The notes under the pieces were generated by a model. That model ran no database searches, was not told the origin of the DNA, and saw nothing but the letters and a program-made list of their open reading frames with translations. Position numbers and translations under genes: made by a program. DNA of 64,000 nt, taken from NCBI GenBank assembly GCA_017621205.1, contig JAGATQ010000051.1, positions 1 through 64,000 on the forward strand. Reading direction: 5' to 3'. Of this stretch, positions 1 to 64,000 are shown piece after piece. This DNA is from Lachnospira sp. (lineage in GTDB: Bacteria; Bacillota; Clostridia; Lachnospirales; Lachnospiraceae). Positions within the stretch are counted from its first letter, which is position 1, and each line of letters starts with the position of its first letter.

Positions 1-13
1 GATTGCCGCCAAT

Positions 14-1087
14 ATGAAAAGCAAGAAACGCCCCTCTAAGTTGCCCGAAGAATGGGAAGTGATACCCGACACCCATGAGGGGATAGTCACGCAGGAGGAA
101 TTTGACACCGTACAACAGCTTATGACGAGCCGCAGGCGGGAGCAGAACGCAGGGGGATTTGAGAATATCTTTTCGGGCGTTATCAAATGTGCGGACTGCG
201 GCTATGCAATGCGGGCGGCGAGTGCCAACAGGAGGAAACGCCCCGACATCATCGACTGCGTACAATATACCTGCAATAATTATGGCAGATATGGCAATGT
301 TATGTGTACCGCACATAGCATTGAAGCGAGGGATTTATTCAACGCTGTCCTTGCCGACATCAACCGATTTGCGGATATGGCGGTCAATGATGAAAAGGCG
401 GTAAGGGCGATTGAAAAGCGGCTCACGGAAACAGACCAGAGCAGGGCAAGGGCACTGGAAAAGGAGCAGAGAAAGCTAAACAAACGCCTTGCAGAACTGG
501 ACAGGCTGTTTTCCTCACTCTATGAAGATAAGGTGATGGAGCGTATTACGGAGCGGAATTTTGAGATGATGTCGGGGAAGTACCAGAAAGAACAGCTTGA
601 AATCGAAGCAAGATTGAGGGAGGTAACGGAAACGCTCAACGACAGCTATGAGAAGTCGCAGGGTGTCCGTGATTTCCTCTCCCTAATCCGTAATTACCAA
701 GGCTTAAAGGAACTGGACGCAACCATCATAAACGCACTCATAGACAAGATACTTGTTTCGGAACGTGAGAAACTTACAGACGGAACGGTAAGACAGGAAA
801 TCAAGATTTATTATAAATTCATCGGCTTTGTCGGTGAATTACATATCACGCCAACCAAGCGGTGGACGGCGTTAAAGCCTAAGAATTGTACGGTGTGCGG
901 TGTTGAATATGTTCCCCGCTCTGCAATATCAAAGTATTGCCCAGAGTGCAGAAAAAGGATAAGAAAGGTTCAAGGAACGGAAACGAAACGCAGGAGCAGG
1001 GAGCGAAACAGACAGGCATGTATTGAACTGTCCGCAAAAAATGACCGACTGATGTGGACCACCACGAACCAAAGCCAGCACATGTAA
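14..1087 (+). CDS. Large serine recombinase, C-terminal portion. The 5' end is truncated by the window edge.
   Basis: The translation shows the end of a recombinase domain, a zinc ribbon (CADCGY...CVQYTCNNYGRYGNVMC), a long coiled-coil and a second C-terminal Cys4 ribbon (CTVCG...CPEC). This is typical large serine recombinase architecture. The ORF runs to window position 14 without an upstream stop. Confidence 0.8.
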   Translation: MKSKKRPSKLPEEWEVIPDTHEGIVTQEEFDTVQQLMTSRRREQNAGGFENIFSGVIKCADCGYAMRAASANRRKRPDIIDCVQYTCNNYGRYGNVMCTAHSIEARDLFNAVLADINRFADMAVNDEKAVRAIEKRLTETDQSRARALEKEQRKLNKRLAELDRLFSSLYEDKVMERITERNFEMMSGKYQKEQLEIEARLREVTETLNDSYEKSQGVRDFLSLIRNYQGLKELDATIINALIDKILVSEREKLTDGTVRQEIKIYYKFIGFVGELHITPTKRWTALKPKNCTVCGVEYVPRSAISKYCPECRKRIRKVQGTETKRRSRERNRQACIELSAKNDRLMWTTTNQSQHM

Positions 1088-3105
1088 AGGCAAATGAGTC
1101 TAAGCTGGTAAACAAGTTATTTGATGCCTGTCTTATGACGGCTTCAGATAACGGAAGGCATCTGTATACGCAATACCGGACTGCCTTAAATATGCTGATG
1201 CCCAAAATGAATGGCAAACTGTTTGAAGCAAAAACAAAGCTCCGCAATGCACTGATGACTCCATACCCTTATAACTTCGGAGATGGGAGCACGGATGTCC
1301 TCACATTAGAGCAGGTATTTTACAAGCTCTATGGAGAGTATGTGGAAGCAAAGCAGCGATGGTCAACCTTAAAGCTCAACAAAAAGAGTGAGCTGGCAGA
1401 AAAATACCCGGAGCCAACTCCCGATAACTATGCTAAGCGCCAGGATGAATATCTTGACTGGTATGGTAATGTTGCCGAATCAGAGGAGCTGGTGGTGCAG
1501 GAAAAGCTCGGAAAGGTACTGAATGTCTTTTCCCCGGGAGATATGGAAATCATTAATGGAATTTTGGAAAGCGGTGTAGGACGGGAGCTTACGGAAGCCC
1601 GCAACGCTTTAGACAGCGTAGAAGAATTAAACCCCGACGGTGGTACTGTTTTTCCGGTAAACCTATATCCGCAGGATTGGTTTAAGCTTTTGGATACGTC
1701 GTTTACCCCTGTCGATTTGCTCGAAAGCCCTGCGGCATTGTCCCAACAGCTTCATACGCTGGAAATGCAGCGAAGCAATATTAACCTCAATATTAATAAG
1801 CTGCTGCAGGCAATTCCGGATGATAACAATGTAAAAGAGCTGCAGGAAAAGTATGAGGCATGCGAAAAGGCATACAATGATAGCTTTGGGGATTACATTA
1901 AAGGGAATACCGAATTTACTATGGATATGTTTAAGACTGCTATTGATGTCATTGCATCAAAAACAGACAATCCAAATGGTAAGGCTGAGGACATTATCTC
2001 ACCTTCCACCCAAAAAAGAATATTTGGAGTAGAAAATGAGAAATTAAAGGAAGCAATAGATACCCTTTCCAATGGTATGACCGCCTGCCTTACCGCACAA
2101 AACGAGCTGGTTCAGTCATCCAAGGCTGCCACCGACAGTGCTCTCGAATGGTGTACTGCTAAAAATAAGCTACAGCTCAAAGCATTATTAGAGCCATTAA
2201 AGCAGCAGCAGGATGATATTAACAATGAAATCGCAACACTAAAAGAAAAAATCAGCCTTGCATCGGTTATTCATCCTGACGAGACAGAAAATGCGGATGG
2301 GCATGCAGATAAAAGTGATAATTCCACGGTAGCACCAAATAACATACCAGACCGTTTTACCCAGATTATTATTAACAAGAAGCTTTCCTCTGCTAATACA
2401 AAATCCAGCAGGGATTCCCATGCATCGCAGTCAAGCGTAGGCGTTTCCTTCTTCTTTGGCGGTTATTCCAGCAACCAGTCACATCAGGATTCTGCCAGTG
2501 CCGAGATGAGCGATAGCTCTGATGTTGAGGTGCAAATCGGTATGTCTGTTGCGAAGGTGCAGATTGAGCGGGAATGGTTTAACCCCGGCATATTTCTTCT
2601 GACAGCGGATATGTATAACACCTCCAGTCAGAAGATTTCCCCGCTGGAAACAAGCACAGATGATTTACAAAAGCGTTTTGACAGCATGAATGAATGTGTC
2701 TTCCCCTGCTACCCTGTATCCTTTGTAATTGCCAAGGATGTTACAATTAAATTCTCCTCACAGACGGCAATGTCCTCCTCCTTCGCTAAGAGTGTTGAGG
2801 ACCATTCCTCTAAAGGCGGTGGATTCTTTATATTTGGCGGAAGCAGTTCCAGCTCCAGCTCATCCGCAGAAAGCAATTCTACGGCGGCTTCCACTGCCCA
2901 CAGCGTAACAGTAAAATTTACTTCTCCGCAGATTATCGGCTATTATCTGGAAACCGTTCCGCCGGATAAAAGCTCTCATATCAGCAGTGCAGTTACAAGA
3001 AGCGATGATGATTTTATCTCTGTATTTGAATTTATTGAGACATTCAAGAAAATGTTAGATGATCATAATGAAAAATATGGACAGAAGAAATTAATGGAAG
3101 CTTAA
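1054..3105 (+). CDS. Hypothetical protein. N-terminal half is coiled-coil rich. C-terminal half has Ser-rich low-complexity tracts and repeated FFFGG/FIFGG beta-strand-like modules. The true start is probably the ATG near 1135, after the recombinase stop.
   Basis: A long uninterrupted ORF that overlaps the recombinase 3' end in another frame. There are no recognisable catalytic motifs. The repeated motif S..F(F/I)FGG.SS recurs twice. Near the C-terminus is TVKFTSPQ, which is shared with the BlaR1-like protein. Confidence 0.5.
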   Translation: MDHHEPKPAHVKANESKLVNKLFDACLMTASDNGRHLYTQYRTALNMLMPKMNGKLFEAKTKLRNALMTPYPYNFGDGSTDVLTLEQVFYKLYGEYVEAKQRWSTLKLNKKSELAEKYPEPTPDNYAKRQDEYLDWYGNVAESEELVVQEKLGKVLNVFSPGDMEIINGILESGVGRELTEARNALDSVEELNPDGGTVFPVNLYPQDWFKLLDTSFTPVDLLESPAALSQQLHTLEMQRSNINLNINKLLQAIPDDNNVKELQEKYEACEKAYNDSFGDYIKGNTEFTMDMFKTAIDVIASKTDNPNGKAEDIISPSTQKRIFGVENEKLKEAIDTLSNGMTACLTAQNELVQSSKAATDSALEWCTAKNKLQLKALLEPLKQQQDDINNEIATLKEKISLASVIHPDETENADGHADKSDNSTVAPNNIPDRFTQIIINKKLSSANTKSSRDSHASQSSVGVSFFFGGYSSNQSHQDSASAEMSDSSDVEVQIGMSVAKVQIEREWFNPGIFLLTADMYNTSSQKISPLETSTDDLQKRFDSMNECVFPCYPVSFVIAKDVTIKFSSQTAMSSSFAKSVEDHSSKGGGFFIFGGSSSSSSSSAESNSTAASTAHSVTVKFTSPQIIGYYLETVPPDKSSHISSAVTRSDDDFISVFEFIETFKKMLDDHNEKYGQKKLMEA

Positions 3106-3227
3106 GATGCTTTTAGGGCTATCGCCATATCAATATATTGATAGTTACCTTGTATGCTTTAGAGACATCCTATCGTATCGTGAAGCGACAGCCCATTTTT
3201 ATTTTTGCAAACAACAAGCCAAACAAG

Positions 3228-3265
3228 ATGCCCCACAGTAACGTAAGCTGCGGGGCATTTAACTT
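3228..3265. terminator. Probable bidirectional intrinsic terminator between convergent genes.
   Basis: Imperfect GC-rich hairpin atgccccacag/ctgcggggcat followed by T-rich sequence on both strands. It sits between the + ORF ending at 3105 and the - ORF ending at 3281. Confidence 0.4.
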
Positions 3266-3280
3266 TTAAGAAGTAATAGA

Positions 3281-4402
3281 CTAACCCATCAACCGGGAAA
3301 GCTGTTCTACCAAATCACCATTACCGGATACCGAGATTTCTCCTACCTTTCCACAGATTTTCTCTAAGTATTCCAGCTTCTTTAATTTGTACAGTGTCTC
3401 ATTTTCGTCCATTAGCTTTGCTGTATTTAACAATGACCTTGTGGATGCCACCTCCTCCCGGCGCTCAATTACATTTGCCTGTGCCCTCTTCTCTGCGACC
3501 AACACCGTATTCATGATATCCCTAATTTCTCCCGGCAAGATAATATCCTTGATTCCCGCCGTAGAAAATTCCACGAAATACTGTGCTTCCTCCTTCTTCA
3601 ACCGTGCCGAAATCAACCCGGAAAGCTCAACCTTTTTCTCAAGAATCTCATCTAAACGATAATTGCCAACCAATTCACGGATAATAAGCTGTGCATACGA
3701 ATACAACTGCTTTGGCAAATTATTCCTCTTCAGTACGACACTCTGGGCATCCACTACCCGATAGCTGCAAACTACATTCAGACGGATGCCAATCTTATCT
3801 TTTGTCAATATCTCCTGACCTAAAATATCCAGTTCCTGCCATTTCTGGTCTATGATAGAATAGGTAATTTCCGTATTGTAATTCCAAAAATAGTACACAC
3901 CGGAAGTCAGTGTTTTTACAATTCTCTGATTGTAGCACACCAATGCCACCTGTCCTTCTAAGACAGGTACCTTAGTATAGTACTTAGTTGGCAGAACAGA
4001 CAACATTTTTTTGGTAATCTCTTTCCCCATTTCCTCTGCTTCCATTGAAACCAGTCTGACCTTTGTCTTTTCAAATACGTTCCAAAAAACATATTCATTT
4101 CTTGTGGTACATCCCCTTAGGACACCATCTACATAAATAAAACCAATATATCCATCTGGTATCTGATACCGTACGGTAGCCTCCAGAAAATTCTTGTCCT
4201 TTGCTAAAATTTCATACGGTACATCTATGTATTCCACTTCTCCAAGCATTTCCTCCGTGACAACCTCATATCCCAGCAATTTGGAAAAATGATACTCCCC
4301 GGCAGAAAGCATTTTTACAAAACGTCCCTTTTTCAAAACAAATGCTGCTTCATTATCTCTGATATTATATTTCATCCTTCTCTCTCCTTTCCATAGTTCC
4401 AT
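3281..4402 (-). CDS. SPFH/band-7 (stomatin/prohibitin-like) domain protein.
   Basis: The C-terminal half contains the characteristic SPFH segment, ...IKDIILPGEIRDIMNTVLVAEKRAQANVIERREEVASTRS..., with a coiled-coil tail. No N-terminal transmembrane segment is evident. Confidence 0.7.
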   Translation of the reverse strand: MELWKGERRMKYNIRDNEAAFVLKKGRFVKMLSAGEYHFSKLLGYEVVTEEMLGEVEYIDVPYEILAKDKNFLEATVRYQIPDGYIGFIYVDGVLRGCTTRNEYVFWNVFEKTKVRLVSMEAEEMGKEITKKMLSVLPTKYYTKVPVLEGQVALVCYNQRIVKTLTSGVYYFWNYNTEITYSIIDQKWQELDILGQEILTKDKIGIRLNVVCSYRVVDAQSVVLKRNNLPKQLYSYAQLIIRELVGNYRLDEILEKKVELSGLISARLKKEEAQYFVEFSTAGIKDIILPGEIRDIMNTVLVAEKRAQANVIERREEVASTRSLLNTAKLMDENETLYKLKKLEYLEKICGKVGEISVSGNGDLVEQLSRLMG

Positions 4403-4760
4403 TTTAAATCAGATAATTGAGAATCGCATCATCGCCATCCTTCTATCTGTTATTTGTAAGTTGATTTCATATCCTCTACCTTTTCTTCTTGCTTCATAAG
4501 CGGAGCTCCGTTAAGCATTGCTTTGTCTGTTCTGGTTCACAGCTTACAGTCACAGGAAGTCAAACAGACCTTCCGTTCCTTCCCCTGCTTTCCAAAAGGC
4601 AACGCAATACGGTATCCCGTCACTGCTGGCTTATCAGGCAATTGCATCCTCCAAAAAGGCAGCCTCCACTGGCAGTGCCAGCAAAGTATACCTTTTCGGT
4701 GCTGAAGAAAAGGTAGGTGACATGGTTTCATAGAATTGCTTAACAGGCAATTCACCTACT

Positions 4761-4856
4761 TGGTTTGGGCTTGATGGATTCGAACCATCTTAATACCGAC
4801 TTGCACTCTACCATTGAGCTACAGATTTGCATCTGGCCGGATTTGAACCGGCAAAT
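4761..4856 (-). ncRNA. tRNA-like element that is not a canonical cloverleaf. It is a candidate YrlA-type bacterial Y RNA, or a tRNA remnant.
   Basis: The minus strand reads ...ccGGTTCAAATCCgg ccAGATgcaaATCTg TAGCTCAATGGTAGAGT gcaagtcggtattaa GATGGTTCGAATCCATC aagccc. This gives a near-consensus D-arm and T-arm (GGTTCGAATCC) plus a second T-arm-like hairpin. No acceptor stem or anticodon stem can be paired. It lies directly downstream of rtcB on the same strand. Confidence 0.35.
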
Positions 4857-5014
4857 TACAAGTTTTTTGTACCATTTCAGATTAATCCTCTGAATCTATG
4901 GTGAAAGAACTGTACGATATACCGACAACGGCACGCCGCTGGCATCATGGAGCACAGGGGTACTTTAACATACCACTTGCATACTCTCATACAGTACCAT
5001 TCCTTCCTAAATTA

Positions 5015-6244
5015 TTATCCCTTCAGTACGCCAACCGTCTTCAGCTTGCGAATCGGCGTAACCAAATCCATCTGCTGTGCCATAACCTCATCGATATCCT
5101 TATAGGCAAACCGGCACTCCTCTGCCACATCATTTTTTCTGGCTTTACCGAGAATGACTCCCTGCTCCTTTAAGTCCACCATAACCTGCTCCGTAGTAAA
5201 GGCTGCCATTGCGCCGCTTCTGGAATATGCCCGCCCGGCTCCATGGGAGGAGGTACAGAAGCTCTCCTTATTCCCCTTACCTTCTACGACATAGCTATAG
5301 GAACCCATAGCCCCCGGTATCACCGCTAACTCTCCCTCACGGACACGGGTTGCTCCTTTGCGGTGAACCCAGACATTTTCATTGTAATGATTCTCCAACG
5401 CCGCATAATTGTGGTGACAGTTAATCTGCTCCGAAAATTCTACCCGTATATCCGTATGCTTTTCGATGGTTTCCTGTACTGCGAGGCAGGAAATTTCCAT
5501 CATCCGCTCCCGGTTCTCGTAAGCATAGTCAAGAGCCAGATTCATCCAGTTTATGTACTGTTTTCCCTGCTCTGTATCCACCGGCAAAAATGCCAGCTTT
5601 GCTTCATCCGGCACTACGCTGTAATACCGTCTGTTCCACTCCCTCGCCTGATTATGGAAATAATCACAGATTGCCTTTCCCAGGTGGCGGCTGCCGGAAT
5701 GAATCATAATACATAAATAGCCCTCTTCATCCTCCTGCAGCTCCACGAAGTGATTGCCGCCTCCTAAAGTACCTACCTGATAAAACCCATCCCCAATCAA
5801 TGGCAGCAACTCCTCATTTGCCTGATACTTTTCCAGCTCACCCTGCGCTCTGTTAAGTACTGAGGATTCCTGTGGCGTCTTGTAGCGTTTCACTCCCACT
5901 GGAATATTTCGCATAAGATTTCCTACAATCGTCTGAATGATTGATCCATTTCCCGTCTGGATATCCCGGATATCAGCCACCTTCACATTAGTAGCAGTAA
6001 ATACCATACCGCATCCAATATCCACACCTACCGCATTGGGAATGACTACTCCCTTGGTTGCAATTACTCCCCCAATCGGCATCCCTTTGCCTGTATGAGT
6101 ATCCGGCATCAGGCACACCCATTTATGTACGAAGGGCAGGTTGGCAAGATTATACGCTTGTTCTAAACAACTCTCTTCAATTGCCTCACGGTCTCTTAAC
6201 CAGATTTTTAACGGATATTTTGTGTTCTCATTTAATACAAACAT
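5015..6244 (-). CDS. rtcB: RtcB family RNA 3'-phosphate/2',3'-cyclic phosphate--5'-OH ligase.
   Basis: Full-length match to the RtcB fold is recognisable by eye: MPDTHTGKGMPIGGV, GGGNHFVELQ, SHGAGR metal/GTP-binding motifs. Length is 409 aa. Confidence 0.9.
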   Translation of the reverse strand: MFVLNENTKYPLKIWLRDREAIEESCLEQAYNLANLPFVHKWVCLMPDTHTGKGMPIGGVIATKGVVIPNAVGVDIGCGMVFTATNVKVADIRDIQTGNGSIIQTIVGNLMRNIPVGVKRYKTPQESSVLNRAQGELEKYQANEELLPLIGDGFYQVGTLGGGNHFVELQEDEEGYLCIMIHSGSRHLGKAICDYFHNQAREWNRRYYSVVPDEAKLAFLPVDTEQGKQYINWMNLALDYAYENRERMMEISCLAVQETIEKHTDIRVEFSEQINCHHNYAALENHYNENVWVHRKGATRVREGELAVIPGAMGSYSYVVEGKGNKESFCTSSHGAGRAYSRSGAMAAFTTEQVMVDLKEQGVILGKARKNDVAEECRFAYKDIDEVMAQQMDLVTPIRKLKTVGVLKG

Positions 6245-6440
6245 CTTACTTCACCTCTCCTTTTTGATTACAAATATGTTTTGCTTTGCTATGAGCCAAT
6301 CATACAATAACTGGAAAAAATTATCATTTCAAAAAAGTTGCGAGATGAAATTATAAATCAATTATAACAAAAGAACACCATAAACGGATAAAAATCGGGG
6401 AGTGAGAAGGAGAAAATGGTAAAAAAATGGGAAGAAACGG

Positions 6441-6469
6441 TTGACAACAAAAAACAACAAAGATATACT
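6441..6469 (+). promoter_or_regulatory. Sigma-A-type promoter for the HTH-Uma2 operon. It lies in the divergent region shared with rtcB.
   Basis: TTGACA, then 17 nt, then TATACT. A strong RBS (AAGGAGG) sits 7 nt before the ATG at 6504. Confidence 0.4.
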
Positions 6470-6503
6470 AACAATAACATCATAAAAACAAGGAGGGGAT
6501 TCT

Positions 6504-7274
6504 ATGACCATTGAACAGATGCGACAGCAAAAACAAGAAAAAGGATACACTTATGCACAGATAGCCGAATTATCCGGCGTCCCATTAGGCACTGTCCAGA
6601 AGATCTTTTCAGGAGAAACAACCAATCCACGCTATGATACATTACAAGCTTTGGAGAATTTATTTTCACAAAGACCTGTACTAGCAGAAGAATCCCTCTA
6701 TACCATTCATCAGCAAGGCAGCTACACTCTTGAAGATTATTATGCAATGCCGGACGACCGCAGGGTAGAATTAATCGACGGATACTTTTATGACATGGCT
6801 TCACCCACTTTTTTACACCAGAGAATTGCCGGAGAAATCTATCGTCAGATTGCCAATTATATTATGGAACATGACGGTGACTGCCAACCGTTGCTATCTC
6901 CCATAGACATTCAGTTAGATTGCGATACAAGAACCATGGTACAGCCGGATATTGCCATATTATGTCACAATGACAGAGTCCGTCATTGGGGAATCTATGG
7001 TGCACCGGATTTTATATTAGAGGTCATATCCCCTTCCACAAGAAAGATGGATTATACCAAAAAGCTAGCGAAATACGAAGCAGCCGGGGTAAGGGAATAT
7101 TGGATATTAGACCCCTATCAGAAACGACTATTAGTTTACTTTTTTGAAAATGAAAGCTACCCCTTTATCTGTGGACTGGATACTCCCGTTCCGGTTAATA
7201 TTTATGACGGAGCATTAAAGCTTCAATTTGAACACATCCTGAACTGGATTGAACACGAGGTCATGGAAGAATAA
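6504..7274 (+). CDS. Fusion protein: N-terminal XRE-family helix-turn-helix, C-terminal Uma2 (DUF820) PD-(D/E)XK nuclease-like domain.
   Basis: N-terminus: YTYAQIAELSGVPLGTVQKIFSGE (HTH_3-like). C-terminus: RVELIDGYFYDMASPT...QPDIAILC...PDFILEVISPSTRKMDYTKKLAKYEAAGVREYWILDP. The D / E-V-x-S-P-S / K / Y-W-I-x-D-P motifs are typical of the Uma2 family. Confidence 0.75.
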   Translation: MTIEQMRQQKQEKGYTYAQIAELSGVPLGTVQKIFSGETTNPRYDTLQALENLFSQRPVLAEESLYTIHQQGSYTLEDYYAMPDDRRVELIDGYFYDMASPTFLHQRIAGEIYRQIANYIMEHDGDCQPLLSPIDIQLDCDTRTMVQPDIAILCHNDRVRHWGIYGAPDFILEVISPSTRKMDYTKKLAKYEAAGVREYWILDPYQKRLLVYFFENESYPFICGLDTPVPVNIYDGALKLQFEHILNWIEHEVMEE

Positions 7275-7291
7275 ACAGATTAAGGAGGTTA

Positions 7292-8599
7292 ATGATGTCC
7301 GAATTCCAAGAGCTAATTAAAAACTTTAGCAAATGCCGGGATTATGTCCGGGATTTCTTTGTGTACGGTTTTAAAAGCCGGGCAGATTTCTCTGCAAAGA
7401 GCGGACGCACCTATGACGATGAGCGAAGAAGAATCGAAAGCTGGCTAGGTGAGTATGTCAAAGCTGATTACGGAGCCGAATCTGATGCAGCATCTGGCAA
7501 CAAGGGGCGCTCCAAAAACATTTCCCTGCAAATGGACAGCAATCTGTTGGAAACCAATCCACTATACCGGGTATGGAAGACGAAAAGCTTTACAGACAAC
7601 GATATTATGCTGCATTTCTTTTTACTGGACATTTTAGACGACGGTGATCCCCTATCCATTACCGAATTAGCCGATGAAATAACCGCCCGCTATGAAGTGG
7701 TTTTGGATTCCCAGATGATTCGCCGCAAATGCAACGAGTATGTAAAGGAAGGTTTATTACAAACACAAAAATCCGGCAAAACGACGCTTTATAGCAGAAA
7801 TATAACATGGCAGGAATTGACTACTGATACGGCAGGCAGTGTTTTAGATGCTTTTGAATGTTCCTGCTCTGATAATCTGTTAGATGCCCTTCGGTTCTAC
7901 CAGCTTAGCGCCCCCTTCGGCATAATAGGGAGTACTCTTTTAGACAATCAGAAGACGGTCAATGCTCATTTCCGTATTAAACACAGCTTTTTCGTTCATA
8001 CACTAGAGGACGAAATAGTATTAGAGCTCCTGCAAGCAATGAGGAAAAAATGTAGTGTTCTGGCCTTTTGCCAAAGCAACAAAAATACAGACATGCGAAG
8101 AGAATTCGGGGTTCCCCTTCAATTCTTTGTAAGCACCCGCACCGGCAGGCGTTATATCTGCATGTATCGCACCACTACCAAACGTTTTCTATGCCTGCGC
8201 CTGGATCAGATAAAAAAGGTAGAGCAAAAAGAGCAGTTCCCAGAATATAATCAGATTTACGAGAAGCTGCTAAAGAACCGGGGACAGGCATGGGGTGTCT
8301 CCTTCCAAGGCTCTAACCAATCGAGAGAACAGAGACTTGTTCTAACGCTACATATCGACGAAGCTAAGGAATCGTATATTCTGGAGCGGCTTAGGCGGGA
8401 AGGTAAGGGGGGCTGTATTAGCCATATAGGAAACAACACCTACACCTATGAAACCGAGGTCTTTGATATACAGGAAATGGCACCCTGGCTTCGTACCTTT
8501 ATTGGAAGGATTGTATCAGTAGAAACTACGAACCGGCAATTCTCCTCCCGTTTCCAGTCGGATTTAGAAGCACTATACCAGATGTATGAAATTGATTGA
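7292..8599 (+). CDS. WYL-domain-like transcriptional regulator: wHTH, degenerate WYL core, WCX-like C-terminus. First gene of a pair.
   Basis: Winged HTH-like segment LSITELADEITARYEVVLDSQMIRRKCNEYVKEGLL. A WYL-like core RRYICMY...KRFLCLRLDQIKKVE. A C-terminal WCX-like beta segment ending FDIQEMAPWLRTFIGRIVSVE. The gene is tightly linked (18-bp gap) to the upstream Uma2 gene. Confidence 0.45.
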   Translation: MMSEFQELIKNFSKCRDYVRDFFVYGFKSRADFSAKSGRTYDDERRRIESWLGEYVKADYGAESDAASGNKGRSKNISLQMDSNLLETNPLYRVWKTKSFTDNDIMLHFFLLDILDDGDPLSITELADEITARYEVVLDSQMIRRKCNEYVKEGLLQTQKSGKTTLYSRNITWQELTTDTAGSVLDAFECSCSDNLLDALRFYQLSAPFGIIGSTLLDNQKTVNAHFRIKHSFFVHTLEDEIVLELLQAMRKKCSVLAFCQSNKNTDMRREFGVPLQFFVSTRTGRRYICMYRTTTKRFLCLRLDQIKKVEQKEQFPEYNQIYEKLLKNRGQAWGVSFQGSNQSREQRLVLTLHIDEAKESYILERLRREGKGGCISHIGNNTYTYETEVFDIQEMAPWLRTFIGRIVSVETTNRQFSSRFQSDLEALYQMYEID

Positions 8600-8620
8600 A
8601 ACCAGAAGGGAGTAACGTAT

Positions 8621-9604
8621 ATGACACTTTTTTCAGAAATCAATAATTGTTATTATCAGATTGTATATGATTTAATTACCCACACCTCCCCTCTGACAAG
8701 AGAAGATATTGCAAATACAATCAACACCTTGGGGTACGAGGAAAGTATTCTATATCTGCTCCCAAAGCTGATTGAAGATTCCGACACCTCATGGAATCTA
8801 TTCACCATGGAGGATACTGTCTATCAGCCTAAAGTACATGCTGCGCTTACAATTCCCTTAAGCGAGCTGCAAAAGTCATGGCTCAAGGCGTTACTTTTGG
8901 ATTCCCGCATCCGCTTGTTTTTATCAGAGGAACAGCTCCATCTGCTAGAGGGGCATTTAAAGGAATGTGAGCCTCTCTTTTACCCTCAGGATTTCTATTA
9001 TTATGATGCCTTTACTGATGGAGATTCCTTTGAACATCCAGCCTATCGGGAGAATTTCAGAATCCTTCTGTCTGCCATTAAGAAGCAGCAGTATGTGAAC
9101 CTCTCCTTTCAATCTCACCACAACCACCGGATTCATCACTGGTTTCTTCCCTGTAAGCTGGAATATTCCATAAAAAATAACCGTTTCCGTTTACTGGCAT
9201 TGGAGGTCCGAAAGCACAGCCGTTACCGTTTTTTTACTATTAACCTCTCCCGTATAACGGAGATTATCCCCCTAGAGCAGTATGCCAAGTATACACCGGA
9301 CATCAACCGTTACATAAAACGTGGCTATCATAAGGAGCCTGTTACCCTCCTTATCCGCAATGAGAGAAATGCCTTAGAGCGAACAATGCTGCAATTTGCT
9401 AATTATGAGAAAAATACAACCAGAATTGGAGAGAATCTATATCAATGTGAGATTTATTATAATAAGAGCAATGAGACGGAGCTGTTAATTGAGGTCTTAT
9501 CCTTTGGACCAATGGTAAAGGTGATTGGCAATGCGGGGTTTTTAAAGCAGCTGCGGGAGCGGTTAAAGAGGCAGAAGGAGATGGAGGGCAATTTCATTGA
9601 TTGA
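8621..9604 (+). CDS. WYL-domain-like transcriptional regulator. Second gene of the pair.
   Basis: wHTH-like LTREDIANTINTLGYEE. WYL-like HHWFLPCKLEYS...RFRLLALEV...RFFTINLSRITEI. The C-terminus ELLIEVLSFGPMVKVIGNAGFLKQLRERL is typical of the WCX end of WYL regulators. Confidence 0.45.
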   Translation: MTLFSEINNCYYQIVYDLITHTSPLTREDIANTINTLGYEESILYLLPKLIEDSDTSWNLFTMEDTVYQPKVHAALTIPLSELQKSWLKALLLDSRIRLFLSEEQLHLLEGHLKECEPLFYPQDFYYYDAFTDGDSFEHPAYRENFRILLSAIKKQQYVNLSFQSHHNHRIHHWFLPCKLEYSIKNNRFRLLALEVRKHSRYRFFTINLSRITEIIPLEQYAKYTPDINRYIKRGYHKEPVTLLIRNERNALERTMLQFANYEKNTTRIGENLYQCEIYYNKSNETELLIEVLSFGPMVKVIGNAGFLKQLRERLKRQKEMEGNFID

Positions 9605-9830
9605 TTAAAACACCACTATCCTTATCATTATTATATTGCTACTTCCCATGATTTAACTTGACAATTTTATGGCACAAGGAGATACCAATACTTTTTCCCT
9701 TGATTCTTTCTCTGGAATAAGGTAGCATTTGTATTTAGTATTACTATCATCTCTTCATCAATATAATCTGATACCTTAACATCAACACATTCTTCTTACT
9801 TTTCGAAATTTTAGGGTAGATGCCATTACA

Positions 9831-11039
9831 TTATATAAACTCTTTCTTTATACTATGAATACGAATAAGAACAGGATCCTGACCATTATATACACTTCCG
9901 CCTTTATTTTCTATTGAAGACAGTATCTCAAAGCCAATCTTTTTTAATTTTTCCTCTAATTCCTCTTTACATATAAATCTTCGATAATGATCATTATATA
10001 TGTATTCATTATAACCAATGCATGTACCCATTCCGTATAGTTCATCATGAATACTTCTTGCTTCTATAAATAATGAACCATTTTTTTTCAAAGAATTCCA
10101 TGCATTTTGCAACATAAAATCTTCTTGATATGCTGTAATCGCATGTAAAGTAAATCGACTATAACAATAATCATGCTGCTTTTGGAAAATCGCATTATTA
10201 GATGCAAAATCTTCGCAAATAAAGGAAGAATTACCAATATCATCTCTATTATTTAGCATTATAATAGCCTTCTCAGAAATATCTATCCCCACAACTTCTA
10301 TGCCCTTTTTCATAAAATACAAACTATCCCTGCCATTGCCACAGCCAAATTCGATTAAGGATTTGCCCGGTTCCATATATTTCACAACTTCGGCAGCAAA
10401 TGGGCTTTCTGCATTATCTTGAGAAACAGGATTTCTCTGATAATATTGATTCCAATAATCAGTATCTCTATCAAAAGAATCTTTTTTTACTGGTTTATAA
10501 TTTATAATCTTTTTTACAGCTTCAGAAATCAGACAATCATCATTATTTTCAATTGTAATATCTGGATTAACTGGCAACTCGGCTTCTACATCAATTCCTG
10601 CAACACTTTTGGAGCCCATCTTTTCACTAGATGAATACAACCCCTTTTTATCTCTTTTGCGAAGAATTTCTATAGGAACATTAATATATATTTCTACATA
10701 ATTTTCAATGTTATTTCGATTCCAACTACGAACTTCATGAAACATAGCAACCGTACAACAAATAACGGAAATCCCCTGATCCGTTATTGTTTTACACAAG
10801 TTACTATATTTTTTTGCTCTTTCCTTCCGGTCTTCTTTACTATAACCACCACCAGTAATATATTTTAAAATATCACCATCTAATATTATTATATTTTCTA
10901 CTCCTTGATTTTTTAAGGTATAATACAATTTAGTTCCTATTGTTGTTTTCCCTGCACCAGATAAACCTGTTATCCAATATAGAGTTCCTTTTTTCATCAT
11001 GATAAAACGCTCCTCCCACCTGAATATCTTAATATACAA
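9831..11039 (-). CDS. Bifunctional adenylylsulfate (APS) kinase / class I SAM-dependent methyltransferase fusion.
   Basis: N-terminus: GTLYWITGLSGAGKTTIG...DGD, the CysC-type P-loop and APS kinase core. C-terminus: LIEFGCGNGRDSLYF...VGIDIS, methyltransferase motif I. Confidence 0.75.
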   Translation of the reverse strand: MYIKIFRWEERFIMMKKGTLYWITGLSGAGKTTIGTKLYYTLKNQGVENIIILDGDILKYITGGGYSKEDRKERAKKYSNLCKTITDQGISVICCTVAMFHEVRSWNRNNIENYVEIYINVPIEILRKRDKKGLYSSSEKMGSKSVAGIDVEAELPVNPDITIENNDDCLISEAVKKIINYKPVKKDSFDRDTDYWNQYYQRNPVSQDNAESPFAAEVVKYMEPGKSLIEFGCGNGRDSLYFMKKGIEVVGIDISEKAIIMLNNRDDIGNSSFICEDFASNNAIFQKQHDYCYSRFTLHAITAYQEDFMLQNAWNSLKKNGSLFIEARSIHDELYGMGTCIGYNEYIYNDHYRRFICKEELEEKLKKIGFEILSSIENKGGSVYNGQDPVLIRIHSIKKEFI

Positions 11040-11071
11040 TATATCAAATCGTCTACATACTAATTCAGAAT

Positions 11072-12940
11072 CTATTCCTTTTCTTTTATGTATCTACCAT
11101 CACAATAAACAAGTCCAAATATATTATATAGTTTTCTCGCCGCAACAAAAAAATCATCCTCAAAAACATTTATAAAGTAACTACCTGCTTTTTCTTTTAA
11201 TTCATCCATTCTTTCCCTGTATTGAGGATTATTCGCAAGATTCTCCATTCCAATGTCACAATTTACATATTCCTCTCTTCCATCCGCATATTGGTTATAA
11301 AACTCCGTTGAAGTGTAACATCCTCTACATTGAATACGCCGTATTATGCCGTCTCCCTCTTGTTCTATTAATTTATCTATAAATTTATCATTGTAAATAT
11401 CCAAATCTTGAGTTAATACATAATCAGACAATGCTTCTTCATAATTGCCACCTTCAATAATATAACGGATAATATAATACAATTTATTGCCTTGATAAAG
11501 TCTGGTCACCTTTTCTGACTTAATATCCTTACCTGATATCATCATAAGGATATGACCAATTTTTTCATGCCAGGTTCCCAAAGAATCGTCATAGCCTAAA
11601 TAATGATCTACTTTGCCATGATCACTCATAAAAATATTCACACTAAACTCACTATATGCTTTTTGATACCATTCCAATTGCTCATTTAAATATTTCTTAG
11701 CATCTTTATATTGTTCTATAGAACTCTCTTTATAGTTACCCGTTTCATGTTCTTCTATTGATAAAAAAGACCTGTTGTTATTTCCCCAAAATGGACGATG
11801 TGTCTCTACAGAATTATGAATACATACACACACAGGTTTATCCGACTGTATTAAAGCATCCCATGCCTCCCATTGCAATTGGGAACAAGATGTCTCATAA
11901 AAATTCCCCAAAAAAAGTGAATATCTTTTATACTCATCGGCTAATTTTTTAAGTGTACTGGTATGCCCTCCAATATAATGAAATGCATATCCATTATTCT
12001 CCAAATATTCAAGCAGCAAAACCTTATTATCGTATTTCTTCAAAGCATACAATTTATCATCAATAACCAATTGATTAGTCATAATCATTGCCATTGACAT
12101 ATTGGTAGCCCCCATAACACGATAAGCATTTTCAAAAAAAAGACTTGAAGCTTTTAGATTCTTAAGATAATTCAAGGTTTCAATTTCACCATAACATAAC
12201 GCATCAATCCAATTCCATACAATGTCTCTCTGCTTGCGTAATTTTAAAGAATGGTTAATCTTTTCAAGCAAACATTCAAATTCAGACCAAAACTCCTTGT
12301 ATAGATAGCTTTTTTCATAACCTTTTTTTGTATATTCATCAATATACTTTTTCGCATTTATAAAATCTTTTATTTCTAAATATGCTGCTATTATTTTGGA
12401 TAAAAGAATCTCAGCATCCAATTGTGTACTGCTTTGCATATAACATTGACGCAGAACATATAAATTCTCCCCATATACAGGACTGCTATAAAACGGTTGC
12501 AAACAGGCAATTCCCTTTTGTTGTAATATTTCATATAAGTCAATCACTTGAAAATCTTCATTTAAACAGTGTTTTAAAGTAAACAACTCTCTTGCCATTT
12601 CAACACGATGTTTAAATGATGAGATAATAAATATATCTATAGTTCTATTCGGAATATTTTTTATATCAATTACTTCTATCCCATGAAAACCTTCGATGGT
12701 TTTATTTCTATCTATCACATATTTAACTTTTTTACGGTTCGCTTCTGATAATACTTGTAATAATTTATCCGCATGCTCTCCCCCTCCCCGCAATGCAACA
12801 CATTTTTCTTCACCGAATGAGTCAAATATTTTATTAATCATTTCCGCTATATGATATTGAAAATGATATACTCCTGCATCAATTTTATACTTCAAAATTA
12901 ATACTTCTAATTCTTTATTAATATTTAAATTATCTTTCAT
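11072..12940 (-). CDS. Two-domain protein: N-terminal PglD_N-like Rossmann module plus alkaline-phosphatase-superfamily domain (sulfatase / LTA-synthase / phosphotransferase-like).
   Basis: N-terminus: VALRGGGEHADKLLQVL...VKYVIDRNK...IDIFIISS. Core: DIVWNWIDALCYGE (metal-binding), GGHTST (probable Thr nucleophile), FMSDHGKVDH (SDHG motif). Confidence 0.5.
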   Translation of the reverse strand: MKDNLNINKELEVLILKYKIDAGVYHFQYHIAEMINKIFDSFGEEKCVALRGGGEHADKLLQVLSEANRKKVKYVIDRNKTIEGFHGIEVIDIKNIPNRTIDIFIISSFKHRVEMARELFTLKHCLNEDFQVIDLYEILQQKGIACLQPFYSSPVYGENLYVLRQCYMQSSTQLDAEILLSKIIAAYLEIKDFINAKKYIDEYTKKGYEKSYLYKEFWSEFECLLEKINHSLKLRKQRDIVWNWIDALCYGEIETLNYLKNLKASSLFFENAYRVMGATNMSMAMIMTNQLVIDDKLYALKKYDNKVLLLEYLENNGYAFHYIGGHTSTLKKLADEYKRYSLFLGNFYETSCSQLQWEAWDALIQSDKPVCVCIHNSVETHRPFWGNNNRSFLSIEEHETGNYKESSIEQYKDAKKYLNEQLEWYQKAYSEFSVNIFMSDHGKVDHYLGYDDSLGTWHEKIGHILMMISGKDIKSEKVTRLYQGNKLYYIIRYIIEGGNYEEALSDYVLTQDLDIYNDKFIDKLIEQEGDGIIRRIQCRGCYTSTEFYNQYADGREEYVNCDIGMENLANNPQYRERMDELKEKAGSYFINVFEDDFFVAARKLYNIFGLVYCDGRYIKEKE

Positions 12941-13029
12941 CTAAGCCCCACCCCATTTTATATAGACAAATTCATCGAATATTTTTGCATTAATCAACGG
13001 ACACTAGTATCTGAGAAAAGCATTACTAT

Positions 13030-13644
13030 CTATAAACTTTTTAAATAATCAATCTCATGTGTTGGTAATTCATTTAATGGCAATGTTAAGGAATGATAGG
13101 TCATTTTTGCCGCTTGTTCCAGTACTTCCATACGATAAAAGGCTTCCAACAAATCCTTTCCTACAGTCAATACACCATGATTCTGTAATAAAACAATATT
13201 ATTGCCTATTACATTATTAGAGACCTCTTCTGCAAGCTCTTTTGTTCCCATCATCTTATATTTTGCTATTCCAATATTTTTAATGTTTTTACATGCTTCA
13301 GCAGTAAAATGCAAATTTATTGGCATTTTTGTAGCAGAAAAAAGGGTAGAGTAGTGAGGATGTGCATGAATAATTGCATGAATATCCGGCCTTTTTTGAT
13401 ATACTGCTATATGCATCATATATTCCATACTTGGCTTATGAATACCTTGAATAAAATTTGCCTCAATATCCAAAATTACAATATCTTCTTCTGTAAGATT
13501 GGCTTTATCGATACTGGAAGGAGTAATTAAAATTTCACTATCAGATATCTTATAACTAATATTTCCTCCCAGACTTGTTGTTAAATTTGAATTACACAAC
13601 CGTTTCATATAATTAATAATTTGTCTTTTCATTTTTTCCTCCAA
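13030..13644 (-). CDS. Class II aldolase/adducin family protein (fuculose-1-P aldolase / ribulose-5-P 4-epimerase-like).
   Basis: Metal-binding His cluster IIHAHPHYSTLFS and overall length and pattern match the class II aldolase fold. Confidence 0.7.
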   Translation of the reverse strand: MEEKMKRQIINYMKRLCNSNLTTSLGGNISYKISDSEILITPSSIDKANLTEEDIVILDIEANFIQGIHKPSMEYMMHIAVYQKRPDIHAIIHAHPHYSTLFSATKMPINLHFTAEACKNIKNIGIAKYKMMGTKELAEEVSNNVIGNNIVLLQNHGVLTVGKDLLEAFYRMEVLEQAAKMTYHSLTLPLNELPTHEIDYLKSL

Positions 13645-13669
13645 TCTATTTTTTATAGAAAAATACTCG

Positions 13670-14974
13670 TTATATTGCTTTGCTAAATTCTTCCTTCATA
13701 AAACGCTCTGCGGACATATACTGTAAAATCATATTTTCTCCTTGCGAATTATTTATTTGAAGCAGTTGATTAATCTCTTCTATAAGAATACATATTTCAT
13801 CAATACTATCTGCACAAAATCCTACGCATCCCATCCCCATTTCCGGATGTACTACTTCGCCAATGTTGACAGTAATCTTAACGTCAATATTTTTATTCAT
13901 CAATTCACTTTTGCCTAATATTTCTTTTACCACACCCTCTCGTCCACAACATAATTCATAGGAATAAATATATCTTTTTATTGCATGGCCTAAACCGCTC
14001 GGCAAATCTTTTTCCAAATGTTTTGTTCCCATTGCACACTCTACTGCCCATTTAACAATATCTATCTCTCCGACATGACTATATTCAATCGGGATAATAT
14101 CTGCTCCAAACCGATGTCCCATTTCAATCGCATAAAAATCTCCATTCTGGTTCATAATCACTTGAACCCAAGCAATGTTATCTTTACATCCCATTTCTTT
14201 AAGGGAACAAATAATTTTTTCATTCATTTGTTCCATAAAATCCTTGGCAAAAGGAGTTACATTACTGGCAACAAAGGAACTTTTCACTGCAAATTCTTTT
14301 GGTGCCATGAGAGAATGAAAAAATAAAAAGGCGACCTCTCCATCAGCCAGAGCATAATATGCTACAAATTCTTTCCCATTAATCTTTTCTTCTACGATAA
14401 TTTTAGGATTTTTTGATACTGACCGAGCTTTTCGATAGGCGTTTATTAACTCTTCTTTATTATTACAGAAAGAAATTCCTATACTGTCATTTTGGTCTAC
14501 CGGTTTAACCACAACTGGAAATTCTACTTGATCTAGTTCTTCCTCTGTTAATGCATCTGTTAAAAGGTAATCCCGCGGAACATTTAAACCTGTTTTTTTA
14601 CATACCTCTTTAAAATCTGCCTTGTTTTTTGAGTAATGAAAACTTTCCTTTGTACAATAACATGGCAGATGAAGTCTGTCGCACAACTCAATCATACTTT
14701 CTATGGCATAATCACTTGATGCAGTGATGATTGCATCAACTTCTTCTTCTCTACATTTCCTTTCTATTTTGTCATAGTCTGTATAACTATCCATCCAATA
14801 GGAATCTGCCATTTTTTTTGCTTCAGAATGTTCAGGAGCCACCCAATCTGTCACAATGGTATGTATCCCCTGACTCTGAGCATACTGTATAATTTCCCGA
14901 CTGCCAGGGCTTCCACCCAATAATAGCAATTTTTTTCCATTCATTTTTCTTTCCCTTTCATTTTCAGCCAGCAT
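13670..14974 (-). CDS. ATP-grasp domain ligase. Putative amino-acid or carboxylate ligase acting on a glycan precursor.
   Basis: N-terminal Rossmann (KKLLLLGGSPGSREIIQYA) followed by an ATP-grasp core (FPVVVKPVDQNDSIGISF...E.G). It sits inside the glycan locus. Confidence 0.65.
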   Translation of the reverse strand: MLAENERERKMNGKKLLLLGGSPGSREIIQYAQSQGIHTIVTDWVAPEHSEAKKMADSYWMDSYTDYDKIERKCREEEVDAIITASSDYAIESMIELCDRLHLPCYCTKESFHYSKNKADFKEVCKKTGLNVPRDYLLTDALTEEELDQVEFPVVVKPVDQNDSIGISFCNNKEELINAYRKARSVSKNPKIIVEEKINGKEFVAYYALADGEVAFLFFHSLMAPKEFAVKSSFVASNVTPFAKDFMEQMNEKIICSLKEMGCKDNIAWVQVIMNQNGDFYAIEMGHRFGADIIPIEYSHVGEIDIVKWAVECAMGTKHLEKDLPSGLGHAIKRYIYSYELCCGREGVVKEILGKSELMNKNIDVKITVNIGEVVHPEMGMGCVGFCADSIDEICILIEEINQLLQINNSQGENMILQYMSAERFMKEEFSKAI

Positions 14975-14999
14975 CCATGGGCAAATTAATTTATACGCC

Positions 15000-15425
15000 T
15001 TATACTACCTTTTCGATTCTAATTACCTGTGCTCCTTCTATAGAAAGCTTCACTGCTTCTTGGGCAAATTGCGGAAGGCCTTCTGTTATCATGCCAATTG
15101 CAGCACCATTCATAAAGCCATTCGGTCCAAAACACCACCCTCTATCATACCATAAGTCGAAGGTTACCGTCTGATCCTTCTGGGGCATTATAATAATTTC
15201 TCCAACCGACGGTAGGCAGGTCTCGTTTTCGTGCTCATATTTAGGGAAATTTGCAATGGGGAGCCAGATTTCGCCCCCTCCCCATTTGGCATGAAAGGCT
15301 TGTGTCTCAACTGGAAGAAGTGAAAGTAAACTTGCTGTAACAATTGGACATATGTCCTCTCTCAACGTGGCAATAGCACTTACACCAGACTTAATAAAAG
15401 TTATTTTTATTTTATTCATATACAA
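15000..15425 (-). CDS. Hypothetical protein.
   Basis: 141-aa ORF with no recognisable motif. It lies in an operon-like position between the ATP-grasp gene and the SDR gene. Confidence 0.4.
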   Translation of the reverse strand: MYMNKIKITFIKSGVSAIATLREDICPIVTASLLSLLPVETQAFHAKWGGGEIWLPIANFPKYEHENETCLPSVGEIIIMPQKDQTVTFDLWYDRGWCFGPNGFMNGAAIGMITEGLPQFAQEAVKLSIEGAQVIRIEKVV

Positions 15426-15452
15426 TTCCTCCTAATATCATATTAATATCTA

Positions 15453-16199
15453 CTAATTTTTCTCGAGCAATGTGTATCCACCATCTGCAACAATGATAGA
15501 ACCTGTAAAAATATTACTTGTAGCAAGCATGACATAAATTTCAGCAAGCTCTTCAGGCTTAATAAACCTTTCGATAGGAATAGAACCTAGCCATTTTTTT
15601 AGCAGATTACCTTGGGTTTTACTTAATGTTTCAGTCCAGACAAAACCAGGAGCGACCGCATTTACAAATATATCCGGAGCGTATTGCAAAGCAAGATTTT
15701 TCGTAAAACTATCTACCGCAGCTTTACCAGCACAATAGCCCATTAAATGTGTACGCCCAGCATAATTTATTCCCCTAATGGAACTCGTGTTAATAATATG
15801 TCCTTTCTTCATATATTGTTTTACTTTTTTGGAGCATAAAACAGTTGCAATAAGATTACTATTAATATCTCTAATCAATGTTGCTTCTGTAATTTCATCA
15901 AATGGTGTTGAATACGCATGTCCAACATTATTTACGAGAATATCTATAGAAGAATACTTCTCAGCGACCTTTTCAAACAGAAAATCAACACCTTGCTGGT
16001 TTGACAAGTCTGCTTGAATATAGATAGCCTTTCCCCCAGAATCAATAATTTCTTGTGCAGTAGCCTCTCCTTCTGTTCTTGAATTATGAGAAACTACAAT
16101 TACTTCAGCACCTTCAAATGCAAAGGTCTGTGCTATGGCCCTGCCAATTCCTGTTGAGGAACCGGTAATGAGTGCAACTTTGTCATATAATCTTTTCAT
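15453..16199 (-). CDS. Short-chain dehydrogenase/reductase (SDR) family oxidoreductase.
   Basis: TGSSTGIGRAIA NAD(P)-binding motif. A catalytic Y...K motif can be placed (YCAGK). Length 248 aa. Confidence 0.85.
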   Translation of the reverse strand: MKRLYDKVALITGSSTGIGRAIAQTFAFEGAEVIVVSHNSRTEGEATAQEIIDSGGKAIYIQADLSNQQGVDFLFEKVAEKYSSIDILVNNVGHAYSTPFDEITEATLIRDINSNLIATVLCSKKVKQYMKKGHIINTSSIRGINYAGRTHLMGYCAGKAAVDSFTKNLALQYAPDIFVNAVAPGFVWTETLSKTQGNLLKKWLGSIPIERFIKPEELAEIYVMLATSNIFTGSIIVADGGYTLLEKN

Positions 16200-16242
16200 A
16201 AATAATCTCCCCTATCACATGTTTAAATACAATAATAACCTG

Positions 16243-17370
16243 CTAATTGAGGAACTTCTCAATTGCTTGAATGATTGTCTCTTTATCCTCTTTGGAAAGC
16301 CCATAATACATTGGAAGACGGACTAATCGATTGCTTTCTGTTGTCGTATAATTATCTGTTCCACTGAAATATCCATACTTTATTCCGGCTTCTGAACTAT
16401 GTAATGGTACATAATGAAACACACAATATGCACCCTTTTCACGCATATAACGAATAAATCGCTCTCGCTGCTCCAAATCTTTTAGCTTAACATAAAACAT
16501 ATGGGCATTGTGCTTACAGTAATCTGGTACATATGCCAACTCTAAACAATGTTCTGCTTCTAAGTCCTTTAAATGTTCATAGTAAAATTGATAGCTTTTT
16601 AAACGGTCATCATTGATTTTTTCTGCACATTCCAGCTGCCCATATAATAGAGCTGCATTAATTTCACTTGGAAGAAACGAAGAACCTACGTCTACCCAGC
16701 TATATTTATCAACCTCACCGCGAAAAAACCTTGCACGGTTTGTTCCCTTTTCTCTAATGATTTCTGCCCGTTCCAAATATTGTTCATTATTAATGACTAA
16801 TGCTCCGCCTTCCCCCATTACATAGTTTTTGGTTTCATGAAAGCTGTAACAGCCTAAATCACCTATGGTACCCAATGACTGGTCTTTGTATGTAGCCATA
16901 ACGCCCTGTGCTGCATCCTCTATAATAGGAATGTTATATTTATGAGATATGTTATTTATTACGTCCATTTCACAAGCAACTCCGGCATAATGAACCACTA
17001 CAATAGCTTTTGTTTTTTCAGTAATTGCTGCTTCAATCAGTTTTTCATCTATGTTCATTGTATCCGGTCGAATATCTACGAACACCGTCTTTGCCCCGTA
17101 CATAGCAAAGGCATTGGCCGTGGATACAAAGGTATAAGAGGGCATAATCACTTCATCGCCGGGTTGGATATCCAATAAAATTGCTGCCATCTCTAATGCA
17201 GCAGTGCACGATGTTGTCAACAAAACCTTTTTTGCCGAGAATTTGTTCTCCATCCATTCACTGCATAATTTTGTGTATTTACCATCTCCTGCAATTTCGC
17301 TGGACTTTATAACATCCGCGACATATTCCTGTGCTTTTGGTATATATGGTGCTCTATTAAATGTTATCAT
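16243..17370 (-). CDS. DegT/DnrJ/EryC1/StrS-family PLP-dependent sugar aminotransferase (NDP-4-keto-6-deoxyhexose aminotransferase-like).
   Basis: Characteristic fold-type I sugar aminotransferase sequence. The active-site Lys region SFHETKNY is recognisable. Length 375 aa. Confidence 0.85.
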   Translation of the reverse strand: MITFNRAPYIPKAQEYVADVIKSSEIAGDGKYTKLCSEWMENKFSAKKVLLTTSCTAALEMAAILLDIQPGDEVIMPSYTFVSTANAFAMYGAKTVFVDIRPDTMNIDEKLIEAAITEKTKAIVVVHYAGVACEMDVINNISHKYNIPIIEDAAQGVMATYKDQSLGTIGDLGCYSFHETKNYVMGEGGALVINNEQYLERAEIIREKGTNRARFFRGEVDKYSWVDVGSSFLPSEINAALLYGQLECAEKINDDRLKSYQFYYEHLKDLEAEHCLELAYVPDYCKHNAHMFYVKLKDLEQRERFIRYMREKGAYCVFHYVPLHSSEAGIKYGYFSGTDNYTTTESNRLVRLPMYYGLSKEDKETIIQAIEKFLN

Positions 17371-17401
17371 TGTTATCTTTCCTTTCTGTATTGTTACCTA
17401 A

Positions 17402-18883
17402 TCATTCATCTTTATAATTGTTTTCAAAGAATGTTTCCCATTCGATAACGATATCATTATTTAATTTATTAGCATCATATAATTCTTTTTGAGGAAATGC
17501 AACGAACTCTTCTAATGTCTCATACTGTATGTCTTTAATGTTATTTATATCAACTAATATTTCTTGCATATAACTCATCACATCTATGTCTGCATATATT
17601 TTTATACCAGCAGCTTTTAATAATAGAATTGTAGATTCCGCAGCAAGCCTTTTTGCGGGAAACACTGCTACATCAATTGCTTGTAAAAAACAAAAATATT
17701 GTTCCTGCTTTATATAATTAAGAATTGGGATAAACTTATCACCAAATAAATTTTTTCCCATCTGTATAATATATTTTCGGTAATCATCAACCCCATACGA
17801 TAATGGACAATATATTTTAATATCTTCATCAGCATATCTCTGCAATAGACGCAAGCCTTCAATATGATTCACATACTCAAAAGCAGCATGTCCCAATAAA
17901 ATATGAGTGGAATCATGAGCAGGTGGTTTTTTTATCATTGATTTGGGTATATAAACATAATAAGCATTACTATCAATTTTTCCTTCTATACCATAATTTT
18001 CCTTTACTGCTTTATAGGTTCCCGCAGTTACAGAACAAATACCTACTTTTTTTATAATTTCACTTACTTCAAAAGAATCCTTATCAAAATACGCATCGCC
18101 GCCAAAGCATCCCCACACCATCTTCGATGCATAACACTGGGTCAAATCGTATACCAATTTTTTCGTTTCTTTTCCCCAAAAAGCGGAATGAAGAATGATT
18201 TTATAGGCATTTTTATAAATTTTTTTCATTATGTCGTAATAAAATCCCTGATTACAATCTAATTTTTTTGGAATCAACCTGTTTTTATCTGTAATAGCAT
18301 TATTAATACTTCCATGAACATCATCTAATATTAAGACATTATGATATTTTTTACACTTCTCCATTAAAAACGGAAGAATTCCGGCAAAATCATCTTTGAT
18401 TCTATAGGCTACTATAAGCAAATGTTCCTGAATAGGGAATTTCTCTTCCAACATCTGATAAAATGGTATAACAAATTTATCGTTAGAAAAAATGTGGATA
18501 TAGCGGTATTGCTTTTCTTTTTGGAGAACTCTACTATTGCTTTGAAATACCTTTTTTATATCAAAGAATTCCGGATAATAAAATAAACAATTATTAATCT
18601 CATTCTCCTCTAGAACTTTCATAATTTCCCGAAAATGAAATACAAGTACTGATAAAATAATACATTCAGAATAGTTTTTTATTGCTGTAAGAGAACGTAT
18701 CTGATAATTTCCAATTACCTGACCATTCTTCTCTTCATTACTATCTATAAAGAACACAACATTTTCCGCAATTCCTAACGCATCTATAGCTTTTTGGTTC
18801 CTAGTGGAAGCACCATACATAATAATGCGTTTGTTTTTAAGTGATTCAATTCCTACAGTTTTTCCAAAAGAATCTATCAACAT
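17402..18883 (-). CDS. N-terminal PglD_N-like Rossmann module fused to a WecF-like (GT56, 4-amino-4,6-dideoxyhexose transferase-like) domain.
   Basis: N-terminus: IIMYGASTRNQKAIDALG...VVFFIDSNEEKNGQVIG. The downstream blocks RYIHIFSNDKFVIPF, ILHSAFWG, VWGCFGGDAY, HILLGHAAFEYVNHIEGLRLL and IKIYCPLSYG align by eye with E. coli WecF blocks. Confidence 0.5.
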   Translation of the reverse strand: MLIDSFGKTVGIESLKNKRIIMYGASTRNQKAIDALGIAENVVFFIDSNEEKNGQVIGNYQIRSLTAIKNYSECIILSVLVFHFREIMKVLEENEINNCLFYYPEFFDIKKVFQSNSRVLQKEKQYRYIHIFSNDKFVIPFYQMLEEKFPIQEHLLIVAYRIKDDFAGILPFLMEKCKKYHNVLILDDVHGSINNAITDKNRLIPKKLDCNQGFYYDIMKKIYKNAYKIILHSAFWGKETKKLVYDLTQCYASKMVWGCFGGDAYFDKDSFEVSEIIKKVGICSVTAGTYKAVKENYGIEGKIDSNAYYVYIPKSMIKKPPAHDSTHILLGHAAFEYVNHIEGLRLLQRYADEDIKIYCPLSYGVDDYRKYIIQMGKNLFGDKFIPILNYIKQEQYFCFLQAIDVAVFPAKRLAAESTILLLKAAGIKIYADIDVMSYMQEILVDINNIKDIQYETLEEFVAFPQKELYDANKLNNDIVIEWETFFENNYKDE

Positions 18884-18926
18884 ACTCTTCCCCCCTTCAT
18901 TATAAACTTACTTACGTAAACTTCTG

Positions 18927-19622
18927 TCAGTGAAAGCTTTTCATAAAATAAGTAGTCTGTTCTCCCAAATTAAATAGCATATCTAAGATGGATACCCCAT
19001 GAACAAATTCACCATATAACTGGGGGTATTCACTATAACCAGAATAATCCATATATGTAAGTTTAATACCTGCATCAGCAAACATCTGAGGGTGAATATA
19101 GTCTTTCGCTGCCGGTCCTGAAATATATTCATATGCATCTGTTTGTTTGCAAATTCCAACAAGCTTTTCTGTCTTTCCATCATACAAAGTATAGTCAGAG
19201 GAGTATGTTATTTTTGTAGTAATATTAAGAATATCGCAAATTTCAGTTAAAAAAAGATAATTTATTCTGCTTAAATATTTTTCATCCTCACACCGTTTAT
19301 ATAATTCAAAAATTCTGGTCTTATATATATTAAAACATGTAGCTTTTGCATAATTCATCTGCAGGGCATTCCAATGTTCCATACACCATTTTGAAGATAC
19401 TATTTCTGTTTCTCTGATTTTCTGTTCAAAGCGTCCCTTTGTTACAACAGGAATCGTTAACCACATTATACCATGTTGTGTTTTAATGAGATTTCTGTTA
19501 CGCCAGTCTCTCTTTGTATATTGCATATCATCATATAGCACAAACTCGTCAACCATGTTAATCATGTCAAAATATCCCTTCCACGGAATATAATTCGACT
19601 GTAATATTGCGATTTTTTTCAT
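18927..19622 (-). CDS. WbqC-family protein (glycan-locus accessory enzyme of unknown activity).
   Basis: N-terminus MKKIAILQSNYIPWKGYFDMINMVDEFVLYDDMQYTKRDWRNRN is the hallmark WbqC family signature. Confidence 0.75.
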   Translation of the reverse strand: MKKIAILQSNYIPWKGYFDMINMVDEFVLYDDMQYTKRDWRNRNLIKTQHGIMWLTIPVVTKGRFEQKIRETEIVSSKWCMEHWNALQMNYAKATCFNIYKTRIFELYKRCEDEKYLSRINYLFLTEICDILNITTKITYSSDYTLYDGKTEKLVGICKQTDAYEYISGPAAKDYIHPQMFADAGIKLTYMDYSGYSEYPQLYGEFVHGVSILDMLFNLGEQTTYFMKSFH

Positions 19623-19635
19623 AACGTTTCCTCTC

Positions 19636-20970
19636 TTAATAAATTATCTGGTTTGGATGTAGAGAAGTGCCGTTTTCCTTCCACTTTTTTTTGAAACCGG
19701 ACAACTCTTCTTCTGTATAAAAATGTCTTATAGAGTCTCCCGCATAATAATAATCAATCAAGTCTTCTGGAATCTCTAAAGCCTGCTTGCATTTCTTATA
19801 AAGATAACTATAGGGCTTATCATTACCTATATTACTGTTATGTAAAGAAAATTCCTTTACTCCAAGAAAATCAGCTATATATTCAGTGCACTCATTCAAT
19901 TTTTCCAATTTTATAACCATACATTCCACATTGTTTTGCCTAATGATAGAATATCCTTTTTCTTTGTCGAAGGGGTGGACATATACATCAATATTAAAAA
20001 TTTCCTTCAACTCAAAATCGAACCAAGAAAAAAGCCATGGCCTGTTTCTGTCAAAATTACTGTTTTTTAGTAACGCTGCCACTGGTTTTAAGTCTGCATC
20101 AGTTAGTCCATCACAGCCATTATACAACGTTTCAATTATTCCCGATGTGAGCTGATAGGATAAATGTTGATACCAGTCTCTTGTTAAATCGGTGATTGAT
20201 TGAAAAATACTGGAAATATCTCTCGCAAGAGGGTCTCTGACCAGTGTTATAATTCTTATTTTTTCTTTGGAAGAAATAATTCTTTGAATTTTTTGCAAAT
20301 ACTCTAAGGACTCCTCTGGTGGTATACCATTCATCCATGGATGAAAATAATGAATATGAATGGAACCACATCCAACTGCTTCCAGACTTTTCATAATGGT
20401 AGAAGAGCCTACCTTTCTTCCCTGATATACAAGGACAGCATCACTTTCCATAAAACGAATAATTTTTCTCCCATAGCAATGTTGAAGATATCCTTGATAC
20501 TCAACTTTTTTAAAATTAATATATCTGGTATATTGTTCGTTGTACCATTGGGAAAATGATAGTTCCATCTTAGGGTTGTTCCTGTTTAATACAAAGGCTG
20601 TACGAAACCCAAATGGGGTCACAAAATTCAGATTATCACATATCACTAAACAATCTTCTATAATTTCCTTTACAAAGGTAGAGCAGATAAGAATGATTGT
20701 ACTTTCCACAGGGATAGATTGAATTACATGTTCAAATTTTTCAATACGCCATTCATGGAAAAAACCTCCTATTTTTTTGTCAGAGCCATCACAACATGCG
20801 ATTACATTCAATCCCACTTTTTTAATCAAAGAATACATACGCTCAGCTAATGAAGCAATTCCATAAAGAATAATATTATGTTGGTATAATATCTCTATGT
20901 TTTCAATTATTTCATAATCTAATACGTTACCTTCCATGTTGAGTATTTTCCCTCCAATGTATTTATTCAC
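19636..20970 (-). CDS. N-terminal PglD_N-like module plus C-terminal sulfotransferase-like domain.
   Basis: N-terminus: IILYGIASLAERMYSLI...VIACCDGSDKKIGG. C-terminus: a candidate 5'-PSB loop GRKVGSSTI and a 3'-PB-like ITLVRDPLARDIS (R-D-P-x-x-R-x-x-S). Confidence 0.5.
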   Translation of the reverse strand: MNKYIGGKILNMEGNVLDYEIIENIEILYQHNIILYGIASLAERMYSLIKKVGLNVIACCDGSDKKIGGFFHEWRIEKFEHVIQSIPVESTIILICSTFVKEIIEDCLVICDNLNFVTPFGFRTAFVLNRNNPKMELSFSQWYNEQYTRYINFKKVEYQGYLQHCYGRKIIRFMESDAVLVYQGRKVGSSTIMKSLEAVGCGSIHIHYFHPWMNGIPPEESLEYLQKIQRIISSKEKIRIITLVRDPLARDISSIFQSITDLTRDWYQHLSYQLTSGIIETLYNGCDGLTDADLKPVAALLKNSNFDRNRPWLFSWFDFELKEIFNIDVYVHPFDKEKGYSIIRQNNVECMVIKLEKLNECTEYIADFLGVKEFSLHNSNIGNDKPYSYLYKKCKQALEIPEDLIDYYYAGDSIRHFYTEEELSGFKKKWKENGTSLHPNQIIY

Positions 20971-21196
20971 CTTAAAATTTACATTGTAGATAAAATGTAA
21001 TATTCATATATATTATTTAACTAGTCCATATATCGGCATTTTGCTATCTTATAATAACATATATCCATCAAAAATGACACCATTTTCCCATTATAACAAT
21101 TTTTTCCGTAAACATCATCTTCATGCCAAATTAAAAGTAAACTAATTCCAGTTTCTGACATTTTAAAATTGTAAAAAAATCTCTCTATTTATTCAT

Positions 21197-22516
21197 CTAT
21201 TCCAGCCAATGCTCCTTATAATCATAAATATTAATAATTCTGTCTTCCTCGCATAATTCTTCTGATTTAATTTGCTCAATAATTTGATTATTGTAACTAT
21301 TCGCTATTATGACAAGACACTCTGGATTCTCCCGAATGGCATCCGGAGTTTTTATTTCACGCTCCATAAATTTCTTGCCCTGCTTAGCAGGATTATTATC
21401 AACAAAAAACGTATCTTCATTGATTGGAATACCATACTGTTCAATAATTTTGTAAGCAGCCGAACCAGTTCCCCATATAACAATCTGTTTGCTCACTATC
21501 TCGCTATACTTCTTCAGTGAAAATGGTTTTCTGGCATATATAGAAGGCATATCGTGTTCCTGCAGCCATTGTGTAACTGTTTTTGCATACTGCATATATT
21601 GTTCTGATAATTTCGGTATATCGCCTGAAACCAATGCCAGATGATATTCTTTTATTGCCCCGATATATAATTTCTTAATAAGCGCAAAATACCTTTCTAC
21701 GTGTTCCCTGCCAAAAAATTCATAATAACCAACATAGGCAAATGCTGCCCGCATGCTCTTCTCATACATGGAATATGCAGATGCAAGACCATTACCATGA
21801 TATCGGTAATATCCGATACATTCATTTACAAAATATGCCTTCCCCCTCTTAAGATGAAGCAGATTTCTAAAAGTATCTGCACGGGAGGTCTGTTCAAATT
21901 GAGAGCCTACTAATTGCCTGTATTCCTCCGGAACCCCATTAGAAAAATAAACATTCCGATATATACTGGCTAACGTGTTAGAAAGAAGTTCCTTATTCAT
22001 TAAAAAATCATCATAGGTACTTGTAACGGATGTGATACCCGGACGGTGATATCTCAACTCGACGGTTCCGTCATTGAAAAGCTTATACTCGTTAGCACCA
22101 TATATTGTATAATCCTGATGTTCCTCTAAAAAATCTACACCCTTTTGAAGCCAATCCATATCTGACCAATAATCATCTGGATCTATCAAGCAAAAATATT
22201 CACTATCCATTCTTTCTAAGGCTTTTAAAACATTGCGAAATAACTTACAATTTTCTTTAGCATATATCGCAAGAAATTTTTCAGGGTATTTTTTTTCATA
22301 TTCTGCAATTATTTCCACCGAGTTGTCTCTGGAACAATCATCTGTAACAATTATCTGATAATCAAAATTGACCTTCTGTCCCAGTATAGAATCAAATGTC
22401 TGACTAATATATTGACCATTATTATATGATGGTATGATAATCGTCATTTTATATTTATGTGTACTCATACCTCTACCTCTTTTCTTAACTATTATATTAC
22501 TTAAAAAGTTATCCAC
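21197..22516 (-). CDS. Glycosyltransferase family 2, with C-terminal PglD_N-like module.
   Basis: MTIIIPSYNNGQYISQTFDSILGQ...VTDDCSRDNS...IDPDD (GT2 DxD). C-terminus: IVIWGTGSAAYKIIEQYG...FFVDNNPAKQGKKF. Confidence 0.8.
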   Translation of the reverse strand: MDNFLSNIIVKKRGRGMSTHKYKMTIIIPSYNNGQYISQTFDSILGQKVNFDYQIIVTDDCSRDNSVEIIAEYEKKYPEKFLAIYAKENCKLFRNVLKALERMDSEYFCLIDPDDYWSDMDWLQKGVDFLEEHQDYTIYGANEYKLFNDGTVELRYHRPGITSVTSTYDDFLMNKELLSNTLASIYRNVYFSNGVPEEYRQLVGSQFEQTSRADTFRNLLHLKRGKAYFVNECIGYYRYHGNGLASAYSMYEKSMRAAFAYVGYYEFFGREHVERYFALIKKLYIGAIKEYHLALVSGDIPKLSEQYMQYAKTVTQWLQEHDMPSIYARKPFSLKKYSEIVSKQIVIWGTGSAAYKIIEQYGIPINEDTFFVDNNPAKQGKKFMEREIKTPDAIRENPECLVIIANSYNNQIIEQIKSEELCEEDRIINIYDYKEHWLE

Positions 22517-22534
22517 ACATAAACAAGCGTACTT

Positions 22535-23620
22535 TTATTCTGTATAATACTCCATCACCTGTTCTAAAATAATATCCCATGTATATTTTTGACTGGCATA
22601 GTTCCTCATATCATCAACATAAAAGTTATGCTTTTTAAGCTGATTATAAAAATCAATAATCTCCTTCATATTAATGGGCTGACTATCATTAGACACCTTT
22701 AAAACATAGCTTTCTTCTCCACTAAAACCGCCATCATCATATCCATAAACAAACGGAATACCTCTTGCACAATAATCCCCTGATTTAATCGGAGTGGCAT
22801 ATGTCATATTTTTTTTGTATAATCCCAACACCCCAATAGCGATATCTGCCTCATCATACAATCGGTTTAGTTTTTCCCCCTCTATACGTCCCAATAATTC
22901 AACATGCTCCTGCAATTGATATTTCTCTGTCAACTGTAAATACTTATCCGTTTCTGTCCCTTCCCCAACTAAGCGTAAAATTATGTTTACCGTTCCATTC
23001 TTTGCGTAATAATCTGCCATCCCCTCAATTACTCTCTCATATCCATGCCAATAACTCATGGCGGCAACCGCAATTAATACAATAGTTCCATCTGGTTTTC
23101 TAATATTATGTACCGGATATTCCTCTAAATCAACACCATTTATTAATGGAATACATGGAATGCCAAAAACAGTATCACAATTCAAATATGTTGTACATTG
23201 TTCCAGATAAGCAGCCAGCTGCTCTCTATAATACTGATCCTCGATTCTTACTCTATTATTAGATATCTCAGCATCATAGGGAATTGTCGGAAATTCCAAA
23301 ACGCTTTTCACATTTTTTCCTTTTAGTTCTTTTATAAACTCAATAAACCATTTATCCGACATATTATAACGGATGTATGTCCTCTGTATTCCATACTTTT
23401 TTATCCATTCCAAAATCCATTGATTACATTCCTGCTTTGTAATTGCCAATTCCTTTTCCAATATTTTCCCATCCGACATCAGATATACCATTTGTCCACT
23501 ATGCGAAGTATAATAGACAGGAGAAAACTTTTTTTCAAACACCTTTATCTGGGCAAACACCTTTTTTTTAATTCCTATATATCCCTTGGAAAACAAATCC
23601 ACCAGTATAATATATATCAT
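22535..23620 (-). CDS. Putative glycosyltransferase (GT-B / GT1-GT4-like).
   Basis: The C-terminal region (VGEGTE...LGRIEGEKLNRLYDEADIAIGV...GIPFV) resembles a GT-B sugar-donor-binding domain. Assignment is weak. Confidence 0.4.
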   Translation of the reverse strand: MIYIILVDLFSKGYIGIKKKVFAQIKVFEKKFSPVYYTSHSGQMVYLMSDGKILEKELAITKQECNQWILEWIKKYGIQRTYIRYNMSDKWFIEFIKELKGKNVKSVLEFPTIPYDAEISNNRVRIEDQYYREQLAAYLEQCTTYLNCDTVFGIPCIPLINGVDLEEYPVHNIRKPDGTIVLIAVAAMSYWHGYERVIEGMADYYAKNGTVNIILRLVGEGTETDKYLQLTEKYQLQEHVELLGRIEGEKLNRLYDEADIAIGVLGLYKKNMTYATPIKSGDYCARGIPFVYGYDDGGFSGEESYVLKVSNDSQPINMKEIIDFYNQLKKHNFYVDDMRNYASQKYTWDIILEQVMEYYTE

Positions 23621-24036
23621 TGCTCCACCATTCCTTCCAAAAATTCTCCCAAAAACAAAAGCTGTTTTTCATCAATCCGTTTTGATAAATCGTCCTTTAT
23701 CCTTTGATAATATTTTACCGGAGTAATAATTATTTTTTCACCAGCGTACTCCTCCATTAAATCATCAAAGGAAATTGCCCGGATTCCCTTGACATTCACA
23801 GATAGTCCGCCATTTTTATCTACTACCGCTTTCACATCCACCATAGTATGAATCGCATTATATAGCTGCACTCCCAGATAGCCACCACCATAGATATAGA
23901 GAGATTGAATATGAAACAATTCTAACCGTTCCTTCATCCACTCCGTCTCTAACATCCTTCCCATCATATTATAACAGGAGGACTCAATCCTATAATCCTT
24001 TACATATAAATCAAAAAGCTCTTCTTCAAAATTCAT
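23617..24036 (-). CDS. Stand-alone PglD_N-like small Rossmann module protein.
   Basis: The 139-aa protein consists essentially of the module LYIYGGGYLGVQLYNAI...VKAVVDKNGGLSVNVKGIRAI...KIIITP. The same module is fused to seven other enzymes in the locus. Confidence 0.4.
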   Translation of the reverse strand: MNFEEELFDLYVKDYRIESSCYNMMGRMLETEWMKERLELFHIQSLYIYGGGYLGVQLYNAIHTMVDVKAVVDKNGGLSVNVKGIRAISFDDLMEEYAGEKIIITPVKYYQRIKDDLSKRIDEKQLLFLGEFLEGMVEQ

Positions 24037-24074
24037 TTATAATCACCTCATCACGAAACATCTGGAGGGTTTTG

Positions 24075-25391
24075 TTACCATTTCACCTTTCCCATTGTTC
24101 CTTCTTTATAATCTTTAAATGCCTTATCAATTGCTGCCTTATGCTTATCCACATCGATATCTACTTCCACATTTTTTTGAATCTTTGTTACACTATCCTC
24201 ACATTCACGTGCAAAGACCGGATCCAGCGATTGATATTTATCAGATAAGTATAAATTATTACGACAAATATAATAATATCGGTCTGAAGAATATTTGTTA
24301 ATGACCATTTTCTTTCCATCTACAAATCTGTATTCCACATTCTCATCCTGTATATTATGCTTTAAAAAAGCATTATTTATCTTAATAACACTGTAACCAT
24401 GTAACCGCATTCTAACACAATATTCATAATCTACCGGGTCAATAAACAATGCTTCATCATAGCCACCAACCTCTTTTAAAACTATGAGATTATGCATGGC
24501 ACCACTTTGATATACCTTATCAAAATAGGTATAGCAGCAGTCAAAAACAATATGTTCCTCCTGTGTAATATTAGGAGCAATGATTCCGACTCTTTCATCA
24601 CACATCTTACTTTGTGCAAATGCAATCATCCGCTCCATCATGCAATTTCCTGCTTTACTATCCTGATCAAAAGTGAATAACCAATCTATTCCCTGAGAAA
24701 GGGCTTTTTTAGCTACCGTATTAATAGGCTCCGATAATCCTGCATTGTCCTGATTAGCAATATAACATACATGCTGTAGCCCTTTTAACTTTGCAATCAA
24801 TTTCTCATTCGGTGTTCTGGAATTATCATAAATGTACAAAATATCGACATCATTGGCGTATGTAATAATATTGTCGTATACAGCTAGATTCGGATTATAA
24901 AGTATGGTTACCGCCGCTACGTTTACGTTCCGCACTGCCTTTAAATCTATCTGTTCTTTTTCCAATACCCTTTTCTCATCCAGATTGCCTAGTATAATAT
25001 TATCAATATTAATTACATCCACCTGTATCCCTGCATGAGTCAATGCTTCCTTTATATCCATTTCGTAAATGCTGTTCATTACGAATACAACATCTGCATT
25101 TACATTATGATAATCAACAATTTCATGTCCCGTTTGGAGTTTTGTTCCATATTTTTTTTCATTTTTATCAAATACATAATGGATTCTTTCTCTCCTCGGG
25201 TCATATACATTTAAAAAAGCGATTCCTCTTTCGCCTGCACCCCAGACAGCAATTGTCTTATTTGACTTAATCAATGTCATTATAATTTTTTCAATAGTCT
25301 TTTTTTTCCCCTCGAAATAGTGTTCATATATATTTCCTGAACGCAATTCATTCATCCCCTTCCTCATTAAGTCAAATTCAAAGGTGTCCAA
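24075..25391 (-). CDS. N-terminal PglD_N-like module plus glycosyltransferase family 2 domain.
   Basis: N-terminus: IAVWGAGERGIAFLN...YVFDKNEKKYGTKL. Core: LFTFDQDS, DPVDYEYCVRMRLHG (GT2). Confidence 0.7.
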   Translation of the reverse strand: MDTFEFDLMRKGMNELRSGNIYEHYFEGKKKTIEKIIMTLIKSNKTIAVWGAGERGIAFLNVYDPRRERIHYVFDKNEKKYGTKLQTGHEIVDYHNVNADVVFVMNSIYEMDIKEALTHAGIQVDVINIDNIILGNLDEKRVLEKEQIDLKAVRNVNVAAVTILYNPNLAVYDNIITYANDVDILYIYDNSRTPNEKLIAKLKGLQHVCYIANQDNAGLSEPINTVAKKALSQGIDWLFTFDQDSKAGNCMMERMIAFAQSKMCDERVGIIAPNITQEEHIVFDCCYTYFDKVYQSGAMHNLIVLKEVGGYDEALFIDPVDYEYCVRMRLHGYSVIKINNAFLKHNIQDENVEYRFVDGKKMVINKYSSDRYYYICRNNLYLSDKYQSLDPVFARECEDSVTKIQKNVEVDIDVDKHKAAIDKAFKDYKEGTMGKVKW

Positions 25392-25392
25392 A

Positions 25393-26547
25393 TCAAAAGA
25401 TATACTCTATATGTAATTCTTCAAGCTGCCTGCAAACTTCTTCACGGAATTGTACAGATATACCAAGTAATACACATACATTCTGTTCTTGTGAGATTTC
25501 CCCCAATTCATATATTTTATGCTCATGACAATATTCTTTATCCTTATGCCCATTTGACACTATATGCCCCTCATATGTTACCTCAAGCAGTTCTAAAAAA
25601 CGGACTATTCTGTCAGATGCTTTACCAGTTCCATAAATGTACAATCTCTTTTTAGCCAAGACTGCTTTCATCAGTTCTTCATAATTGCTAAAGCTCTCAA
25701 ACATTTCTTTTTTATGTTGTATGTGCAAATCAGCTAAATGCTTTCCTTCAAATTTTTCCCTTTCTCTTTTTAAAGTAACATAAAACTCTATACTATTTTT
25801 TTCAGTAGTTATCTCATCAATTTTAAAATCTATATATCCCAAAATATTCAATTGATAAATCAATATTTCAAATGATTTGGGGGTAAATACACCAGAATGC
25901 ATATCACAATATTTTTCATCGCTGTATTCTTTGATGCTTGAATCCATATCATCTAACCAATCATTATTTTCATCCCATCTAAACGTCATATCTTTATCAA
26001 AATATATCCCGCTATTAGGCACATAGGTACCATTTTCTTTTACACGAACCTGATTCAACAGGACGTCAATCATTGTCCCAATGGAATGATTATTGGCCTT
26101 TGTTCTATATACATGGTTATCAATCACTGTTCTAATTGATACCTCTTCTCTAAAATAATCAAACTCATATCTCTTATCAGGAATAACTAATTTAATTTTC
26201 CCATCATCCTTTAATAATGTTGAACAATCATTTATAAACTCGATTATGTCAACAACATGCTCAATCAAGTGCGAAGCTGCAATAACATCATAGTAACCTT
26301 TTTTCCCTATTGAAGATGCGTAATGCCTCGCAACTACAAAATCAACCTCTTCAATTTTATCAGCGTCATATCCTATGCTATCCTTATACTTTTGCCTCAA
26401 TTCTTCACCGGACAAGTAGTCCGCTATTTCTACATTATATCCATCGGATTTAGGATACATGGGAAAACACAACGGACCTATCTCTAATATTAAGCTATCC
26501 TTATCAACCCCTCTACATGCAAATTCTTTTTTTATTTTGTTCATCAT
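25393..26547 (-). CDS. Methyltransferase-like domain protein with C-terminal PglD_N-like module.
   Basis: N-terminus: LEIGPL...DVIAASHLIEHVVD...DDGKIKLVIPD, class-I MTase-like. C-terminus: LYIYGTGKASDRIVRFLE... Confidence 0.45.
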   Translation of the reverse strand: MMNKIKKEFACRGVDKDSLILEIGPLCFPMYPKSDGYNVEIADYLSGEELRQKYKDSIGYDADKIEEVDFVVARHYASSIGKKGYYDVIAASHLIEHVVDIIEFINDCSTLLKDDGKIKLVIPDKRYEFDYFREEVSIRTVIDNHVYRTKANNHSIGTMIDVLLNQVRVKENGTYVPNSGIYFDKDMTFRWDENNDWLDDMDSSIKEYSDEKYCDMHSGVFTPKSFEILIYQLNILGYIDFKIDEITTEKNSIEFYVTLKREREKFEGKHLADLHIQHKKEMFESFSNYEELMKAVLAKKRLYIYGTGKASDRIVRFLELLEVTYEGHIVSNGHKDKEYCHEHKIYELGEISQEQNVCVLLGISVQFREEVCRQLEELHIEYIF

Positions 26548-26612
26548 AACAATCCTTCCTGTTTACAAACAAATATCCTCTGTCATCATCTCAATGCACT
26601 CTACAATATCAA

Positions 26613-28952
26613 TCACACTGAATATATCCTCGGCTCTCTCTCCAAACCCTCATAACACTCCAATATAAAATCAGCTATCTCACTGATAGAAAACAGCGAC
26701 GTCACAATATAGGTATCATTGCCCCTTCTCATTGCCTCATAAAGCCCCATCACCTCAACACCTTCTTTCAAGGTGCCCCAAATGGATTCCTTCCTGTCAA
26801 TAAAACAGGTCACACCAATATGGTACATCTGGCAAAGGAAATAAAACTGTCTTCCGTTCTCCCCTGCACCATATAGGGCAATCTCTTTGATGCCGTCTGC
26901 CTGCACCTGCTCCACGACCTCCTGCATGGATTTGATAATTTCATTCTGGGAACCATTTTTCAGTGCTCTTCTGACATAGTAAAATTCGTCCAGCAGCGTT
27001 ACGGTTCCCTTGGGCCATGTAATATTGCTGTTTTGATAAGTGTAGCTTACATTGCACTTGTCGATGAAATCTACACCCTTTTCTCTTGCCAGAGCAAGGT
27101 GCTCCTCAGTAATAATCCCCTTTTTATAATTCGTTCCAAAATTGGTATCTGCCTCAAAATCTGCCAAAAGCTCTGCCTCTTCTTTTCGTGGCATATCAAT
27201 CAACCGATGGAGTATCATAAACGTTTCCCTTCGGTTTGCAAGACAGGCATCTGCAATATCCGGCTTTCTTCTTCGAAATGCAAACCAATATTTTTGGAAA
27301 GTAAATGCGCCTTCAAAAGCTATATTTGTGAAATGTTCATTATCTACCCCTGCTGACTGCAATGGAACAATGACATCCTTCTGTCTTTCATAGCCTATGG
27401 TGCTGCCCTCCGTCACTGAAATGAGTTTTTCCAAGACATCCGTCGTCCGGTGAATGGTAGGAATCAAATCCCGGTTTTCTGCAAAGGTGCCAAACATTCC
27501 TTCAAAATCCAGACCATTATAAAGCCGTTCTTCCGTTACCCCTACTGCAAGAAAATGCTTCATTCTATGTGGTACCTGTTCTATCGTAAGGCACTGCTCC
27601 ATCCACATTTGTATCCTGCCAAAAAAGCCAATATCTATCGTAGCGATACCATCCATATCTCCTATTTCCTGCTTTAAATAATCCACCAGCTTTCGTCGTT
27701 CCTGCTCTATATATGTTTCAATCTGTCTGACATTCTTTTCCTCAAGGAAACGATTAATAATATACTCCTTTAATGTCCCCTTCCCATATTCCATTCTATG
27801 GGTTTCTTTATGCTTTACATCAAGATATTCCTTTATTTCAGAAAAATCACTCTCAGCAAGTCCCATTAACTGAAGCGATTCCCGAATCGTTAAATTTCTG
27901 GCTCCAATCATGTTCTCAATTTCTTCCCGGGTTACCATAGTAATAGATGGAATATAGGTAACCTTTCGGGATACATAAATCGGATGAACTGTAAGCTCAA
28001 GACCCAGCTCCTTCGCTTCCCTCTTTAACAGCTCTCCAAGCAGGTATCCTTCTCTCATCAACGGATATATTCTCGTAATATGAAGCTTTTGCAGACGCTT
28101 TACAACCCACGATATGTATAAGGAAAGCACCGGACCTGTCACCGCAGCGCCCAACTCATAGGCTGTTTTTTCCCTGCCTTCATAAGAAGAAGCTGCCATA
28201 CACATTTTACGCAGAGACAGTATTCCCGGCTGTGGTACATTATGTCTGATTTTTTCATAGTCAAAAATACTGTATAGCCTGTCTGGTATCGCATCGTAAT
28301 GAAATGCCTGCATCCCACGCTTTAACGGTTGCTCATAATCTGCATTTTTATTATCACCAATATGTAGCATATCCTTAGGCAAAATATCCGGATATTTTTG
28401 AAAGAGAATATCAAATAATTCTCCGGTTTGCTTATTGCACTTATATTCATTAGAGACAATGATATCATCAAACATTGCCGTCTCTATCTGGTTAGCAGTC
28501 AAGATATCCCGAATGGTATCACTGCTAAGATACATATCGGATACGAGAACAAGGATACATCCTTTGCTTTTCATTTTACGAAGCCAATCCAGAATAACAA
28601 AATTAGGATAGCAGTATTTCTTTTCCAACTCTATTTCTAATTCCTTTAAAGCAGTAAGGTCCTTCGCAATATAATCGGGATACATCTGATAGATGTCCTC
28701 TAAGGTGACCTCCCGGCAAACTGCATTCGTGCGGGCTCTTCTTTCCATCTCTGCCCGAAATTTCATATACTCCTTCGGATACATACTTGTCTTAGCAATA
28801 TCTCTTTGTTCTGCTTCCTTCCATACCAACTCAAACAAGTCGACCGGTTTTGCTACCGCCCGAAGCAATAACGTATCAAATATATCTACACTGATTAACT
28901 GATAGTCCTCTACTCCTGGTAATGTCACTGTCTCTCCTCCTACCCATCCCAC
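26613..28952 (-). CDS. Large HAD-superfamily (haloacid dehalogenase-like) domain protein with C-terminal PglD_N-like module. Possibly a phosphatase or phosphotransferase of the glycan pathway.
   Basis: HAD motif I, ISVDIFDTLLLRA (DxDT), and motif IV-like HIGDNKNAD. C-terminus: IALYGAGENGRQFYFLCQ...FIDRKESIWG. The middle 400 aa has no recognisable motifs. Confidence 0.5.
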   Translation of the reverse strand: MGWVGGETVTLPGVEDYQLISVDIFDTLLLRAVAKPVDLFELVWKEAEQRDIAKTSMYPKEYMKFRAEMERRARTNAVCREVTLEDIYQMYPDYIAKDLTALKELEIELEKKYCYPNFVILDWLRKMKSKGCILVLVSDMYLSSDTIRDILTANQIETAMFDDIIVSNEYKCNKQTGELFDILFQKYPDILPKDMLHIGDNKNADYEQPLKRGMQAFHYDAIPDRLYSIFDYEKIRHNVPQPGILSLRKMCMAASSYEGREKTAYELGAAVTGPVLSLYISWVVKRLQKLHITRIYPLMREGYLLGELLKREAKELGLELTVHPIYVSRKVTYIPSITMVTREEIENMIGARNLTIRESLQLMGLAESDFSEIKEYLDVKHKETHRMEYGKGTLKEYIINRFLEEKNVRQIETYIEQERRKLVDYLKQEIGDMDGIATIDIGFFGRIQMWMEQCLTIEQVPHRMKHFLAVGVTEERLYNGLDFEGMFGTFAENRDLIPTIHRTTDVLEKLISVTEGSTIGYERQKDVIVPLQSAGVDNEHFTNIAFEGAFTFQKYWFAFRRRKPDIADACLANRRETFMILHRLIDMPRKEEAELLADFEADTNFGTNYKKGIITEEHLALAREKGVDFIDKCNVSYTYQNSNITWPKGTVTLLDEFYYVRRALKNGSQNEIIKSMQEVVEQVQADGIKEIALYGAGENGRQFYFLCQMYHIGVTCFIDRKESIWGTLKEGVEVMGLYEAMRRGNDTYIVTSLFSISEIADFILECYEGLEREPRIYSV

Positions 28953-29965
28953 TCGATTACAATCTTTCCCATCTGCTTTACAGCATCCTTCTCAAAGGCT
29001 TTCGGTATATCATAAAGGCCACGGACCTTCACGACTTCGTTAACCAGACTGGTTAAATACTCTGTTATGTCATCCTGCTGATTGTAAAGCTTTAACAGCT
29101 CCTCAAAATCCTGTCTGCCACTGCGGCTGCTGCCAAAAATCCGAAGTCCCTTTTCCAGTACCATCCTTGTGGGAATCTTTGGTGGCAGCTCCGATACTCC
29201 AAGCAATGCAATGGTGCCTTCCGGCTGAATACGGTCCACAATCTGTCCAATAGCTGATTCCGACCCGATTCCACCAACACATTCCACTGCATGGTCTACA
29301 GAAAAATTCTCCGGCACTTCACTCGTCAGCATCGTCTCATCCACAAAGGTAAAGTTACTTAGCTTCTCTGCATTCACCCCGCATACGGTAACCTTAGAAT
29401 CGGGCAGCATCTTCTTTAGCAGAAGCGCCGTGATATAACCCAAATTGCCATCTCCCCATATCCCAATTCTTTCCTTGCGATTATGGGAAAACATAAGCAA
29501 TCGTTTCATGGCATGAAGCCCAACCGATACCAGCTCGGTAAAGGAAGCAACCTCATCCGTCAGTTCCTCTGGAAGTGGAAGCACCCGGTCAGCAGTAGTA
29601 TAAATCAGCTCCTGCATAAATCCATCATATCCACTGGAACGAAAATGGCTGCTACGGAGGTAATTCTCACTGATAATCTCATCCTGCTCTGTTGGTACAT
29701 TGGGAATCAGCACCACCCGCTGTCCAACAGTAACGTCATCTGCTGCACTGTAAACCACTGTGCCTATCGCCTCATGAATCAACGCCATAGGCAGCTTCTG
29801 CTTTAATATTTCAACCGGACGCTGTCCCTGATAATACCGCTGGTCTGCATGGCAGACAGATAGATAGGTTGGTCTCACAATCACTGTATTTTTCTTTATC
29901 TCCTCATTTTCAAATGCCACCTCAAAGCGTTTCGGTGCCACCAAACGATAGACCGTATTTAACAT
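28940..29965 (-). CDS. Zinc-dependent medium-chain alcohol dehydrogenase family. TarJ-like ribulose-5-phosphate reductase candidate.
   Basis: MDR fold with catalytic zinc ligands (LSVCHADQRY). It lies immediately upstream of, and overlaps by a few codons with, the cytidylyltransferase gene, matching the TarI/TarJ pairing. Confidence 0.7.
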   Translation of the reverse strand: MLNTVYRLVAPKRFEVAFENEEIKKNTVIVRPTYLSVCHADQRYYQGQRPVEILKQKLPMALIHEAIGTVVYSAADDVTVGQRVVLIPNVPTEQDEIISENYLRSSHFRSSGYDGFMQELIYTTADRVLPLPEELTDEVASFTELVSVGLHAMKRLLMFSHNRKERIGIWGDGNLGYITALLLKKMLPDSKVTVCGVNAEKLSNFTFVDETMLTSEVPENFSVDHAVECVGGIGSESAIGQIVDRIQPEGTIALLGVSELPPKIPTRMVLEKGLRIFGSSRSGRQDFEELLKLYNQQDDITEYLTSLVNEVVKVRGLYDIPKAFEKDAVKQMGKIVIEWDG

Positions 29966-29968
29966 AGG

Positions 29969-30688
29969 CTACTCCTCTTTCAACAATGATTTTGCCACAT
30001 CCACGTCATAGGGGTAGGTAATCTTAATATTGTAAACCTCTCCATCTACCAGCTTCACATTCTTTCCCTTTATTACACATATCTTCGCCGCATCCGTCAA
30101 AACCTGCTTCTCCGCTTCATTTAAGGACTGGTACAAATCTTTCAGCATCTGTGCCTTAAAGGATTGCGGCGTCTGTCCCTGATACATAAAGCTACGGTTG
30201 GGAATCTCACTGATACTCTGTCCATCCGTGCTGGTCACAATCGTATCCGTCGCGGGTATTACTGTATCACATGCCCCGGTCTCCTTAGCCGCCTGAATAT
30301 TCTCCTCAATAATGCGGGTAGTCACAAAGGGTCTTACCGCATCGTGCGTGACCACAATCGTTTCCTCATCCATAGCTCCTTTTTTTTCAATATAGGAGAT
30401 GCCGTTCATCAGGGTATCGTTTCTTGTCGCACCGCCCTCCAGAACAACAAGCTTCTCACCGCCATCCGGAAGGTATTTCTTCAGCAGATTCCCCGTGTGA
30501 TTCATCCATTGCTTCGGTGTCAGAACCAGTATCTGCTGAAACTTAGGATTCAGATAAAACTTCTCTATCGTATGAATGAGTATCGGTTTTCCCTTTAATT
30601 CAATAAATTGCTTTGGCTTTTCCATGTTACCCATACGCTGTCCGATTCCTCCAGCAAGAATGAGTGCATAACAATTGGTTTCCTGCAT
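29969..30688 (-). CDS. IspD/TarI-family cytidylyltransferase (ribitol-5-phosphate cytidylyltransferase candidate).
   Basis: N-terminus YALILAGGIGQRMG (nucleotidyltransferase glycine loop). Length is 239 aa. It is paired with the MDR reductase. Confidence 0.8.
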   Translation of the reverse strand: MQETNCYALILAGGIGQRMGNMEKPKQFIELKGKPILIHTIEKFYLNPKFQQILVLTPKQWMNHTGNLLKKYLPDGGEKLVVLEGGATRNDTLMNGISYIEKKGAMDEETIVVTHDAVRPFVTTRIIEENIQAAKETGACDTVIPATDTIVTSTDGQSISEIPNRSFMYQGQTPQSFKAQMLKDLYQSLNEAEKQVLTDAAKICVIKGKNVKLVDGEVYNIKITYPYDVDVAKSLLKEE

Positions 30689-30776
30689 AATATGCCTCCC
30701 TGTTTTTTGTATCCTGCTCGCTTAAAGCATAATTTTTATCTGTTTATTCTATCTCTTACTCATGTAGAGGATGACT

Positions 30777-32153
30777 TTACTTGTTTCTTCTGGTTTTTAA
30801 CTTCAGAATCCCGGCAATAGCCCTCACTGTCCGTCTACAAGACCTGGCATCTGCCTGCTTGTACATCCTGCTGCGGGACTCCTGTCTTAACGGTAATGCC
30901 TCATCCCGCCTTTTCACTGCTTCGATGCATGCAATCAGTTCCTCCATCGTGTGTGCCTTTTCCTCTGGCATATACTCTTCCCAGTCAAAATAGGCATCCC
31001 TCGTGTCAGAGGAATATTCCTCATAATCATAATGAAATGCCACCACCGGACGGTCCAGTAGCTTGTAATCGCTGTAAACAGACGAATAATCCGCTATCAT
31101 CAAATCAATTTCCCCTAAAAAGGAATTAATATCCACCTCTGCCGGAACATGGTAAATATTGCTATACTCCATCGCTTCAAATTCCTTTTTAAAGGTGGAT
31201 TTCGGATGCAGCTTGCAGACCAGAATCATGTTGTGTTCCTTAAGATAAGCATTAAATCTGGAAAGCTCCATCACCTCTAAAAACTTACTTTCCGAGGGGC
31301 GAAAGGTCGGAACATAGGACAGCAACTGATAGCCATCCTCCTTCCATTCCTTAAGCTTCCTGTGAACCTCCTGCTCCTCCCGAAAATAGATATTTTGTAT
31401 TCCACTGTCCTCAAATAAAATATCATTCCTTGGATATCCTGTCTCTATAATATGCTCCATCGGAACCTGAAAGGCTCTTGCAAATATCTCGCTCATCATC
31501 GGTGCCGTCGTTAAGATGTAGTGACTTGGCTTCTCGTCAGATAATCTTCTTGGGAAGTATTGAAACCGTTCCCATGCATTCTTCGGATGACGCACCTTAT
31601 CATGTTCATTGTCATAGTTAATCCGCTTATTTCCAACCCCATGCCACAGATTAAACTTCACTGCCCTGCCACTCTGCCAGAAATTGATATCCTTAGAATA
31701 ATTGTCAAAGATATAGATACCTCCCCGAAGTGCCATCCATATCCCTTTTAGAGAGTGATAATAGTATGCCTCATACCCCTCTTCCTTTAGAAACTGTACG
31801 ACATCCTTATTGTGGCTTATCCAAACCGCCCGGACAGACTTTACATACTCATCCTCTTCAAAATAATGTCCTGCATTCCTATAGTCAGCCACTACCTTCT
31901 TCACCTTATCAGAAGCATAATCACTATGCTGGCTCACATATAAATACAGGTATCTCGGATTATCCGCAAACCGTCGTCCAAAGGTGGAGCCAAACAGCCA
32001 AAGCTTCTTGTTTCTGGGCATGAAAAAAGATAACCAATAGATTGGCAGCAATAATAATTGTCCCCAGTATTTCACACCATTGATTATCTTCATAATATTC
32101 CTTCCGCCTCCTTGCCTCAGGCCAAGACTCTCCTTGGCAATGCCTCCCTGCAT
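30777..32153 (-). CDS. CDP-glycerol/CDP-ribitol polyol-phosphate transferase (TagB/TagF/TarL family). The true start is probably the internal Met near 32090.
   Basis: The conserved TagF-family C-terminal region is recognisable: YILTTAPMMSEIFARAFQVPMEHIIETGYPRNDILFE...VLLYMPTFR-like block (YVPTFRP), HPK. Confidence 0.75.
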   Translation of the reverse strand: MQGGIAKESLGLRQGGGRNIMKIINGVKYWGQLLLLPIYWLSFFMPRNKKLWLFGSTFGRRFADNPRYLYLYVSQHSDYASDKVKKVVADYRNAGHYFEEDEYVKSVRAVWISHNKDVVQFLKEEGYEAYYYHSLKGIWMALRGGIYIFDNYSKDINFWQSGRAVKFNLWHGVGNKRINYDNEHDKVRHPKNAWERFQYFPRRLSDEKPSHYILTTAPMMSEIFARAFQVPMEHIIETGYPRNDILFEDSGIQNIYFREEQEVHRKLKEWKEDGYQLLSYVPTFRPSESKFLEVMELSRFNAYLKEHNMILVCKLHPKSTFKKEFEAMEYSNIYHVPAEVDINSFLGEIDLMIADYSSVYSDYKLLDRPVVAFHYDYEEYSSDTRDAYFDWEEYMPEEKAHTMEELIACIEAVKRRDEALPLRQESRSRMYKQADARSCRRTVRAIAGILKLKTRRNK

Positions 32154-32213
32154 TTCTATCTGAATAATATATCGGCAGAAGTGCTTATAATTATAATATT
32201 ACATTATTTTCAC

Positions 32214-33239
32214 TTAATTCCAATATAAATAAACAATACAACTAACATTATCTTTTTGATTGAAATAAAAACGAATCGCATACTTTTTCTTATATTTATA
32301 TTCCAAATAGTAACCCGCACGTTGTTTTAACTTTTTATATGATTTAGTTTTCTCATATTTCTTGGAAGCATTTGGTTTTAAAAATTGTACCAATTCATCC
32401 TGTACACCAATGATTTTTTTATTTACCTTACCATACTTTGATATAACCGTTTTTTTAGAAGAACCTAAATGAATCCCTCTAGCTGTAACTATCTTAACAT
32501 TCTGTTTATACTCTTTTTCTTTTTCCAACCAATTACACATTGCCATAGTAGCTGACGTAGTCTGCAGATAGTAATCATTGGACTGATTTGGATCTGCTAC
32601 ACAGGTGGCAATCCAATCCCGTCTCGTTTCACATACCCTGTATGCAAAATCACATTTTTTTAATGAAGATTGCTTTTGATAAGAAGCAAATCGAAATGTC
32701 TTATCAAGATTAGTTCCATAAGCAATATAAGATACTTCTTCAGCTTCATTAAAGTAAAAGCGAAGCTGAAGAAGACAATTCTCTTCGTATAAATATCCAT
32801 AAGTCACATAGGATTGTACATTTTGCAAAAATGTCTGATATGCTTTATTCCCTTTTCGAAACAACTGATAATAATACAATGCCGGCTCCCATTGTGTATC
32901 TACCATGTTCACAGAAGTCTCGCCATATGCATCCAACACTTGTTGCTTAGTGCTGCCAACAGTAATTCCCCTCTTAGTTGTCAGAATTGAGTCCTTATCC
33001 GAACCAACTATGTAATATTCTGCAAAATACTTTCCTCCTACCCCTTCAGCATAACGAGCATTTTCAAGAAAATCAATATAGTTAAATTTATCCTTTTTCT
33101 CCCCACACCTTAACACAAAATCTTTTTCTGTTAATATATTTTTCTCCGCATATACTTGAGGTGCATTCATTCCTAAAATTATCAGCAAGATACTTGTTAT
33201 AACAGTTATTTTTATCAGTCTTTTCATGGCAATCCCCAC
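32214..33239 (-). CDS. Secreted hypothetical protein with internal duplicated module.
   Basis: N-terminal signal peptide (KRLIKITVITSILLIILGMNAPQVYA). Two copies of a ...RGI(T/H)(V/L)GS.K..V...YG... repeat. Confidence 0.5.
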   Translation of the reverse strand: MGIAMKRLIKITVITSILLIILGMNAPQVYAEKNILTEKDFVLRCGEKKDKFNYIDFLENARYAEGVGGKYFAEYYIVGSDKDSILTTKRGITVGSTKQQVLDAYGETSVNMVDTQWEPALYYYQLFRKGNKAYQTFLQNVQSYVTYGYLYEENCLLQLRFYFNEAEEVSYIAYGTNLDKTFRFASYQKQSSLKKCDFAYRVCETRRDWIATCVADPNQSNDYYLQTTSATMAMCNWLEKEKEYKQNVKIVTARGIHLGSSKKTVISKYGKVNKKIIGVQDELVQFLKPNASKKYEKTKSYKKLKQRAGYYLEYKYKKKYAIRFYFNQKDNVSCIVYLYWN

Positions 33240-33365
33240 TTACATCTTACAAATTACAACCTTTTCTATTTTTTGCCAGAGACCAAATTACACTCTGCCC
33301 TCCTTATAAAAACCTCTTTAGCAAAAAAGTAAGAAAATACCCTTGCTTTACCAACATATCACCGA

Positions 33366-33563
33366 CTATATTTTCATATATATAGCACCCTTAAAAGTAT
33401 TAAAATTTTTGTTGTTTCTTAAATCTTCCTGTGCCTCTTCATCCAATAAGGCGATTAAAAGACCCATATCACGAAAATATAATTTATAACTATTGGGATT
33501 ATAATTTCCCTTCAAAGGCAACTCCGGTATATCCATGGAATTCATTTCGTAAATTTGACTCAA
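33366..33563 (-). pseudogene. Possible C-terminal remnant of an AAA-type ATP-binding protein (DUF4143-like tail).
   Basis: The 65-aa ORF ends ...YKLYFRDMGLLIALL..., resembling the C-terminal tail of a common ATPase family. No N-terminal part is present. It sits in a roughly 500-bp non-coding gap. Confidence 0.2.
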
Positions 33564-33754
33564 TCTTATTGTAATTGATGCCCATTAAGAAAACAGAGCA
33601 ATTTCCATCAGAATAGCAATCAAAAATCATAAAATTCCATATTTTTTACTCGTTTTATCACATTTTTCCAGACAATCCTTCACGTCCATACAAATATTCC
33701 TGTAAATATAATGCTTCCTAAACTACTCAAACACAACAGCATACAGACATTCTC

Positions 33755-34708
33755 CTACACATGCCTCTCAAGCCAGTCAAGAATATCCTCATGCACCTTA
33801 AAATACTCCAGCTCGTTTAGGATTTCATGGCGTGCCCACTTATACATATGCTGCTCTACGTCCTCAATCCCAAGTTCCCGGTACTCATCCACAATGCGGT
33901 CAATATCCTTTCCATAATGTCCCACAGGGTCTTTGGTTCCTGCTCCAAAAAACATCGGTACATGCTTGGGCAAATGCTTCATATTCTTCTGCTTCTCAAT
34001 ATACCAAAGGGTGTCAAATAACGTTTTATATCCATTAACCGTAAATTTAAACGTACAAAACGGGTCATTTTCATATTGTTTTAAGATATCCGGGTCTCTT
34101 GTCACCCATGCTTGTGCAGATTTATCCTTTAAAAAGAGAATATTATACGTTCCAAATGCCATAAATTCCATTAGGTTACTGCGGCAATGGTCTCCCTTAA
34201 GCTTATGAAGTGAGGCGAGTACTGCATATCCCAAAAGAAGAACCGGCTTTTTCTGATAACCCGTTCCAAGAAGCAGTAACCCATCCAACTCATCCCCGTA
34301 CATCATAGCATAACGCCTTGCCATAAAAGAACCCATACTGTGTCCCAGCAGGAAAAATGGCACATCTGGATACCGTTTTTTGATAAATTTTGTAACCCGG
34401 TACAAATCCCGTACCACCGTGCGGCTTCCATCCTGCGCATCAAAATACCCAAGTGCTTCCTCATCCTTTGCCGTATATCCATGTCCCAGATGATCGTTCC
34501 CAACCACTACAAAGCCTGCATCATTTAGAAAGTTTGCCAAACGCTCATATCGCTCCACATACTCAATCATACCATGGGAAATCTGGACTACTCCCTTTAC
34601 CTTCTGTTCCTTTGGTCTCCATACTACTGTATGCAGCATGTCCTTCCCATTTGTAGAAGGAATTTTATAAACTCTTTTTGCCATAATTTCTAAATTTCTC
34701 CTCTTCAA
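33755..34708 (-). CDS. Alpha/beta hydrolase (lysophospholipase / monoacylglycerol-lipase-like).
   Basis: HG oxyanion motif (ISHGMIEY), nucleophile elbow GHSMGS, Asp and His downstream. Confidence 0.75.
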   Translation of the reverse strand: MKRRNLEIMAKRVYKIPSTNGKDMLHTVVWRPKEQKVKGVVQISHGMIEYVERYERLANFLNDAGFVVVGNDHLGHGYTAKDEEALGYFDAQDGSRTVVRDLYRVTKFIKKRYPDVPFFLLGHSMGSFMARRYAMMYGDELDGLLLLGTGYQKKPVLLLGYAVLASLHKLKGDHCRSNLMEFMAFGTYNILFLKDKSAQAWVTRDPDILKQYENDPFCTFKFTVNGYKTLFDTLWYIEKQKNMKHLPKHVPMFFGAGTKDPVGHYGKDIDRIVDEYRELGIEDVEQHMYKWARHEILNELEYFKVHEDILDWLERHV

Positions 34709-34740
34709 TATTATTTCTTCAAGGGACTGACAAACACCCT

Positions 34741-36240
34741 TTATTCCACCTTGGAATCCTCTAAAAGCTGCATCTTCATCTCATAATAATCCGGTGTCAT
34801 ATCCATGTAATGAATATGCGGATACTCAAACCGCTGTTCCTCCTCCCATATCTCCTCGGAGAGCTGGCGGTTGACATAGTCAGCTATCTCCTTTAAGCTT
34901 CTATGCTCCATAATGCATTTTCCATCCTTAAACACCTGCTGCTGCAGCTCTACTGCCTTACAATTCTCAAAGAAACGGTTCTTCCATGGTTTCGTCGGGT
35001 CAACATAACGAAACGGCTGGCTCATATCCACCACCTCATCTGCCTTGGCAATCATATCTGCGATGGCTCGTCCCTCTTCATCGATAATCCGGTAAACCTT
35101 CTTTACTCCCGGATTCGTAATCTTCTCCACATTCTCAGACAACTTAATCCGTGGCTCAAATACACCGTGTTCTTCTACTGCCGCCAGCTTGTAAACTGCT
35201 CCAAATACCGGCTCCGATTTTGCCGTAATCAAACGTTCACCAACGCCAAAGCTATCTACCTTTCCACCCTGATTCAAAATGGAAGCAATCGTAAATTCAT
35301 CAAGACTATTGGAAATAATAATCTTACAATCGGTAAGCCCTGCTTCGTCCAATTTTTTCCTTGTTTTCTTGGTGAGATACGCCAGATCTCCGCTATCAAT
35401 GCGAATACCCTTCAGCCGTTTGCCCATTGGCTCCAAAACCTCCTTGGCTATACGGATAGCATTAGGGATGCCACTGTGAAGCACATCGTAGGTATCCACC
35501 AGCAAAACAGTCGAATCCGGATAGGTCTCAGCATATTTCTTAAATGCTGTATATTCATCCTTATAAAACATAACAAAGCTATGTGCCATCGTCCCACTAA
35601 TCGGAATATCAAACATCTGACCAGACAGTACGGTCGCAGTGCCAACTGCACCTCCGATATACGCAGCTCGTCCACCATACACCGCTGCATCCATATTATG
35701 GGCACGTCTCGCACCGAAATCAGAAACCGCCCTTCCCTGTGCCGCCTTTACAATCCGCCTGGTTTTGGTCGCAATCAGCGACTGATGATTCACCTGAAGT
35801 AAAATCGCCGTTTCAATTAACTGTGCATCAATCAACGGTGCAATTACGGTAATAATCGGCTCATTTGGATACATCACTGTCCCCTCTGGAAATGCATACA
35901 TATCTCCACGGAACTCAAAATCTGCCAAATACTTTAAAAATTCTTCGGAAAATAAATTTTGTGAGCGAAGATATGCAATATCCTCCTCTGTAAAATGTAG
36001 ATTTTCAATATATTCTACAATCTGCTCCAATCCTGTAAAAATAGCAAAACCACCATCATCCGGATTCTTACGGTAAAAAACATCAAATACAACCCTTGTA
36101 TCCTTGTCCTGATCTTCAAAATACCCATTACTCATCGTCAACTCATAAAAATCCATTACCATAGACAGATTTCTTTCCATATTCTGTGTTTTGTACATTA
36201 TCTCATTCCTCCAGTCATAGTGTGCTTTTACTTGCTTCAT
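34741..36240 (-). CDS. pncB: Nicotinate phosphoribosyltransferase.
   Basis: N-terminus NLSMVMDFYELTMSNGYF. The full-length 499-aa pattern is typical of Firmicutes NAPRTase. Confidence 0.9.
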   Translation of the reverse strand: MKQVKAHYDWRNEIMYKTQNMERNLSMVMDFYELTMSNGYFEDQDKDTRVVFDVFYRKNPDDGGFAIFTGLEQIVEYIENLHFTEEDIAYLRSQNLFSEEFLKYLADFEFRGDMYAFPEGTVMYPNEPIITVIAPLIDAQLIETAILLQVNHQSLIATKTRRIVKAAQGRAVSDFGARRAHNMDAAVYGGRAAYIGGAVGTATVLSGQMFDIPISGTMAHSFVMFYKDEYTAFKKYAETYPDSTVLLVDTYDVLHSGIPNAIRIAKEVLEPMGKRLKGIRIDSGDLAYLTKKTRKKLDEAGLTDCKIIISNSLDEFTIASILNQGGKVDSFGVGERLITAKSEPVFGAVYKLAAVEEHGVFEPRIKLSENVEKITNPGVKKVYRIIDEEGRAIADMIAKADEVVDMSQPFRYVDPTKPWKNRFFENCKAVELQQQVFKDGKCIMEHRSLKEIADYVNRQLSEEIWEEEQRFEYPHIHYMDMTPDYYEMKMQLLEDSKVE

Positions 36241-36448
36241 ATCGCTTTCTTTTCTTTTTTTAGATTCACAAACCCGTGCTTCGCACTCTTTATTTGCTTC
36301 GCAAATGTTTGCTCATTAATAATTTCAAAAGAAAAGAAAATGCTGCTTCGCATCGCTTCCTTTTCTTTTTTGAAATTATTATATACTATTTTTTAGAAAA
36401 ATACATTAGTTTTCTGCATTAAAAATAGCTTATCTGTGATGTTATATG

Positions 36449-36690
36449 GCATGGAAGGGAGACACACTATATTATTTGTTCCGTTGTTCGGGAATAAGGA
36501 TTTCTAGATATTCCCATATTGGTATCAATGTGCTGACGCAACCGACGCACATTCGCCATTCATGGCTCAGAGTGCGTCTTTTCGGGACATCCAGTCCCGA
36601 AATTGCTAGTTATCTAATGGGAATATCAAGAAATACTAATTCCCTGCCAAAGTCACAGATAATATAGTGTGTCCCCCTTCCATGCCCCTC
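36449..36690. repeat. Structured MITE-like repeat, copy 1. Roughly 190-bp core with roughly 35-bp imperfect terminal inverted repeats, nested inside a perfect 28-bp flanking inverted repeat.
   Basis: Flanks: ggcatggaagggagacacactatattat ... ataatatagtgtgtcccccttccatgcc. Core TIR: gggaata-agga-tttct-agatattccc / gggaatatcaagaaatactaattccc. The core contains an internal hairpin tttcgggacatccagtcccgaaa. Confidence 0.5.
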
Positions 36691-36933
36691 AAGGTTATAG
36701 ATTATACATTTTTGTACGAAAGATATTTATCCAACCGTACTGCCATTGCAATAAATAGATAACAACAATGCAACAGTAACTACTTTAGTCTGGAAAATAG
36801 GATTAATCACCCAACAACTTTATCCAAGAAATAGAACCAGCCACCTCGACTACTTTATTCCGAAAACTAGGAACAGTTACTTCAACCATTATGTTTTAAA
36901 AAAGAACCTATCAGTAACTTCAGGGGCATAAAA

Positions 36934-37152
36934 CCGGAATGTACTATGAATTTGTGACTTTGGAAGGGAATTAGCATTTCTTGATATTCCCTTTAACACC
37001 CAGCAATTTCGGGGCAAGGATGTCCCGAAAAGACGCCATCGAGCCAAGATGGCGAGTTGGCGTCGGTTGCGTCAACAACTCATTACTACACGGGAATATC
37101 CTAGAAATGCTTATTCCCGAACAACGGAACAAATCCATAGTACATTCCGGTT
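36934..37152. repeat. Structured MITE-like repeat, copy 2. Inverted relative to copy 1, about 85% identical, flanked by a different 15-bp inverted repeat.
   Basis: The reverse complement of 36950-37140 aligns with copy 1 across about 190 bp. Flanks: ccggaatgtactatg ... catagtacattccgg. Confidence 0.5.
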
Positions 37153-37205
37153 TTATGCTTTTGAACCTACAGAATCTCTTTTTTAATACACACTTAATCC
37201 GCATT

Positions 37206-38033
37206 TTATTCCCTCCCACAAAAAAGTATCGGAAAAAGAAACGGAAGCATTTCATGAAAAAAAAGCATGCGGTCAACGGTTTTATAAAAAGGCTTTGTGA
37301 TGCCGGAATAACAATATAGAAAACCCTTATACATCTGCTGATGAACGTTTGCCCCAAAAAAACTACTATTCTTTGCCCCTTCTGTCATGGACGTTACATC
37401 AATCATCACCCCTGTGCAGTTTTTAGAAAGTACTACAAAACGCCAGCCTGCTTCCCGCATCCCTTTGGCAAAGGCAAGTGCCATATTACTATCGGGGAAA
37501 ATAATATGCATGTGAAGCTTCATACATTCCGGTTCATATATGCAGTAAGGCTTTTTTACTAGCAATTGCCATCCTTTTTTCCTAATCAGCATACTTCGCT
37601 TTCCTTTTTCATAAAGTGCAAATGCCATATCAGGACACCGCCTGTCTCTAACAGGATAATATCGACTACATCCTCCCTCTTCCAATAATTGAAGCTTCAT
37701 CTTTAGAAAAATTGCTTTTTGTTCCCAGCTAATATACAATAGATATTTCTTCTGCCTATACACAAAGCTTACGGTAATACTATTCTTCCTTCTCTTTTTA
37801 CCCTTTATACCCCTATCCCTTTTTACATAATCACTCCGATTAAGAAACACGTCCTGCTCTGCCTCATAATAAAACCCATACCGTTCAAGTAATACATTTA
37901 ATTTACGGTATCGCTCCAATGGTGTCATTGACCAGATTTTTAAAATGGCACGCTTCATCCGCACCACCCAGACAATACTAATTGTTGCAATAATACCCAA
38001 AACCACGAACAACCCTGCCATAAAGCACCTCAA
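37206..38033 (-). CDS. Hypothetical membrane-anchored protein.
   Basis: N-terminal transmembrane segment (FMAGLFVVLGIIATISIVWVV). Basic rest with no known motifs. Confidence 0.4.
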   Translation of the reverse strand: MRCFMAGLFVVLGIIATISIVWVVRMKRAILKIWSMTPLERYRKLNVLLERYGFYYEAEQDVFLNRSDYVKRDRGIKGKKRRKNSITVSFVYRQKKYLLYISWEQKAIFLKMKLQLLEEGGCSRYYPVRDRRCPDMAFALYEKGKRSMLIRKKGWQLLVKKPYCIYEPECMKLHMHIIFPDSNMALAFAKGMREAGWRFVVLSKNCTGVMIDVTSMTEGAKNSSFFGANVHQQMYKGFLYCYSGITKPFYKTVDRMLFFHEMLPFLFPILFCGRE

Positions 38034-38065
38034 AAAGCACTTATGTCATTGTATTCAAAAAGGGG

Positions 38066-39241
38066 TTGGACTGTGATATGATATATATCACAAGGAGGAT
38101 AAATAAAATGACCACTATCTATATACTAACCCACAAAGCATTTACGCCACCGCCAGATACTCTATATCAGCCGTTGCAGGTTGGTGCCTGCTTACATGAG
38201 GATTTAGGATATCTAAGAGATGACACAGGAGACAATATATCTGACCAGAACCCTTTTTTTAGTGAATTAACGGGGCATTACTGGATTTGGAAAAACGATA
38301 CGGAATCCGATATTATCGGCTGCTGCCATTACCGCCGTTTTCTTATAAAGGAGGATAATACTCTGTTTCAGGAGGCGGAGCTTAAAGCAATGCTTTCCCA
38401 TAATGATATCATTACAACGAAGCTGCTAACCCTTAGTCATAGCTACTATGAGGCATTTGATGACCGGCATAACAAAAAGGATCTGGATATTTTGGGGGAA
38501 GTGCTTTCAGAGCTTCAACCAGAATACAGTGAAACCTATAAACGCATCGTCCATAGTAACCGCACCTATTTTGGCAACATGTTCATTATGAAGCGGGAAC
38601 GCTTCCATCACTATATGGAATTTCTGTTTCCGGTTCTTTTTGAGGTACAAAAAAGGGTAGATATGTCAGGCTATGATGGGTATCAGAAACGCCTCTTTGG
38701 CTTTTTATCCGAGGTGCTGCTCTATGTGTACACCTGTGTCAATGACTTAAAGGTGAAGGAGGCGTATGTCGGAATGGTGGGAGAAAAAACAGAAACAAAG
38801 GAATTAAAGGAGAAGCTTTCTAATTATTTTGAAAAAAAGGATATTGCTGGAGCTAAGGCATGTTTTTTAAGCTATTATGAGAAACGTCCAGACATATTAA
38901 TGGAAGCATCGGACATTAACCATGAGTGCCGCCTGTTGATGCAGGCAATCTCCACCTTTGAGTGGGAGAATTCCACCTATGGCTATAGCCGTCTTGACGC
39001 CACTACCAATACAACAGAACTGATTACCTTTTTTGCCACACTGAATGAGCTGGTAACAGCCCACCGACATTGCGGCAGCCTTGAGGATTTAAAAAAGGAA
39101 CACCTTACCCTTAAAGAGCAGGCATTCCTAAAACAATACGCTGTTACAGAAACCGAGTTTATGATTGCTAACAGGATTCTACAACCGGAAACCCAATCGC
39201 CACCTCAAACCACTCCCCCTCCTTGGCAGCAAGGGAAATAG
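38066..39241 (+). CDS. DUF4422-family protein (glycosyltransferase-like, common in capsule loci). The likely start is the Met at about 38108 (MTTIYILTHK).
   Basis: IYILTHKAF...QPLQVGA...SELTGHYWIWKN...IGCCHYRRF is the DUF4422 signature. Confidence 0.6.
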   Translation: MDCDMIYITRRINKMTTIYILTHKAFTPPPDTLYQPLQVGACLHEDLGYLRDDTGDNISDQNPFFSELTGHYWIWKNDTESDIIGCCHYRRFLIKEDNTLFQEAELKAMLSHNDIITTKLLTLSHSYYEAFDDRHNKKDLDILGEVLSELQPEYSETYKRIVHSNRTYFGNMFIMKRERFHHYMEFLFPVLFEVQKRVDMSGYDGYQKRLFGFLSEVLLYVYTCVNDLKVKEAYVGMVGEKTETKELKEKLSNYFEKKDIAGAKACFLSYYEKRPDILMEASDINHECRLLMQAISTFEWENSTYGYSRLDATTNTTELITFFATLNELVTAHRHCGSLEDLKKEHLTLKEQAFLKQYAVTETEFMIANRILQPETQSPPQTTPPPWQQGK

Positions 39242-40205
39242 TAACGCCAATATCCTTCGCCATACACTCGGCAAGGTACAACCCCATACCGGTCGCCTTC
39301 TTTTTGTCCTCTCCGGTATCTCCGGTAAAACCTTGGTCAAGCAGGAATGGCAGCTCCTCCCTCTTGGCACCGATGCCATTATCCCAAATAAATAACCATA
39401 TTTTTCCATCCTCCTCTGACCGGCTGCTATAAAGACGGATTACCTTTTCCGGTTTTTTTTCATCCCGATATTTTAATGCATTGTTCAATGACTGTTCCAC
39501 AATAAAGCGAAGTCCCTTCTCATCTGTATAAACAGTGTCATCGGATAGCTCTAAGTCAAACCGGATTCCCTGTTCCAAAAAATAATACCGTTTTTCCTCT
39601 ACCATATCCTCACAAAGTGCTTGCAAAGAAATTGTAGAAAACACATAGTCCTTATGCACCGCTTTCAGCCTTGCATAATAAACAATCTGCTGTACACATT
39701 CCATCATCTGCTGATTCACATAGGAAAGCCGCGAATAAAGTTTCTCATCAATTCCCTGTCTGCGGTTTTCCAGCAAAAGTGTAAATAAGGACAACGGCAC
39801 CTTAATCTCATGTGCCCAGCCTTCAATATATTCCTCATACTCTCTTCGCTTCCCCTGTTCCTGCTGCATCTCCTCCCGCAGCCAGAAATATTGTGCAAAA
39901 ACCGGCTTTAGAAGCTGCTCCTTTGCAGGGGGCAATAATGATAGCTCTGTCTCCCATGTCTGTGACTTATCTTCCGTCACAGAAAGCAGTTCCTTTAACA
40001 GCTCCGCCTCCCTTCGGTTCTGGGAAACCTCTCTCACTATCAATATAGCAAGCAGAAACACCCCCACCATCAAAAGAATGGGCAAAAGATAGAAAAACTC
40101 TTCCCCTCTTAAAATCCACAGCATTCCACCCAGCAGCACCACCAACACCAGCACTACCAAAAGATACCATTTCCGTTCCCTGATTACCGCAAACAAATCC
40201 TTCAT
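39168..40205 (-). CDS. Sensor histidine kinase (BceS-like, intramembrane-sensing type).
   Basis: Two N-terminal transmembrane segments with a minimal loop. H-box WAHEIKVPLS. HATPase N / G1 / G2 blocks (NALKY, DNGIG, GMGLYL). Confidence 0.8.
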   Translation of the reverse strand: MKDLFAVIRERKWYLLVVLVLVVLLGGMLWILRGEEFFYLLPILLMVGVFLLAILIVREVSQNRREAELLKELLSVTEDKSQTWETELSLLPPAKEQLLKPVFAQYFWLREEMQQEQGKRREYEEYIEGWAHEIKVPLSLFTLLLENRRQGIDEKLYSRLSYVNQQMMECVQQIVYYARLKAVHKDYVFSTISLQALCEDMVEEKRYYFLEQGIRFDLELSDDTVYTDEKGLRFIVEQSLNNALKYRDEKKPEKVIRLYSSRSEEDGKIWLFIWDNGIGAKREELPFLLDQGFTGDTGEDKKKATGMGLYLAECMAKDIGVTISLAAKEGEWFEVAIGFPVVESC

Positions 40206-40867
40206 GTCCTAAAGCAATACCCCTTTCCCCTTACCGTTTCGATTCTATCACTCAACTGATACTCTGCCAATGCCTTTCTAAGCCTTGTCATGGTAACATG
40301 GAGTACATTTTCATCAATATATTCCTCCGTTCCCCAAAGCAATTGAAACAACTGCGTCTTCGTTACCAGTTCTCCCCTATGCTCCATTAATTCCCCTAAA
40401 ATACGCCCCTCATTTTTAGGAAGCACAAAAGAATCCTCCCCAACATATACAGTATACGACCGGACATCCAGCAAAAAACCCGCCCCATCCAGTAAATTCA
40501 AAGGCTGCTTTGTCTTTCTAAGCACATTCCGAATCCTCGCAAGCAAACGCTCACCGTGACAGGGTTTTGTCAGATATTCATCTGCCCCCAATTCCAATGC
40601 CGAAAGCTCATCCTTTAATCCATCCCTTGAGGTAAGAATAAGAACTGGAATCTGCGTAGACTGTTTCAGACTACGGCATATATGAAACCCATCCGTCATT
40701 GGCAGGCTTAAATCAAGCAATACCAAATCCGGATTCTCTTTTATCACCTCAGTGACAGCATTTGCAAAATCAAGTATCTCCCCTACCTGATAGCCTGCCT
40801 GCTCCAGCACATACCGAAGCTCCTCCCGCATAAAACGGTCATCCTCTATAATACTTATGCGTTCCAT
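40202..40867 (-). CDS. OmpR-family response regulator.
   Basis: Receiver domain (DDRFMRE...LLDLSLP). Winged-helix C-terminus (LTKTQLFQLLW...MTRLRKAL). Confidence 0.85.
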   Translation of the reverse strand: MERISIIEDDRFMREELRYVLEQAGYQVGEILDFANAVTEVIKENPDLVLLDLSLPMTDGFHICRSLKQSTQIPVLILTSRDGLKDELSALELGADEYLTKPCHGERLLARIRNVLRKTKQPLNLLDGAGFLLDVRSYTVYVGEDSFVLPKNEGRILGELMEHRGELVTKTQLFQLLWGTEEYIDENVLHVTMTRLRKALAEYQLSDRIETVRGKGYCFRT

Positions 40868-40905
40868 AGCAATACCCTCTTATTTTCTCTGTCCTGCCAG
40901 TTTTT

Positions 40906-43041
40906 TCATTCTATTCTTCTGATTTTAAGCATATCATGCATATTCTTTCTGGTAAGATGGCTTACCAAGTTCATATAGATTACCTCTATTACCCCATATA
41001 AAATAATAACAGCAAATGCGATAAAAAACAGCATCACAATTTTACCCCTTAAACTACCCGGAAGCATATTTCCAATCAATGTCATAATACCAAACACCCC
41101 ACTGATTAACGCCATAATAACCGGAATCCCGAAAAAGTACCTTATCTGCCGCCTAGTGGAAGCATGCAGCATGCCATAATCACTTCCAAGGCATAACAGC
41201 GTACGGTAACGCTTCACCATATTCCTCTGCTGCATCAGAAATTGCAGACTTACAACCGTATTCGCAATCAGGAAAAACAACACTGCCATATAAATGGTCA
41301 GATAACCAGCAGCAACGATATAAAATATCTGCCTGCCCATATTCTGCAAATAATTCTCATATTCCATACCGCTTGAAGCAAACAATTTATCCACCTCGGT
41401 AATTGCACCAAGAAGCCCCAATTTCTCAATGAATTCCTGCTTGATACAGGCATTATAATAAATGGACTCATTGCTGACATCCTTATAGCTGTCATAATCT
41501 GAATCAGGCAGAACCAAGCCAAAACCTATTGTAATACTCCTATCCACCACAATATCCTCACTGCATATTTCCATTCTTACCGTATATTCCTTACCGTTAA
41601 TTTTCAGTGTAGGATGTAATGCCAGAAGCCTCTGATATAATTGCTCCGTCTCCGTGCCGGAAAATTCCGAGTCCATATAAAATATGACTTCATTCTCCTT
41701 TAACTGATATGGTTTTTTACCACTGTTCTCACGCAGCTCATTAATACACCTTATCGGCATAACATGCGGGGAATACACCCCTCCCACATCATCCGGCAGA
41801 AGACAGCTTCCCGCACTGCTATAGCGAAACGCCTCATAGTCCTCTTCTCCCAAGGATTGAATCTTTTGTTCTACATCCGAGCAATCAAAATCAATCACTT
41901 TTTTATTTCCTGTATTCCCCTCACCGGCCGCCCTATAGGGGTCATCACTCAATACCATATAGGAAACAGATACCGGAATCCAACGGGAAATATATTCTGA
42001 AACATCCTCCCTCTTGGAAAATGTCTCAATCTGCTCCTTACTTTCATCGTCCCATATCTCCATTGTAAAATCAAGCGTATGGGAATTATTCTGCATCTCT
42101 GTTACAGACACGGCAACACCATAAGCCAGACAAACCGTCGCAACAAGCATTAACAGAGAAGACACGGTCAGAGAAGAAAGCCTAGACATCACATTCTCCT
42201 GAAGCTGTCTAAAGGTAAACACCGCCAGAACATCCTTGTTCGTTTTCCTGCCGGCTCTTCGGACCAAAAAGCTTAACAATCCCCGAAATACACTGTATGT
42301 TCCAAAGCTTCCAGAAACAAGCAGTAAGAGCAGCAAAAACAGATTCCGAAACAGATTACCGGATATACCAATCCAGTAAGCAACAAGCAGGCTAATCACG
42401 CCCACGATAAGCCATGCGCTTCCCGACCGGACGCTTCGTTTCTTCTGCTTCTTCTCCGTCTCCTCCTGCATTAAAGCTGCGGGCTCCCGCTGCATTAATC
42501 TCGCACTAAGCAAAAAATTTGCAAAAAATTTAATGACTAGAAAGCCAAGAGCCGTTAACAAAACTGCAGATAAGGAAAAGGAAAAACGATGTCCAATAAT
42601 CCCAAGCCCAATCAACCTTGCAGTAATTAATCCCACAAGCTCGGAAAGCATAACCGCCACCGGAAGCCCGATAAGCAAGGAGATTCCACTGGTAATGACA
42701 TCCTCCAGCATCAGCATGCTAAACAGACTGCCCCGTTTGCTTCCAAGCATCAACAGTAAACCAATCTCATGACTTCTCCTCTCCAACTGGTAACGCTGTG
42801 CAAAATAGATTAAAAAGAATAACAAAAATAACGATACAATATAAACTGCACGAATCAGCATAAACAGCTTGTTTAACGCATCGGATTCCATTTTTCTAAG
42901 AAATACAATTACATCCTGCTGATTTAGGGATAACAAAATATAAAAAGATATAATAGCAATCAGCAACGTGAAAAAATAGATTCCATTTTCTTTATAATTT
43001 TTTTTACTATTCCGGTATATCAGATTAAAATACATTGGCAC
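40906..43041 (-). CDS. ABC transporter permease, FtsX/BceB-like, with a large extracellular domain.
   Basis: 711 aa, about 10 transmembrane segments, two FtsX-like halves separated by a roughly 220-aa extracytoplasmic domain. Confidence 0.8.
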   Translation of the reverse strand: MPMYFNLIYRNSKKNYKENGIYFFTLLIAIISFYILLSLNQQDVIVFLRKMESDALNKLFMLIRAVYIVSLFLLFFLIYFAQRYQLERRSHEIGLLLMLGSKRGSLFSMLMLEDVITSGISLLIGLPVAVMLSELVGLITARLIGLGIIGHRFSFSLSAVLLTALGFLVIKFFANFLLSARLMQREPAALMQEETEKKQKKRSVRSGSAWLIVGVISLLVAYWIGISGNLFRNLFLLLLLLVSGSFGTYSVFRGLLSFLVRRAGRKTNKDVLAVFTFRQLQENVMSRLSSLTVSSLLMLVATVCLAYGVAVSVTEMQNNSHTLDFTMEIWDDESKEQIETFSKREDVSEYISRWIPVSVSYMVLSDDPYRAAGEGNTGNKKVIDFDCSDVEQKIQSLGEEDYEAFRYSSAGSCLLPDDVGGVYSPHVMPIRCINELRENSGKKPYQLKENEVIFYMDSEFSGTETEQLYQRLLALHPTLKINGKEYTVRMEICSEDIVVDRSITIGFGLVLPDSDYDSYKDVSNESIYYNACIKQEFIEKLGLLGAITEVDKLFASSGMEYENYLQNMGRQIFYIVAAGYLTIYMAVLFFLIANTVVSLQFLMQQRNMVKRYRTLLCLGSDYGMLHASTRRQIRYFFGIPVIMALISGVFGIMTLIGNMLPGSLRGKIVMLFFIAFAVIILYGVIEVIYMNLVSHLTRKNMHDMLKIRRIE

Positions 43042-43792
43042 TACCCCCTAACAATTGCGACTGCATAGACAGAATCCGTTTATAAAACTCCTGTCTGTCC
43101 TCCCCGTTCTTACGCAATTCATTTAGAATGCCTCCGTCCTGAATAAATAAAATTCTGGAACAGTAGCTTGCAGCATTGGCATCATGGGTCACCATCATAA
43201 TGGTAGTCCCCTGTTCCTCATTCAACTGCTTTAGCTTTTCCATAAGCTGCTTCGCATTTTTAGAATCCAGTGCTCCGGTAGGTTCATCTGCCAGAACAAT
43301 ATCCGGATGCAGTATCAGTGCCCTTGCTGCTGCAATCCGCTGCTTTTGTCCCCCGGACATCTGCTCAGGGAATTTGTCAAGCACTTCACCAATCTCTAAG
43401 TACTCTGCTAAACGGTCAACCTCCTTTGTCAAATCCTCCTTTACTCCATGGATAGATGCCGGAAGCAGGATATTCTCCCGCCCTGTCATATTGTCAAGCA
43501 ACTCAAATGTCTGAAACAGATAACCAATGCGGTCTCCCCGGTATCTTGCAAGCTCCCTGCCCTTCTGCTTACTAAGCTCCTTACCGGAAAGTAATACCTT
43601 TCCTCTGGTTGGTTTCATCATCGTTGCAACACAATTCAGCAAGGTCGTTTTTCCCGAACCACTGCTGCCCATAATCCCTAAAAACTCCTCCTCCAAAACA
43701 GAACAGGTCAGGTCATTTAAGGCATGGGTCTGATTTTCTCCCTTACCATAGATTTTGTATAGATGGTCAAGCTCCAATAATTTTTTCTGCAT
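43025..43792 (-). CDS. ABC transporter ATP-binding protein (BceA-like).
   Basis: Walker A GSSGSGKTT. Signature LSGGQKQR. Walker B ILHPDIVLADEPT. H-loop. Confidence 0.9.
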   Translation of the reverse strand: MQKKLLELDHLYKIYGKGENQTHALNDLTCSVLEEEFLGIMGSSGSGKTTLLNCVATMMKPTRGKVLLSGKELSKQKGRELARYRGDRIGYLFQTFELLDNMTGRENILLPASIHGVKEDLTKEVDRLAEYLEIGEVLDKFPEQMSGGQKQRIAAARALILHPDIVLADEPTGALDSKNAKQLMEKLKQLNEEQGTTIMMVTHDANAASYCSRILFIQDGGILNELRKNGEDRQEFYKRILSMQSQLLGGSANVF

Positions 43793-43882
43793 AATACCGC
43801 CTCCCTTATTTTTATGATTTGATTATAAGGCAAGACGCTTGAAAATAACACTTACAGATTTTGTAAGGTTTATTTACATTAC

Positions 43883-45238
43883 CTACATATTGATTACTCC
43901 AAATTGTGCTAAGGTGTAACATACCAGAATAACCACCAACAACACCGGACAGAGGTATTTAATCATGAGACGGTAAAGCCCACGCCGAAAGAAGGTTTCC
44001 CCGTTTCTTGTAATCTCCTCCTCAATGACCTCGGTTTTTGTTACCCAGCCAATCAAAATACAGGTTCCCAATGCGAGAAGCGGCATCAGTATACTGTTGG
44101 TGAAAAAGTCAAAAAAGGTTAAAAAATCCATACCAAGTACCGTAATATGAGACCATGCACCATTGCCGAGGGAGGAAGGAACCCCGAGCAGGATACTGAA
44201 TACGACCAGAATTACGGCTGCTCTTTTCCTGCTAAAGTGCCATTTATCCATAAACATGGATACCGATGCTTCCAAAATGGAAATAGAACTGGTAACCGCC
44301 GCTAACAATACAAGGACAAAGAACAATGCTCCGATAATCTGTCCCGCAGGCATCTGTTCAAATACTCTTGGCAGTGTCATAAACATCAAGCCGGGACCTC
44401 CGCTTTTCAATCCCTCCTCCCCGCTAAAGACATACACAGCAGGAATAATCATCAGTCCCGCCATCAGAGCGATTAATGTATCGAATATCTCTATCTGGTT
44501 TACCGCCTTGGTAAGATTAATCTCTCTTTTCACATAGGAACCATAAGATACCATGATTCCCATGGCAATACTCATAGAAAAAAAGAGCTGTCCAAGAGCC
44601 GCACATATCGTAACCAGACTGCACTTTTTAATATCCGGCAGGAGATAATACTTTACCCCCTCTACCGCCCCATCAAGGGTGACAACATAACAGCATATAA
44701 TAATCGTAATCACAAAAAGCACCGGCATCAGAATCTTACTCATCCGCTCAATTCCCTTCTGCACTCCCCCTAAAATAACCAGAAGGGTAAGAAATAAAAA
44801 TAACAGGAAAAACAGAAGCGGTGTCCATTCCTGACTAATATAACCGGTAAAATAATCTTCTCCTGCTGCCCGCACCCCTTTACCCGATACAAATAAAATA
44901 GTATACTTCATGACCCAGCCGCCTATTACACAATAATAAGGCAGAATCATTGCTGGAATCAGCAAGCCAAGATATCCAAGAGGAGCAAATTTTTTGTTTA
45001 ACTTTCCATAAGCAGTAATCGCACTCTGCTTCGTCTTTCTACCGATAGCAATCTCCGTCATCAGCAGGGCAAATCCAAAGGTTAATGCCATAATAATATA
45101 GATAAAAATAAAAATACCGCCGCCATGCTGGGCAGCCAGATAGGGAAATCTCCAAAGATTACCCAACCCGACAGCACTGCCTGCGGCAGCTAATACAAAT
45201 CCAATACTTCCGGTAAAATGACTTCTCTTCTCCTTCAT
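43883..45238 (-). CDS. Sodium-dependent transporter, neurotransmitter:sodium symporter (NSS/SNF) family.
   Basis: N-terminus GFVLAAAGSAVGLGNLWRFPY is the NSS hallmark. Twelve transmembrane segments. Confidence 0.85.
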   Translation of the reverse strand: MKEKRSHFTGSIGFVLAAAGSAVGLGNLWRFPYLAAQHGGGIFIFIYIIMALTFGFALLMTEIAIGRKTKQSAITAYGKLNKKFAPLGYLGLLIPAMILPYYCVIGGWVMKYTILFVSGKGVRAAGEDYFTGYISQEWTPLLFFLLFLFLTLLVILGGVQKGIERMSKILMPVLFVITIIICCYVVTLDGAVEGVKYYLLPDIKKCSLVTICAALGQLFFSMSIAMGIMVSYGSYVKREINLTKAVNQIEIFDTLIALMAGLMIIPAVYVFSGEEGLKSGGPGLMFMTLPRVFEQMPAGQIIGALFFVLVLLAAVTSSISILEASVSMFMDKWHFSRKRAAVILVVFSILLGVPSSLGNGAWSHITVLGMDFLTFFDFFTNSILMPLLALGTCILIGWVTKTEVIEEEITRNGETFFRRGLYRLMIKYLCPVLLVVILVCYTLAQFGVINM

Positions 45239-45250
45239 GATAAATCTCCT

Positions 45251-46225
45251 TTATTTTATCTGCTTCACAATATCCACTGCATTGACAAAACGCTCATACA
45301 ATGCCTTATCCTCCACGGAATTAACCTCAATCCGGTACTCTGCCGGCATAAAACCTCCAGCCATCGTAAAATGACCTCCTCCGTCTCCAATTCCTTTTAA
45401 GGCATTCATTGTCAAATCCCCAGCATGCACGCCCGGTTCTTCGCTTCGTACTGAGAATTTCAATCCCCCGTTGCGTTCCGCATAAATTACAGCAATCGTT
45501 ACCGCATCCAAACGTAAAATAAAATCAGAAACCATAGCAATTAAGGCATCCTGACAATCAAATGGAATCCGTGCCAATCCAATACAATCGTAAATCTGGA
45601 TATTCTCAATGGCAGCACCATAGGCACGCAGATCTTTTAGCTCAATCCCATTATTGTACATGCTCTGCACCAGTTCTCTGTCCGTGTAATCATAAAGGTA
45701 CTCTAACATCTGGATATCCAGCTTTGTCACTCCACGGTTCATGGAATCCGTATCCATTTTCAATCCATAAGACAGCACGGAAGCAATCTTTTTAGTCATT
45801 GGTGTATTGCTTTCCTTAATATACTGGGTAATCAGTGTCGAGCAGGAGCCGCAAAGCCTGACATCCTTATAAAGATATTCACAAGGCTTGACTGTCTTAT
45901 GATGGTCAATAACTGCCACCTCTTCTCCAGGAATATCTGTTAAATTGGCATTGTACTTCTGTCCATCCACCAGTATCACATAGTCGTCCTTACGCAAATC
46001 AAGCTCACAAATCGGACGCATGTCAATATCAAAATTGGTAATCATCTTGGCAACACTGATTTTATCAACATTGCCATTGTAGCATATATTGGCTGGAATT
46101 CCGTGATAGTCAAGAAAATATTGCAGACCGTATGCACTCGCAATGGCATCCGGGTCTGGAAAATTATGGGTCTGAATCCAGATACGGTGTCCTCTTAAAA
46201 TCGATAATAATTTTTGATAATCCAT
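45251..46225 (-). CDS. DHH-DHHA1 family phosphoesterase (NrnA-like nanoRNase / pAp phosphatase).
   Basis: DHH motifs: THNFPDPDAIASA, ILVDGQ, VIDHH, and a C-terminal GGGH (DHHA1). Confidence 0.8.
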   Translation of the reverse strand: MDYQKLLSILRGHRIWIQTHNFPDPDAIASAYGLQYFLDYHGIPANICYNGNVDKISVAKMITNFDIDMRPICELDLRKDDYVILVDGQKYNANLTDIPGEEVAVIDHHKTVKPCEYLYKDVRLCGSCSTLITQYIKESNTPMTKKIASVLSYGLKMDTDSMNRGVTKLDIQMLEYLYDYTDRELVQSMYNNGIELKDLRAYGAAIENIQIYDCIGLARIPFDCQDALIAMVSDFILRLDAVTIAVIYAERNGGLKFSVRSEEPGVHAGDLTMNALKGIGDGGGHFTMAGGFMPAEYRIEVNSVEDKALYERFVNAVDIVKQIK

Positions 46226-46370
46226 TGAAACCTCTCCCTTGTACTCCTTATGGTTCTTTTGCCAGCCCCACTTTCGGCAGCGGGGAATTATATATACACT
46301 TCTCTCGTGAACATCTTACCCAATATTGACAAAAATTACAAGTGAAAAGGGGAAAGTTTTAGAAACCTCG

Positions 46371-47684
46371 TCAAATCTCTTTTTTATAAAATTTCCCCAA
46401 AATCTCTTTTTGGGTCAATCCGCCAAACATCATAGCAAATTCATCAAATGTTGCATTTTCGTCCAATCCAAGACATGAAAACAATTCGCTTCTCATTTTT
46501 TTATTGATATCATTTAACAAATTTCCTTTATATTCGAATGAATTCTCCCCAATAAGTTCTGGATATATTCCTATAGATACTCCACCATGTGGAGAATGAT
46601 ACTCCTTCAGGTATTCTTGTAATTTCTTAGAAATTCTTTCATATGGCAGTATCGTTACTGCTGTTCCCCACTCAACATATAAGTTAAAGGACTTAGGATA
46701 TTCTACCATACCATCCGAAACAAACATATCATATGTATGAACAGTTGTATTAGGACTCAGACTCTTTATCCTGCAACAAATAAGGCTGAACTCAATATCA
46801 TCCTCCTTCAATTCTTTATGTCCTACAATTGTATGTGTACCCCAAATGATATCATTGTCACCACATATAGTTACTCTCCCCAACGGATATTGTGCCAATT
46901 CCTCAACCGACAAGTCCGGATTAGTAGTTCTCACATTATAAAACCTAACCATAATCGGAACCATCATAACTGATTGCAAACTGTGCTGTTGAGGTAATTC
47001 CTCCCATTTCTGAATTCTACGGATTTGTCCGGTAATCAAGCCATAACAATAATGAAACCGGTCAACTTCTACTCTGAAAATATCCCCTGTATTATACTTC
47101 ACAGTTATATGGTCGCTATATTTCAACCGTTCTATACGCTCGAAATAATCCTGCGGGCAGCTTTCTATATAATATTTCATAAAGTGGTGAAAATCTGCAT
47201 CATTCTGAATTTTATTTATCTTTTCATGCTCTCCTATTGCAATCCTCTGATTATTTCTCTGATTACATATAGACATACTTGTGGAAATATCCTTGTGCAT
47301 ATCCAGATGAAAATGAAATGTACATCCTAATGGGGTAATTGCCAAAATATTCGTTGCTGTTATTTTTTTCTTCTTTCCACGTTTCGTTAACGGTAATAAC
47401 CATTCTCTATTTTCAGTTAACAAATTCGTGTCATCTTCCTGAATACTTTGATATATAATCCGGTTATTAGGAGAAAGAATCTTTTTTTGTTCGACAATTA
47501 CTTTCTTTATTACATTTTCTTCCCAGAAAACAGTAGTTCTTTTGTGCCAAAGATTTGTTTTGCTATAATACTGTGTAATGTACCACTCTTCCATAATAGG
47601 CTCTAACCCAAGATACTGGCGTTCTTCATTTGTTATTTTGATATAATATTCTTTTCCAAACAATTCATCCCATTTTGTTGCCAT
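46371..47684 (-). CDS. Hypothetical protein.
   Basis: 437-aa ORF with coding-like composition and no recognisable motifs. Confidence 0.4.
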   Translation of the reverse strand: MATKWDELFGKEYYIKITNEERQYLGLEPIMEEWYITQYYSKTNLWHKRTTVFWEENVIKKVIVEQKKILSPNNRIIYQSIQEDDTNLLTENREWLLPLTKRGKKKKITATNILAITPLGCTFHFHLDMHKDISTSMSICNQRNNQRIAIGEHEKINKIQNDADFHHFMKYYIESCPQDYFERIERLKYSDHITVKYNTGDIFRVEVDRFHYCYGLITGQIRRIQKWEELPQQHSLQSVMMVPIMVRFYNVRTTNPDLSVEELAQYPLGRVTICGDNDIIWGTHTIVGHKELKEDDIEFSLICCRIKSLSPNTTVHTYDMFVSDGMVEYPKSFNLYVEWGTAVTILPYERISKKLQEYLKEYHSPHGGVSIGIYPELIGENSFEYKGNLLNDINKKMRSELFSCLGLDENATFDEFAMMFGGLTQKEILGKFYKKEI

Positions 47685-48125
47685 ATCTTTACTCCTTTAT
47701 GTTATTCTTCTGGCTGTTAATATTATCTAAAACTCGATTAAATAAAAGGTAAAATATCATTCAAATCTCTCTTGAACAAGTATTCATAATATCTACACAG
47801 CTAGGAAAAACAAGCGAAAATAAACAATGCCTAACCTGTCAGCAAACAGGCTAGGCGTATCCGTCAGGACATAAAACTTCATGTTTGGGAGCATCCACTT
47901 TTGGAGTTGGACACTATCCGTTCGGAAGGCATCTGTTCTAGCAGATGTCTCTCTTTACGTTGAATATAACATAAGCATAGTAGAAATTCAAGTATGGATT
48001 TAGGATAAGACATTTTCATAATCCCCAGATAAATCACCACATCCTATATTTTTAAACGTTTAAATAAAGCAGAAGAATTTAGGGAGGTGTGGATAAACCC
48101 GCGCAAACTCAAGAAAATTTTACTG

Positions 48126-48180
48126 TTGACAACACTGTCTATAGATGATAGACTATAATTGTCTACAAGCAATAGACACA
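48126..48180 (+). promoter_or_regulatory. Promoter plus tandem dyad operators upstream of the blaI-like gene.
   Basis: TTGACA -35 and a TATAAT hexamer. Two dyads: TGTCTATAGATGATAGAC and TGTCTA-n7-TAGACA. BlaI/MecI/CopY-family repressors bind such TG(T)-rich dyads overlapping their own promoters. Confidence 0.4.
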
Positions 48181-48245
48181 TAGGTGTATTTTGTTTTGCA
48201 GATAAAAAAGGAGATATTACAATCGAGGAGCAAGAGCATTGACAT

Positions 48246-48626
48246 ATGGCAGACAGAGGAGGTTGCATTATGGAGGATTACATGTTAGGCGCAGTGGAGA
48301 GCAAATTTGCTTCCATTATATGGGAACACGCACCTGTTACAACAAAAGAACTGACAAGGCTGTGTGAACAGGAATTGGGTTGGAAGAGAACTACTACATA
48401 TACAGTGTTAAAGAAGTTGAGTGAGCGCGGACTTTTTGAAAATCAAGGAGGAACAGTGGTAGTAAAGCTTTCCAGAGAGGAGTTTTATGCCAGACAGAGC
48501 CAGAGCTATGTAGAACGTTCCTTTTTGGGTTCGCTTCCCAGCTTTCTGACGGCATTTACCTCCGGCAGAAAGCTAAGCGATAAAGAAATCGCAGAGATTA
48601 AACAAATTATTGAGAATTCAAAATGA
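48246..48626 (+). CDS. BlaI/MecI/CopY-family transcriptional repressor. The likely start is 48270 (MEDYMLG...).
   Basis: Winged-helix N-terminus ...IWEHAPVTTKELTRLCEQELGWKRTTTYTVLKKLSERGL... and C-terminal dimerisation helix. Size 118-126 aa. Confidence 0.8.
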   Translation: MADRGGCIMEDYMLGAVESKFASIIWEHAPVTTKELTRLCEQELGWKRTTTYTVLKKLSERGLFENQGGTVVVKLSREEFYARQSQSYVERSFLGSLPSFLTAFTSGRKLSDKEIAEIKQIIENSK

Positions 48627-50979
48627 GAGGAGGGATTTTATGGAGGAAAGTATAAAAATGCTACTGAATATGAGCCTTGCGGCAAGCTTTGTCATACTTA
48701 TTGTTGTGTTGGTGCGCAGACTTTTTGCATATATGGGAGTGCCGAAAAAATATGCGTATTTGCTATGGCTGCTTCCGTTTATCCGTATGGTCAGTCCATG
48801 GTCCTTAGAGAGTAATATGAGTTTACTGCCGGATATGACGCAGATAGTGGAATATGCCGCCCAGGAGGATGCGGTATCAGGTGCGAAATTGGACATGGGA
48901 AATGGAGTATCGGGGACAGTGCCGGATTTGAGAAATGGAGTATCCGATACACCGTCCAATGGAAAGAGTCCGGAATCTGATACAAAATATTATGGTAATA
49001 AAGATGATTTATCAAATCAGGGGTATATATGGAATAATGATACATCCGATGTGCAGAAGGAAAGTATATCATCGAAGAAGGTCTTAAATAAAGCAAAGGA
49101 TAGAAACAGCAGTATATGGTTGTGGGCGCTGGGAATTTGGATGACGGGCATTGCAGCAATTGTTTTTTACAGCACTGTCAATTATATAAAGTTAAAAAAA
49201 CGACTGGATGCATCCTTTCTTTTAAGAGACAATATCTATCTCCATGATGATATAGATACGGCGTTTGTGGCAGGGTATATCAGTCCTTGTATTTACCTGC
49301 CTTCCGGTCTTTCCGAGAGGAATATGGAGTATATTATTTCTCATGAGCAGGTACATATTGCGAGAAGGGATTATCAGATTAAGATGCTGGCATTTGCAGC
49401 CACAGCAATACACTGGTTTAATCCCATTTGCTGGCTGGCTTTCGTACTTTTAGGAAAGGATATAGAAATGTCCTGTGACGAAGCGGTTATTGATAAAATG
49501 GGCACAGAGGATAAAAAAGCGTATGCGAATGTGTTGCTTCATATGGCAGCAGGGAAAAGGCGGTTTGCGGATATACAGCTTATGTTTGCAGAAGGAAATA
49601 TAAGAGAAAGGATTGAGAATATTATGAAAAGTAAAAAACCAATGTTGACAGTGTCTGTACTGGCGCTGCTGGTTATTGGGTTATTGGCATGGACGCTTTT
49701 GACCAATCCCGGAACAAAAGGAAAACAGCCCGGTACGACAAGGGAAGAAACGGCACAAGGTACAGAAGCGTACAATACAAGTACAGAATCCAATAATACA
49801 GGTGCAGAGGGTAATGGTGCAGAATCTGATAATAAGCGATTTGATGTGAAACCGGCTTCTTTGACCGCAGTAAATCCCGATGATTTGCCTTACGGTGAAG
49901 TGCAGATAACAGCACCAATGGTGACTGATTGGGGGGCGGATTGTGTGAACCTGATTCACGCAACTCCGGCATACGCCGTAGGTTGGGGTAATATGGGATT
50001 ATTTGTGTATTCCGTACAAAAGAAAAAGCTCACCGGTGCTGTGGATGTGAGGGCAATCGGCTGTGACGCAACGCAGGGGGACAGTTATACGGATGTATTT
50101 GTAGGCGATTTGGATAGAGTTGTATATATGCATCCCATAGATAAGGATTATATGTTTGTTTATGATATACTTGAAAACACATTGGAAAAACAAAAATTTG
50201 AAGACGGGGGTAACAAAAGACCCAAAGGAGTGAAGGCAGACGATAACAGGCAGGAGACGGTGGATATTTTGAATGGGCAGGTACCAGATGGATGGATGAG
50301 CACTCAATGTGAGATTTATATGCTTGAGCCGGATGAGCCGGATCAAAAGAAACGTCTTGGCTATCTTGCCAGTGGCAGTGGTGAAATCAGTGATTTATCC
50401 TATGTAATTATTGAATGGAATCAGGCTGAAAAAGCATGGGGACCTTCCGATAACGGCATATGGTCACCTTATATGGAAGAAAGGTATCCTTTCTTTAAGG
50501 GAGAATCGGACAGATTAGTATGGCATCGGACAGATTTTGAAAACCTCACATGGGAAAATGAAGCGTATTTTCTAAAGGCGGACGATATCTCTGCAAAGGG
50601 TTTGACATTGGGACTTTGTAACCAATCCAATGCAGATATAACTTATAATGAAGAATACCATTTGTATGTCCGTACAGCATTTTCCGATGAGTGGAAGGAG
50701 CTTCCGCATTTGCAGGAAAGCGATTTTCATGAAGAAAAATACACATTAGAAGAAGGGGCAACGGTGAACATCTCTATTGACTGGACATGGCTATATGGAA
50801 AACTTACCGATATTGATTGGGCACAGCTATATGGAGAACCTACTTCAGAAATTAAAGCAGAAGAATATAAACTGGTGAAAAAGATATTTGTGCCTAAATC
50901 TGAAGATGATAAGGAAGAGGGAAATTCTTCAAAATATAAGGAGGAGGAGCTGACTATTAAGTTTACTTCGCCTCAATAA
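48610..50979 (+). CDS. BlaR1/MecR1-like M56 signal-transducing metalloprotease with a large non-PBP extracellular C-terminal domain.
   Basis: N-terminal transmembrane bundle plus HExxH (SHEQVH) zinc motif and a downstream E, typical of M56. A following transmembrane segment. Then a roughly 430-aa extracellular region lacking SxxK/KTG motifs. The gene overlaps blaI-like by 17 nt. Confidence 0.75.
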   Translation: MRIQNERRDFMEESIKMLLNMSLAASFVILIVVLVRRLFAYMGVPKKYAYLLWLLPFIRMVSPWSLESNMSLLPDMTQIVEYAAQEDAVSGAKLDMGNGVSGTVPDLRNGVSDTPSNGKSPESDTKYYGNKDDLSNQGYIWNNDTSDVQKESISSKKVLNKAKDRNSSIWLWALGIWMTGIAAIVFYSTVNYIKLKKRLDASFLLRDNIYLHDDIDTAFVAGYISPCIYLPSGLSERNMEYIISHEQVHIARRDYQIKMLAFAATAIHWFNPICWLAFVLLGKDIEMSCDEAVIDKMGTEDKKAYANVLLHMAAGKRRFADIQLMFAEGNIRERIENIMKSKKPMLTVSVLALLVIGLLAWTLLTNPGTKGKQPGTTREETAQGTEAYNTSTESNNTGAEGNGAESDNKRFDVKPASLTAVNPDDLPYGEVQITAPMVTDWGADCVNLIHATPAYAVGWGNMGLFVYSVQKKKLTGAVDVRAIGCDATQGDSYTDVFVGDLDRVVYMHPIDKDYMFVYDILENTLEKQKFEDGGNKRPKGVKADDNRQETVDILNGQVPDGWMSTQCEIYMLEPDEPDQKKRLGYLASGSGEISDLSYVIIEWNQAEKAWGPSDNGIWSPYMEERYPFFKGESDRLVWHRTDFENLTWENEAYFLKADDISAKGLTLGLCNQSNADITYNEEYHLYVRTAFSDEWKELPHLQESDFHEEKYTLEEGATVNISIDWTWLYGKLTDIDWAQLYGEPTSEIKAEEYKLVKKIFVPKSEDDKEEGNSSKYKEEELTIKFTSPQ

Positions 50980-51070
50980 CATTCATAGCGGATTTTATGA
51001 TGGAAACCTTTCATGCGGTTACAGAGTTCTGTAGCCGTGGTCCATACAAAAGGCTACTTTTCCAAAAAGT

Positions 51071-51127
51071 GTTGCCACCCCCTCCCAAGCTGATACTTAT
51101 CATATCAGCTTGGGAGGGGGTGGCAAC
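51071..51127 (-). terminator. Strong intrinsic terminator hairpin (25-bp GC-rich stem) between convergent genes.
   Basis: gttgccaccccctcccaagctgata...tatcagcttgggagggggtggcaac. On the minus strand the stem is followed by acTTTTTTgg. Confidence 0.5.
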
Positions 51128-51166
51128 TACCCTACGCTAGAGGGTTACCTTTCATAACAACCATTT

Positions 51167-51676
51167 TTAACATTTATAAATATATCTAACTTCCTGTAAT
51201 TCTTTTCCTCCGATATTATCATCTAAATAATCATCTGTCCTCAAAAATCCGAATCGCTCATAAAAATATCTTGCTCTAATGTTATCTCTAAGTACCCATA
51301 AAAAAATATTTTTATATCCCAACTTTTCCAATTCCCAAATAGTGGCTTGCAACAAAACTTTCCCATAACCTTGTCCAACATAATCAGGCAACAAATATAT
51401 TGATATAATTTCTCCCCAATCGCTAAATTTTTCAAACCTGGATTTACCAAAGCTACTCGTTCCAATGAAACTGTTATCGTCAATGCAAATCAATGTTTTC
51501 CTATCAGGATTATCCAAATTGGATACCCACTTTCTCTCTGGAATTGAATTAAGATAGTCTTGTGGAATGATACCAGCATAAGCATATTTCCAACTTTCCT
51601 CATATATCCTGCTTATTGCTATTCTATTGTCAGTTGGTTCCATATAGCGAATTTCCATGATACACACCTCCGGCAA
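51167..51676 (-). CDS. GNAT-family N-acetyltransferase.
   Basis: Motif A region VGQGYGKVLLQATI, and size. Confidence 0.8.
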   Translation of the reverse strand: MPEVCIMEIRYMEPTDNRIAISRIYEESWKYAYAGIIPQDYLNSIPERKWVSNLDNPDRKTLICIDDNSFIGTSSFGKSRFEKFSDWGEIISIYLLPDYVGQGYGKVLLQATIWELEKLGYKNIFLWVLRDNIRARYFYERFGFLRTDDYLDDNIGGKELQEVRYIYKC

Positions 51677-51716
51677 TTATTTTTTAGTTTGATTATATAC
51701 TTATGTCCGTCAAACA

Positions 51717-52184
51717 TTATTGATTGTACCATTTCATAAAATGATACTTTGAAACCTCATCCACAAAACCGACAGATTGATATAAACGGTATCCATCCTC
51801 TGTAGATTTCAGCTCCACAACACTTAGATTTTTTTCCACTGCATCTGACAGAATTTTGTTCATAATCCCCTTTGCATACCCTTTATGCCGATACTGTGGT
51901 TTGGTATAAACATTCAAAACTGTTCCCGTTTTTCCAGTTATAAATGCCGGACTCATTGGTTTTTCAACTACCAGCAAAAAAGCACAGGCAGCAACTTCTT
52001 CTCCCTCTCTTATCAAATAACAAAAGATATTTTGATTAAGGTTCTTTTTAAAATAATCTGGCAAATCTCGTCCGATTATCTCCATATCACCCTTACTTAA
52101 TTTACCATAATCCTCTTTCAAATATGCTAATCTTAATTCTGTCAATAAAGCAACATCTTCAATATTTGCGTTTTCAACTATCAT
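51717..52184 (-). CDS. GNAT-family N-acetyltransferase.
   Basis: RHKGYAKGIMNKIL acetyl-CoA-binding motif. Length 155 aa. Confidence 0.8.
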   Translation of the reverse strand: MIVENANIEDVALLTELRLAYLKEDYGKLSKGDMEIIGRDLPDYFKKNLNQNIFCYLIREGEEVAACAFLLVVEKPMSPAFITGKTGTVLNVYTKPQYRHKGYAKGIMNKILSDAVEKNLSVVELKSTEDGYRLYQSVGFVDEVSKYHFMKWYNQ

Positions 52185-52210
52185 GGGAAACCTCCTTTAT
52201 CCAACATTTG

Positions 52211-52576
52211 CTAACGGGTTAACAAAGCCAATTTCCTGCCACACATCACTCCTAAAATACAACAAATCACACTTAGTGCAATATAAAGCCCTCCCTGTAC
52301 ATATAATTTATTTTCAAATAGTCCATAAGCTTCCAAGGAAAAAGTGGAGAATGTAGTAAATCCACCACAAACACCCGTCTTCCAAAACAAAATAGCATTT
52401 TGTGATACATCCTCTTTCCCGCTGACAATACCCATTATAAATCCAATCAATACAGCACCTAATATATTGGTAAAAAGTGTTAAAACCGGAAATGCAGTTT
52501 TGGACGGGAGCAAACTTATTGCATATCTTCCCATTGCACCTGCTGCACCGCCGAGAGCTACCCATAAAAATCCCAT
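52211..52576 (-). CDS. crcB: Fluoride ion channel CrcB/Fluc.
   Basis: GGAAGAMGRY and GFTTFSTFS motifs. Four transmembrane segments. Length 121 aa. Confidence 0.85.
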   Translation of the reverse strand: MGFLWVALGGAAGAMGRYAISLLPSKTAFPVLTLFTNILGAVLIGFIMGIVSGKEDVSQNAILFWKTGVCGGFTTFSTFSLEAYGLFENKLYVQGGLYIALSVICCILGVMCGRKLALLTR

Positions 52577-52724
52577 TCCTTATTCCTTCCTATTTTTTAT
52601 TTTCAATCATCATACCACAATCATTCACGCCAAACAAGATTTCAACACCGTTATCATATTTTAGTATTCACTTAACAACCTGTAGTTGTCAATTATAACA
52701 ACTATAACACCGCTCCAAACAAAC

Positions 52725-53145
52725 AACCGATAGCGGATTAGAACTGGAATTATTACAGAAATATCTCTTTATACCTCTTGACATTTTCCAGAAGAACCAT
52801 CAAAATAAACCTATCAGAAACAAACTGGATGCATGGCTTACATTCTTCTGCATGGATGAACCAGAGACGATTATCCGATTGATTACAGAATATCCGGAAT
52901 TCAAACCAATGTATGAAGAAATCTATGAGTTATGTCAGAATACGGAGAAGGTGATGGGTATGTTTTCAAAGGAATTGCTGGAACTTGACCGCAATACGGT
53001 ACAGTATATGATTGATGTAATGCAGGATAAGATTGACGAAAAAGATGCCGCCCTGCAAAAGAAGGATATTGCATTACAGGAAAAGGAAGCTGAATTACAA
53101 GCACTTAGAAAGCAGCTTGCAGAATTAAAGAACGAAACAGCCTAA
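52725..53145 (+). pseudogene. Probable gene remnant encoding a C-terminal coiled-coil segment. The in-frame ORF extends upstream of the annotated Met without a start codon.
   Basis: The reading frame is open from about 52725 (...GLELELLQKYLFIPLDIFQKNHQNKPIRNKLDAWLTFFCMDEPETII...) with no upstream ATG or RBS. It ends in an A/L/Q/K coiled-coil. Confidence 0.3.
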
Positions 53146-53268
53146 GAACAATATATTTTCAATCCAAAAACAAATGGCATCCTTCGCAACACTTTTCCAT
53201 AGTTATGAAGAATGCCATTTTGTCATTGCCAAAACTTCTCTTTACATCTATATGAACTTACTCCCCTG

Positions 53269-54402
53269 TTACCTCTTAATCAGCTTCTTATACGCTGCTG
53301 CCTTTGCCTTTGGCACACTGATTTTCGCCTTTTTTGAATATTCAAAGACATCCGATTCCACTGTTTTTAACTGTGTCCCCTTAATGACTACACTGGTGAG
53401 CTTATCACAGTAGGCAAATGCACCCGAACCAATCGTTTTCACATTGCTGCCAACCGTAACCTTGCGAAGCTTTTTAGAAGAGAAAAACGCATAGTCCTGA
53501 ATCTCTACAACCTTATAAGAAATCTCATTTACCTTAATCACATCCGGTATCGTAAAACTTACCGGAGAGCTATCCTTTGCCCCTAAAAACATACAGGTTC
53601 CCTTGGTCTTATGCGATTTGATAATCCTATACTTCCCCTTTTTATAAGTTATCTCCTCATCCTCTAACAGCGTCCCATCTGCATAGCGATAAGAAAGCTT
53701 ACTCCTTTTGACATAAGCTAATGCCTTAGAAGCTTTCGCCACCACAATTTCCAGCTTGTCCGACGTATCATAAAAGGCGTTTTTGCCAATTGATTTCAGT
53801 GTCTTGCTGGTAACAACACTAGTAAGCTGTGTACATCCCATAAAAGCATACGCTCCAATGGAGGTAGTCTTCTTCAAATCCATATCCACCAAAGAACTAC
53901 AGCCCCGGAAAGCATATTTGCCAATTCTTTGAAGCCCTCTGCCAGTACTCACATCCAACAACCCTGCACAATTATAAAAAGCAGCATTGCCAAGCTCCCT
54001 AATCACACCAGAAACCGTAACATTGGTAAGCCCTGCACAATCTGAAAAAGCATACGCTCCAATTGCTACCGATTTTGAGAGAATATTGATATTGCCCATT
54101 GCTGAACATCCGGCAAAAGCATAGCTTCCGATTGTCTCCACACTTACAGGTAGAAAAACACTTGTCAGCTCCGCCTTACCACGAAATGCATTGGCAGCAA
54201 TTGCAGTTACCGGCTTATTATCAATCCTATCCGGAACAATTATATCCGTTGCATCTCCACTGCATCCGGTTATGGTAACTGTCCCTCCAATGGTTATGTA
54301 GGTAAAATCCGTTTCCTCAGCAGACACTCTATGAACTGTTCCTAACACTAAGGAACATAGTAGTATCGACAGCACACAGAAACTTAATCTCTTCATATTC
54401 AT
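53269..54402 (-). CDS. Leucine-rich-repeat (BspA-like) secreted/surface protein.
   Basis: Signal peptide. Tandem roughly 23-aa repeats of the pattern L..I G..AF..C..L..V.IP. Confidence 0.7.
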   Translation of the reverse strand: MNMKRLSFCVLSILLCSLVLGTVHRVSAEETDFTYITIGGTVTITGCSGDATDIIVPDRIDNKPVTAIAANAFRGKAELTSVFLPVSVETIGSYAFAGCSAMGNINILSKSVAIGAYAFSDCAGLTNVTVSGVIRELGNAAFYNCAGLLDVSTGRGLQRIGKYAFRGCSSLVDMDLKKTTSIGAYAFMGCTQLTSVVTSKTLKSIGKNAFYDTSDKLEIVVAKASKALAYVKRSKLSYRYADGTLLEDEEITYKKGKYRIIKSHKTKGTCMFLGAKDSSPVSFTIPDVIKVNEISYKVVEIQDYAFFSSKKLRKVTVGSNVKTIGSGAFAYCDKLTSVVIKGTQLKTVESDVFEYSKKAKISVPKAKAAAYKKLIKR

Positions 54403-54626
54403 ATTCGCTCCTCTCCTTGTTGAACATAAAAGGTAATTGCCTATCCTTCATTAAACATCATTGTATCACAACAATGTTTCAAAATCTTATCCGTTTTCTT
54501 ACGATTTTCTTAAAACAGCTTTGATGTATAAATTTTTCAACACAGGAAAATATATACATGTAACCATTCATAGAATTCAAAACGAATGAACTAAAGCAAT
54601 TGCGAAATGTATGGAAAGGAGTTATC

Positions 54627-55088
54627 ATGATTTTAACAGAAAAAGAAACCATTTTACTTAAGGATACCCAGACACAGGAACAGCTTTGTGTGCAAAAATA
54701 TACGAAGGCTGCTGCCAAGGCAAAAGACCCCCAGCTCAAAGCACTATTTGAAGAAATTTCAGAAGATGAACAGGAGCATGTAAAAACCGTCACCAAGATA
54801 TTAAATGGCGTTATTCCTGTTGTCCCAAGTAATACGGATAAGACAAAATCCAAGGAATCGTTTACTGCCTATTATGACGACAATGCGGACGCAACAGCAA
54901 AACAAGAAGATACTTATCTGTGCAATGACTGCATTGATATTGAAAAATATGTGGCAGGAGTTTATAATAACAACATTTTCTCGTGTCAGGACCGCCAAGT
55001 CTGCGAAAACCTAAATCATATCCAAAAGGAAGAACAGCAGCACGGAGCATCCATTCTCAATTACATGAGTGTCAATGGGATGTTATAA
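54627..55088 (+). CDS. Spore coat protein F-like (ferritin-like 'coat F' domain) protein.
   Basis: MILTEKETILLKD...QEQLCVQKYTKAA...DEQEHVKTV, then a second half with ...YLCNDCID...CQDRQVCENLNHIQKEEQQH. The start is reassigned to the ATG with RBS GGAAAGGAG. Confidence 0.5.
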   Translation: MILTEKETILLKDTQTQEQLCVQKYTKAAAKAKDPQLKALFEEISEDEQEHVKTVTKILNGVIPVVPSNTDKTKSKESFTAYYDDNADATAKQEDTYLCNDCIDIEKYVAGVYNNNIFSCQDRQVCENLNHIQKEEQQHGASILNYMSVNGML

Positions 55089-55623
55089 CCAGTTCCCGAA
55101 AAAGCTGTAAAAATTCAGCTTCCACCTTTTTGAAATCTTGAAAGTAAAAGTTCGGCTGGCTCTTCATTGGAGCTGCCGGCTTTTTTAATTGTTCGCCCAT
55201 ATAATGATAAAATTCATAATAAAGAAGTGTATCATCCACATCGCAAATAAGACTCCACTCCTCTTTTGTGACATCACTGCCCAAAAAGTGGATGAAAATT
55301 TCGGACAACAGCCGATTTTCATCCTCAATAAACTGAGGCATATCCTTTTTTACCGGGCGGGTCACATCAGAAAGATAACTTTCCGCCGCATCGTGGAGCA
55401 GACACGCTAAAATAAGACGTTTACTGTATCCCCTCGCCTCTGCTTCCCTTGCACACGCAATACTGTGCTGTCCCACCGAGTAAAATTCAGGAAAATGTCC
55501 ATTGGCACGGCAAAGCAGGGAGAGTGAATGAGCAATATCCTCAATTGCAATCTGTTCCCTATCCGGCTGCAAAGGGAAAAAATGTATCTTACTATAGGTT
55601 GTAATATAATCTGCCATAGTCAT
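55072..55623 (-). CDS. HD-domain phosphohydrolase (YfbR-like).
   Basis: H...HD...D motifs: LSLLCRANGHFPE..., LLHDAAESYLSDV. Confidence 0.7.
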   Translation of the reverse strand: MTMADYITTYSKIHFFPLQPDREQIAIEDIAHSLSLLCRANGHFPEFYSVGQHSIACAREAEARGYSKRLILACLLHDAAESYLSDVTRPVKKDMPQFIEDENRLLSEIFIHFLGSDVTKEEWSLICDVDDTLLYYEFYHYMGEQLKKPAAPMKSQPNFYFQDFKKVEAEFLQLFRELVITSH

Positions 55624-55632
55624 CCACCCTTC

Positions 55633-56514
55633 CTATCTTTCCCGTTTCTCTTTTATCAATGAAGAGATATCGTTAATTTCTTCCTCAGACAAATGGGTAT
55701 ATTCGCTTAGTTCTGAAATGCTTGGCACACGCAAAAGCTCCTTTGCCAGCGCTTCCCTGGCATCCTGTAACAGGCGGGCACGCCCGAGTACCATCTGCTC
55801 CCAATTATCATCCTCCAAGGTTTGGTTAATATAATTTTCCATGGATTTTTTTATCTCATTTTCAATATATTTTTTTATATTCTTTTGCTCTCCCTTGCCC
55901 TTTAGCTTCTTCACCGCCAGAAGAAGTCCCATATTGCCCTCCTGCACTACATCCTCCATGTTAACCTTTAGCAGCACATAACGTTTAGCAATAGCTACGA
56001 CCCGATGCAAATAATTGTGAAGTACTACATCCGCTGCATCATCCTCACCTGCCAGTAACCGCTCATAATAGGGAAAAAGCTCCTCTTGTTTTAACCTCTT
56101 AATGCTACGAATATCCTTTAAATACATTTTGACATAAGGTGCATTTAAAAATGCCTTCTCTGCTTCCTTCTGTTTTTGTTCAGACTGCCTAAGCTCCTGA
56201 ACTACCGGTGATAATTCCGCTTCCTGAACGCTCTCCTCATCACTTGCCACCTTATTGTGCATCCTTTTATCGGCTTCTGTCTTATTATGTGTCCCTTTAT
56301 CACCTGCTTCCTTCAGGGTCCCCTCTGCTATAACAGCATCCTGTCCCCGCTGTCCCTTCAACAGATATTGATAAACCAGCTCCTCTTGTTCCGCATTCAA
56401 TTCCATATCTTTAAAATAAACCTTTAGCTCCTCTCGGCTGACAGGCTTTCCACTAGTCCCTACAAGCTCCATTACCTCATGCAACACTTCCATAAACGAT
56501 GTCTTATCTAACAT
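55633..56514 (-). CDS. Sigma-70-family protein comprising regions 1.1, 1.2, 2 and 3.0/3.1 only. No region 4.
   Basis: YVKMYLKDIRSIKRLKQEE (region 1.2), LHRVVAIAKRY (region 2.1), DVVQEGNMGLLLAVKKL (region 2.2), LLRVPSISELSEYTHLSEEEINDI (region 3.1). A stop follows, with an HD-domain gene 10 nt downstream. Confidence 0.6.
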   Translation of the reverse strand: MLDKTSFMEVLHEVMELVGTSGKPVSREELKVYFKDMELNAEQEELVYQYLLKGQRGQDAVIAEGTLKEAGDKGTHNKTEADKRMHNKVASDEESVQEAELSPVVQELRQSEQKQKEAEKAFLNAPYVKMYLKDIRSIKRLKQEELFPYYERLLAGEDDAADVVLHNYLHRVVAIAKRYVLLKVNMEDVVQEGNMGLLLAVKKLKGKGEQKNIKKYIENEIKKSMENYINQTLEDDNWEQMVLGRARLLQDAREALAKELLRVPSISELSEYTHLSEEEINDISSLIKEKRER

Positions 56515-56529
56515 ATAACCACTCCTTAC

Positions 56530-57708
56530 CTATTTTTCATAAATCTTTATGGGAGATGTCCCCTCACCATTAAAATACTCATATACCACCCGTGACACTT
56601 CCCATATATGGGGAATCGCCACCTTATCCTCCATTGACATAATAACAAGAACATAATCTGCTCCATCGGAACATACAATGGCAGCATCATGCTCTGCCTT
56701 CTGTGCCTCTCCAGTCTTATGTGCACATACCGTCCCCTCAGGCAAAGCCCTCGAAATCTTATCATTTTTCTGCTGCCCCTTAAGAAGCTTTAACATACTC
56801 CTGCTCGCCTTCTGGCTTACCAGACATTCCCGGTAAATATCCTCCAGAACATGTCCACAATCCTCCACCGAAGTCGATGACTGGCATAACCATTGGTCCT
56901 TAAATTTAGATGGACGGAGTGTACCACTAGCTACCGTCATAGTATATCCCTGCTTCTGGCAAAACTCATTTAACAGCCTTGTCCCCTGTAACAGATTGCC
57001 ATTTCCGTGAATCGTCAGCAGTTGATTATAGGCATCATTATTGCTTACTGTTATCATACTGTTAAGCAGAGAATCGAGCTTTTCGCTTTCCTCAAGCTCC
57101 CCCTGTTCCATCCGGTCAAATGCATATACCATATTATAAAGCTTTATCAGACTTGCCGGCTTTATCTCCTGGTTATTGATGCTAACATACTCATTGGTAT
57201 CAAGATTCTTTACATAGATGGACCATGTACCAGCATAGCCCTCAAGCTTAGGCAAAAGCGTCTCCTCCAAATCCGATAATCCCCGCTTTCCCCGCCCATA
57301 AAGCTCCTCTTTCGGTATCAGAATCCCTTGCTTGTCCACAAATAGATTCTTGTCAACGGACTGATTCGTAACAAGAAAACCCGCTTTATCAAAATAATAA
57401 CACTCTCCGTCAATAGTATGCCAGCCCGTTACCCTCTTACCTTTCTCATAATAACAGCGTTTCCCGGAACGGATATTCCATCCGGCAGAAGCATGGTGCA
57501 AGACAGCCGGCTTTGGTTGCTCCTCTGTCATATCCGCACCTTTCCCCAGCTCCCCTAATTCTATTTCTTTTTGAAAAAATGGCAAGCTAAGCCGTTCCCC
57601 CATATAGAGATAACAAAACAAGCCTGCTGCAATCAAACAAAGAATTAGTAATAACAAATATACTATTATCCGTACCGGACTATTTCCCCGATGCCCATTA
57701 TTCTTCAT
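56530..57708 (-). CDS. Membrane-anchored protein with cell-wall-binding repeats and a class-A beta-lactamase-like / PBP-like serine hydrolase domain.
   Basis: N-terminal transmembrane segment. GW/YY-type repeats (GWNIRSGKRCYY, GWHTIDGECYYFDKAG). SxxK (ASLIK), S-N-N (VSNNDAYN) and KTG (HKTGEA) motifs. Confidence 0.65.
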   Translation of the reverse strand: MKNNGHRGNSPVRIIVYLLLLILCLIAAGLFCYLYMGERLSLPFFQKEIELGELGKGADMTEEQPKPAVLHHASAGWNIRSGKRCYYEKGKRVTGWHTIDGECYYFDKAGFLVTNQSVDKNLFVDKQGILIPKEELYGRGKRGLSDLEETLLPKLEGYAGTWSIYVKNLDTNEYVSINNQEIKPASLIKLYNMVYAFDRMEQGELEESEKLDSLLNSMITVSNNDAYNQLLTIHGNGNLLQGTRLLNEFCQKQGYTMTVASGTLRPSKFKDQWLCQSSTSVEDCGHVLEDIYRECLVSQKASRSMLKLLKGQQKNDKISRALPEGTVCAHKTGEAQKAEHDAAIVCSDGADYVLVIMSMEDKVAIPHIWEVSRVVYEYFNGEGTSPIKIYEK

Positions 57709-57747
57709 AAAACATGCTATCCTCCCAAAATTACGCTTAACCAGGTA

Positions 57748-57887
57748 ATTGCGAAACCTGTAGTTATTAATCAGATAGTCAGAATACTATATAAATTCGT
57801 GCCTTTGTACCGACCGCAGGGAGGACAACGAAACGAATTTATATAGTATTCTGACTATCGTATCAGCAATGCATCATTTCGCAAATA
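57748..57887. repeat. Long palindromic intergenic repeat, copy A. Perfect 27-bp stem plus outer TTGCGAAA/TTTCGCAA arms.
   Basis: gatagtcagaatactatataaattcgt [32-nt loop] acgaatttatatagtattctgactatc, flanked by attgcgaaa ... tttcgcaaat. Confidence 0.55.
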
Positions 57888-57934
57888 CCTATGATACTTA
57901 ACAATACCCGATAGTTTCCTACCGGGCATCATTC

Positions 57935-59395
57935 TTAACCTACAAGCTTTTCAATTCCTATGTCGATACGGCGAAGTGTCTCCTCCCTGCCAAGAATATA
58001 CATAATCTCAAATGCTCCCCCCGGTGTCATCTGTTTTCCGGAAACCGCCGTACGAATCGGCCAAAGCCCCATACCATTCTTAATGCCAAGTTCAGCAATA
58101 TAGGCAATAATGTAATCATGAAGACCCGCTTCACTCCACTCACCATCATAGGCTGCAAGCTTTTCCCTCATTTTTCTAAGAATATCTAGAGAATTCTCAC
58201 TGTTTGTTTTCATTTTCTTATGTGTATATAAAGCGATATCGTAATCGGGAAGCTCTTCAAAGAAATCAATATGTCCCTTAATATCTGGAAATACTTCGAT
58301 TCTCGTCTGAACAAGCTCTGCTATGCGCTTTTTATCTACGTCCTTTGTTACCACCTCATCGATATAGGGCTTTGCAAGCTCATAAAATCTGTCAAAATCC
58401 ATCTTCTTAATATATTCCCCATTCATCCATTTGAGTTTGGTGAAATCAAATACTGCCGGAGACTTCGATATATGAGTATAGTCAAACGCTCTCACCAGTT
58501 CCTGAAGACTAAAAAACTCCTCATTGTCTGTCGGTGACCAGCCAAGCAGTGCCACAAAGTTCACCACAGCCTCTGTTAAAAAGCCCTGCTCCATTAAATC
58601 CTCGTATGAGGAATGCCCGCTTCGCTTAGAAAGCTTCTGATGCTCCTCATTGGTGATTAATGGACAATGTACATAAGTCGGAACCTCCCAGCCAAATGCC
58701 TGATAAAGGCGGTTATACTTCGGGGAGGAGGATAAATACTCATTGCCCCGAACAACATGTGTAATCCCCATCAGATGGTCATCCACTACATTTGCAAAAT
58801 TATAGGTCGGAAATCCGTCCGATTTGATAAGAATCATATCATCAAGCTCTGCATTCGGCACACAGATTTTGCCATAGATTTCATCCTCAAAGCTGGTCTC
58901 TCCCTCCTCTGGCACATTCAGACGAATGACATAAGGAAGTCCCGAATCCAGATTCCTCTGAATCTCCTCCTTAGACAAAGAAAGACAGTGCTTATCGTAC
59001 TTCGTAATCTCTTTTCCATTACCATCAATATCCGTCTTAAGCGAGACAAGACGCTCCTGACTGCAAAAGCAGTAATATGCTTCCCCCTTTTCAATCAACT
59101 GCTTGGCATAGTCCATATATAGCCCTGCCTTAACACGCTCACTCTGCACATAGGGACCAACCCCGCCATCCTTGTCGGGGCCTTCATCATGTCTAAGTCC
59201 TGTTTTCTCCATTGTGCGGTAAATAATGTCTACTGCACCCTCCATCAAACGCTCCTGATCGGTATCTTCGATTCTTAAAATAAAGTCACCATCTGCATGC
59301 TTCGCAATTAAATATGCATAAAGTGCTGTCCTCAAATTACCCACATGCATTCTGCCTGTCGGGCTTGGAGCAAATCTTGTCCTAATCTTTGTCAT
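57935..59395 (-). CDS. gltX: Glutamate--tRNA ligase.
   Basis: HIGH-type motif [24 protein letters not shown] motif KLSKRSG. Length 486 aa. Confidence 0.9.
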
Positions 59396-59471
59396 GTTGT
59401 CATCCTCTTTCTATTCATATTAATATCTAATTATAAAAAATATCCCTTAGAAAAGCAATAAAAATCCTTCT

Positions 59472-60725
59472 TTACATGAAAGCCAGCAGTTTTCTTGGAA
59501 CGTATGCTTCTATATAGATTCCATTCTCCCGGTACTCTTCCTTAATTAACTGTCCCTCCCGCCTCACTCTGGCAAGCAGTGATGCCTTGGCAAATGGCAG
59601 TGTTTTTTCAATATAGATGCTATCCATCAAAAGCATCTCCTGAATTGCATGAAACAGTGCATCAAAACCCTGTCCGGTTTTGGCGGATAGATATATCTGG
59701 CACTCTGCCTTACAATCCTTTAGCATTCTATCTGCTTCCTCAAGGTCCGCCTTGTTAAATACTGTGATAACCGGCTTGTCCATTATATGAAGCTCCTTTA
59801 GTGTATTATAAACTACCTGCATATGAAGCTCTGCGTCCGGGCTTGCACTGTCCACTACATGAATAATAATATCTGCATATTTTGCTTCCTCCAGAGTAGA
59901 CCGAAATGCTTCAATCAGATGGTGCGACAGCTTATGGATAAAGCCTACGGTATCTGTCAATAATATCTCCTGCTTATTCGGCAGCAAAAGCTTCCTTGTC
60001 GTCGGGTCCAGGGTAGCAAATAATTGATTCTGTGCATAAATATCAGCCCCCGTCAGCTCATTTAGCAGTGTACTCTTTCCGGCATTTGTATAACCAACAA
60101 TCGCTGCAAGAGGAAGCTCTCCATTTTTACGTTTGGAACGTTGAACCGCCCTGTTTTTTGCAACCTTTAAAAGCTCTTCCTTTAATACACCAATTCTCTG
60201 GTGAATTACACGCCGGTCTACTTCCAACTGCTTTTCTCCCGGTCCACGGGTGCCAATGCCACCTCCCTGTCTGGAAAGCGAGGTGCCAAGTCCTGTTAAA
60301 CGACTTGCCCGGTAGCGGAGCTGGGCAAGCTCCACCTGAAGCTTACCCTCACTGGTGCTGGCACGCTCGGCAAATATATCTAAAATCAGCAGCGTGCGGT
60401 CAAGCACCTTGCACGAAAGCATATCATTGAGGTTCTTAAGCTGTGCCGGAGACAGCTCATCATCACATACAATGCCATCCGCAGCAAGCCCCAAAATCAT
60501 TGCCTGCAATTCTTCCAATTTGCCCTTGCCAATATAGGTAGCAGGGGAAAACCGTTCCCGGCTCTGTATTAAACGTCCCACACAATCTGCACCTGCCGTA
60601 TTACAAAGTTCCTCTAACTCAGATAAGGAGGCGTCGCACGCCTCCTGTGTTCCAAGGGCAGCTCCAACTAAAATAAGCCTCTCCCTCGTATTTTCTTTAT
60701 TCTCCCTACACGCTTCTTTATTCAT
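59472..60725 (-). CDS. hflX: GTPase HflX.
   Basis: HflX N-terminal domain plus G-domain: G1 GYTNAGKST, G3 DTVGF, G4 NKAD. Confidence 0.9.
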   Translation of the reverse strand: MNKEACRENKENTRERLILVGAALGTQEACDASLSELEELCNTAGADCVGRLIQSRERFSPATYIGKGKLEELQAMILGLAADGIVCDDELSPAQLKNLNDMLSCKVLDRTLLILDIFAERASTSEGKLQVELAQLRYRASRLTGLGTSLSRQGGGIGTRGPGEKQLEVDRRVIHQRIGVLKEELLKVAKNRAVQRSKRKNGELPLAAIVGYTNAGKSTLLNELTGADIYAQNQLFATLDPTTRKLLLPNKQEILLTDTVGFIHKLSHHLIEAFRSTLEEAKYADIIIHVVDSASPDAELHMQVVYNTLKELHIMDKPVITVFNKADLEEADRMLKDCKAECQIYLSAKTGQGFDALFHAIQEMLLMDSIYIEKTLPFAKASLLARVRREGQLIKEEYRENGIYIEAYVPRKLLAFM

Positions 60726-60746
60726 TCTATATACATTCCTGTTCCT

Positions 60747-61835
60747 TTAATTGCCATTGTCTACTCCGGCAGAAGCTGCCTTTTCATCCGAAATACGGGT
60801 AACTAAAAAATCGTATTCCCGCTTGCCCTGTTCATCCTCCGGATAACGGCTGATATAATCTGCAAAGCAGTCAAAAGCACCATCAAAATCACCAGTATGC
60901 TCCAAGGCAATGCCCTTTTCATAAAGCAGCTCCTGAACCAACGCTGTCTCATTACCACTCAATGCCTTATCAATAAGCGGCAGAGCCTCTTCATACTTTC
61001 CCTGCTGCATATAGCAGTAAGCAATTTTGGCAGTGGAAAGCATCTGCTCTCCATGAGCCTTTTCGTATGCTAAAAGCATCGCCAGTGCCTCCTCATACTT
61101 CCCAGCCTCCGCAAGACAATGCCCCATATAAAGGTCAGCAGTTTCATTGCCTGTCTCCTTCAGTATCTTATAATAGGAATATGCACTATCATAATCACCA
61201 CTTAAATAAGAAAGCTGGGCACATTTCGTCAGCTCATTTAATTGCCCTTTCGATGGGTTCTCAAGCACTCCTGTTTCTAACACCTTCTGAACCGGCTTAG
61301 AAATCTGCTTTCTTAATATAGCATAACCAGAAGTGGCTGCTTTCTTCGCTTCCTCCTGCCGGTTTAGAAGCAGGCATATCTCTGCCAACTGGTAAAATAC
61401 CTCACTGGAAGCACCCTTACATTTCGCTGCCTTGTTAAAATAAGTATATGCCTGATTATACTTTTCCTGCTGTTCATAGCAGATACCAAGGTTCGCATAC
61501 AAATCCACACCGTTTTCTGAAAGCTCAAGAAGCTTCTCATAATAGGTAATCGCAGTTGTATAATTCTCCTGTTTCATCTCCCCATCAGCAAGATAAAAAT
61601 AAATATCCTTATCCACATCGCCAGAAAAACTCTCCTGCTGCTTTAATGCCAGAGAAAAACAATCTGCCGCATCCCCATACTTCGCCATACGGTAATAACG
61701 AATGCCCTCTTCTCTCAAGACTTCCTTGGCAGAGTGGTGGGCCTTAAATTGAACCATGCCATAACCGCATAATATGATTAATGCTACTATTACTATATAT
61801 TTTACCCTTTTGTGCATCTGCCCTGCTCCTTGCAA
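60747..61835 (-). CDS. Tetratricopeptide-repeat protein with N-terminal membrane anchor.
   Basis: N-terminal hydrophobic segment followed by multiple W-LG-Y-A-F-A-P TPR-like 34-aa repeats. Confidence 0.7.
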   Translation of the reverse strand: MQGAGQMHKRVKYIVIVALIILCGYGMVQFKAHHSAKEVLREEGIRYYRMAKYGDAADCFSLALKQQESFSGDVDKDIYFYLADGEMKQENYTTAITYYEKLLELSENGVDLYANLGICYEQQEKYNQAYTYFNKAAKCKGASSEVFYQLAEICLLLNRQEEAKKAATSGYAILRKQISKPVQKVLETGVLENPSKGQLNELTKCAQLSYLSGDYDSAYSYYKILKETGNETADLYMGHCLAEAGKYEEALAMLLAYEKAHGEQMLSTAKIAYCYMQQGKYEEALPLIDKALSGNETALVQELLYEKGIALEHTGDFDGAFDCFADYISRYPEDEQGKREYDFLVTRISDEKAASAGVDNGN

Positions 61836-61849
61836 TATTTTTTAGGTAT

Positions 61850-61984
61850 TTGAGAAATCGACAAAACCAACATGATAGTCATAATATTATATAAATTTAC
61901 TTCGTTGTCTTTGCTTCGCAAAGTACAAAGGCGTAAATTTATATAATATTATGACTATCCACCTAGTGGCTATGGGTTTCTCAA
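61850..61984. repeat. Long palindromic intergenic repeat, copy B. Same family as 57748-57887, with the loop inverted and compensatory stem changes.
   Basis: gatagtcataatattatataaatttac [loop] gtaaatttatataatattatgactatc, flanked by ttgagaaa ... tttctcaa. The loop is roughly the reverse complement of the copy A loop at its ends (gcctttgtac...acaacgaa). Confidence 0.55.
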
Positions 61985-62256
61985 TCACCTATTTTTACAA
62001 TTAAACAATTGCGAAATAACTATTCATATAAAATGACCTAAGATTTAATGAAGATATATTCCGCAAATATCTAATACAGTATAACACATACTCATATTTC
62101 TTCGCAATACAGAGGAAGCTTTAAATAATAACCCCGAAGCAAATATATTTCCCTTGTAAAACTTTGTCTTTCATTATATTATAAAGAAAGGTATTTGCGA
62201 AATAGAATATAGCTGAAACTATCGTCTATATAATAACGACTATCGTTTTAATTTCA

Positions 62257-63540
62257 ATGCATTACAAGGAGGTACTCATGGATTCCAAAAAATCATTTCA
62301 AAACACGCTGCTTCTTATCATTATAGGAATAGTAGTATACTGTGCTATTCAAAATTATACAGTAGTATTTAAGCTATTTGGTTACATTATTAATCTGTTA
62401 TTCCCATTTTTGTTAGGTGGTGTAATCGCTTTTATTATCAATGTACCAATGCGTGGCATCGAAAAACGACTGCTTCCAAATTGCGAATGGTTTAAGCCCT
62501 TTCGCCGGGGCGTTTCTTATATTATCACCCTTTTGTTATTAATTGGTATATTTGTTCTTGCCCTCTTTGTCATTATTCCTGAGGTCAGCAACACAATTAA
62601 AATTATTATTAAACAGGTACCAGTTGCCTTTAACGCATTTCAAACATGGATTTACAGTGCAACAGCGAATCTTCCTAATGTACAGTCATATCTGGATGAT
62701 TTAAACATAAACTGGTCAACCATCTCCACACATGCGATTACTATCATTAAAACTGCGGGAACCACCCTGTTTTCGTCAAGCATTAGTATTGTGTCCGGAA
62801 TCATTGGTGGTATTACTACCTTTGTTATTGCATTTGTTTTTTCTATCTACCTCATTCTGCAAAAAGAAAAATTGGGCAGACAGACCAAGCAGGTACTATT
62901 TTCTGCCTTATCAAGGCAGCGGGCAGAACGTATTGTATATATTGGAAGACTATCCGACAAAATATTCAGCAGCTTTCTTTCCGGGCAATGTATTGAAGCG
63001 GTAATACTTGGAACCATGTTTTTCATTACACTAAGCATTTTTAAGCTGCCCTATGCCCTGTTAATCGGTGTAGTCATTGCAATCACAGCATTAATACCTA
63101 TTTTTGGTGCATTTATCGGTTGTTTTATTGGTGCATTTTTAATTGTAATGGTGAATCCTATGCAGGCACTTTGGTTTATCCTTATTTTCCTTATATTACA
63201 ACAGGTGGAAGGCAATTTAATCTATCCTTATGTAGTAGGCGGTTCTATTGGACTTCCATCTATCTGGGTTCTGGCAGCAGTCAGCGTTGGCGGCAGTCTG
63301 TTTGGCGTAGCAGGAATCCTTATCTTTATTCCACTGTGCTCTGTTTTATACTCCTTAATGAAAGACGCAGTCCACAAACGTCTCGCTGCTAAAAATATCG
63401 GACCGGATATCTGGGATGCCAAGCCTGCCATCGTATTAGAGGAAGAAGAACCACAGAATAAAAAACGGGAGAAAAAGGAAAAGAGAAAGAAAAAAGAAGT
63501 GAAGACGGATACAGAGAAAGAAATACCTCACAAGGAATAG
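62257..63540 (+). CDS. AI-2E family transporter (YhhT/PerM-like) with Lys/Glu-rich C-terminal tail.
   Basis: Eight transmembrane segments. The conserved QQVEGNLIYPYVVG motif region is present. Confidence 0.85.
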   Translation: MHYKEVLMDSKKSFQNTLLLIIIGIVVYCAIQNYTVVFKLFGYIINLLFPFLLGGVIAFIINVPMRGIEKRLLPNCEWFKPFRRGVSYIITLLLLIGIFVLALFVIIPEVSNTIKIIIKQVPVAFNAFQTWIYSATANLPNVQSYLDDLNINWSTISTHAITIIKTAGTTLFSSSISIVSGIIGGITTFVIAFVFSIYLILQKEKLGRQTKQVLFSALSRQRAERIVYIGRLSDKIFSSFLSGQCIEAVILGTMFFITLSIFKLPYALLIGVVIAITALIPIFGAFIGCFIGAFLIVMVNPMQALWFILIFLILQQVEGNLIYPYVVGGSIGLPSIWVLAAVSVGGSLFGVAGILIFIPLCSVLYSLMKDAVHKRLAAKNIGPDIWDAKPAIVLEEEEPQNKKREKKEKRKKKEVKTDTEKEIPHKE

Positions 63541-63924
63541 CTATACTATTCAGTACACATATTATACAATTATATATTTCAAAAGATATATAAAATTTAT
63601 TATTCTATTGTGATAATAACTATAATCACTGCATTATATTTATAAATTTAAACTTCGCATATAGAAATTGGGGGTTGAGCTAGTAATTATAGTATTCATA
63701 AGAAAAACTATCTGAACACGCCGGTCCTTGATTTTGCGTAGCAAAATCTTAGTACCGTTGCGTGTGAGGCAACACGGTGTGGGCTTTCTCACTAGGTTCG
63801 TATACACTCACCAAGTGTTCAATGCTACCGAAAGCGGGTTTTTCGTTGAATACTATAATTACTAGCGTAATCTTCACGTGCGAAGTTTGAGTTTATCAAT
63901 TGCAAAGAAAGCGAGGATACCATT

Positions 63925-64000
63925 ATGAATTCATTAACAACAACCCTGCTACATAAAAAAAGCGGTCTGGCATTTCTTATGCTCCTGCTTTTAAGTGCAT
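63925..64000 (+). CDS. Start of a membrane/secreted protein (3' truncated by the window edge).
   Basis: ATG preceded by GAGGA. A hydrophobic N-terminus, LAFLMLLLLSA, follows. The roughly 380-bp leader upstream is rich in hairpins. Confidence 0.3.
   Translation, partial: MNSLTTTLLHKKSGLAFLMLLLLSA

Follow-up and report, generated by a model that had tools for sequence, protein, structure and literature searches.

A probable RtcB RNA-repair locus of Lachnospiraceae with a permuted tRNA-like RNA, a Band-7 gene and a putative WYL regulator pair

Organization of the locus

The window, a 64,000-nt stretch of Lachnospira sp. DNA, contains an RNA-repair unit on the minus strand, head-to-head with an operon on the plus strand. 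The repair unit opens with rtcB (5015-6244, minus strand), encoding an RNA 3′-phosphate/5′-OH ligase of 409 aa which matches the full length of the Pfam RtcB profile (1-426 of 426; 372 bits). This is followed by a structured RNA of approximately 230 nt and, as the final gene, a Band-7/SPFH gene (3281-4402, minus strand; 373 aa; Pfam Band_7 E 2.3e-26). Inspection of the Band-7 translation revealed no obvious transmembrane segment, and the protein is predicted to be cytoplasmic. By its layout the series rtcB, RNA and Band-7 is predicted to be one transcript from a conserved promoter. A repair system of RtcB, Band-7 and a tRNA-like ncRNA was reportedly predicted by Burroughs and Aravind in NAR in 2016.

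The original prediction of an RNA-repair island lacking RtcA and RtcR was borne out, as neither RtcA nor sigma-54 activator domains were found among the two upstream and 10 downstream ORFs scanned. These flanking ORFs comprise a recombinase fragment, an unknown protein, an APS-kinase/methyltransferase and polysaccharide-synthesis genes. The serine recombinase fragment lies 4 kb from the tRNA-like element. Three features had been overlooked, namely the Band-7 gene, the 5′ domain of the RNA (4903-5005) and a promoter box (6323-6343). Between the RNA and Band-7 are two further blocks (4500-4630, minus strand) conserved in an alignment of 20 loci (A7), ~GCC.G....GGGAUACCGUA at 4608-4630 and CUGCUNAAY....UUYCCGC at 4500-4518. 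Neither a conserved small ORF nor a consensus structure was found in these blocks.

The plus-strand operon encodes an XRE-HTH-Uma2 protein followed by two WYL regulator subunits, P3 and P4. Conserved synteny with rtcB, proposed earlier as a check on all three genes, holds for the WYL pair and fails for HTH-Uma2, a gene that 78 of 80 Lachnospiraceae species loci lack. The WYL pair is head-to-head with an RNA-repair unit (rtcB, DUF2828 or Band-7) in 69 of the 80. Among the remaining species loci, four have co-directional repair genes with their own box and five have too little flank. P3 and P4 are adjacent in 78/80, with P3 missing from two. Repair units are of the type rtcB-RNA-Band-7, or DUF2828(vWA)-rtcB with other tRNA-like RNAs.

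Structure and conservation of the RNA

The RNA is predicted to begin with a three-way-junction domain, which a linker joins to a permuted YrlA-type tRNA module; a second T-arm comes last. All of these parts are on the minus strand. Its 5′ domain (4903-5005; alignments A3 and A8; covariance model R2) starts 10-18 nt past the rtcB stop codon and contains a closing stem (P1), a long hairpin (P2) and a further hairpin (P3, distinct from the protein of that name). The conserved strands are GGGUAU / CUGCCC / GGUGCC / GGUAUNCC. Model R2 scored 54.3 bits in the window and had 34 matches, all in Band-7 loci. Compensatory changes were recorded at 15 of 20 pairs, and the closing stem was recovered by single-sequence folding in 23 species. 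A comparison of the 5′ domain with Rfam gave no family match. Where the window has a variable linker hairpin (4871-4902; MFE folds), relatives have a single hairpin or a pair of them, unrelated in sequence.

The tRNA-like module (4762-4869), located 3′ of rtcB on the same strand with near-consensus D- and T-arms, is present as originally described and conserved in related loci. It is bounded by a closing stem, the equivalent of the anticodon stem in the YrlA layout (CUUG 4859-4862 / CAAG 4800-4803). Enclosed by this stem are T-arm 1 (4836-4852), a closed acceptor-like hairpin with a GNRA cap (CAGAU-GCAA-AUCUG, 4822-4835) and the D-arm (4805-4819). The earlier statement that no acceptor or anticodon stem could form was thus incorrect. 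The second T-arm-like hairpin noted at the time is found 3′ of the D-arm in the transcript, at 4773-4789.

The proposed YrlA architecture holds for the permuted-tRNA module: by sequence and pairing, this tRNA mimic has a circularly permuted layout of YrlA type. The Rfam YrlA model, searched locally, matched 4775-4882 at 32.9 bits (E 3e-5), short of the 69 bits of its gathering score; the T-arm, hairpin and D-arm were all well aligned. By the Rfam threshold the RNA is therefore not a YrlA, and no Ro (Rsr) gene was found near the locus. ARAGORN did not detect a tRNA at the element, and the Rfam tRNA model gave a partial match over the D-arm and second T-arm. Covariance model R1 gave 30 matches of at least 70 bits: that of the window, at 70.6 bits, and those at the equivalent position of 29 related loci, at 75-125 bits. 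Of the 30 loci, 28 are from GTDB species representatives. Compensatory changes affect 14 of 21 pairs, with 97% of cells paired, and none of 500 shuffles reached the observed covariation. The T-loop and D-loop bases of the tertiary contacts are invariant. Taken over the whole RNA, covariation supports all of the predicted helices.

The protein partner of the RNA suggested by co-occurrence is Band-7, which lies 3′ of the RNA in 30/30 species loci with the 5′ domain. The RNA and DUF2828 are mutually exclusive across loci. In two loci lacking rtcB (L067 and L082), the box precedes the RNA and Band-7.

The WYL regulator pair and the promoter box

The divergent three-gene operon was correctly recognized, including its first gene and the wHTH, WYL and WCX segments of the second and third; these are supported by PADLOC WYL and Foldseek matches, though a Pfam scan of both P3 and P4 was blank. 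P3 (7292-8599, plus strand; 435 aa; PADLOC WYL E 2.5e-6) contains a conserved N-terminal extension (1-100), a wHTH (~102-169), a WYL domain (~238-315) and a WCX segment (~347-431). P4 (8621-9604, plus strand; 327 aa; E 6.4e-10) contains a wHTH (9-70), WYL (~157-221) and WCX (~241-324). Homologues of P3 are annotated as ‘WYL domain-containing protein’. The AlphaFold (AF2) model of P4 has a pLDDT of 83; that of P3 has 63 overall, with better values for the three domains, and leaves residues 1-100, where P3 is most conserved, unmodelled. Foldseek matched the two models to PafBC, DriD, CapW and BrxR at E 1e-10 to 1e-5. For P3 the matches were DriD and PafBC (E 2.5e-10 to 2e-9), and for P4 PafBC (9fnd_Y) came first (E 4.6e-10), followed by DriD, CapW, BrxR and WYL1. 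PafBC and DriD are WYL activators switched on by ssDNA. WYL regulators such as BrxR and CapW also act as repressors. P3 and P4 align with each other across WYL and WCX, with a weak hhalign match (E 0.0056, probability 6.5%). On their modelled folds they are paralogous wHTH-WYL-WCX regulators encoded in tandem. The gaps in the window are 17 nt (HTH-Uma2/P3) and 21 nt (P3/P4); across loci the P3-P4 gap has a median of 20 nt, and the genes overlap in 15/80.

The promoter of the rtcB unit (6299-6343, minus strand) contains the box TCGCAACTTTTTTGAAATGAT at 6323-6343, an 18-nt spacer and a -10 hexamer, TATGAT, at 6299-6304. The consensus is TCGCAACTTTTTTGAAATGAT-N18-TAtnnT. The window holds an exact match to the box, with a chance expectation of 0. 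Of 93 loci, 88 have the box, and it precedes each rtcB, DUF2828 or RNA unit; its co-occurrence with the regulators is partly built in because the loci were gathered with P4 as bait. Loci with several repair units have two or three copies. Across 81 distinct sequences, 15 of the 21 box positions are at least 98% conserved and the -10 TA...T is invariant at its fixed N18 distance. Searches of 80 unrelated gut loci and of 2.9 million viral contigs did not find the box. It is non-palindromic and spans about -51 to -31, covering the -35 position, where the hexamer ATGATA is a poor sigma-70 match. In the window and most loci, a promoter scan placed a good TTGAAA 22 nt from the -10; together with the poor -35 hexamer, this is typical of activator-dependent promoters. 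The distance from the box to the P3 start is about 30-250 nt in most loci. We infer that the box is a putative operator of the P3/P4 pair.

The HTH-Uma2 insertion

The HTH-Uma2 gene (6504-7274, plus strand; Pfam Uma2 110 bits, HTH_3 34 bits; PADLOC PDC-S03, E 6e-41) had been regarded as part of the module, a claim which did not survive comparison with relatives. In a blastn alignment with locus L090 (89% identical; flanks 91% and 88%), only 123 nt occupy the position of an insertion of ~940 nt in the window (6353-7294, plus strand), and HTH-Uma2 is absent. This lineage-specific insertion replaces the native P3 leader and brings in a near-consensus promoter (TTGACA-17-TATACT, 6441-6469, plus strand), which probably places P3/P4 under strong expression from the insertion in this species. 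In 80 metagenomic loci with HTH-Uma2 homologues of 61-70% identity, no WYL, RtcB, Band-7 or box neighbour was found. In the box-P3 slot, other species have unrelated genes or a Clostridiales-1 RNA. The HTH-Uma2 gene was inserted recently into the P3 leader and is probably a passenger outside the repair mechanism. A loose accessory link between Uma2 and the repair system may nevertheless exist, because L012 has a Uma2 gene without the HTH (43% identical) in the same slot.

Proposed mechanism and alternatives

The locus is probably the Lachnospiraceae (gut Clostridia) version of an RtcB RNA-repair system, composed of two conserved halves and one passenger. Sequence and synteny establish the effector unit, rtcB-RNA-Band-7. 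For the control unit, they establish domain architecture and position; box binding, a heterodimer and a ligand are proposed. P3 and P4 would form a PafBC-like heterodimer bound to the non-palindromic TCGCAACTTTTTTGAAATGAT, 18 nt upstream of the TAnnnT -10. By analogy with PafBC, DriD and RtcR, the signal perceived by their WYL domains would come from damaged nucleic acid, probably in the form of RNA fragments. The ligand-bound pair would then switch on the rtcB-RNA-Band-7 unit. The RNA and Band-7 may provide a ribonucleoprotein scaffold or decoy, after Burroughs and Aravind, and their assembly would help RtcB to reseal cleaved tRNA or rRNA.

A BrxR/CapW-type repressor, blocking the promoter from the box until freed by a ligand, is the chief alternative and a rather unlikely one. 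Both proteins are among the fold matches, overlap with the -35 would suit a repressor equally well and back-to-back divergent promoters favour autorepression (as in the L090 leader), but PafBC and DriD, which match best, are activators, and the ATGATA hexamer and distant TTGAAA are of the activator-dependent type. That the box serves an alternative sigma factor or other regulator encoded elsewhere, with P3/P4 controlling something else or themselves, is very improbable. The binding of P3/P4 to the box is putative, the site is not palindromic and loci selected through P4 are not an independent test of co-occurrence. Against this, most loci have the box close to P3, each repair unit of a multi-unit locus is marked by it, a non-palindromic site suits a heterodimer, and the invariant -10 at fixed spacing is of sigma-70 type.

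Comparative data have already largely refuted, and leave improbable, a single ligand-sensing module of HTH-Uma2, two WYL proteins, RtcB and a Y-like RNA, with Uma2 as DNA-binding effector. The short same-strand gap to P3, the HTH-less Uma2 of L012 and the match to a PADLOC defence-candidate family speak for such a module; its near-total absence from species loci, the L090 comparison with the insertion's own promoter, homologues without the partners and the varied contents of the slot speak against it. Reading the tRNA-like element as a functionless decayed tRNA gene or integration-site remnant is of negligible probability and was ruled out by covariation. The nearby recombinase fragment and the ARAGORN result would fit a remnant, whereas 30 loci share the permuted order (T-arm, closed acceptor hairpin, D-arm, second T-arm) and its location, every helix shows compensatory changes, the loop contacts are invariant, and the element is linked to Band-7 and to another conserved domain. 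On balance, the best explanation of the whole is a repair unit under WYL-pair control with a Uma2 passenger.

Comparison with known systems

According to bioRxiv 10.1101/312249, which quotes them, Burroughs and Aravind predicted the combination of RtcB, Band-7 and a tRNA-like RNA in 2016, and the text quoted there places YrlA ‘occasionally’ adjacent to a Band-7 protein. As far as that quoted account goes, the rtcB/Band-7 neighbourhood with a tRNA-like RNA in between is the same; the RNA here does not look like an authentic tRNA (‘b7a-tRNA’) and is instead a permuted YrlA-type module flanked by the three-way-junction domain and second T-arm. The earlier suggestion that the system was undescribed is thus untenable for the effector combination; it stands for WYL-pair control and its operator, which the literature searched did not describe. 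No earlier account of the WYL pair, the box or the RNA architecture appears to exist.

YrlA RNA (Rfam RF02553; crystal structure PDB 6CU1) has the same order of anticodon-like stem and T, closed acceptor and D stem-loops, with the invariant T-loop and D-loop bases in common. The window RNA differs in its sub-threshold score, in the lack of the long 5′/3′ Ro-binding stem and a nearby rsr, and in its additional 5′ domain and second T-arm. In Salmonella, the rsr-yrlBA-rtcBA operon is controlled by RtcR, which is activated by cleaved tRNA ends (PMC7790460). Common elements are the RtcB operon (stress-inducible in Salmonella), a tRNA-mimicking Y RNA and an adjacent gene for a ligand-sensing transcription factor, ligand sensing being putative here. 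Around the rtcB gene described here there is no RtcA, no Rsr/Ro and no sigma-54 or CARF-domain RtcR; instead, the regulator is a WYL protein pair with a sigma-70-type -10, and Band-7 would serve as the scaffold. HTH-Uma2 clearly belongs to the Uma2 family (PF05685; PDC-S03); it is fused to an XRE HTH and inserted as a probable passenger, not a conserved repair partner.

The control unit most resembles PafBC, the mycobacterial DNA-damage activator, and DriD of Caulobacter, with a shared wHTH-WYL-WCX architecture (Foldseek E about 1e-10). Sequence identity is 11-17%, and P3 has the extra conserved N-terminal region of 100 residues. The target here is an RNA-repair rather than a DNA-repair regulon, with a hypothetical RNA ligand. 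As with pafB-pafC, P3 and P4 are two paralogous subunits encoded in tandem, and the place of a good -35 is taken by an asymmetric, conserved box beside a TAnnnT -10, as in the PafBC and DriD systems.

The rtcB unit and its neighbours

The rtcB gene (5015-6244, minus strand) matches the Pfam profile RtcB PF01139 over its full length (positions 1-426 of 426), with 372 bits against a curated cut-off of 27. On the same strand, a non-coding stretch of 610 nt separates rtcB from a Band-7/SPFH gene (3281-4402; Pfam, E 2e-26), which the original prediction had overlooked. The rtcB gene, a tRNA-like non-coding RNA and the Band-7/SPFH gene make up a single unit, as in a Band-7-associated RtcB repair system. 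Divergent from rtcB, on the plus strand, are the gene of an XRE-HTH + Uma2 fusion (6504-7274) and the tandem genes P3 (7292-8599) and P4 (8621-9604). The gaps between the three are 17 and 21 nt, in agreement with the tight divergent operon that had been proposed. The rtcB gene had also been said to lie without rtcA or RtcR nearby, and no domains of RtcA or of the sigma-54 activator RtcR (CARF-AAA+) were present in the 18 ORFs at positions 14-22516. The called genes of related loci were likewise without trace of either. The E. coli / Salmonella-type Rtc system, with rtcA and RtcR alongside rtcB, was therefore not found here.

The ORFs upstream encode a recombinase fragment and an unknown 683-aa protein, while those downstream encode an APS kinase-methyltransferase and functions in polysaccharide synthesis. 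The fragment is from a serine recombinase (Recombinase, Zn_ribbon_recom, DUF4368; 14-1087, plus strand). Strain variants differ near this position, with a neighbour gene of 683 aa or 732 aa and the recombinase present or absent. Elsewhere in the window are two full-length TwoAYGGAY RNAs (RF01731), at 36483-36651 (minus strand, 110.6 bits) and 36959-37125 (plus strand, 126.1 bits). They are divergent, about 300 nt apart and the sole matches at Rfam gathering thresholds in the window.

Conserved synteny of the regulator pair with RNA repair

Using a P4 profile, 80 species-representative loci were fetched, all from Lachnospiraceae or related Clostridia, and their genes were mapped by BLAST. P3 directly neighbours P4 in 78 of these, with a median gap of 20 nt and 15 overlapping pairs. 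An RNA-repair unit lies divergently upstream in 69/80 loci. This unit is rtcB with Band-7 in 29 loci, rtcB alone in 13, a DUF2828/DUF7788 (vWA) protein with rtcB in 12, DUF2828 alone in 13 and Band-7 without rtcB in two. The repair genes are co-directional in four further loci; the remainder comprises five loci whose flank is too short for a judgement and two without P3. As far as gene order can indicate, this synteny strongly supports the predicted link between the WYL pair and rtcB. No sequence relative exists in the PDB for DUF2828/DUF7788 of the alternative unit. This protein is possibly Ro-like, having a helical N-terminal part and a vWA domain. In some relatives, an rtcB2-prfH (RF-1 domain) ribosome-repair operon adjoins the DUF2828-rtcB operon, for example at 1375-3101 (plus strand) of locus L004. 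This operon has no box (the promoter element described below) of its own.

P3 and P4 as WYL regulators

Searches of Pfam, NCBIfam and PHROGs returned nothing useful for P3 or P4. The Pfam WYL profile (PF13280) does not match either window protein even at an E of 10, and a few of their homologues have a precomputed PF13280 match; the sequences are divergent. PDB sequence searches gave only a weak match to PafBC (E 0.27). Fold comparison was needed. The AlphaFold (AF2) models have a pLDDT of 83 for P4 and 63 for P3, the wHTH, WYL and WCX parts of the latter being confident. Full-length Foldseek matches were obtained for both (probability 1.00, E 1e-10 to 1e-5), the best being PafBC bound to RNA polymerase, DriD, CapW, BrxR and WYL1. 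The AF2 secondary structure and the Foldseek matches give both proteins an N-terminal wHTH, a central WYL beta-barrel and a C-terminal WCX.

The PADLOC WYL model also matches P3 (E 2.5e-6) and P4 (E 6.4e-10), and public homologues bear the name ‘WYL domain-containing protein [Lachnospiraceae bacterium]’. The predicted wHTH-WYL-WCX architecture is upheld through these matches, names and folds, although the Pfam match expected for WYL and WCX did not appear. On the modelled structures, P3 and P4 are WYL regulators of the PafBC / DriD / BrxR / CapW class. The two proteins align with each other over WYL and WCX, weakly. Residues 1-100 of P3 (7292-7591, plus strand) are its most conserved part, with many invariant residues; this region is absent from P4 and has a pLDDT of 30-50.

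A conserved promoter box

Comparison of the intergenic regions revealed a conserved box, TCGCAACTTTTTTGAAATGAT, in 88 of 93 loci, with its orientation always toward the repair unit. Loci with multiple units (L011, L017, L020, L041 and L047) contain two to three copies. Among 81 distinct sequences, conservation reaches at least 98% at 15 of the 21 positions, and an invariant TA...T -10 hexamer follows exactly 18 nt after the box. The window contains an exact match at 6323-6343 (minus strand), where no chance matches are expected, and the -10 hexamer TATGAT at 6299-6304 (minus strand) belongs to the promoter of the rtcB unit. None of 80 unrelated gut-metagenome loci contains the box, and a scan of viral contigs gave 0 matches.

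The box is non-palindromic. It extends over about -51 to -31 and includes the -35 position, where its hexamer ATGATA is a poor match to sigma-70. The box may be the operator of a P3/P4 heterodimer, and activation through it appears likelier than repression. Tandem and frequently overlapping genes, the weak alignment of P3 with P4 and the lack of palindromy in the box lend such a heterodimer indirect support. For PafBC, the PafBC box adjoins a TAnnnT -10, as does the candidate box here.

The tRNA-like module

No Rfam family matches this RNA at gathering thresholds. A local search with YrlA (RF02553) scored 32.9 bits in the window and 40.6 bits in the relative L001, against a gathering threshold of 69. 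The Y-RNA assignment of the original prediction therefore falls short of the Rfam threshold, although the permuted tRNA module does match the order of the YrlA elements. The local match begins with a T-arm (GCCGG-UUCAAAU-CCGGC), continues with a closed acceptor-like hairpin (CAGAU-GCAA-AUCUG) and then UA, and ends with a D-arm (GCUC-AAUGGUA-GAGU). All three are enclosed by a closing stem (CUUG/CAAG), and all are on the minus strand. These are the parts of the circularly permuted YrlA module, namely an AC-like stem, a T stem-loop, a closed acceptor stem-loop and a D stem-loop. The crystal structure of YrlA comprises an anticodon-like stem followed by T, closed acceptor and D stem-loops, and its authors use the term ‘circularly permuted tRNA’. 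A conserved second T-arm (GAUGG-UUCGAAU-CCAUC; 4773-4789, minus strand) lies 3′ of the module. The T-arm, D-arm and second T-arm predicted downstream of rtcB were thus recovered. The accompanying statement that no acceptor or anticodon stem could form needs correcting, because the closed hairpin and the CUUG/CAAG stem match the YrlA order.

In an alignment of 25 species, each of the five helices shows compensatory changes, at 14 of 21 pairs in total, with 97% of cells paired. None of 500 shuffles was as good (0/500), and slid controls collapsed. R1, the covariance model built from this alignment, has 30 strong matches, all between rtcB and Band-7. The outer stems of the Rfam model, which form the Ro stem, are non-canonical in the window, and no TROVE (rsr) gene was matched among the neighbours, including twelve kilobases downstream.

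The 5′ domain and its Band-7 partner

Upstream of the tRNA module is a 5′ RNA domain (4903-5005, minus strand), which starts about 10-18 nt beyond the stop codon of rtcB. It is a three-way junction of a closing stem and two hairpins, and compensatory changes support 15 of the 20 pairs in its model. The domain has no Rfam counterpart, and its covariance model, R2, matches in 34 loci. It co-occurs with Band-7 in 30/30 species loci, two exceptions being cut by the locus end, and is never found with DUF2828; units of the Band-7 type and of the DUF2828 type exclude each other. The RNA and Band-7 constitute a unit of their own, since both directly follow the box without rtcB in Schaedlerella arabinosiphila DSM 106076 (L067; 5724-7660, minus strand) and in a MAG (L082).

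Past the second T-arm and ahead of Band-7, two sequence blocks are conserved (4500-4630, minus strand), …GGGAUACCGUA and CUGCUNAAY…UUYCCGC. The spacer from the RNA to Band-7 has no conserved small ORF, and its alignment gives no consensus structure. A long-range pairing of the downstream GGAUACCGCA block with the 5′ domain was dropped, as the sequence of the window shows no covariation there.

In the DUF2828 loci, the interval from the box to the gene contains one or two tRNA-like RNAs, with an acceptor-like stem of at least 10 bp and an insert of about 55 nt replacing the anticodon arm. Examples are found at 6349-6461 of L004 and at 6102-6211 and 6286-6398 of L007, all on the minus strand.

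The HTH-Uma2 fusion as a passenger

The Uma2 nuclease had been put forward as the effector of the module. Its domain match is clear (Uma2 PF05685, 110.3 bits against 27; HTH_3, 34.4 against 23), and the arrangement of the window recurs on all contigs with an identical HTH-Uma2 protein. In L090, a locus with a P4 89% identical, the box leads straight to P3 without HTH-Uma2. Relative to L090, the window has an insertion of about 940 bp (6353-7294) replacing a 123-nt leader and bearing its own near-consensus promoter (6441-6469). The slot is without Uma2 in 78/80 species loci, and elsewhere holds unrelated membrane or transporter genes or a Clostridiales-1 RNA. Conversely, 80 metagenomic loci with an HTH-Uma2 61-70% identical have no P3, P4, RtcB, Band-7, DUF2828 or box within 5 kb. 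A caveat is the distant species of L012, where an HTH-less Uma2 gene (114-656, plus strand), 43% identical to the window nuclease domain, occupies the box-P3 slot. From these comparisons HTH-Uma2 appears to be a passenger outside the conserved repair system, and its role as effector is not sustained.

The Clostridiales-1 RNA (RF01699) occupies this leader slot in L001 (6145-6300, plus strand, 126 bits) and L007 (6565-6723, plus strand, 105 bits). It was rejected as a general leader or core part because it is absent from the window and was found in only three lineages by nhmmer.

Significance and comparison with known systems

The locus is a real, conserved system, in which the link between the WYL pair, RtcB and a Y-like RNA holds. 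What is new in it is the putative control by a pair of WYL proteins, together with an invariant predicted operator box and a Band-7-associated RNA of three parts. In the literature searched on RtcB with WYL, PafBC or RNA repair, no publication connected such a pair with rtcB. It is conceivable, if on balance doubtful, that P3/P4 represent the first WYL sensor dedicated to RNA damage. They would form a heterodimer like PafBC, but with cleaved RNA instead of ssDNA as the ligand of the WYL domains. Their regulon, activated via the invariant 21-nt box and Lachnospiraceae-wide, would consist of alternative RNA-repair ribonucleoproteins. These would be Band-7 with the new three-domain Y-like RNA, or DUF2828-vWA with extended-stem tRNA mimics, and the pair would functionally replace RtcR.

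To our knowledge, RtcR of enterobacteria is the sole well-studied RtcB control circuit, and the WYL sensor family has so far been associated with ssDNA sensing. The substrates of bacterial RtcB and the role of Y-like tRNA mimics are, as far as we know, long-standing open questions. The locus offers a putative second, independent RtcB circuit in the abundant gut Lachnospiraceae. It gives a handle on RtcB control through a sharply defined putative operator, a two-subunit putative sensor and an RNA that has clear limits and Band-7 as its strict partner. The WYL ligand in an RNA context, the regulon via the box and the RNA-Band-7 complex become directly testable, while the eye-catching Uma2 nuclease should be left out of models of the system.

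The RNA resembles YrlA in its module and differs from it in scoring below the Rfam threshold and in having neither a Ro stem nor an rsr gene. A preprint on the YrlA structure (bioRxiv 10.1101/312249) quotes Burroughs & Aravind 2016 as predicting RtcB beside Band-7 and a tRNA-like ncRNA (‘b7a-tRNA’) in some bacteria, and as noting that YrlA occasionally adjoins Band-7. Going by that quoted prediction, the effector half is therefore of a known, predicted kind. The system is not categorically new, and provides a clean, testable entry to RtcB regulation and tRNA-mimic function in major gut bacteria.

Follow-up and report, generated by a model that had tools for sequence, protein, structure and literature searches.

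A 64-kb stretch of Lachnospira DNA, called the window here, contains a run of 20 co-directional ORFs on the minus strand, reading from 33239 down to 9831. The earlier note had described this run as a single locus, and the layout bears that out. Most intergenic gaps are under 90 bp; one, separating 20937 from 21197, measures 259 bp. The run has the look of an operon-like island. The Lachnospira host of this ~23-kb block is a gut bacterium. Two start codons probably lie further in than previously given: 11000 rather than 11039 for the kinase-methyltransferase ORF, and 20937 rather than 20970 for the sulfotransferase-fold ORF. The composition of the run is a mosaic. Fifteen genes (9831-26547) are AT-rich (GC 0.339, GC3 0.285) and so is 32214-33239, but the four genes at 26613-32153 (GC 0.441, GC3 0.482) are indistinguishable from the 25 flank genes (GC 0.426, GC3 0.441). 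The claim that the locus is more AT-rich than its flanks is right for the first two parts and wrong for the third. Since the composition is a mosaic, horizontal acquisition of the whole locus holds up poorly.

All of the CDP-ribitol and TagF chemistry falls inside the flank-like block. TarJ (28940-29965) is a ribulose-5-phosphate reductase that aligns full length, residues 1-339 to 1-339, with S. aureus Ribulose-5-phosphate reductase 1 (PDB 6xh9, 5.9e-117). TarI (29969-30688) is a D-ribitol-5-phosphate cytidylyltransferase (NF001183, 361 bits against a cutoff of 166; PF01128 5.8e-46). On these matches the two are firmly predicted to make CDP-ribitol or a close pentitol analogue. The next ORF (30777-32153) encodes a single-domain TagF/TarL-family CDP-alditol phosphotransferase of 458 aa (PF04464 6.1e-55; PDB matches to TarL at 9e-18 and to TagF at 2.9e-16). 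The TarI, TarJ and TagF assignments made before are all upheld. The first gene of the native-composition part (26613-28952, GC 0.413) encodes a 779-aa HAD-like protein (TIGR02252 1.2e-9) with a HAD-like N-terminus, a large middle that has no assignment and a C2185-like C-terminal domain. The AT-rich gene at 32214-33239 (GC 0.326) encodes an unassigned protein that has no match in Pfam or NCBIfam and whose N-terminus, hydrophobic over residues 2-31, looks like a signal peptide. It is uncertain whether it is part of the pathway.

The AT-rich part ends at a SAM methyltransferase (25393-26547, PF13489 2.5e-7, GC 0.324) that carries a C2185-like domain at its C-terminus. Next to it are a rhamnosyltransferase-like GT2 (24075-25391, TIGR01556 1.2e-25) that has such a domain at the N-terminus, a stand-alone C2185-like Rossmann-domain protein with no Pfam match (23617-24036), a GT4 (Glycos_transf_1) glycosyltransferase (22535-23620, PF00534 1.4e-10) and a second GT2, whose C2185-like domain is C-terminal (21197-22516, PF00535 3.4e-25). 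Orthologues of this last GT2 (1e-179) head a conserved block in the related islands L086-L088. A sulfotransferase-fold enzyme of the Pfam NKWYS family (19636-20937), which begins with a C2185-like Rossmann domain, is followed by a WbqC-family protein (18927-19622, PF08889 1.8e-76) and a GT56 (WecF-like) glycosyltransferase, again with an N-terminal C2185-like domain (17402-18883, NF002756 7.5e-40, PF07429). The run encodes four glycosyltransferases (GT2, GT4, GT2 and GT56) and, further, two methyltransferases.

WecE (16243-17370) passes both NCBIfam models for its transaminase family, NF008687 (613.5 bits, cutoff 375) and TIGR02379 (610.9 bits, cutoff 434.85). It is firmly predicted to make a dTDP-4-amino-4,6-dideoxyhexose; the NCBI name for the protein is dTDP-4-amino-4,6-dideoxygalactose transaminase. 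Beyond it are a short-chain dehydrogenase/reductase (15453-16199; PF13561 and PF00106, 1e-47 to 1e-49), a DUF3830 protein (15000-15425, PF12903 1e-18) and an ATP-grasp carboxylate-amine ligase (13670-14974; PF13535, PF07478, PF02786) that is a candidate for N-acylation of the 4-amino sugar. Its orthologues (1e-97 to 1e-184) adjoin NKWYS, WbqC, GT56 and DegT genes in L086-L088. The families of the proposed 4-amino-6-deoxyhexose toolkit are as the earlier note had them. A class II aldolase/AraD-family enzyme (13030-13644, PF00596 1.4e-49) scores below the cutoff of every NCBIfam model it matches (FucA, AraD and OtnC types). The ORF at 11072-12940 encodes a soluble alkaline-phosphatase-superfamily protein of the LtaS/EptA/sulfatase branch, a candidate phosphoryl-group transferase. 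It has an N-terminal Rossmann-like and helical region and an LtaS/EptA-like alkaline-phosphatase fold in which a Thr is invariant; the earlier call of the superfamily holds. The run ends with a fusion of an APS-kinase-family P-loop kinase to a TehB-like SAM methyltransferase (9831-11000).

An HMM of the C2185-like N-terminal domain (the N-domain) was applied to the window ORFs. It matches seven; all of them belong to the run, and the GC boundary falls between them. Besides the NKWYS protein these are the GT56 (2.7e-13), the GT2 at 24075-25391 (2.6e-7), the GT2 at 21197-22516 (residues 341-431, 1e-14), the methyltransferase at 25393-26547 (residues 301-386, 2.3e-10), the HAD-like protein (residues 692-779, 1.1e-11) and the stand-alone protein (3.3e-6), which has counterparts in L086 and L091. 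Structurally the domain is related to CAC2185 and to the N-domains with which WbpM-like, VioB, PglB and TcaB9-type enzymes bind nucleotide sugars. It may serve in nucleotide-sugar binding or docking, and we infer that it marks the seven enzymes as one assembly line.

The function of the kinase deserves separate consideration. Both domains of the fusion are present: a kinase at residues 1-170 (PF01583 4e-31) and a TehB/phosphoethanolamine-N-methyltransferase-like methyltransferase (TehB/Methyltransf) at residues 180-389. The kinase passes NF004041 (162, cutoff 127) but fails the apsK equivalog TIGR00455 (119.4, cutoff 138.7). The earlier call of an APS kinase fused to a methyltransferase holds at the level of the two domain families. 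One can imagine a working APS kinase that supplies PAPS to the sulfotransferase-fold enzyme, with ATP sulfurylase elsewhere in the genome. The sulfotransferase-fold gene belongs to the same strand run, 8.6 kb upstream, and its family is joined with CysD-CysNC in other Lachnospiraceae islands. The kinase retains the P-loop, LDGD and SKEDR motifs, and its best PDB matches are to solved APS kinases, but only at 2e-25. However, the ISP motif of two aligned solved APS kinases is replaced by (S/A)M throughout the window kinase's subfamily. CysD or CysN was found in none of 80 related kinase loci, while 22 of the 80 carry the glutamine-kinase-like gene of a phosphoramidate cassette, 6 have PEP-mutase-like matches and 8 have the window-type methyltransferase. 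Nor does the methyltransferase fusion have an obvious role in sulfation. We consider this route unlikely, and the claim that the kinase supplies PAPS is poorly supported.

The nearest kinase relatives are short kinases at 49-63% identity, two of which JGI calls cytidine diphosphoramidate kinase. Close relatives occur in Cj1416-1418-like phosphoramidate cassettes or beside PEP-mutase phosphonate genes. The kinase falls in this Cj1415-like subfamily, which is tied to phosphoramidate and phosphonate chemistry, not sulfate activation. It is constantly accompanied by the TehB-like methyltransferase and, in the closest islands, also by a soluble alkaline-phosphatase-fold protein. Kinase and methyltransferase are neighbouring genes in L089 and L091 and fused in L173. 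The pair occurs without a sulfotransferase gene in L173, L089 and L175, and L086-L088 and L176 have the sulfotransferase-fold gene but no kinase, so the two assort independently among related islands. The fusion and the adjacent alkaline-phosphatase-fold protein would then form a separate module. Rather than supplying PAPS, it may 3'-phosphorylate a (cytidine) nucleotide-activated donor and install a small methylated phosphoryl-type group. Glutamine kinase, PEP mutase and ATP sulfurylase, as feeders of this module, are absent from the window.

The sulfotransferase-fold protein itself fared better, as both its fold and the PSB- and PB-like cofactor-binding motifs seen earlier are upheld, the motifs being conserved. 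CysD and CysNC lie on the same strand as family members in 15 of 79 loci. Sulfation by this protein is plausible. The 64-kb window holds no PAPS source for it, and the PAPS would come from elsewhere.

Apart from the protein at 32214-33239, the run proteins (19 of 20) have no hydrophobic segment. The run's enzymes are all soluble, and none is a membrane protein. The earlier note was also correct that the 64-kb window lacks an initiating transferase, a flippase, an exporter and an ATP sulfurylase; its sole polytopic proteins, at 40.9, 43.9 and 62.2 kb, are transporters unrelated to the run. Proteins with at least 6 TM segments make up 15 of 633 ORFs in loci with N-domain-type relatives of the NKWYS protein (none in 28 of 39 loci), against 40 of 527 ORFs in loci with short-type relatives. 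Homologous modules directly adjoin flagellin genes in other Clostridia. L015, L019 and L028 each have flagellin-GT2-...-2x NKWYS-CysD-CysNC on one strand, and in L028 these are joined by a CysQ-like gene and one for a sulfate-type binding protein. The order in L089 is flagellin-Maf-NeuB...-Sulfatase-family-kinase-TehB-like MT; in L092 it is FliD-FliT-flagellin-GTs-kinase-MT-GlnK-like-hydrolase-cytidylyltransferase-...-flagellin; and in L175 it is Maf-AlkP homologue-PEP mutase-Ppd-aminotransferase-kinase-NeuB. It must be noted that the closest island relatives (L086-L088, L173-L176) have no flagellin neighbour within their contigs.

Should the product be a lipid-linked glycopolymer, secondary cell-wall or capsular, that combines ribitol-phosphate units with sulfate and a 4-amino-sugar branch, then the genes for its initiation (TagO/WbaP-type), its export (TagGH or Wzx/Wzy) and its ligation must lie elsewhere. 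TarI, TarJ and the TagF family make up the canonical toolkit for wall teichoic acid, and WecE with a WecF-like GT56 is the ECA lipid III pair. GT56 (WecF) and TagF/TarL are classically peripheral membrane proteins whose acceptors are undecaprenyl-linked, and therefore the lack of TM segments is compatible with such a polymer. Teichoic-acid genes are often spread over several loci, as in S. aureus and B. subtilis, and the window has no flagellin gene. Against this, not one membrane-associated step is encoded within 64 kb, the TagF-like protein is the single-domain form, N-domain-type loci are depleted of polytopic proteins, and bona fide flagellin islands carry the same accessory domain and modules. 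We regard the lipid-linked polymer as doubtful, and a glycopolymer with its parts elsewhere is less economical than membrane-independent protein glycosylation. A wholly soluble enzyme set with no flagellin gene nearby would also suit another acceptor within reach of the cytoplasm, such as proteins of the spore surface (crust or exosporium) decorated in the mother cell, or the making of a soluble glycoside, either nucleotide-linked or a secondary metabolite. Bacillus exosporium glycoproteins bear anthrose-type N-acylated 4-amino-6-deoxyhexoses, and a spoIIID gene lies near the related kinase locus L090. However, no sporulation or natural-product genes (NRPS/PKS, transporters) are in or beside the run, and the related modules with an identifiable neighbour have flagellin or Maf. 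This makes such acceptors quite improbable.

The earlier observation is partly confirmed and its interpretation partly supported. We prefer protein O-glycosylation because the enzymes are soluble, seven of them share the C2185-like domain, homologous modules flank flagellin and FtaD offers a precedent. C. difficile FtaD, of the TagF family, transfers phospho-N-methylthreonine from a CDP donor, a CDP-activated phospho-alcohol, to GlcNAc-FliC (bioRxiv 10.64898/2026.02.12.704994). The window enzyme belongs to the same family, and we propose a similar soluble glycan-decorating role in which it would put ribitol-phosphate on a glycan residue. At the C. difficile type B flagellin locus, GT2s occur together with a methyltransferase, a DegT-type aminotransferase and an ATP-grasp protein of PF13535, the family also found in the window ligase (PMC5207246). 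By analogy with the type B peptidylamido sugar, the ligase and WbqC may acylate the 4-amino group. The glycan would be assembled in the cytoplasm without a lipid carrier, flippase or polymerase. The 64-kb window has no flagellin, Maf or flagellar gene, so flagellin is only a candidate acceptor; Lachnospira is a motile genus. These functions are all predictions from homology, fold and gene neighbourhood. With roughly even confidence, we argue that the island most likely assembles a short, heavily decorated O-glycan on an exported protein, and flagellin would be the likeliest acceptor.

The locus is an unbroken run of twenty minus-strand ORFs that reads from 33239 down to 9831. The gaps in it are mostly under 90 bp, and the largest (259 bp) lies between a GT2 gene and the gene for the sulfotransferase-fold protein. 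Many metagenome contigs hold near-identical copies of the run; the protein records for the window's MAG genes are MBO4998894-MBO4998941. The earlier note proposed that this island makes a sulfated ribitol-phosphate polymer with a 4-amino-sugar branch, and most of its family assignments (TarI, TarJ, the TagF family, WecE, GT56, WbqC, SDR and ATP-grasp) are upheld. TarI (29969-30688, minus strand) scores 361 bits in NF001183, where the cutoff is 166. TarJ (28940-29965, minus strand) aligns end-to-end with the S. aureus ribulose-5-phosphate reductase 6xh9 at 5.9e-117. The two genes are adjacent, with 3 bp between them, and have the membership of a CDP-ribitol synthesis set. The TagF/TarL-family enzyme (30777-32153, minus strand) is a single-domain protein of 458 aa. 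Its Glyphos_transf domain (PF04464, 6.1e-55) covers profile positions 20-365 of 367. It matches TarL at 9e-18 and TagF at 2.9e-16, and it scores far under the TarL, TarF and TarB equivalog cutoffs. WecE, the dTDP-4-amino-4,6-dideoxyhexose transaminase (16243-17370, minus strand), is an equivalog-level match with 613.5 bits (cutoff 375). The dTDP-glucose 4,6-dehydratase required upstream of it is absent from the window. Grouped with WecE are a WecF-like GT56 enzyme, WbqC, an SDR, DUF3830, a class II aldolase and an ATP-grasp ligase. Farther upstream the run continues with two GT2s, a GT4, a methyltransferase and a HAD-containing protein of 779 aa.

The claim that the locus is AT-rich has to be divided. 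It is true of 9831-26547 (15 genes, mean GC 0.339, GC3 0.285) and of 32214-33239, which is AT-rich again, but not of the four genes at 26613-32153 (the HAD protein, TarJ, TarI and the TagF-like enzyme; mean GC 0.441, GC3 0.482), which resemble the 25 flank genes (GC 0.426, GC3 0.441). The island is a mosaic in composition. What ties both compositional parts together is a shared C2185-like domain. A profile HMM made from the N-terminal domains of sulfotransferase family members was searched over the 64-kb window and matched seven ORFs, all within the run (E 2e-28 to 3e-6). Besides the sulfotransferase-fold protein itself, these are GT56, the two GT2s, the methyltransferase, the HAD protein and a protein of 139 aa in which the domain stands alone. 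Homologues of the alkaline-phosphatase-like (AlkP-like) protein likewise carry the corresponding Pfam domain, PF22674 (C2185-like_N). The structural relatives of the domain are CAC2185 and those domains of WbpM-like, VioB/PglB and C-methyltransferase enzymes that bind nucleotide sugars.

The left flank (14-9604) has a truncated serine recombinase (Recombinase, Zn_ribbon_recom, DUF4368), a Band 7 protein, RtcB, an HTH-Uma2 protein and an ORF of 683 aa without an assignment. Two more unassigned ORFs, on the plus strand, converge on the island. This flank may be a mobile-element remnant bordering the AT-rich part. A gene for an Imm26-domain immunity protein at 46371-47684 is a second compositional outlier, markedly AT-rich relative to its neighbours (GC 0.339, GC3 0.315). 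At 37206-39241, 4-6 kb upstream of the run, there are a DUF4474 gene (minus strand) and a DUF4422 gene (plus strand). The glycosylation region may extend past 33239, since a DUF4422 gene is also present inside L028, a flagellin island from a Hespellia sp. MAG. Related islands have a tyrosine-recombinase-like gene (~243-245 aa, weak Phage_integrase matches) at their end or within them, co-directional with the glycan genes (L086:11420-12151, L087:13579-end, L173:13387-14124, L174:5757-6494), and it could mediate island variation or inversion. A promoter and terminator scan gave 57 promoter-like sites where 52.6 are expected, and no homopolymer tracts suggestive of phase variation were found.

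The protein at 19636-20937 belongs to the Pfam family NKWYS (PF10364), with only a marginal Sulfotransfer_3 match, and has the sulfotransferase alpha/beta fold. Direct sequence searches against the PDB with this protein and with the AlkP-like protein gave no match; both fold calls needed profiles and structure models. The earlier note saw sulfotransferase-like motifs here, and this was right. In an alignment of 91 family members K175 of Q-x-GKVGSST and R234 of LVRDPxARxIS are invariant, and one His is nearly so. These motifs correspond to those that bind the 5'-phosphosulfate and the 3'-phosphate, respectively. The family profile also matches heparan sulfate 3-O-sulfotransferase at 7e-4. An APS-kinase domain lies within 10 kb in 15 of 79 genome loci with relatives, and in all 15 it is a CysN-CysC fusion with CysD before it on the same strand. 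This set is directly downstream of a flagellin gene in three loci (L015, L019, L028); in a fourth (L065) the flagellin gene is downstream of the set, near the locus end. In L028 there are also genes for a CysQ-like phosphatase and for a binding protein of the sulfate type. Because of these motifs and neighbours, we predict that the NKWYS family is very probably PAPS-dependent. The full order in L028 (3-15655), all on one strand, is flagellin, GT2, DUF4422, an IspD-type cytidylyltransferase, two NKWYS genes, CysD, CysN-CysC, the CysQ-like gene (inositol-monophosphatase family) and the sulfate-type solute-binding protein. By its gene content L028, like L015 and L019, looks to be a self-contained sulfation toolkit within a flagellin island. 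The window resembles these uncharacterised Lachnospiraceae islands (L015, L019, L028, L065) in its NKWYS protein with the same N-terminal domain, its GT2s and its soluble-only enzyme set, and L028 has a cytidylyltransferase, of IspD type. Unlike them, the window has no PAPS synthesis gene of its own and the island is not directly downstream of flagellin.

Could the kinase in the run fill this gap? It is the N-terminal half of a kinase-methyltransferase fusion (9831-11000, recorded start ATG at 11000), and its domain at 10461-11000 is in the APS-kinase family (PF01583 at 4.2e-31) and keeps the P-loop GLSGAGKTT and LDGD. Solved APS kinases match it only at 2e-25. It misses the apsK equivalog (TIGR00455, 119.4 bits against a cutoff of 138.7) and is also below NF002059 (119.6 against 244) and NF003013 (97.9 against 163), and it passes NF004041 (162 bits, cutoff 127). 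The nearest relatives are kinases of ~170 aa with 49-63% identity. P0268, P0285 and P0309 are 53-55% identical to it, and the relatives P0277 and P0308 carry the JGI name cytidine diphosphoramidate kinase. The ISP motif of two aligned solved APS kinases is replaced by (S/A)M across the subfamily; the window kinase's sub-clade has T-V/I-A-M and a TehB-like methyltransferase as partner. Among 80 metagenome loci of the subfamily a glutamine-kinase-like gene occurs in 22, a cytidylyltransferase in 18, a hydrolase in 12, a methyltransferase of the window's type in 8 and a PEP-mutase-like match in 6, one of these with phosphonopyruvate decarboxylase. The association with ATP sulfurylase (sat or cysDN) that would be expected of a CysC-type kinase is missing, with CysD/CysN homologues in none of the 80 loci and none in the window. 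That this is a true APS kinase supplying the sulfotransferase we consider unlikely.

The kinase is instead Cj1415-like, by its membership in NF004041 and its close homology to kinases in Cj1416-1418-like cassettes. One such cassette is at L092 (2989-20442), from a Clostridium beijerinckii MAG (GCA_015058565.1, SVCD01000013.1). Its kinase is 54-57% identical to the window kinase, scores 201.7 in NF004041 and lies between two flagellin genes, downstream of FliS-FliD-FliT. The neighbours are a UbiE-like methyltransferase, a PPDK_N/PEP-utilizer protein (NF004508, 993 bits), a nucleotidyltransferase and a glutamine amidotransferase (GATase) whose top NCBIfam match is gamma-glutamyl-CDP-amidate hydrolase. 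Judged on these matches, with the pathway roles taken from PMC11800397, the phosphoramidate cassette in L092 is a full one of the Cj1415-Cj1418-like kind. Beyond Campylobacter, chemistry of the MeOPN type may be widespread, and may act on flagellin glycans. In the C. jejuni O-methyl phosphoramidate pathway the Cj1415 kinase acts with Cj1416-1418, methyltransferases and the Cj1421/1422 transferases (PMC11800397). The window is similar in having an NF004041 kinase coupled to a methyltransferase; the likeness was established through NF004041 and the L092 kinase. It differs in having no homologue of the glutamine kinase, the gamma-glutamyl-CDP-amidate hydrolase or the matching cytidylyltransferase in the window at E<0.01. 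Its methyltransferase is TehB/PMT-like rather than UbiE-like, and its neighbouring transferase candidate has the AlkP fold. The MeOPN pathway proper can be rejected for the window since the Cj1416-1418 homologues are absent, and so can the AEP phosphonate pathway since PEP mutase and Ppd are absent.

The partners of the kinase are worth considering in their own right. The methyltransferase half, which resembles TehB and phosphoethanolamine N-methyltransferases, is strongly conserved as a kinase-adjacent gene in two related loci, L089 and L091 (1e-58 to 1e-62), and L173, the closest variant island, has the fusion. The AlkP-like protein (11072-12940) has the alkaline-phosphatase-superfamily fold with the metal-ligand positions and a Thr nucleophile, an invariant residue in G-A-T-N-M-S of the alignment. 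A role as formylglycine sulfatase is rejected, as the residue is Thr and the alignment shows no CxPxR motif. LtaS/LtaP, EptA/MCR-1 and GacH also use a Thr nucleophile, and they are membrane-anchored and extracytoplasmic with phospholipid donors. In contrast, 11072-12940 is soluble and cytoplasmic. It has no hydrophobic segment and no N-terminal multi-pass membrane domain of the LtaS/EptA type; a Rossmann-like domain and helices make up its N-terminal region, and its gene is beside a nucleotide 3'-kinase-type gene.

L089 has a Sulfatase-family protein, the kinase and the methyltransferase in the window's order, inside a flagellin/Maf/NeuB island. L173 has the kinase-methyltransferase-AlkP module without a sulfotransferase gene, and L086-L088 and L176 have a sulfotransferase gene without any kinase. 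Only the window and its near-identical copies have both. We read the module as separate from sulfation because it and the sulfotransferase gene assort independently. At the position of the sulfotransferase-fold gene in L173 (3262-4828), between GT2 and WbqC, are ~300 bp with two tiny ORFs, which suggests that this gene was deleted and the kinase-methyltransferase and AlkP genes retained. The gut metagenome contig ERZ27279225 k141_200077 (L175:238-13742) reads Maf, a C2185_N+Sulfatase protein that is the homologue of 11072-12940, a nucleotidyltransferase, a CTP_transf_like+PEP mutase protein, a Ppd-like TPP enzyme, an aminotransferase, a Cj1415-type kinase, NeuB and a second Sulfatase-family protein. 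Its gene content points to an aminoethylphosphonate pathway coupled to the kinase/AlkP module.

The kinase module would most likely make a nucleotide donor, phosphorylated at the 3' position, from which a methylated phosphoryl-type group is transferred. The window has no precursor pathway for such a group, and CDP-ribitol is the one activated nucleotide that the island makes. More broadly, we tentatively propose, while holding it somewhat improbable, that a Cj1415-type kinase with either a soluble AlkP-fold (LtaS/EptA-like) or a sulfotransferase-fold transferase constitutes a general system, so far undescribed, whose logic is PAPS-like, and that the donor of the Lachnospira member is none of the known ones. 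In such a system the kinase would 3'-phosphorylate cytidine-nucleotide-activated donors and the transferase would hang small phosphoryl-type groups (among them phosphoramidate, aminoethylphosphonate and methylated forms of these) on protein-linked glycans. Conceivably the kinase hands its product to a sulfotransferase-fold enzyme, since some large proteins encoded beside Cj1415-type kinases have sulfotransferase-type motifs. An hhalign comparison of the kinase-associated 795-aa family with NKWYS found only the shared Rossmann domain, with no significant match of the catalytic domains. The large proteins (L091:7531-9918, L094:2859-5471, L095:2849-5443) carry P-x-SGNT, VR(E/N)P....S and VRFEDLK..P..L..LC.WLGI as well as a C2185-like Rossmann domain, with weaker instances in L109, L123, L126, L132, L138-L140 and L148. 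By these motifs they are candidate transferases for 3'-phospho-nucleotide donors.

What does the island make as a whole? We argue that the most economical scenario would be an assembly line that builds a protein glycan in the cytoplasm and modifies it after glycosylation, and flagellin is the leading acceptor candidate. Our judgement of this model is evenly balanced. The run enzymes have no transmembrane segments; a signal-peptide-like N-terminus is present in 32214-33239 alone, an uncertain member. The set is soluble only, and its modules recur in flagellin-flanking islands. Polytopic proteins make up 15 of 633 ORFs in NKWYS loci of the N-domain type versus 40 of 527 in those of the short type. 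The wall polymer of the earlier note is rather unlikely. GT56 and TagF enzymes are also compatible with lipid-linked acceptors, and the main weakness of the protein-glycan model is that no flagellin or flagellar genes were found in the window by motif search and phmmer, nor was flagellin seen in the contigs of the island's closest relatives. An initiating polyprenyl-phosphate transferase, flippase, polymerase, ABC exporter and LCP ligase are all absent from the 64-kb window. The island shares TarJ, TarI and a TagF/TarL-family transferase with the S. aureus wall teichoic acid branch (TarI/TarJ/TarL), but it lacks TarO, TarA, TarB, TarGH and LCP genes, its transferase is short and single-domain, and its TarI/TarJ/TagF block is in one operon with soluble C2185-domain enzymes. 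In C. difficile type A (FgtA and FtaABCD) the TagF-family FtaD is a CDP-N-methylthreonine:GlcNAc phosphotransferase that adds a CDP-activated phospho-alcohol to flagellin GlcNAc in the cytoplasm (bioRxiv 10.64898/2026.02.12.704994). Other cytoplasmic acceptors would suit the same soluble enzymes and the missing flagellin genes, and we hold them to be quite improbable next to the recurrence in flagellin islands.

The protein-glycan model also fits the comparison with both C. difficile systems. Like type A, the window has a soluble TagF-family enzyme with a cytidylyltransferase, a HAD-like protein and one or more methyltransferases. Unlike type A, its cytidylyltransferase/reductase pair is TarI/TarJ, which makes CDP-ribitol the donor in place of CDP-threonine. 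The island is also four times larger, away from fliC and without a recognisable FgtA. Type B (GT1-GT3, CDR20291_0244-0247) makes a sulfonated peptidylamido sugar. There, GT2s, methyltransferase activity, an ATP-grasp ligase (PF13535) and a DegT-family aminotransferase build an amino-deoxyhexose, N-acylated, at the tip of the glycan (PMC5207246), and the window shares all of these enzyme kinds. However, type B has a 3-amino sugar (FdtB-like) and sulfur as sulfonate, and encodes no sulfotransferase (PMC5207246), whereas the window has a 4-aminotransferase (WecE), GT56, WbqC and the sulfotransferase-fold enzyme.

Taken singly, flagellin-type glycosylation islands, sulfotransferases and TarIJ/TagF chemistry are already known. 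The literature searched had no description of this enzyme combination, of a soluble AlkP-fold partner of a Cj1415-type kinase or of the recurrent C2185-like domain, and nothing relevant on NKWYS, CAC2185/2G6T, sulfated flagellin glycans or phosphoramidate on flagellin. There is also an annotation trap, in that short "adenylyl-sulfate kinase" genes in glycan loci are not evidence for sulfation.

The flagellins of Lachnospiraceae rank with the main bacterial antigens that the immune system of the human gut sees, and to our knowledge almost nothing is known of their glycosylation. If this island and its relatives put ribitol-phosphate, sulfate and phosphoramidate- or phosphonate-like groups on flagellin, there would be concrete glycan structures to test on commensal flagella. 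Two chemistries would also move into abundant gut Firmicutes. One is phosphoramidate of the MeOPN type, linked until now to the capsules of Campylobacter; the other is the transfer of CDP-ribitol, linked to teichoic acids and dystroglycan.

Follow-up and report, generated by a model that had tools for sequence, protein, structure and literature searches.

The DUF of WbaP (PF13727) supplies most of the contacts in the WbaP dimer, is stabilised by UMP, UDP and UTP, and is also present in PglF-like dehydratases; WbaP is inhibited by UMP (IC50 4.1 µM; PMC10942596). In the PglD-type enzyme Pcryo_0637, the N-terminal domain is a platform that holds UDP, with Ser11/Cys13 and Asp40/Asp41 contacting the ribose hydroxyls, the uracil and the phosphates (PMC8040287). 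Bcs3, the Hib capsule polymerase, is a covalent multi-enzyme machine whose SH3b domain binds the polymer and is essential for activity. Rex and KTN/RCK domains are minimal Rossmann domains that serve as nucleotide sensors and dimerisation units.

A preliminary description of the window (the whole 64-kb stretch of DNA analysed here) had reported that one small module recurs on eight ORFs. All eight are present, on the minus strand between 11072 and 28952, and each carries one module copy: four copies lie at the N-terminus, three at the C-terminus, and the remaining one is in a stand-alone protein of 139 aa. When each copy was omitted in turn and an HMM of the others was searched against all 445 ORFs of the window's six-frame translation, the omitted copy was recovered in 8/8 cases with E 4e-9 to 4e-6, while the best unrelated ORF had E >= 0.009 and no ninth copy appeared anywhere in the 64 kb. 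Because all eight were recovered and nothing else matched, there are exactly eight copies, all inside 18 kb. Judged by these sequence comparisons, the copies are homologous despite their low pairwise identity (11–26%, mean 18%), so the alignment and HMM check suggested in the preliminary description came out in its favour. The module is about 90–100 aa long; the unit of roughly 85 aa described earlier does recur, but it is somewhat longer than was thought (hmmsearch envelopes of 87–99 aa, plus a preceding helix). On identical metagenome contigs, gene callers chose shorter starts for four proteins (426 vs 438, 423 vs 439, 433 vs 444 and 771 vs 779 aa), and these alternatives leave the modules unaffected.

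The four N-terminal copies precede unrelated catalytic domains. In sulf622 (11072..12940), the module (aa 44–140, 12521..12811; RGGGEHA ... VIDRN; leave-one-out E 2.8e-7) is joined to a sulfatase/alkaline-phosphatase-like domain (Pfam Sulfatase E 1.7e-4, under the curated cut-off). wecF493 (17402..18883) combines its copy (aa 15–108, 18560..18841; YGASTRN ... FIDSNEEKNG; E 4.1e-9) with a WecF/GT56-like glycosyltransferase (NF002756 E 7.5e-40; Glyco_transf_56 28.6 bits), nkwys444 (19636..20970) has one (aa 29–127, 20590..20886; E 3.6e-6) before an NKWYS/sulfotransferase-like domain (NKWYS E 2.5e-25; Sulfotransfer_3 weak), and gt2_438 (24075..25391) has one (aa 43–138, 24978..25265; WGAGERG ... 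VFDKNEKKYG; E 1.4e-8) before a GT2 rhamnosyltransferase-like domain (TIGR01556 E 1.2e-25). The C-terminal copies follow a GT2 glycosyltransferase in gt2_439 (21197..22516; Glycos_transf_2 E 3.4e-25; module aa 341–439, 21200..21496; WGTGSAA ... FVDNNPAKQG; E 5.3e-8), a class I methyltransferase-like domain in mt384 (25393..26547; Methyltransf_23 31 bits; module aa 298–384, 25396..25656; YGTGKAS, with Val in place of the Asp after strand 2; E 3.3e-7) and, in had779 (26613..28952; HAD subfamily matches), a HAD phosphatase plus a PRPP-type ribose-5-phosphate transferase (module aa 688–779, 26616..26891; YGAGENG ... FIDRK; E 6.3e-7). The stand-alone protein solo139 (23617..24036) consists of two N-terminal helices and the module (aa 42–138, 23623..23913; YIYGGGYLG ... 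VVDKN; E 7.6e-8), and its stop codon overlaps the start (ATGA) of GT1_361 (22535..23620, minus strand), a GT1/GT4-type glycosyltransferase without a module (Glycos_transf_1).

The partner labels given earlier were broadly right for the two GT2 enzymes, the GT56/WecF-like enzyme, NKWYS and the class I methyltransferase, while 'sulfatase-like' corresponds to a weak Pfam match only. 'HAD-like' holds for the phosphatase of had779, which is more exactly a homologue of the CrpP phosphatase and CriT ribose-5-phosphate transferase of Bcs3: it matches Bcs3 aa 384–825 in structure 8A0C (E 5e-21) and also 7SHG (E 1.7e-15). The eight neighbouring module-bearing genes serve the building of a bacterial cell-surface sugar polymer. 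Within the window, the module carriers are predicted acceptor-directed transferases; the precursor enzymes (DegT, SDR, WbqC, ATP-grasp, TarI, TarJ) and the TagF/TarL-like polymerase have no module.

The module is a minimal, self-contained Rossmann-type domain. The AlphaFold model of solo139 (pLDDT 93.3) has the topology b1-aA-b2-hairpin-aB-b3-aC-b4. The consensus of 252 module instances is [IVL]x[IL][YFW]G[ATG]Gxx[GAS] ... [FIV][VIC]Dx[ND]xxKxGxxxGxx[IV]xxP ... [IVL][IVL] ... EIxxxL, in agreement with the motif first proposed from the window. Conservation is highest in the GxGxxG loop and at the Asp that follows strand 2, the first Gly being kept in 249/252 instances, the second in 207/252 and the Asp in 228/251. 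solo139 has 80 homologue clusters; in its conserved family of proteins of ~135–145 aa, Y47, Y49, G50, G51 and D73 are invariant and T105-P106 nearly so. In the window, the Gly loop is degraded in two of the eight copies (GASTRN in wecF493, GIASLA in nkwys444) and the Asp is missing in one (mt384). Module and catalytic part show 54 vs 45%, 40 vs 37% and 50 vs 60% identity between orthologues, which shows that the module is under purifying selection, with a level of conservation similar to that of the catalytic part.

When a profile built from 48 module sequences was searched against the PDB, the closest solved relative was 3NKL, the N-terminal domain of a WbpM-like enzyme (E 2.2e-13), followed by Rex (1.3e-8), 2G6T (7.7e-6), the PglD-type VioB (2.1e-5) and the C-domain of the sugar C-methyltransferase 4RV9 (4e-4). 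The kinship with PglD/NeuD N-domains and WcaJ-type transferases that had been suspected is thus supported, and the module belongs to one superfamily with the CoA_binding_3 DUF (WbaP/WcaJ, WbpM/PglF), C2185-like_N, PglD_N and the sugar C-methyltransferase C-domain. Similar to the DUF of WbaP/WcaJ/CpsE and WbpM/PglF (PF13727, 3NKL), the module has a small Rossmann-like fold, carries the motif YGAGxxG ... (F/I)(I/V)DD/N..K.G....G..(I/V) and occurs in enzymes of surface-glycan biosynthesis. However, the DUF comes after a four-helix membrane bundle, whereas no membrane segment is predicted in the module proteins here, and it sits on only two enzyme types, whereas the partners of the module come from at least 15 enzyme families and bear it at either terminus; the module also occurs alone. 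The WbaP DUF dimerises through a swapped beta-hairpin, a swap not evident in the solo139 model, and no copy of the eight matched PF13727 in Pfam scans.

The other relatives also differ from the module. C2185-like_N (PF22674; the N-domain of Clostridium acetobutylicum CAC2185, represented by 2G6T, a structural-genomics entry without assigned function) has weak precomputed matches on orthologues of gt2_439, wecF493 and gt2_438 and strong ones on some module-bearing proteins elsewhere; it was not returned for the eight window copies at E <= 10 in the Pfam scan. PglD_N/NeuD N-domains (PF17836; 7L7Y, 7TXP) share the fold class and the Gly-loop and Asp positions, with which those domains hold the substrate's UDP or dTDP, but they are always N-terminal to a beta-helix acyltransferase and part of its active site, and the module proteins here have no acyltransferase domain of this kind; none of the eight copies scored above 14.5 bits for PglD_N, against a cut-off of 23.4. 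The contact residues of Pcryo_0637 fit the first loop and the position just past strand 2, by numbering only. Methyltransf_14 (PF08484), the C-terminal domain of sugar C-methyltransferases, is matched by 24/148 top database hits, and three of the eight modules, taken in isolation, score just above its cut-off of 23.5 bits (24.0, 24.2 and 29.7; wecF493 24.0, gt2_438 28.8–29.7). Yet the match covers only about positions 35–146 of the 160-position model, the methyltransferase fusion mt384 does not match, and the usual layout of zinc ribbon, methyltransferase and C-domain is absent. Rex, matched through its C-terminal NADH-sensing domain, and KTN/RCK are joined to a DNA-binding domain or ion channels, whereas the module is on glycan enzymes. 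The SH3b domain of Bcs3 lies directly C-terminal to CriT, where had779 has its module, and is likewise an accessory, non-catalytic part of a glycan-building enzyme, but its beta-barrel fold is unrelated and the analogy is positional only.

The promiscuous fusion noted in the preliminary description is strongly supported and reaches beyond the window. In a scan of one genome per species, we found 16 related Lachnospiraceae/Clostridiales loci, 15 with 3–9 copies per ~20 kb and one, cut at a contig end, with a single copy. The fused enzymes vary between these loci; a GT1_361 orthologue lies directly downstream of the solo-module gene in all 16. Two or more modules occur in 88/158 proteins analysed. 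Some proteins are a single module, others of ~200 aa consist of two, and there are proteins with 2–4 copies, with modules at both termini or in tandem. In the cell-surface glycan loci of Lachnospiraceae/Clostridiales, many soluble transferases and tailoring enzymes have acquired the module by shuffling.

By analogy with the WbaP DUF, we tentatively regard the binding of a nucleotide-type ligand, for regulation and/or oligomerisation, as the most likely role, given that the conserved residues are the positions that bind nucleotide in relatives. The GxGxx[GA] loop and the Asp after strand 2 would hold the phosphate and ribose of an NMP, NDP, NDP-sugar or similar ligand; the domain would act in cis on the fused enzyme as a regulatory and/or oligomerisation unit, and solo139 in trans with its GT1 partner. 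The stand-alone, double-module and 2–4-copy proteins support the autonomy of the domain. Ligands differ among the relatives (UMP/UDP, UDP- or dTDP-sugars, NAD(H), CoA). Against this reading stand the degraded Gly loops, the lost Asp of mt384 and a hairpin swap that is not evident in the solo139 model. Moreover, the CriT-like enzyme works with PRPP, and for the sulfatase-like enzyme no substrate of nucleotide type is obvious; since several partners lack a nucleotide donor or product, a single common nucleotide signal is not obvious.

That the carriers in the window are predicted to be acceptor-directed and the precursor enzymes are module-free would agree just as well with docking or acceptor tethering, and the stand-alone and tandem copies together with the conserved overlapping solo-module/GT1 pair fit an adaptor or oligomerisation role. 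Modules might pair mutually or with a common partner into a membrane-proximal multi-enzyme machine, a non-covalent version of Bcs3, to part of which had779 is homologous. Rex and KTN domains, relatives of the module, are dimerisation surfaces. The related WbaP DUF is another (PMC10942596). In 16/16 related loci the overlap partner of the solo-module gene is the same GT1 gene, while the other fused enzymes change, and many proteins have modules at both termini, in tandem or as their only content; nevertheless, the best 120 clusters of GT1 orthologues contain no protein in which solo139 and GT1 are fused, which leaves a 'split fusion' reading without a Rosetta-stone case. We consider such docking possible but unlikely, with copies only 11–26% identical, conserved positions that belong to the ligand site and do not mark a recognisable surface patch, and a polymerase that lacks the module. 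Somewhat more doubtful is that the module binds a ribose/ribitol-phosphate polymer or an undecaprenyl-pyrophosphate-linked intermediate and so would keep the tailoring enzymes at their substrate, as its SH3b-like place in had779 could suggest. The Gly-rich phosphate loop and diol-binding Asp might recognise ribose- or ribitol-phosphate units, and the carriers are acceptor-directed enzymes of unrelated chemistry, elsewhere including TagF, LicD and RgpF. However, we know of no relative of this fold that binds a polymer or polyprenyl carrier, and a ribitol-phosphate-specific role cannot be general because most many-module related loci lack TarI, TarJ and TagF within +/-10 kb.

It is about as doubtful that the module is built into each active site, where it would hold the donor or substrate nucleotide, as in PglD, NeuD and VioB. 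GT-A, GT-B and class I methyltransferase folds already hold complete donor sites, the CriT-like partner uses PRPP, and the module is found at either terminus, alone and in tandem, although the N-domain of PglD-type enzymes does bind UDP (PMC8040287). The closest pair in the window joins the N-terminal copy on the GT56-like wecF493 to the C-terminal copy on gt2_439 (phmmer E 5e-10), which speaks against co-adaptation with a single active site. It is very improbable that the resemblance is due to chance or that the module is a generic dehydrogenase-type NAD(P) domain without special meaning. The Pfam matches are weak, as such a reading would have them, but the module is not joined to any oxidoreductase catalytic domain, it is as well conserved as the catalytic domains in orthologues, and its multi-copy layout is seen again in the 16 related loci. 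Ordinary GT2, methyltransferase and sulfatase-like enzymes normally lack the domain, contrary to the generic case raised in the preliminary description. The leave-one-out values (4e-9 to 4e-6) and the lack of any other match in the window also speak against this explanation, which we rejected.

If nucleotide-type ligand binding is indeed what the module does, many enzymes of one pathway would receive a common input, or may pair via a common domain.

Between 9.8 and 33 kb, the window is a run of minus-strand genes, eight of whose ORFs carry the motif that the preliminary description had picked out from the sequence. Because the extracted and aligned segments share only 11–26% identity (mean 18%), we put their homology to a formal test: an HMM was built from seven copies and used to search for the eighth in the entire window, translated in six frames into 445 ORF pieces (minimum 50 aa), and this was repeated for each copy. 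The omitted protein was recovered every time at E-values of 4e-9 to 4e-6, while the best unrelated ORF reached 0.009–0.5. The eight segments are thus homologous, as first proposed, and chance similarity is ruled out by the same searches. Recent duplication inside the locus is rejected because of the low identity. The 64 kb hold exactly eight copies, all inside 18 kb.

Pfam and NCBIfam scans show that the partner domains are different enzymes. By hmmsearch envelope, the module is N-terminal in sulf622 (aa 44–140; sulfatase-like, a weak Pfam match only), wecF493 (aa 15–108; GT56/WecF-like, NCBIfam E 7.5e-40), nkwys444 (aa 29–127; NKWYS/sulfotransferase-like) and the GT2 protein gt2_438 (aa 43–138). 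It is C-terminal in the second GT2 protein, gt2_439 (aa 341–439), in the class I methyltransferase mt384 (aa 298–384) and in the HAD-type protein had779 (aa 688–779), and it stands alone in solo139 (aa 42–138; gene at 23617–24036, minus strand). No PDB sequence matched sulf622, nkwys444 or mt384 at E ≤ 0.01. For five ORFs, the mechanical starts (TTG/GTG) lie 8–20 codons further out than those called for these genes on identical metagenome contigs, the product lengths being 438 versus 426 aa for 24075–25391, 439 versus 423 for 21197–22516, 444 versus 433 for 19636–20970, 779 versus 771 for 26613–28952, and 458 versus 438 for 30777–32153. The true starts of these five are uncertain.

As expected of a WbpM/WbaP-type domain, the module folds into a small Rossmann-like b-a-b unit of roughly 100 residues. 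The AlphaFold model of solo139 (58 homologues as input; pLDDT 93.3, pTM 0.87) begins with two N-terminal helices, followed by strand 1 (45–49), a helix, strand 2 (67–72), a hairpin loop, a helix, strand 3 (101–104), a helix and strand 4 (126–128). For KTN/TrkA domains the value is about 7.5. Searched against all PDB sequences, the eight-copy profile found 3NKL at E 1.7e-6, and further matched the C-domain of a sugar 3-C-methyltransferase (4RV9), Rex, 2G6T and VioB. These matches became clearly significant with a broader profile of 48 sequences (3NKL 2.2e-13, Rex 1.3e-8, 2G6T 7.7e-6, VioB 2.1e-5, 4RV9 4e-4). In 3NKL, a WbpM-like UDP-D-quinovosamine 4-dehydrogenase is represented by its N-terminal domain alone, and the module shares the hallmarks of the WbpM/WbaP-type (CoA_binding_3-like) domain: a Gly-rich loop after strand 1 and an Asp after strand 2, then a ..K.G....G..(I/V) hairpin.

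None of the existing family models fits the module well. PF13727 gave no match to the full proteins (E ≤ 0.1) or to the isolated modules (E ≤ 10), and hence none at its curated threshold. For PglD_N (PF17836), the best of the eight copies scored 14.5 bits against a cut-off of 23.4, and in a Pfam scan all eight window proteins came out free of hexapeptide-repeat domains; the module thus has neither the gathering score nor the left-handed beta-helix acyltransferase partner of a PglD_N domain. Three of the eight isolated modules lie marginally above the 23.5 bits of Methyltransf_14 (PF08484; 24.0, 24.2 and 29.7), matching only part of the model; the other five miss this cut-off and show sub-threshold matches to CoA_binding, PglD_N, NeuD or Rex models in Pfam and NCBIfam. 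PF22674 (C2185-like_N) appears as a precomputed match on homologues of the window proteins, and was not reproduced on solo139 homologues or on the eight window copies. The module is joined to no dehydrogenase substrate-binding or catalytic domain, as an NAD(P)-dependent oxidoreductase would require; its partners are GT2, GT56-like, NKWYS, methyltransferase, sulfatase-like and CrpP-CriT-like enzymes, or none. A generic dehydrogenase-type domain is therefore rejected, the partners being glycan enzymes or absent. The label "PglD_N-like Rossmann module" was right in kind, but the nearest relatives are the WbpM/WbaP-type domain and, probably, C2185-like_N. The superfamily to which the module belongs is known, and the function of one of its branches is partly characterised.

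Conservation was read from 252 module instances aligned to the HMM, comprising the eight window copies and those of the 150 top-scoring database proteins. Of the two loop glycines that follow strand 1, the first is kept in 249 of 252 instances and the second in 207; the Asp directly after strand 2 is kept in 228 of 251. The other most conserved columns are the [ND]xxKxGxxxG hairpin after this Asp, an [IV]xxP motif and an E-I pair in the third helix. Counted on solo139, the key positions are G50, G52, G55 and D73. The solo139 family shows no variation at Y47, Y49, G50, G51 and D73, and hardly any at T105-P106 after strand 3. The window copies keep the first Gly in 8/8, the second in 6/8 and the Asp in 7/8, mt384 having Val instead. 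It is at such positions, a Gly loop and an Asp after strand 2, that Rossmann folds classically bind nucleotides. The N-domain of the PglD-type enzyme Pcryo_0637 (7L7Y) has been described as a platform that binds UDP, with Ser11/Cys13 and Asp40/Asp41 touching the ribose hydroxyls, uracil and phosphates (PMC8040287); by their numbering, these residues would fit the module's first loop and the site just after strand 2.

Run with the module profile, a word-indexed homologue search brought up little besides solo139 orthologues and was uninformative on fusion partners, so we used an exhaustive search of 1.84 billion representative proteins instead. It gave 274 clusters at E ≤ 1e-10 and 12,273 (50% identity) at E ≤ 1e-3; the larger count also covers the WbpM/WcaJ and C-methyltransferase groups already known. 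Among the best 150 proteins, the module is N-terminal, C-terminal or internal, and proteins of under 200 aa account for 16 instances. Two to four copies occur in 88 of 158 proteins (the best 150 plus the eight window proteins). Multi-copy proteins (P0087, P0089, P0133, P0143 and others) have tandem repeats or N- plus C-terminal copies; P0087 has four, and some database proteins of about 200 aa are two modules and nothing else. A Pfam census of 148 of the best 150 found glycosyltransferases (GT2, GT1/GT4, GT8, GT9, GT-D, RgpF), phosphotransferase-type enzymes (LicD, TagF-type), methyltransferases (FkbM, class I) and radical SAM/SPASM, cytidylyltransferase, NKWYS, sulfatase-like, HAD, GDSL and DUF5672 partners, almost all of them surface-glycan or teichoic-acid enzymes. 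Together with the related loci below, these many partner families bear out the promiscuous fusion to unrelated enzymes first seen in the window.

Many metagenome contigs carry an identical locus. Scanning one genome per species with the solo139 family, we found 16 related loci in Lachnospiraceae, Clostridiales, Eubacterium or Clostridium MAGs and isolates, Lachnospiraceae bacterium A4 among them. A six-frame search with the module HMM showed 3–9 copies per locus (up to 20 kb) in 15 of the 16; the sixteenth, L015, starts at a contig end and has the solo copy only. In all 16, the solo-module gene is directly followed, with overlap, by an orthologue of the module-free window GT1 (22535–23620, minus strand), at E ≤ 1e-88 in the 15 loci with a complete gene (in L007 the gene breaks off after 82 residues). 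In the window, where the pair spans 22535–24036, the two genes meet at ...CAATGATA... with a 4-nt ATGA overlap. The other module-bearing enzymes vary between species, while this pair is kept throughout the 16 loci. The partners in the 58 module ORFs of the related loci include GT1, GT2, FkbM, GT-D, LicD, TOD1/MUCI70, RgpF, DUF5672, DUF1919, NKWYS, sulfatase-like and Polysacc_synt_2 domains. No fused solo139 and GT1 orthologue (a Rosetta-stone case) occurred among the 150 module proteins or among the best 120 clusters of GT1 orthologues, all of 315–373 aa. Between orthologues, the module is kept about as well as the catalytic part (identity 54 versus 45% in gt2_438, 40 versus 37% in nkwys444 and 50 versus 60% in gt2_439), and it is therefore under selection rather than a decaying remnant. 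The nine window proteins all lack a membrane-helix-like hydrophobic segment; just one stretch, strand 3 of the module itself, exceeds the customary hydrophobicity threshold, and a membrane-anchor role is rejected for this reason.

The gene content of the locus points to its probable product. Residues 18–446 of had779 align with residues 384–825 of the H. influenzae b capsule polymerase Bcs3 (8A0C; E 5e-21) and also with the ribofuranosyl transferase 7SHG (E 1.7e-15). Four regions can be told apart in Bcs3: CroT (TagF-like, 1–373), CrpP (HAD phosphatase, 374–591), CriT, a PRPP-dependent ribose-5-phosphate transferase (592–1036), and SH3b, a polymer-binding domain (1037–1115) (PMC10299916). The alignment and this domain map make had779 a CrpP-CriT homologue; the preliminary description had called it HAD-like, which holds as to type but is less specific. 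Where Bcs3 has SH3b, had779 has the module as its C-terminal accessory domain. The gene for had779 (26613–28952) adjoins those for TarJ (28940–29965), TarI (29969–30688) and a TagF/TarL-like phosphotransferase (30777–32153), and this segment (26613–32153) looks like a split, Gram-positive counterpart of Bcs3. From the CrpP-CriT homology and the TarI, TarJ and TagF-like genes we predict a ribosyl-ribitol-phosphate backbone; the product is probably Hib-like and then decorated, the expected decorations being methyl, sulfate and amino-sugar groups. Such a polymer is of the "complex teichoic acid" type, whose polymerases are not yet identified according to PMC10299916.

On our assignment of the enzymes, the module appears to sit on acceptor-directed transferases and tailoring enzymes and on no precursor enzyme. 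The TarI- and TarJ-like CDP-ribitol enzymes, DegT aminotransferase, WbqC, SDR, ATP-grasp, class II aldolase, DUF3830 and APS-kinase/methyltransferase fusion are module-free, as is the TagF/TarL-like phosphotransferase (polymerase), and beside the GT1 the module comes as a separate protein. An unusual fusion lies at 9831–11039, with an APS kinase domain at the N-terminus (E 4e-31) and a class I, TehB-like methyltransferase domain at the C-terminus; taken with the NKWYS/sulfotransferase-like and sulfatase-like genes, it hints at a sulfated glycan. A sub-cluster at 13030–17370 and 18927–19622 (aldolase II, ATP-grasp, DUF3830, SDR, DegT aminotransferase, WbqC) suggests N-acylated amino sugar synthesis; save for DegT- and WbqC-like genes, it was not seen in the related loci examined. 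G+C is 30–35% at about 10000–26000 and 40–46% in the flanks (0.39–0.44 at the TarI/TarJ/TagF/had779 end). The tailoring part looks like a variable or acquired island, in agreement with its different gene content in related species. At the upstream end, a 341-aa ORF (32214–33239) had no Pfam match at E ≤ 1e-3, and on the metagenome contig L002 a 337-aa gene is called at this position, also without Pfam matches.

How might the module work? To our knowledge, the Gly loop, together with the Asp that follows strand 2, forms a nucleotide-type ligand site in all characterised relatives. In Rex, a related domain binds NAD(H). PglD/VioB-type enzymes bind UDP- or dTDP-sugars via the Gly loop/Asp (PMC8040287). 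In WbaP, the domain termed DUF, also found in PglF-like dehydratases, makes most dimer contacts and is stabilised by UMP, UDP and UTP; UMP inhibits WbaP (IC50 4.1 uM), and feedback control of glycan flux has been proposed (Dodge et al., PMC10942596). Given the strict conservation of the same positions, we favor, tentatively and at a little under an even chance, a module that would bind a nucleotide-type ligand through the Gly loop and Asp and would act as a regulatory and/or oligomerisation unit. Were it instead a PglD-like platform, the donor-binding part of its enzymes, the UDP contacts of Pcryo_0637 would be the natural precedent; we think this improbable, as of three rivals it is the least compatible with stand-alone and tandem copies, with the module's changing terminus and with partners whose own donor sites are complete.

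The other two are easier to reconcile with such copies. Pure docking, in which modules assemble the enzymes into a multi-enzyme machine, seems rather unlikely to us, and a tether holding the enzymes on a common acceptor quite improbable; the dimer contacts of the WbaP DUF are of interest for the former and the acceptor-directed character predicted for the module's partners for the latter. A broader version, which we also judge unlikely, makes the module a pathway-wide tag: copies would pair, possibly under nucleotide control, or hold a common ribose/ribitol-phosphate or lipid-linked acceptor, giving one machine. If true, the tag would gather the CrpP-CriT-like ribosyltransferase, several glycosyltransferases, the methyltransferase and the sulfotransferase- and sulfatase-like enzymes into a non-covalent counterpart of the fused Bcs3 polymerase, and would be a general organising principle of complex wall-glycan synthesis in Lachnospiraceae.

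Literature on the Pfam names and on 3NKL, 2G6T and 2PY6 yielded no functional study and no description of a multi-fusion pattern. Undescribed in the literature searched are the module subfamily, largely missed by current family models, its extreme promiscuity across soluble glycan transferases, and a recurring locus layout that combines a conserved solo-module/GT1 pair with three to nine module copies per locus. Pfam and NCBIfam miss or barely detect most copies, and with a dedicated model thousands of glycan enzymes would be better annotated. Many soluble enzymes take part in making and decorating a given bacterial surface polymer, and their coordination is poorly understood; here one domain of ligand-binding type is common to eight enzymes in the same pathway, nine with the solo copy's GT1 partner, in a design that recurs in at least 16 related loci of gut Clostridia with changing enzyme sets. 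At 139 aa and with a confident model, solo139 offers a small handle on the coordination of a whole glycan pathway. If the module senses a nucleotide or mediates assembly, the regulatory proposal made for the WbaP/PglF "DUF" would extend from the first committed step to whole pathways.
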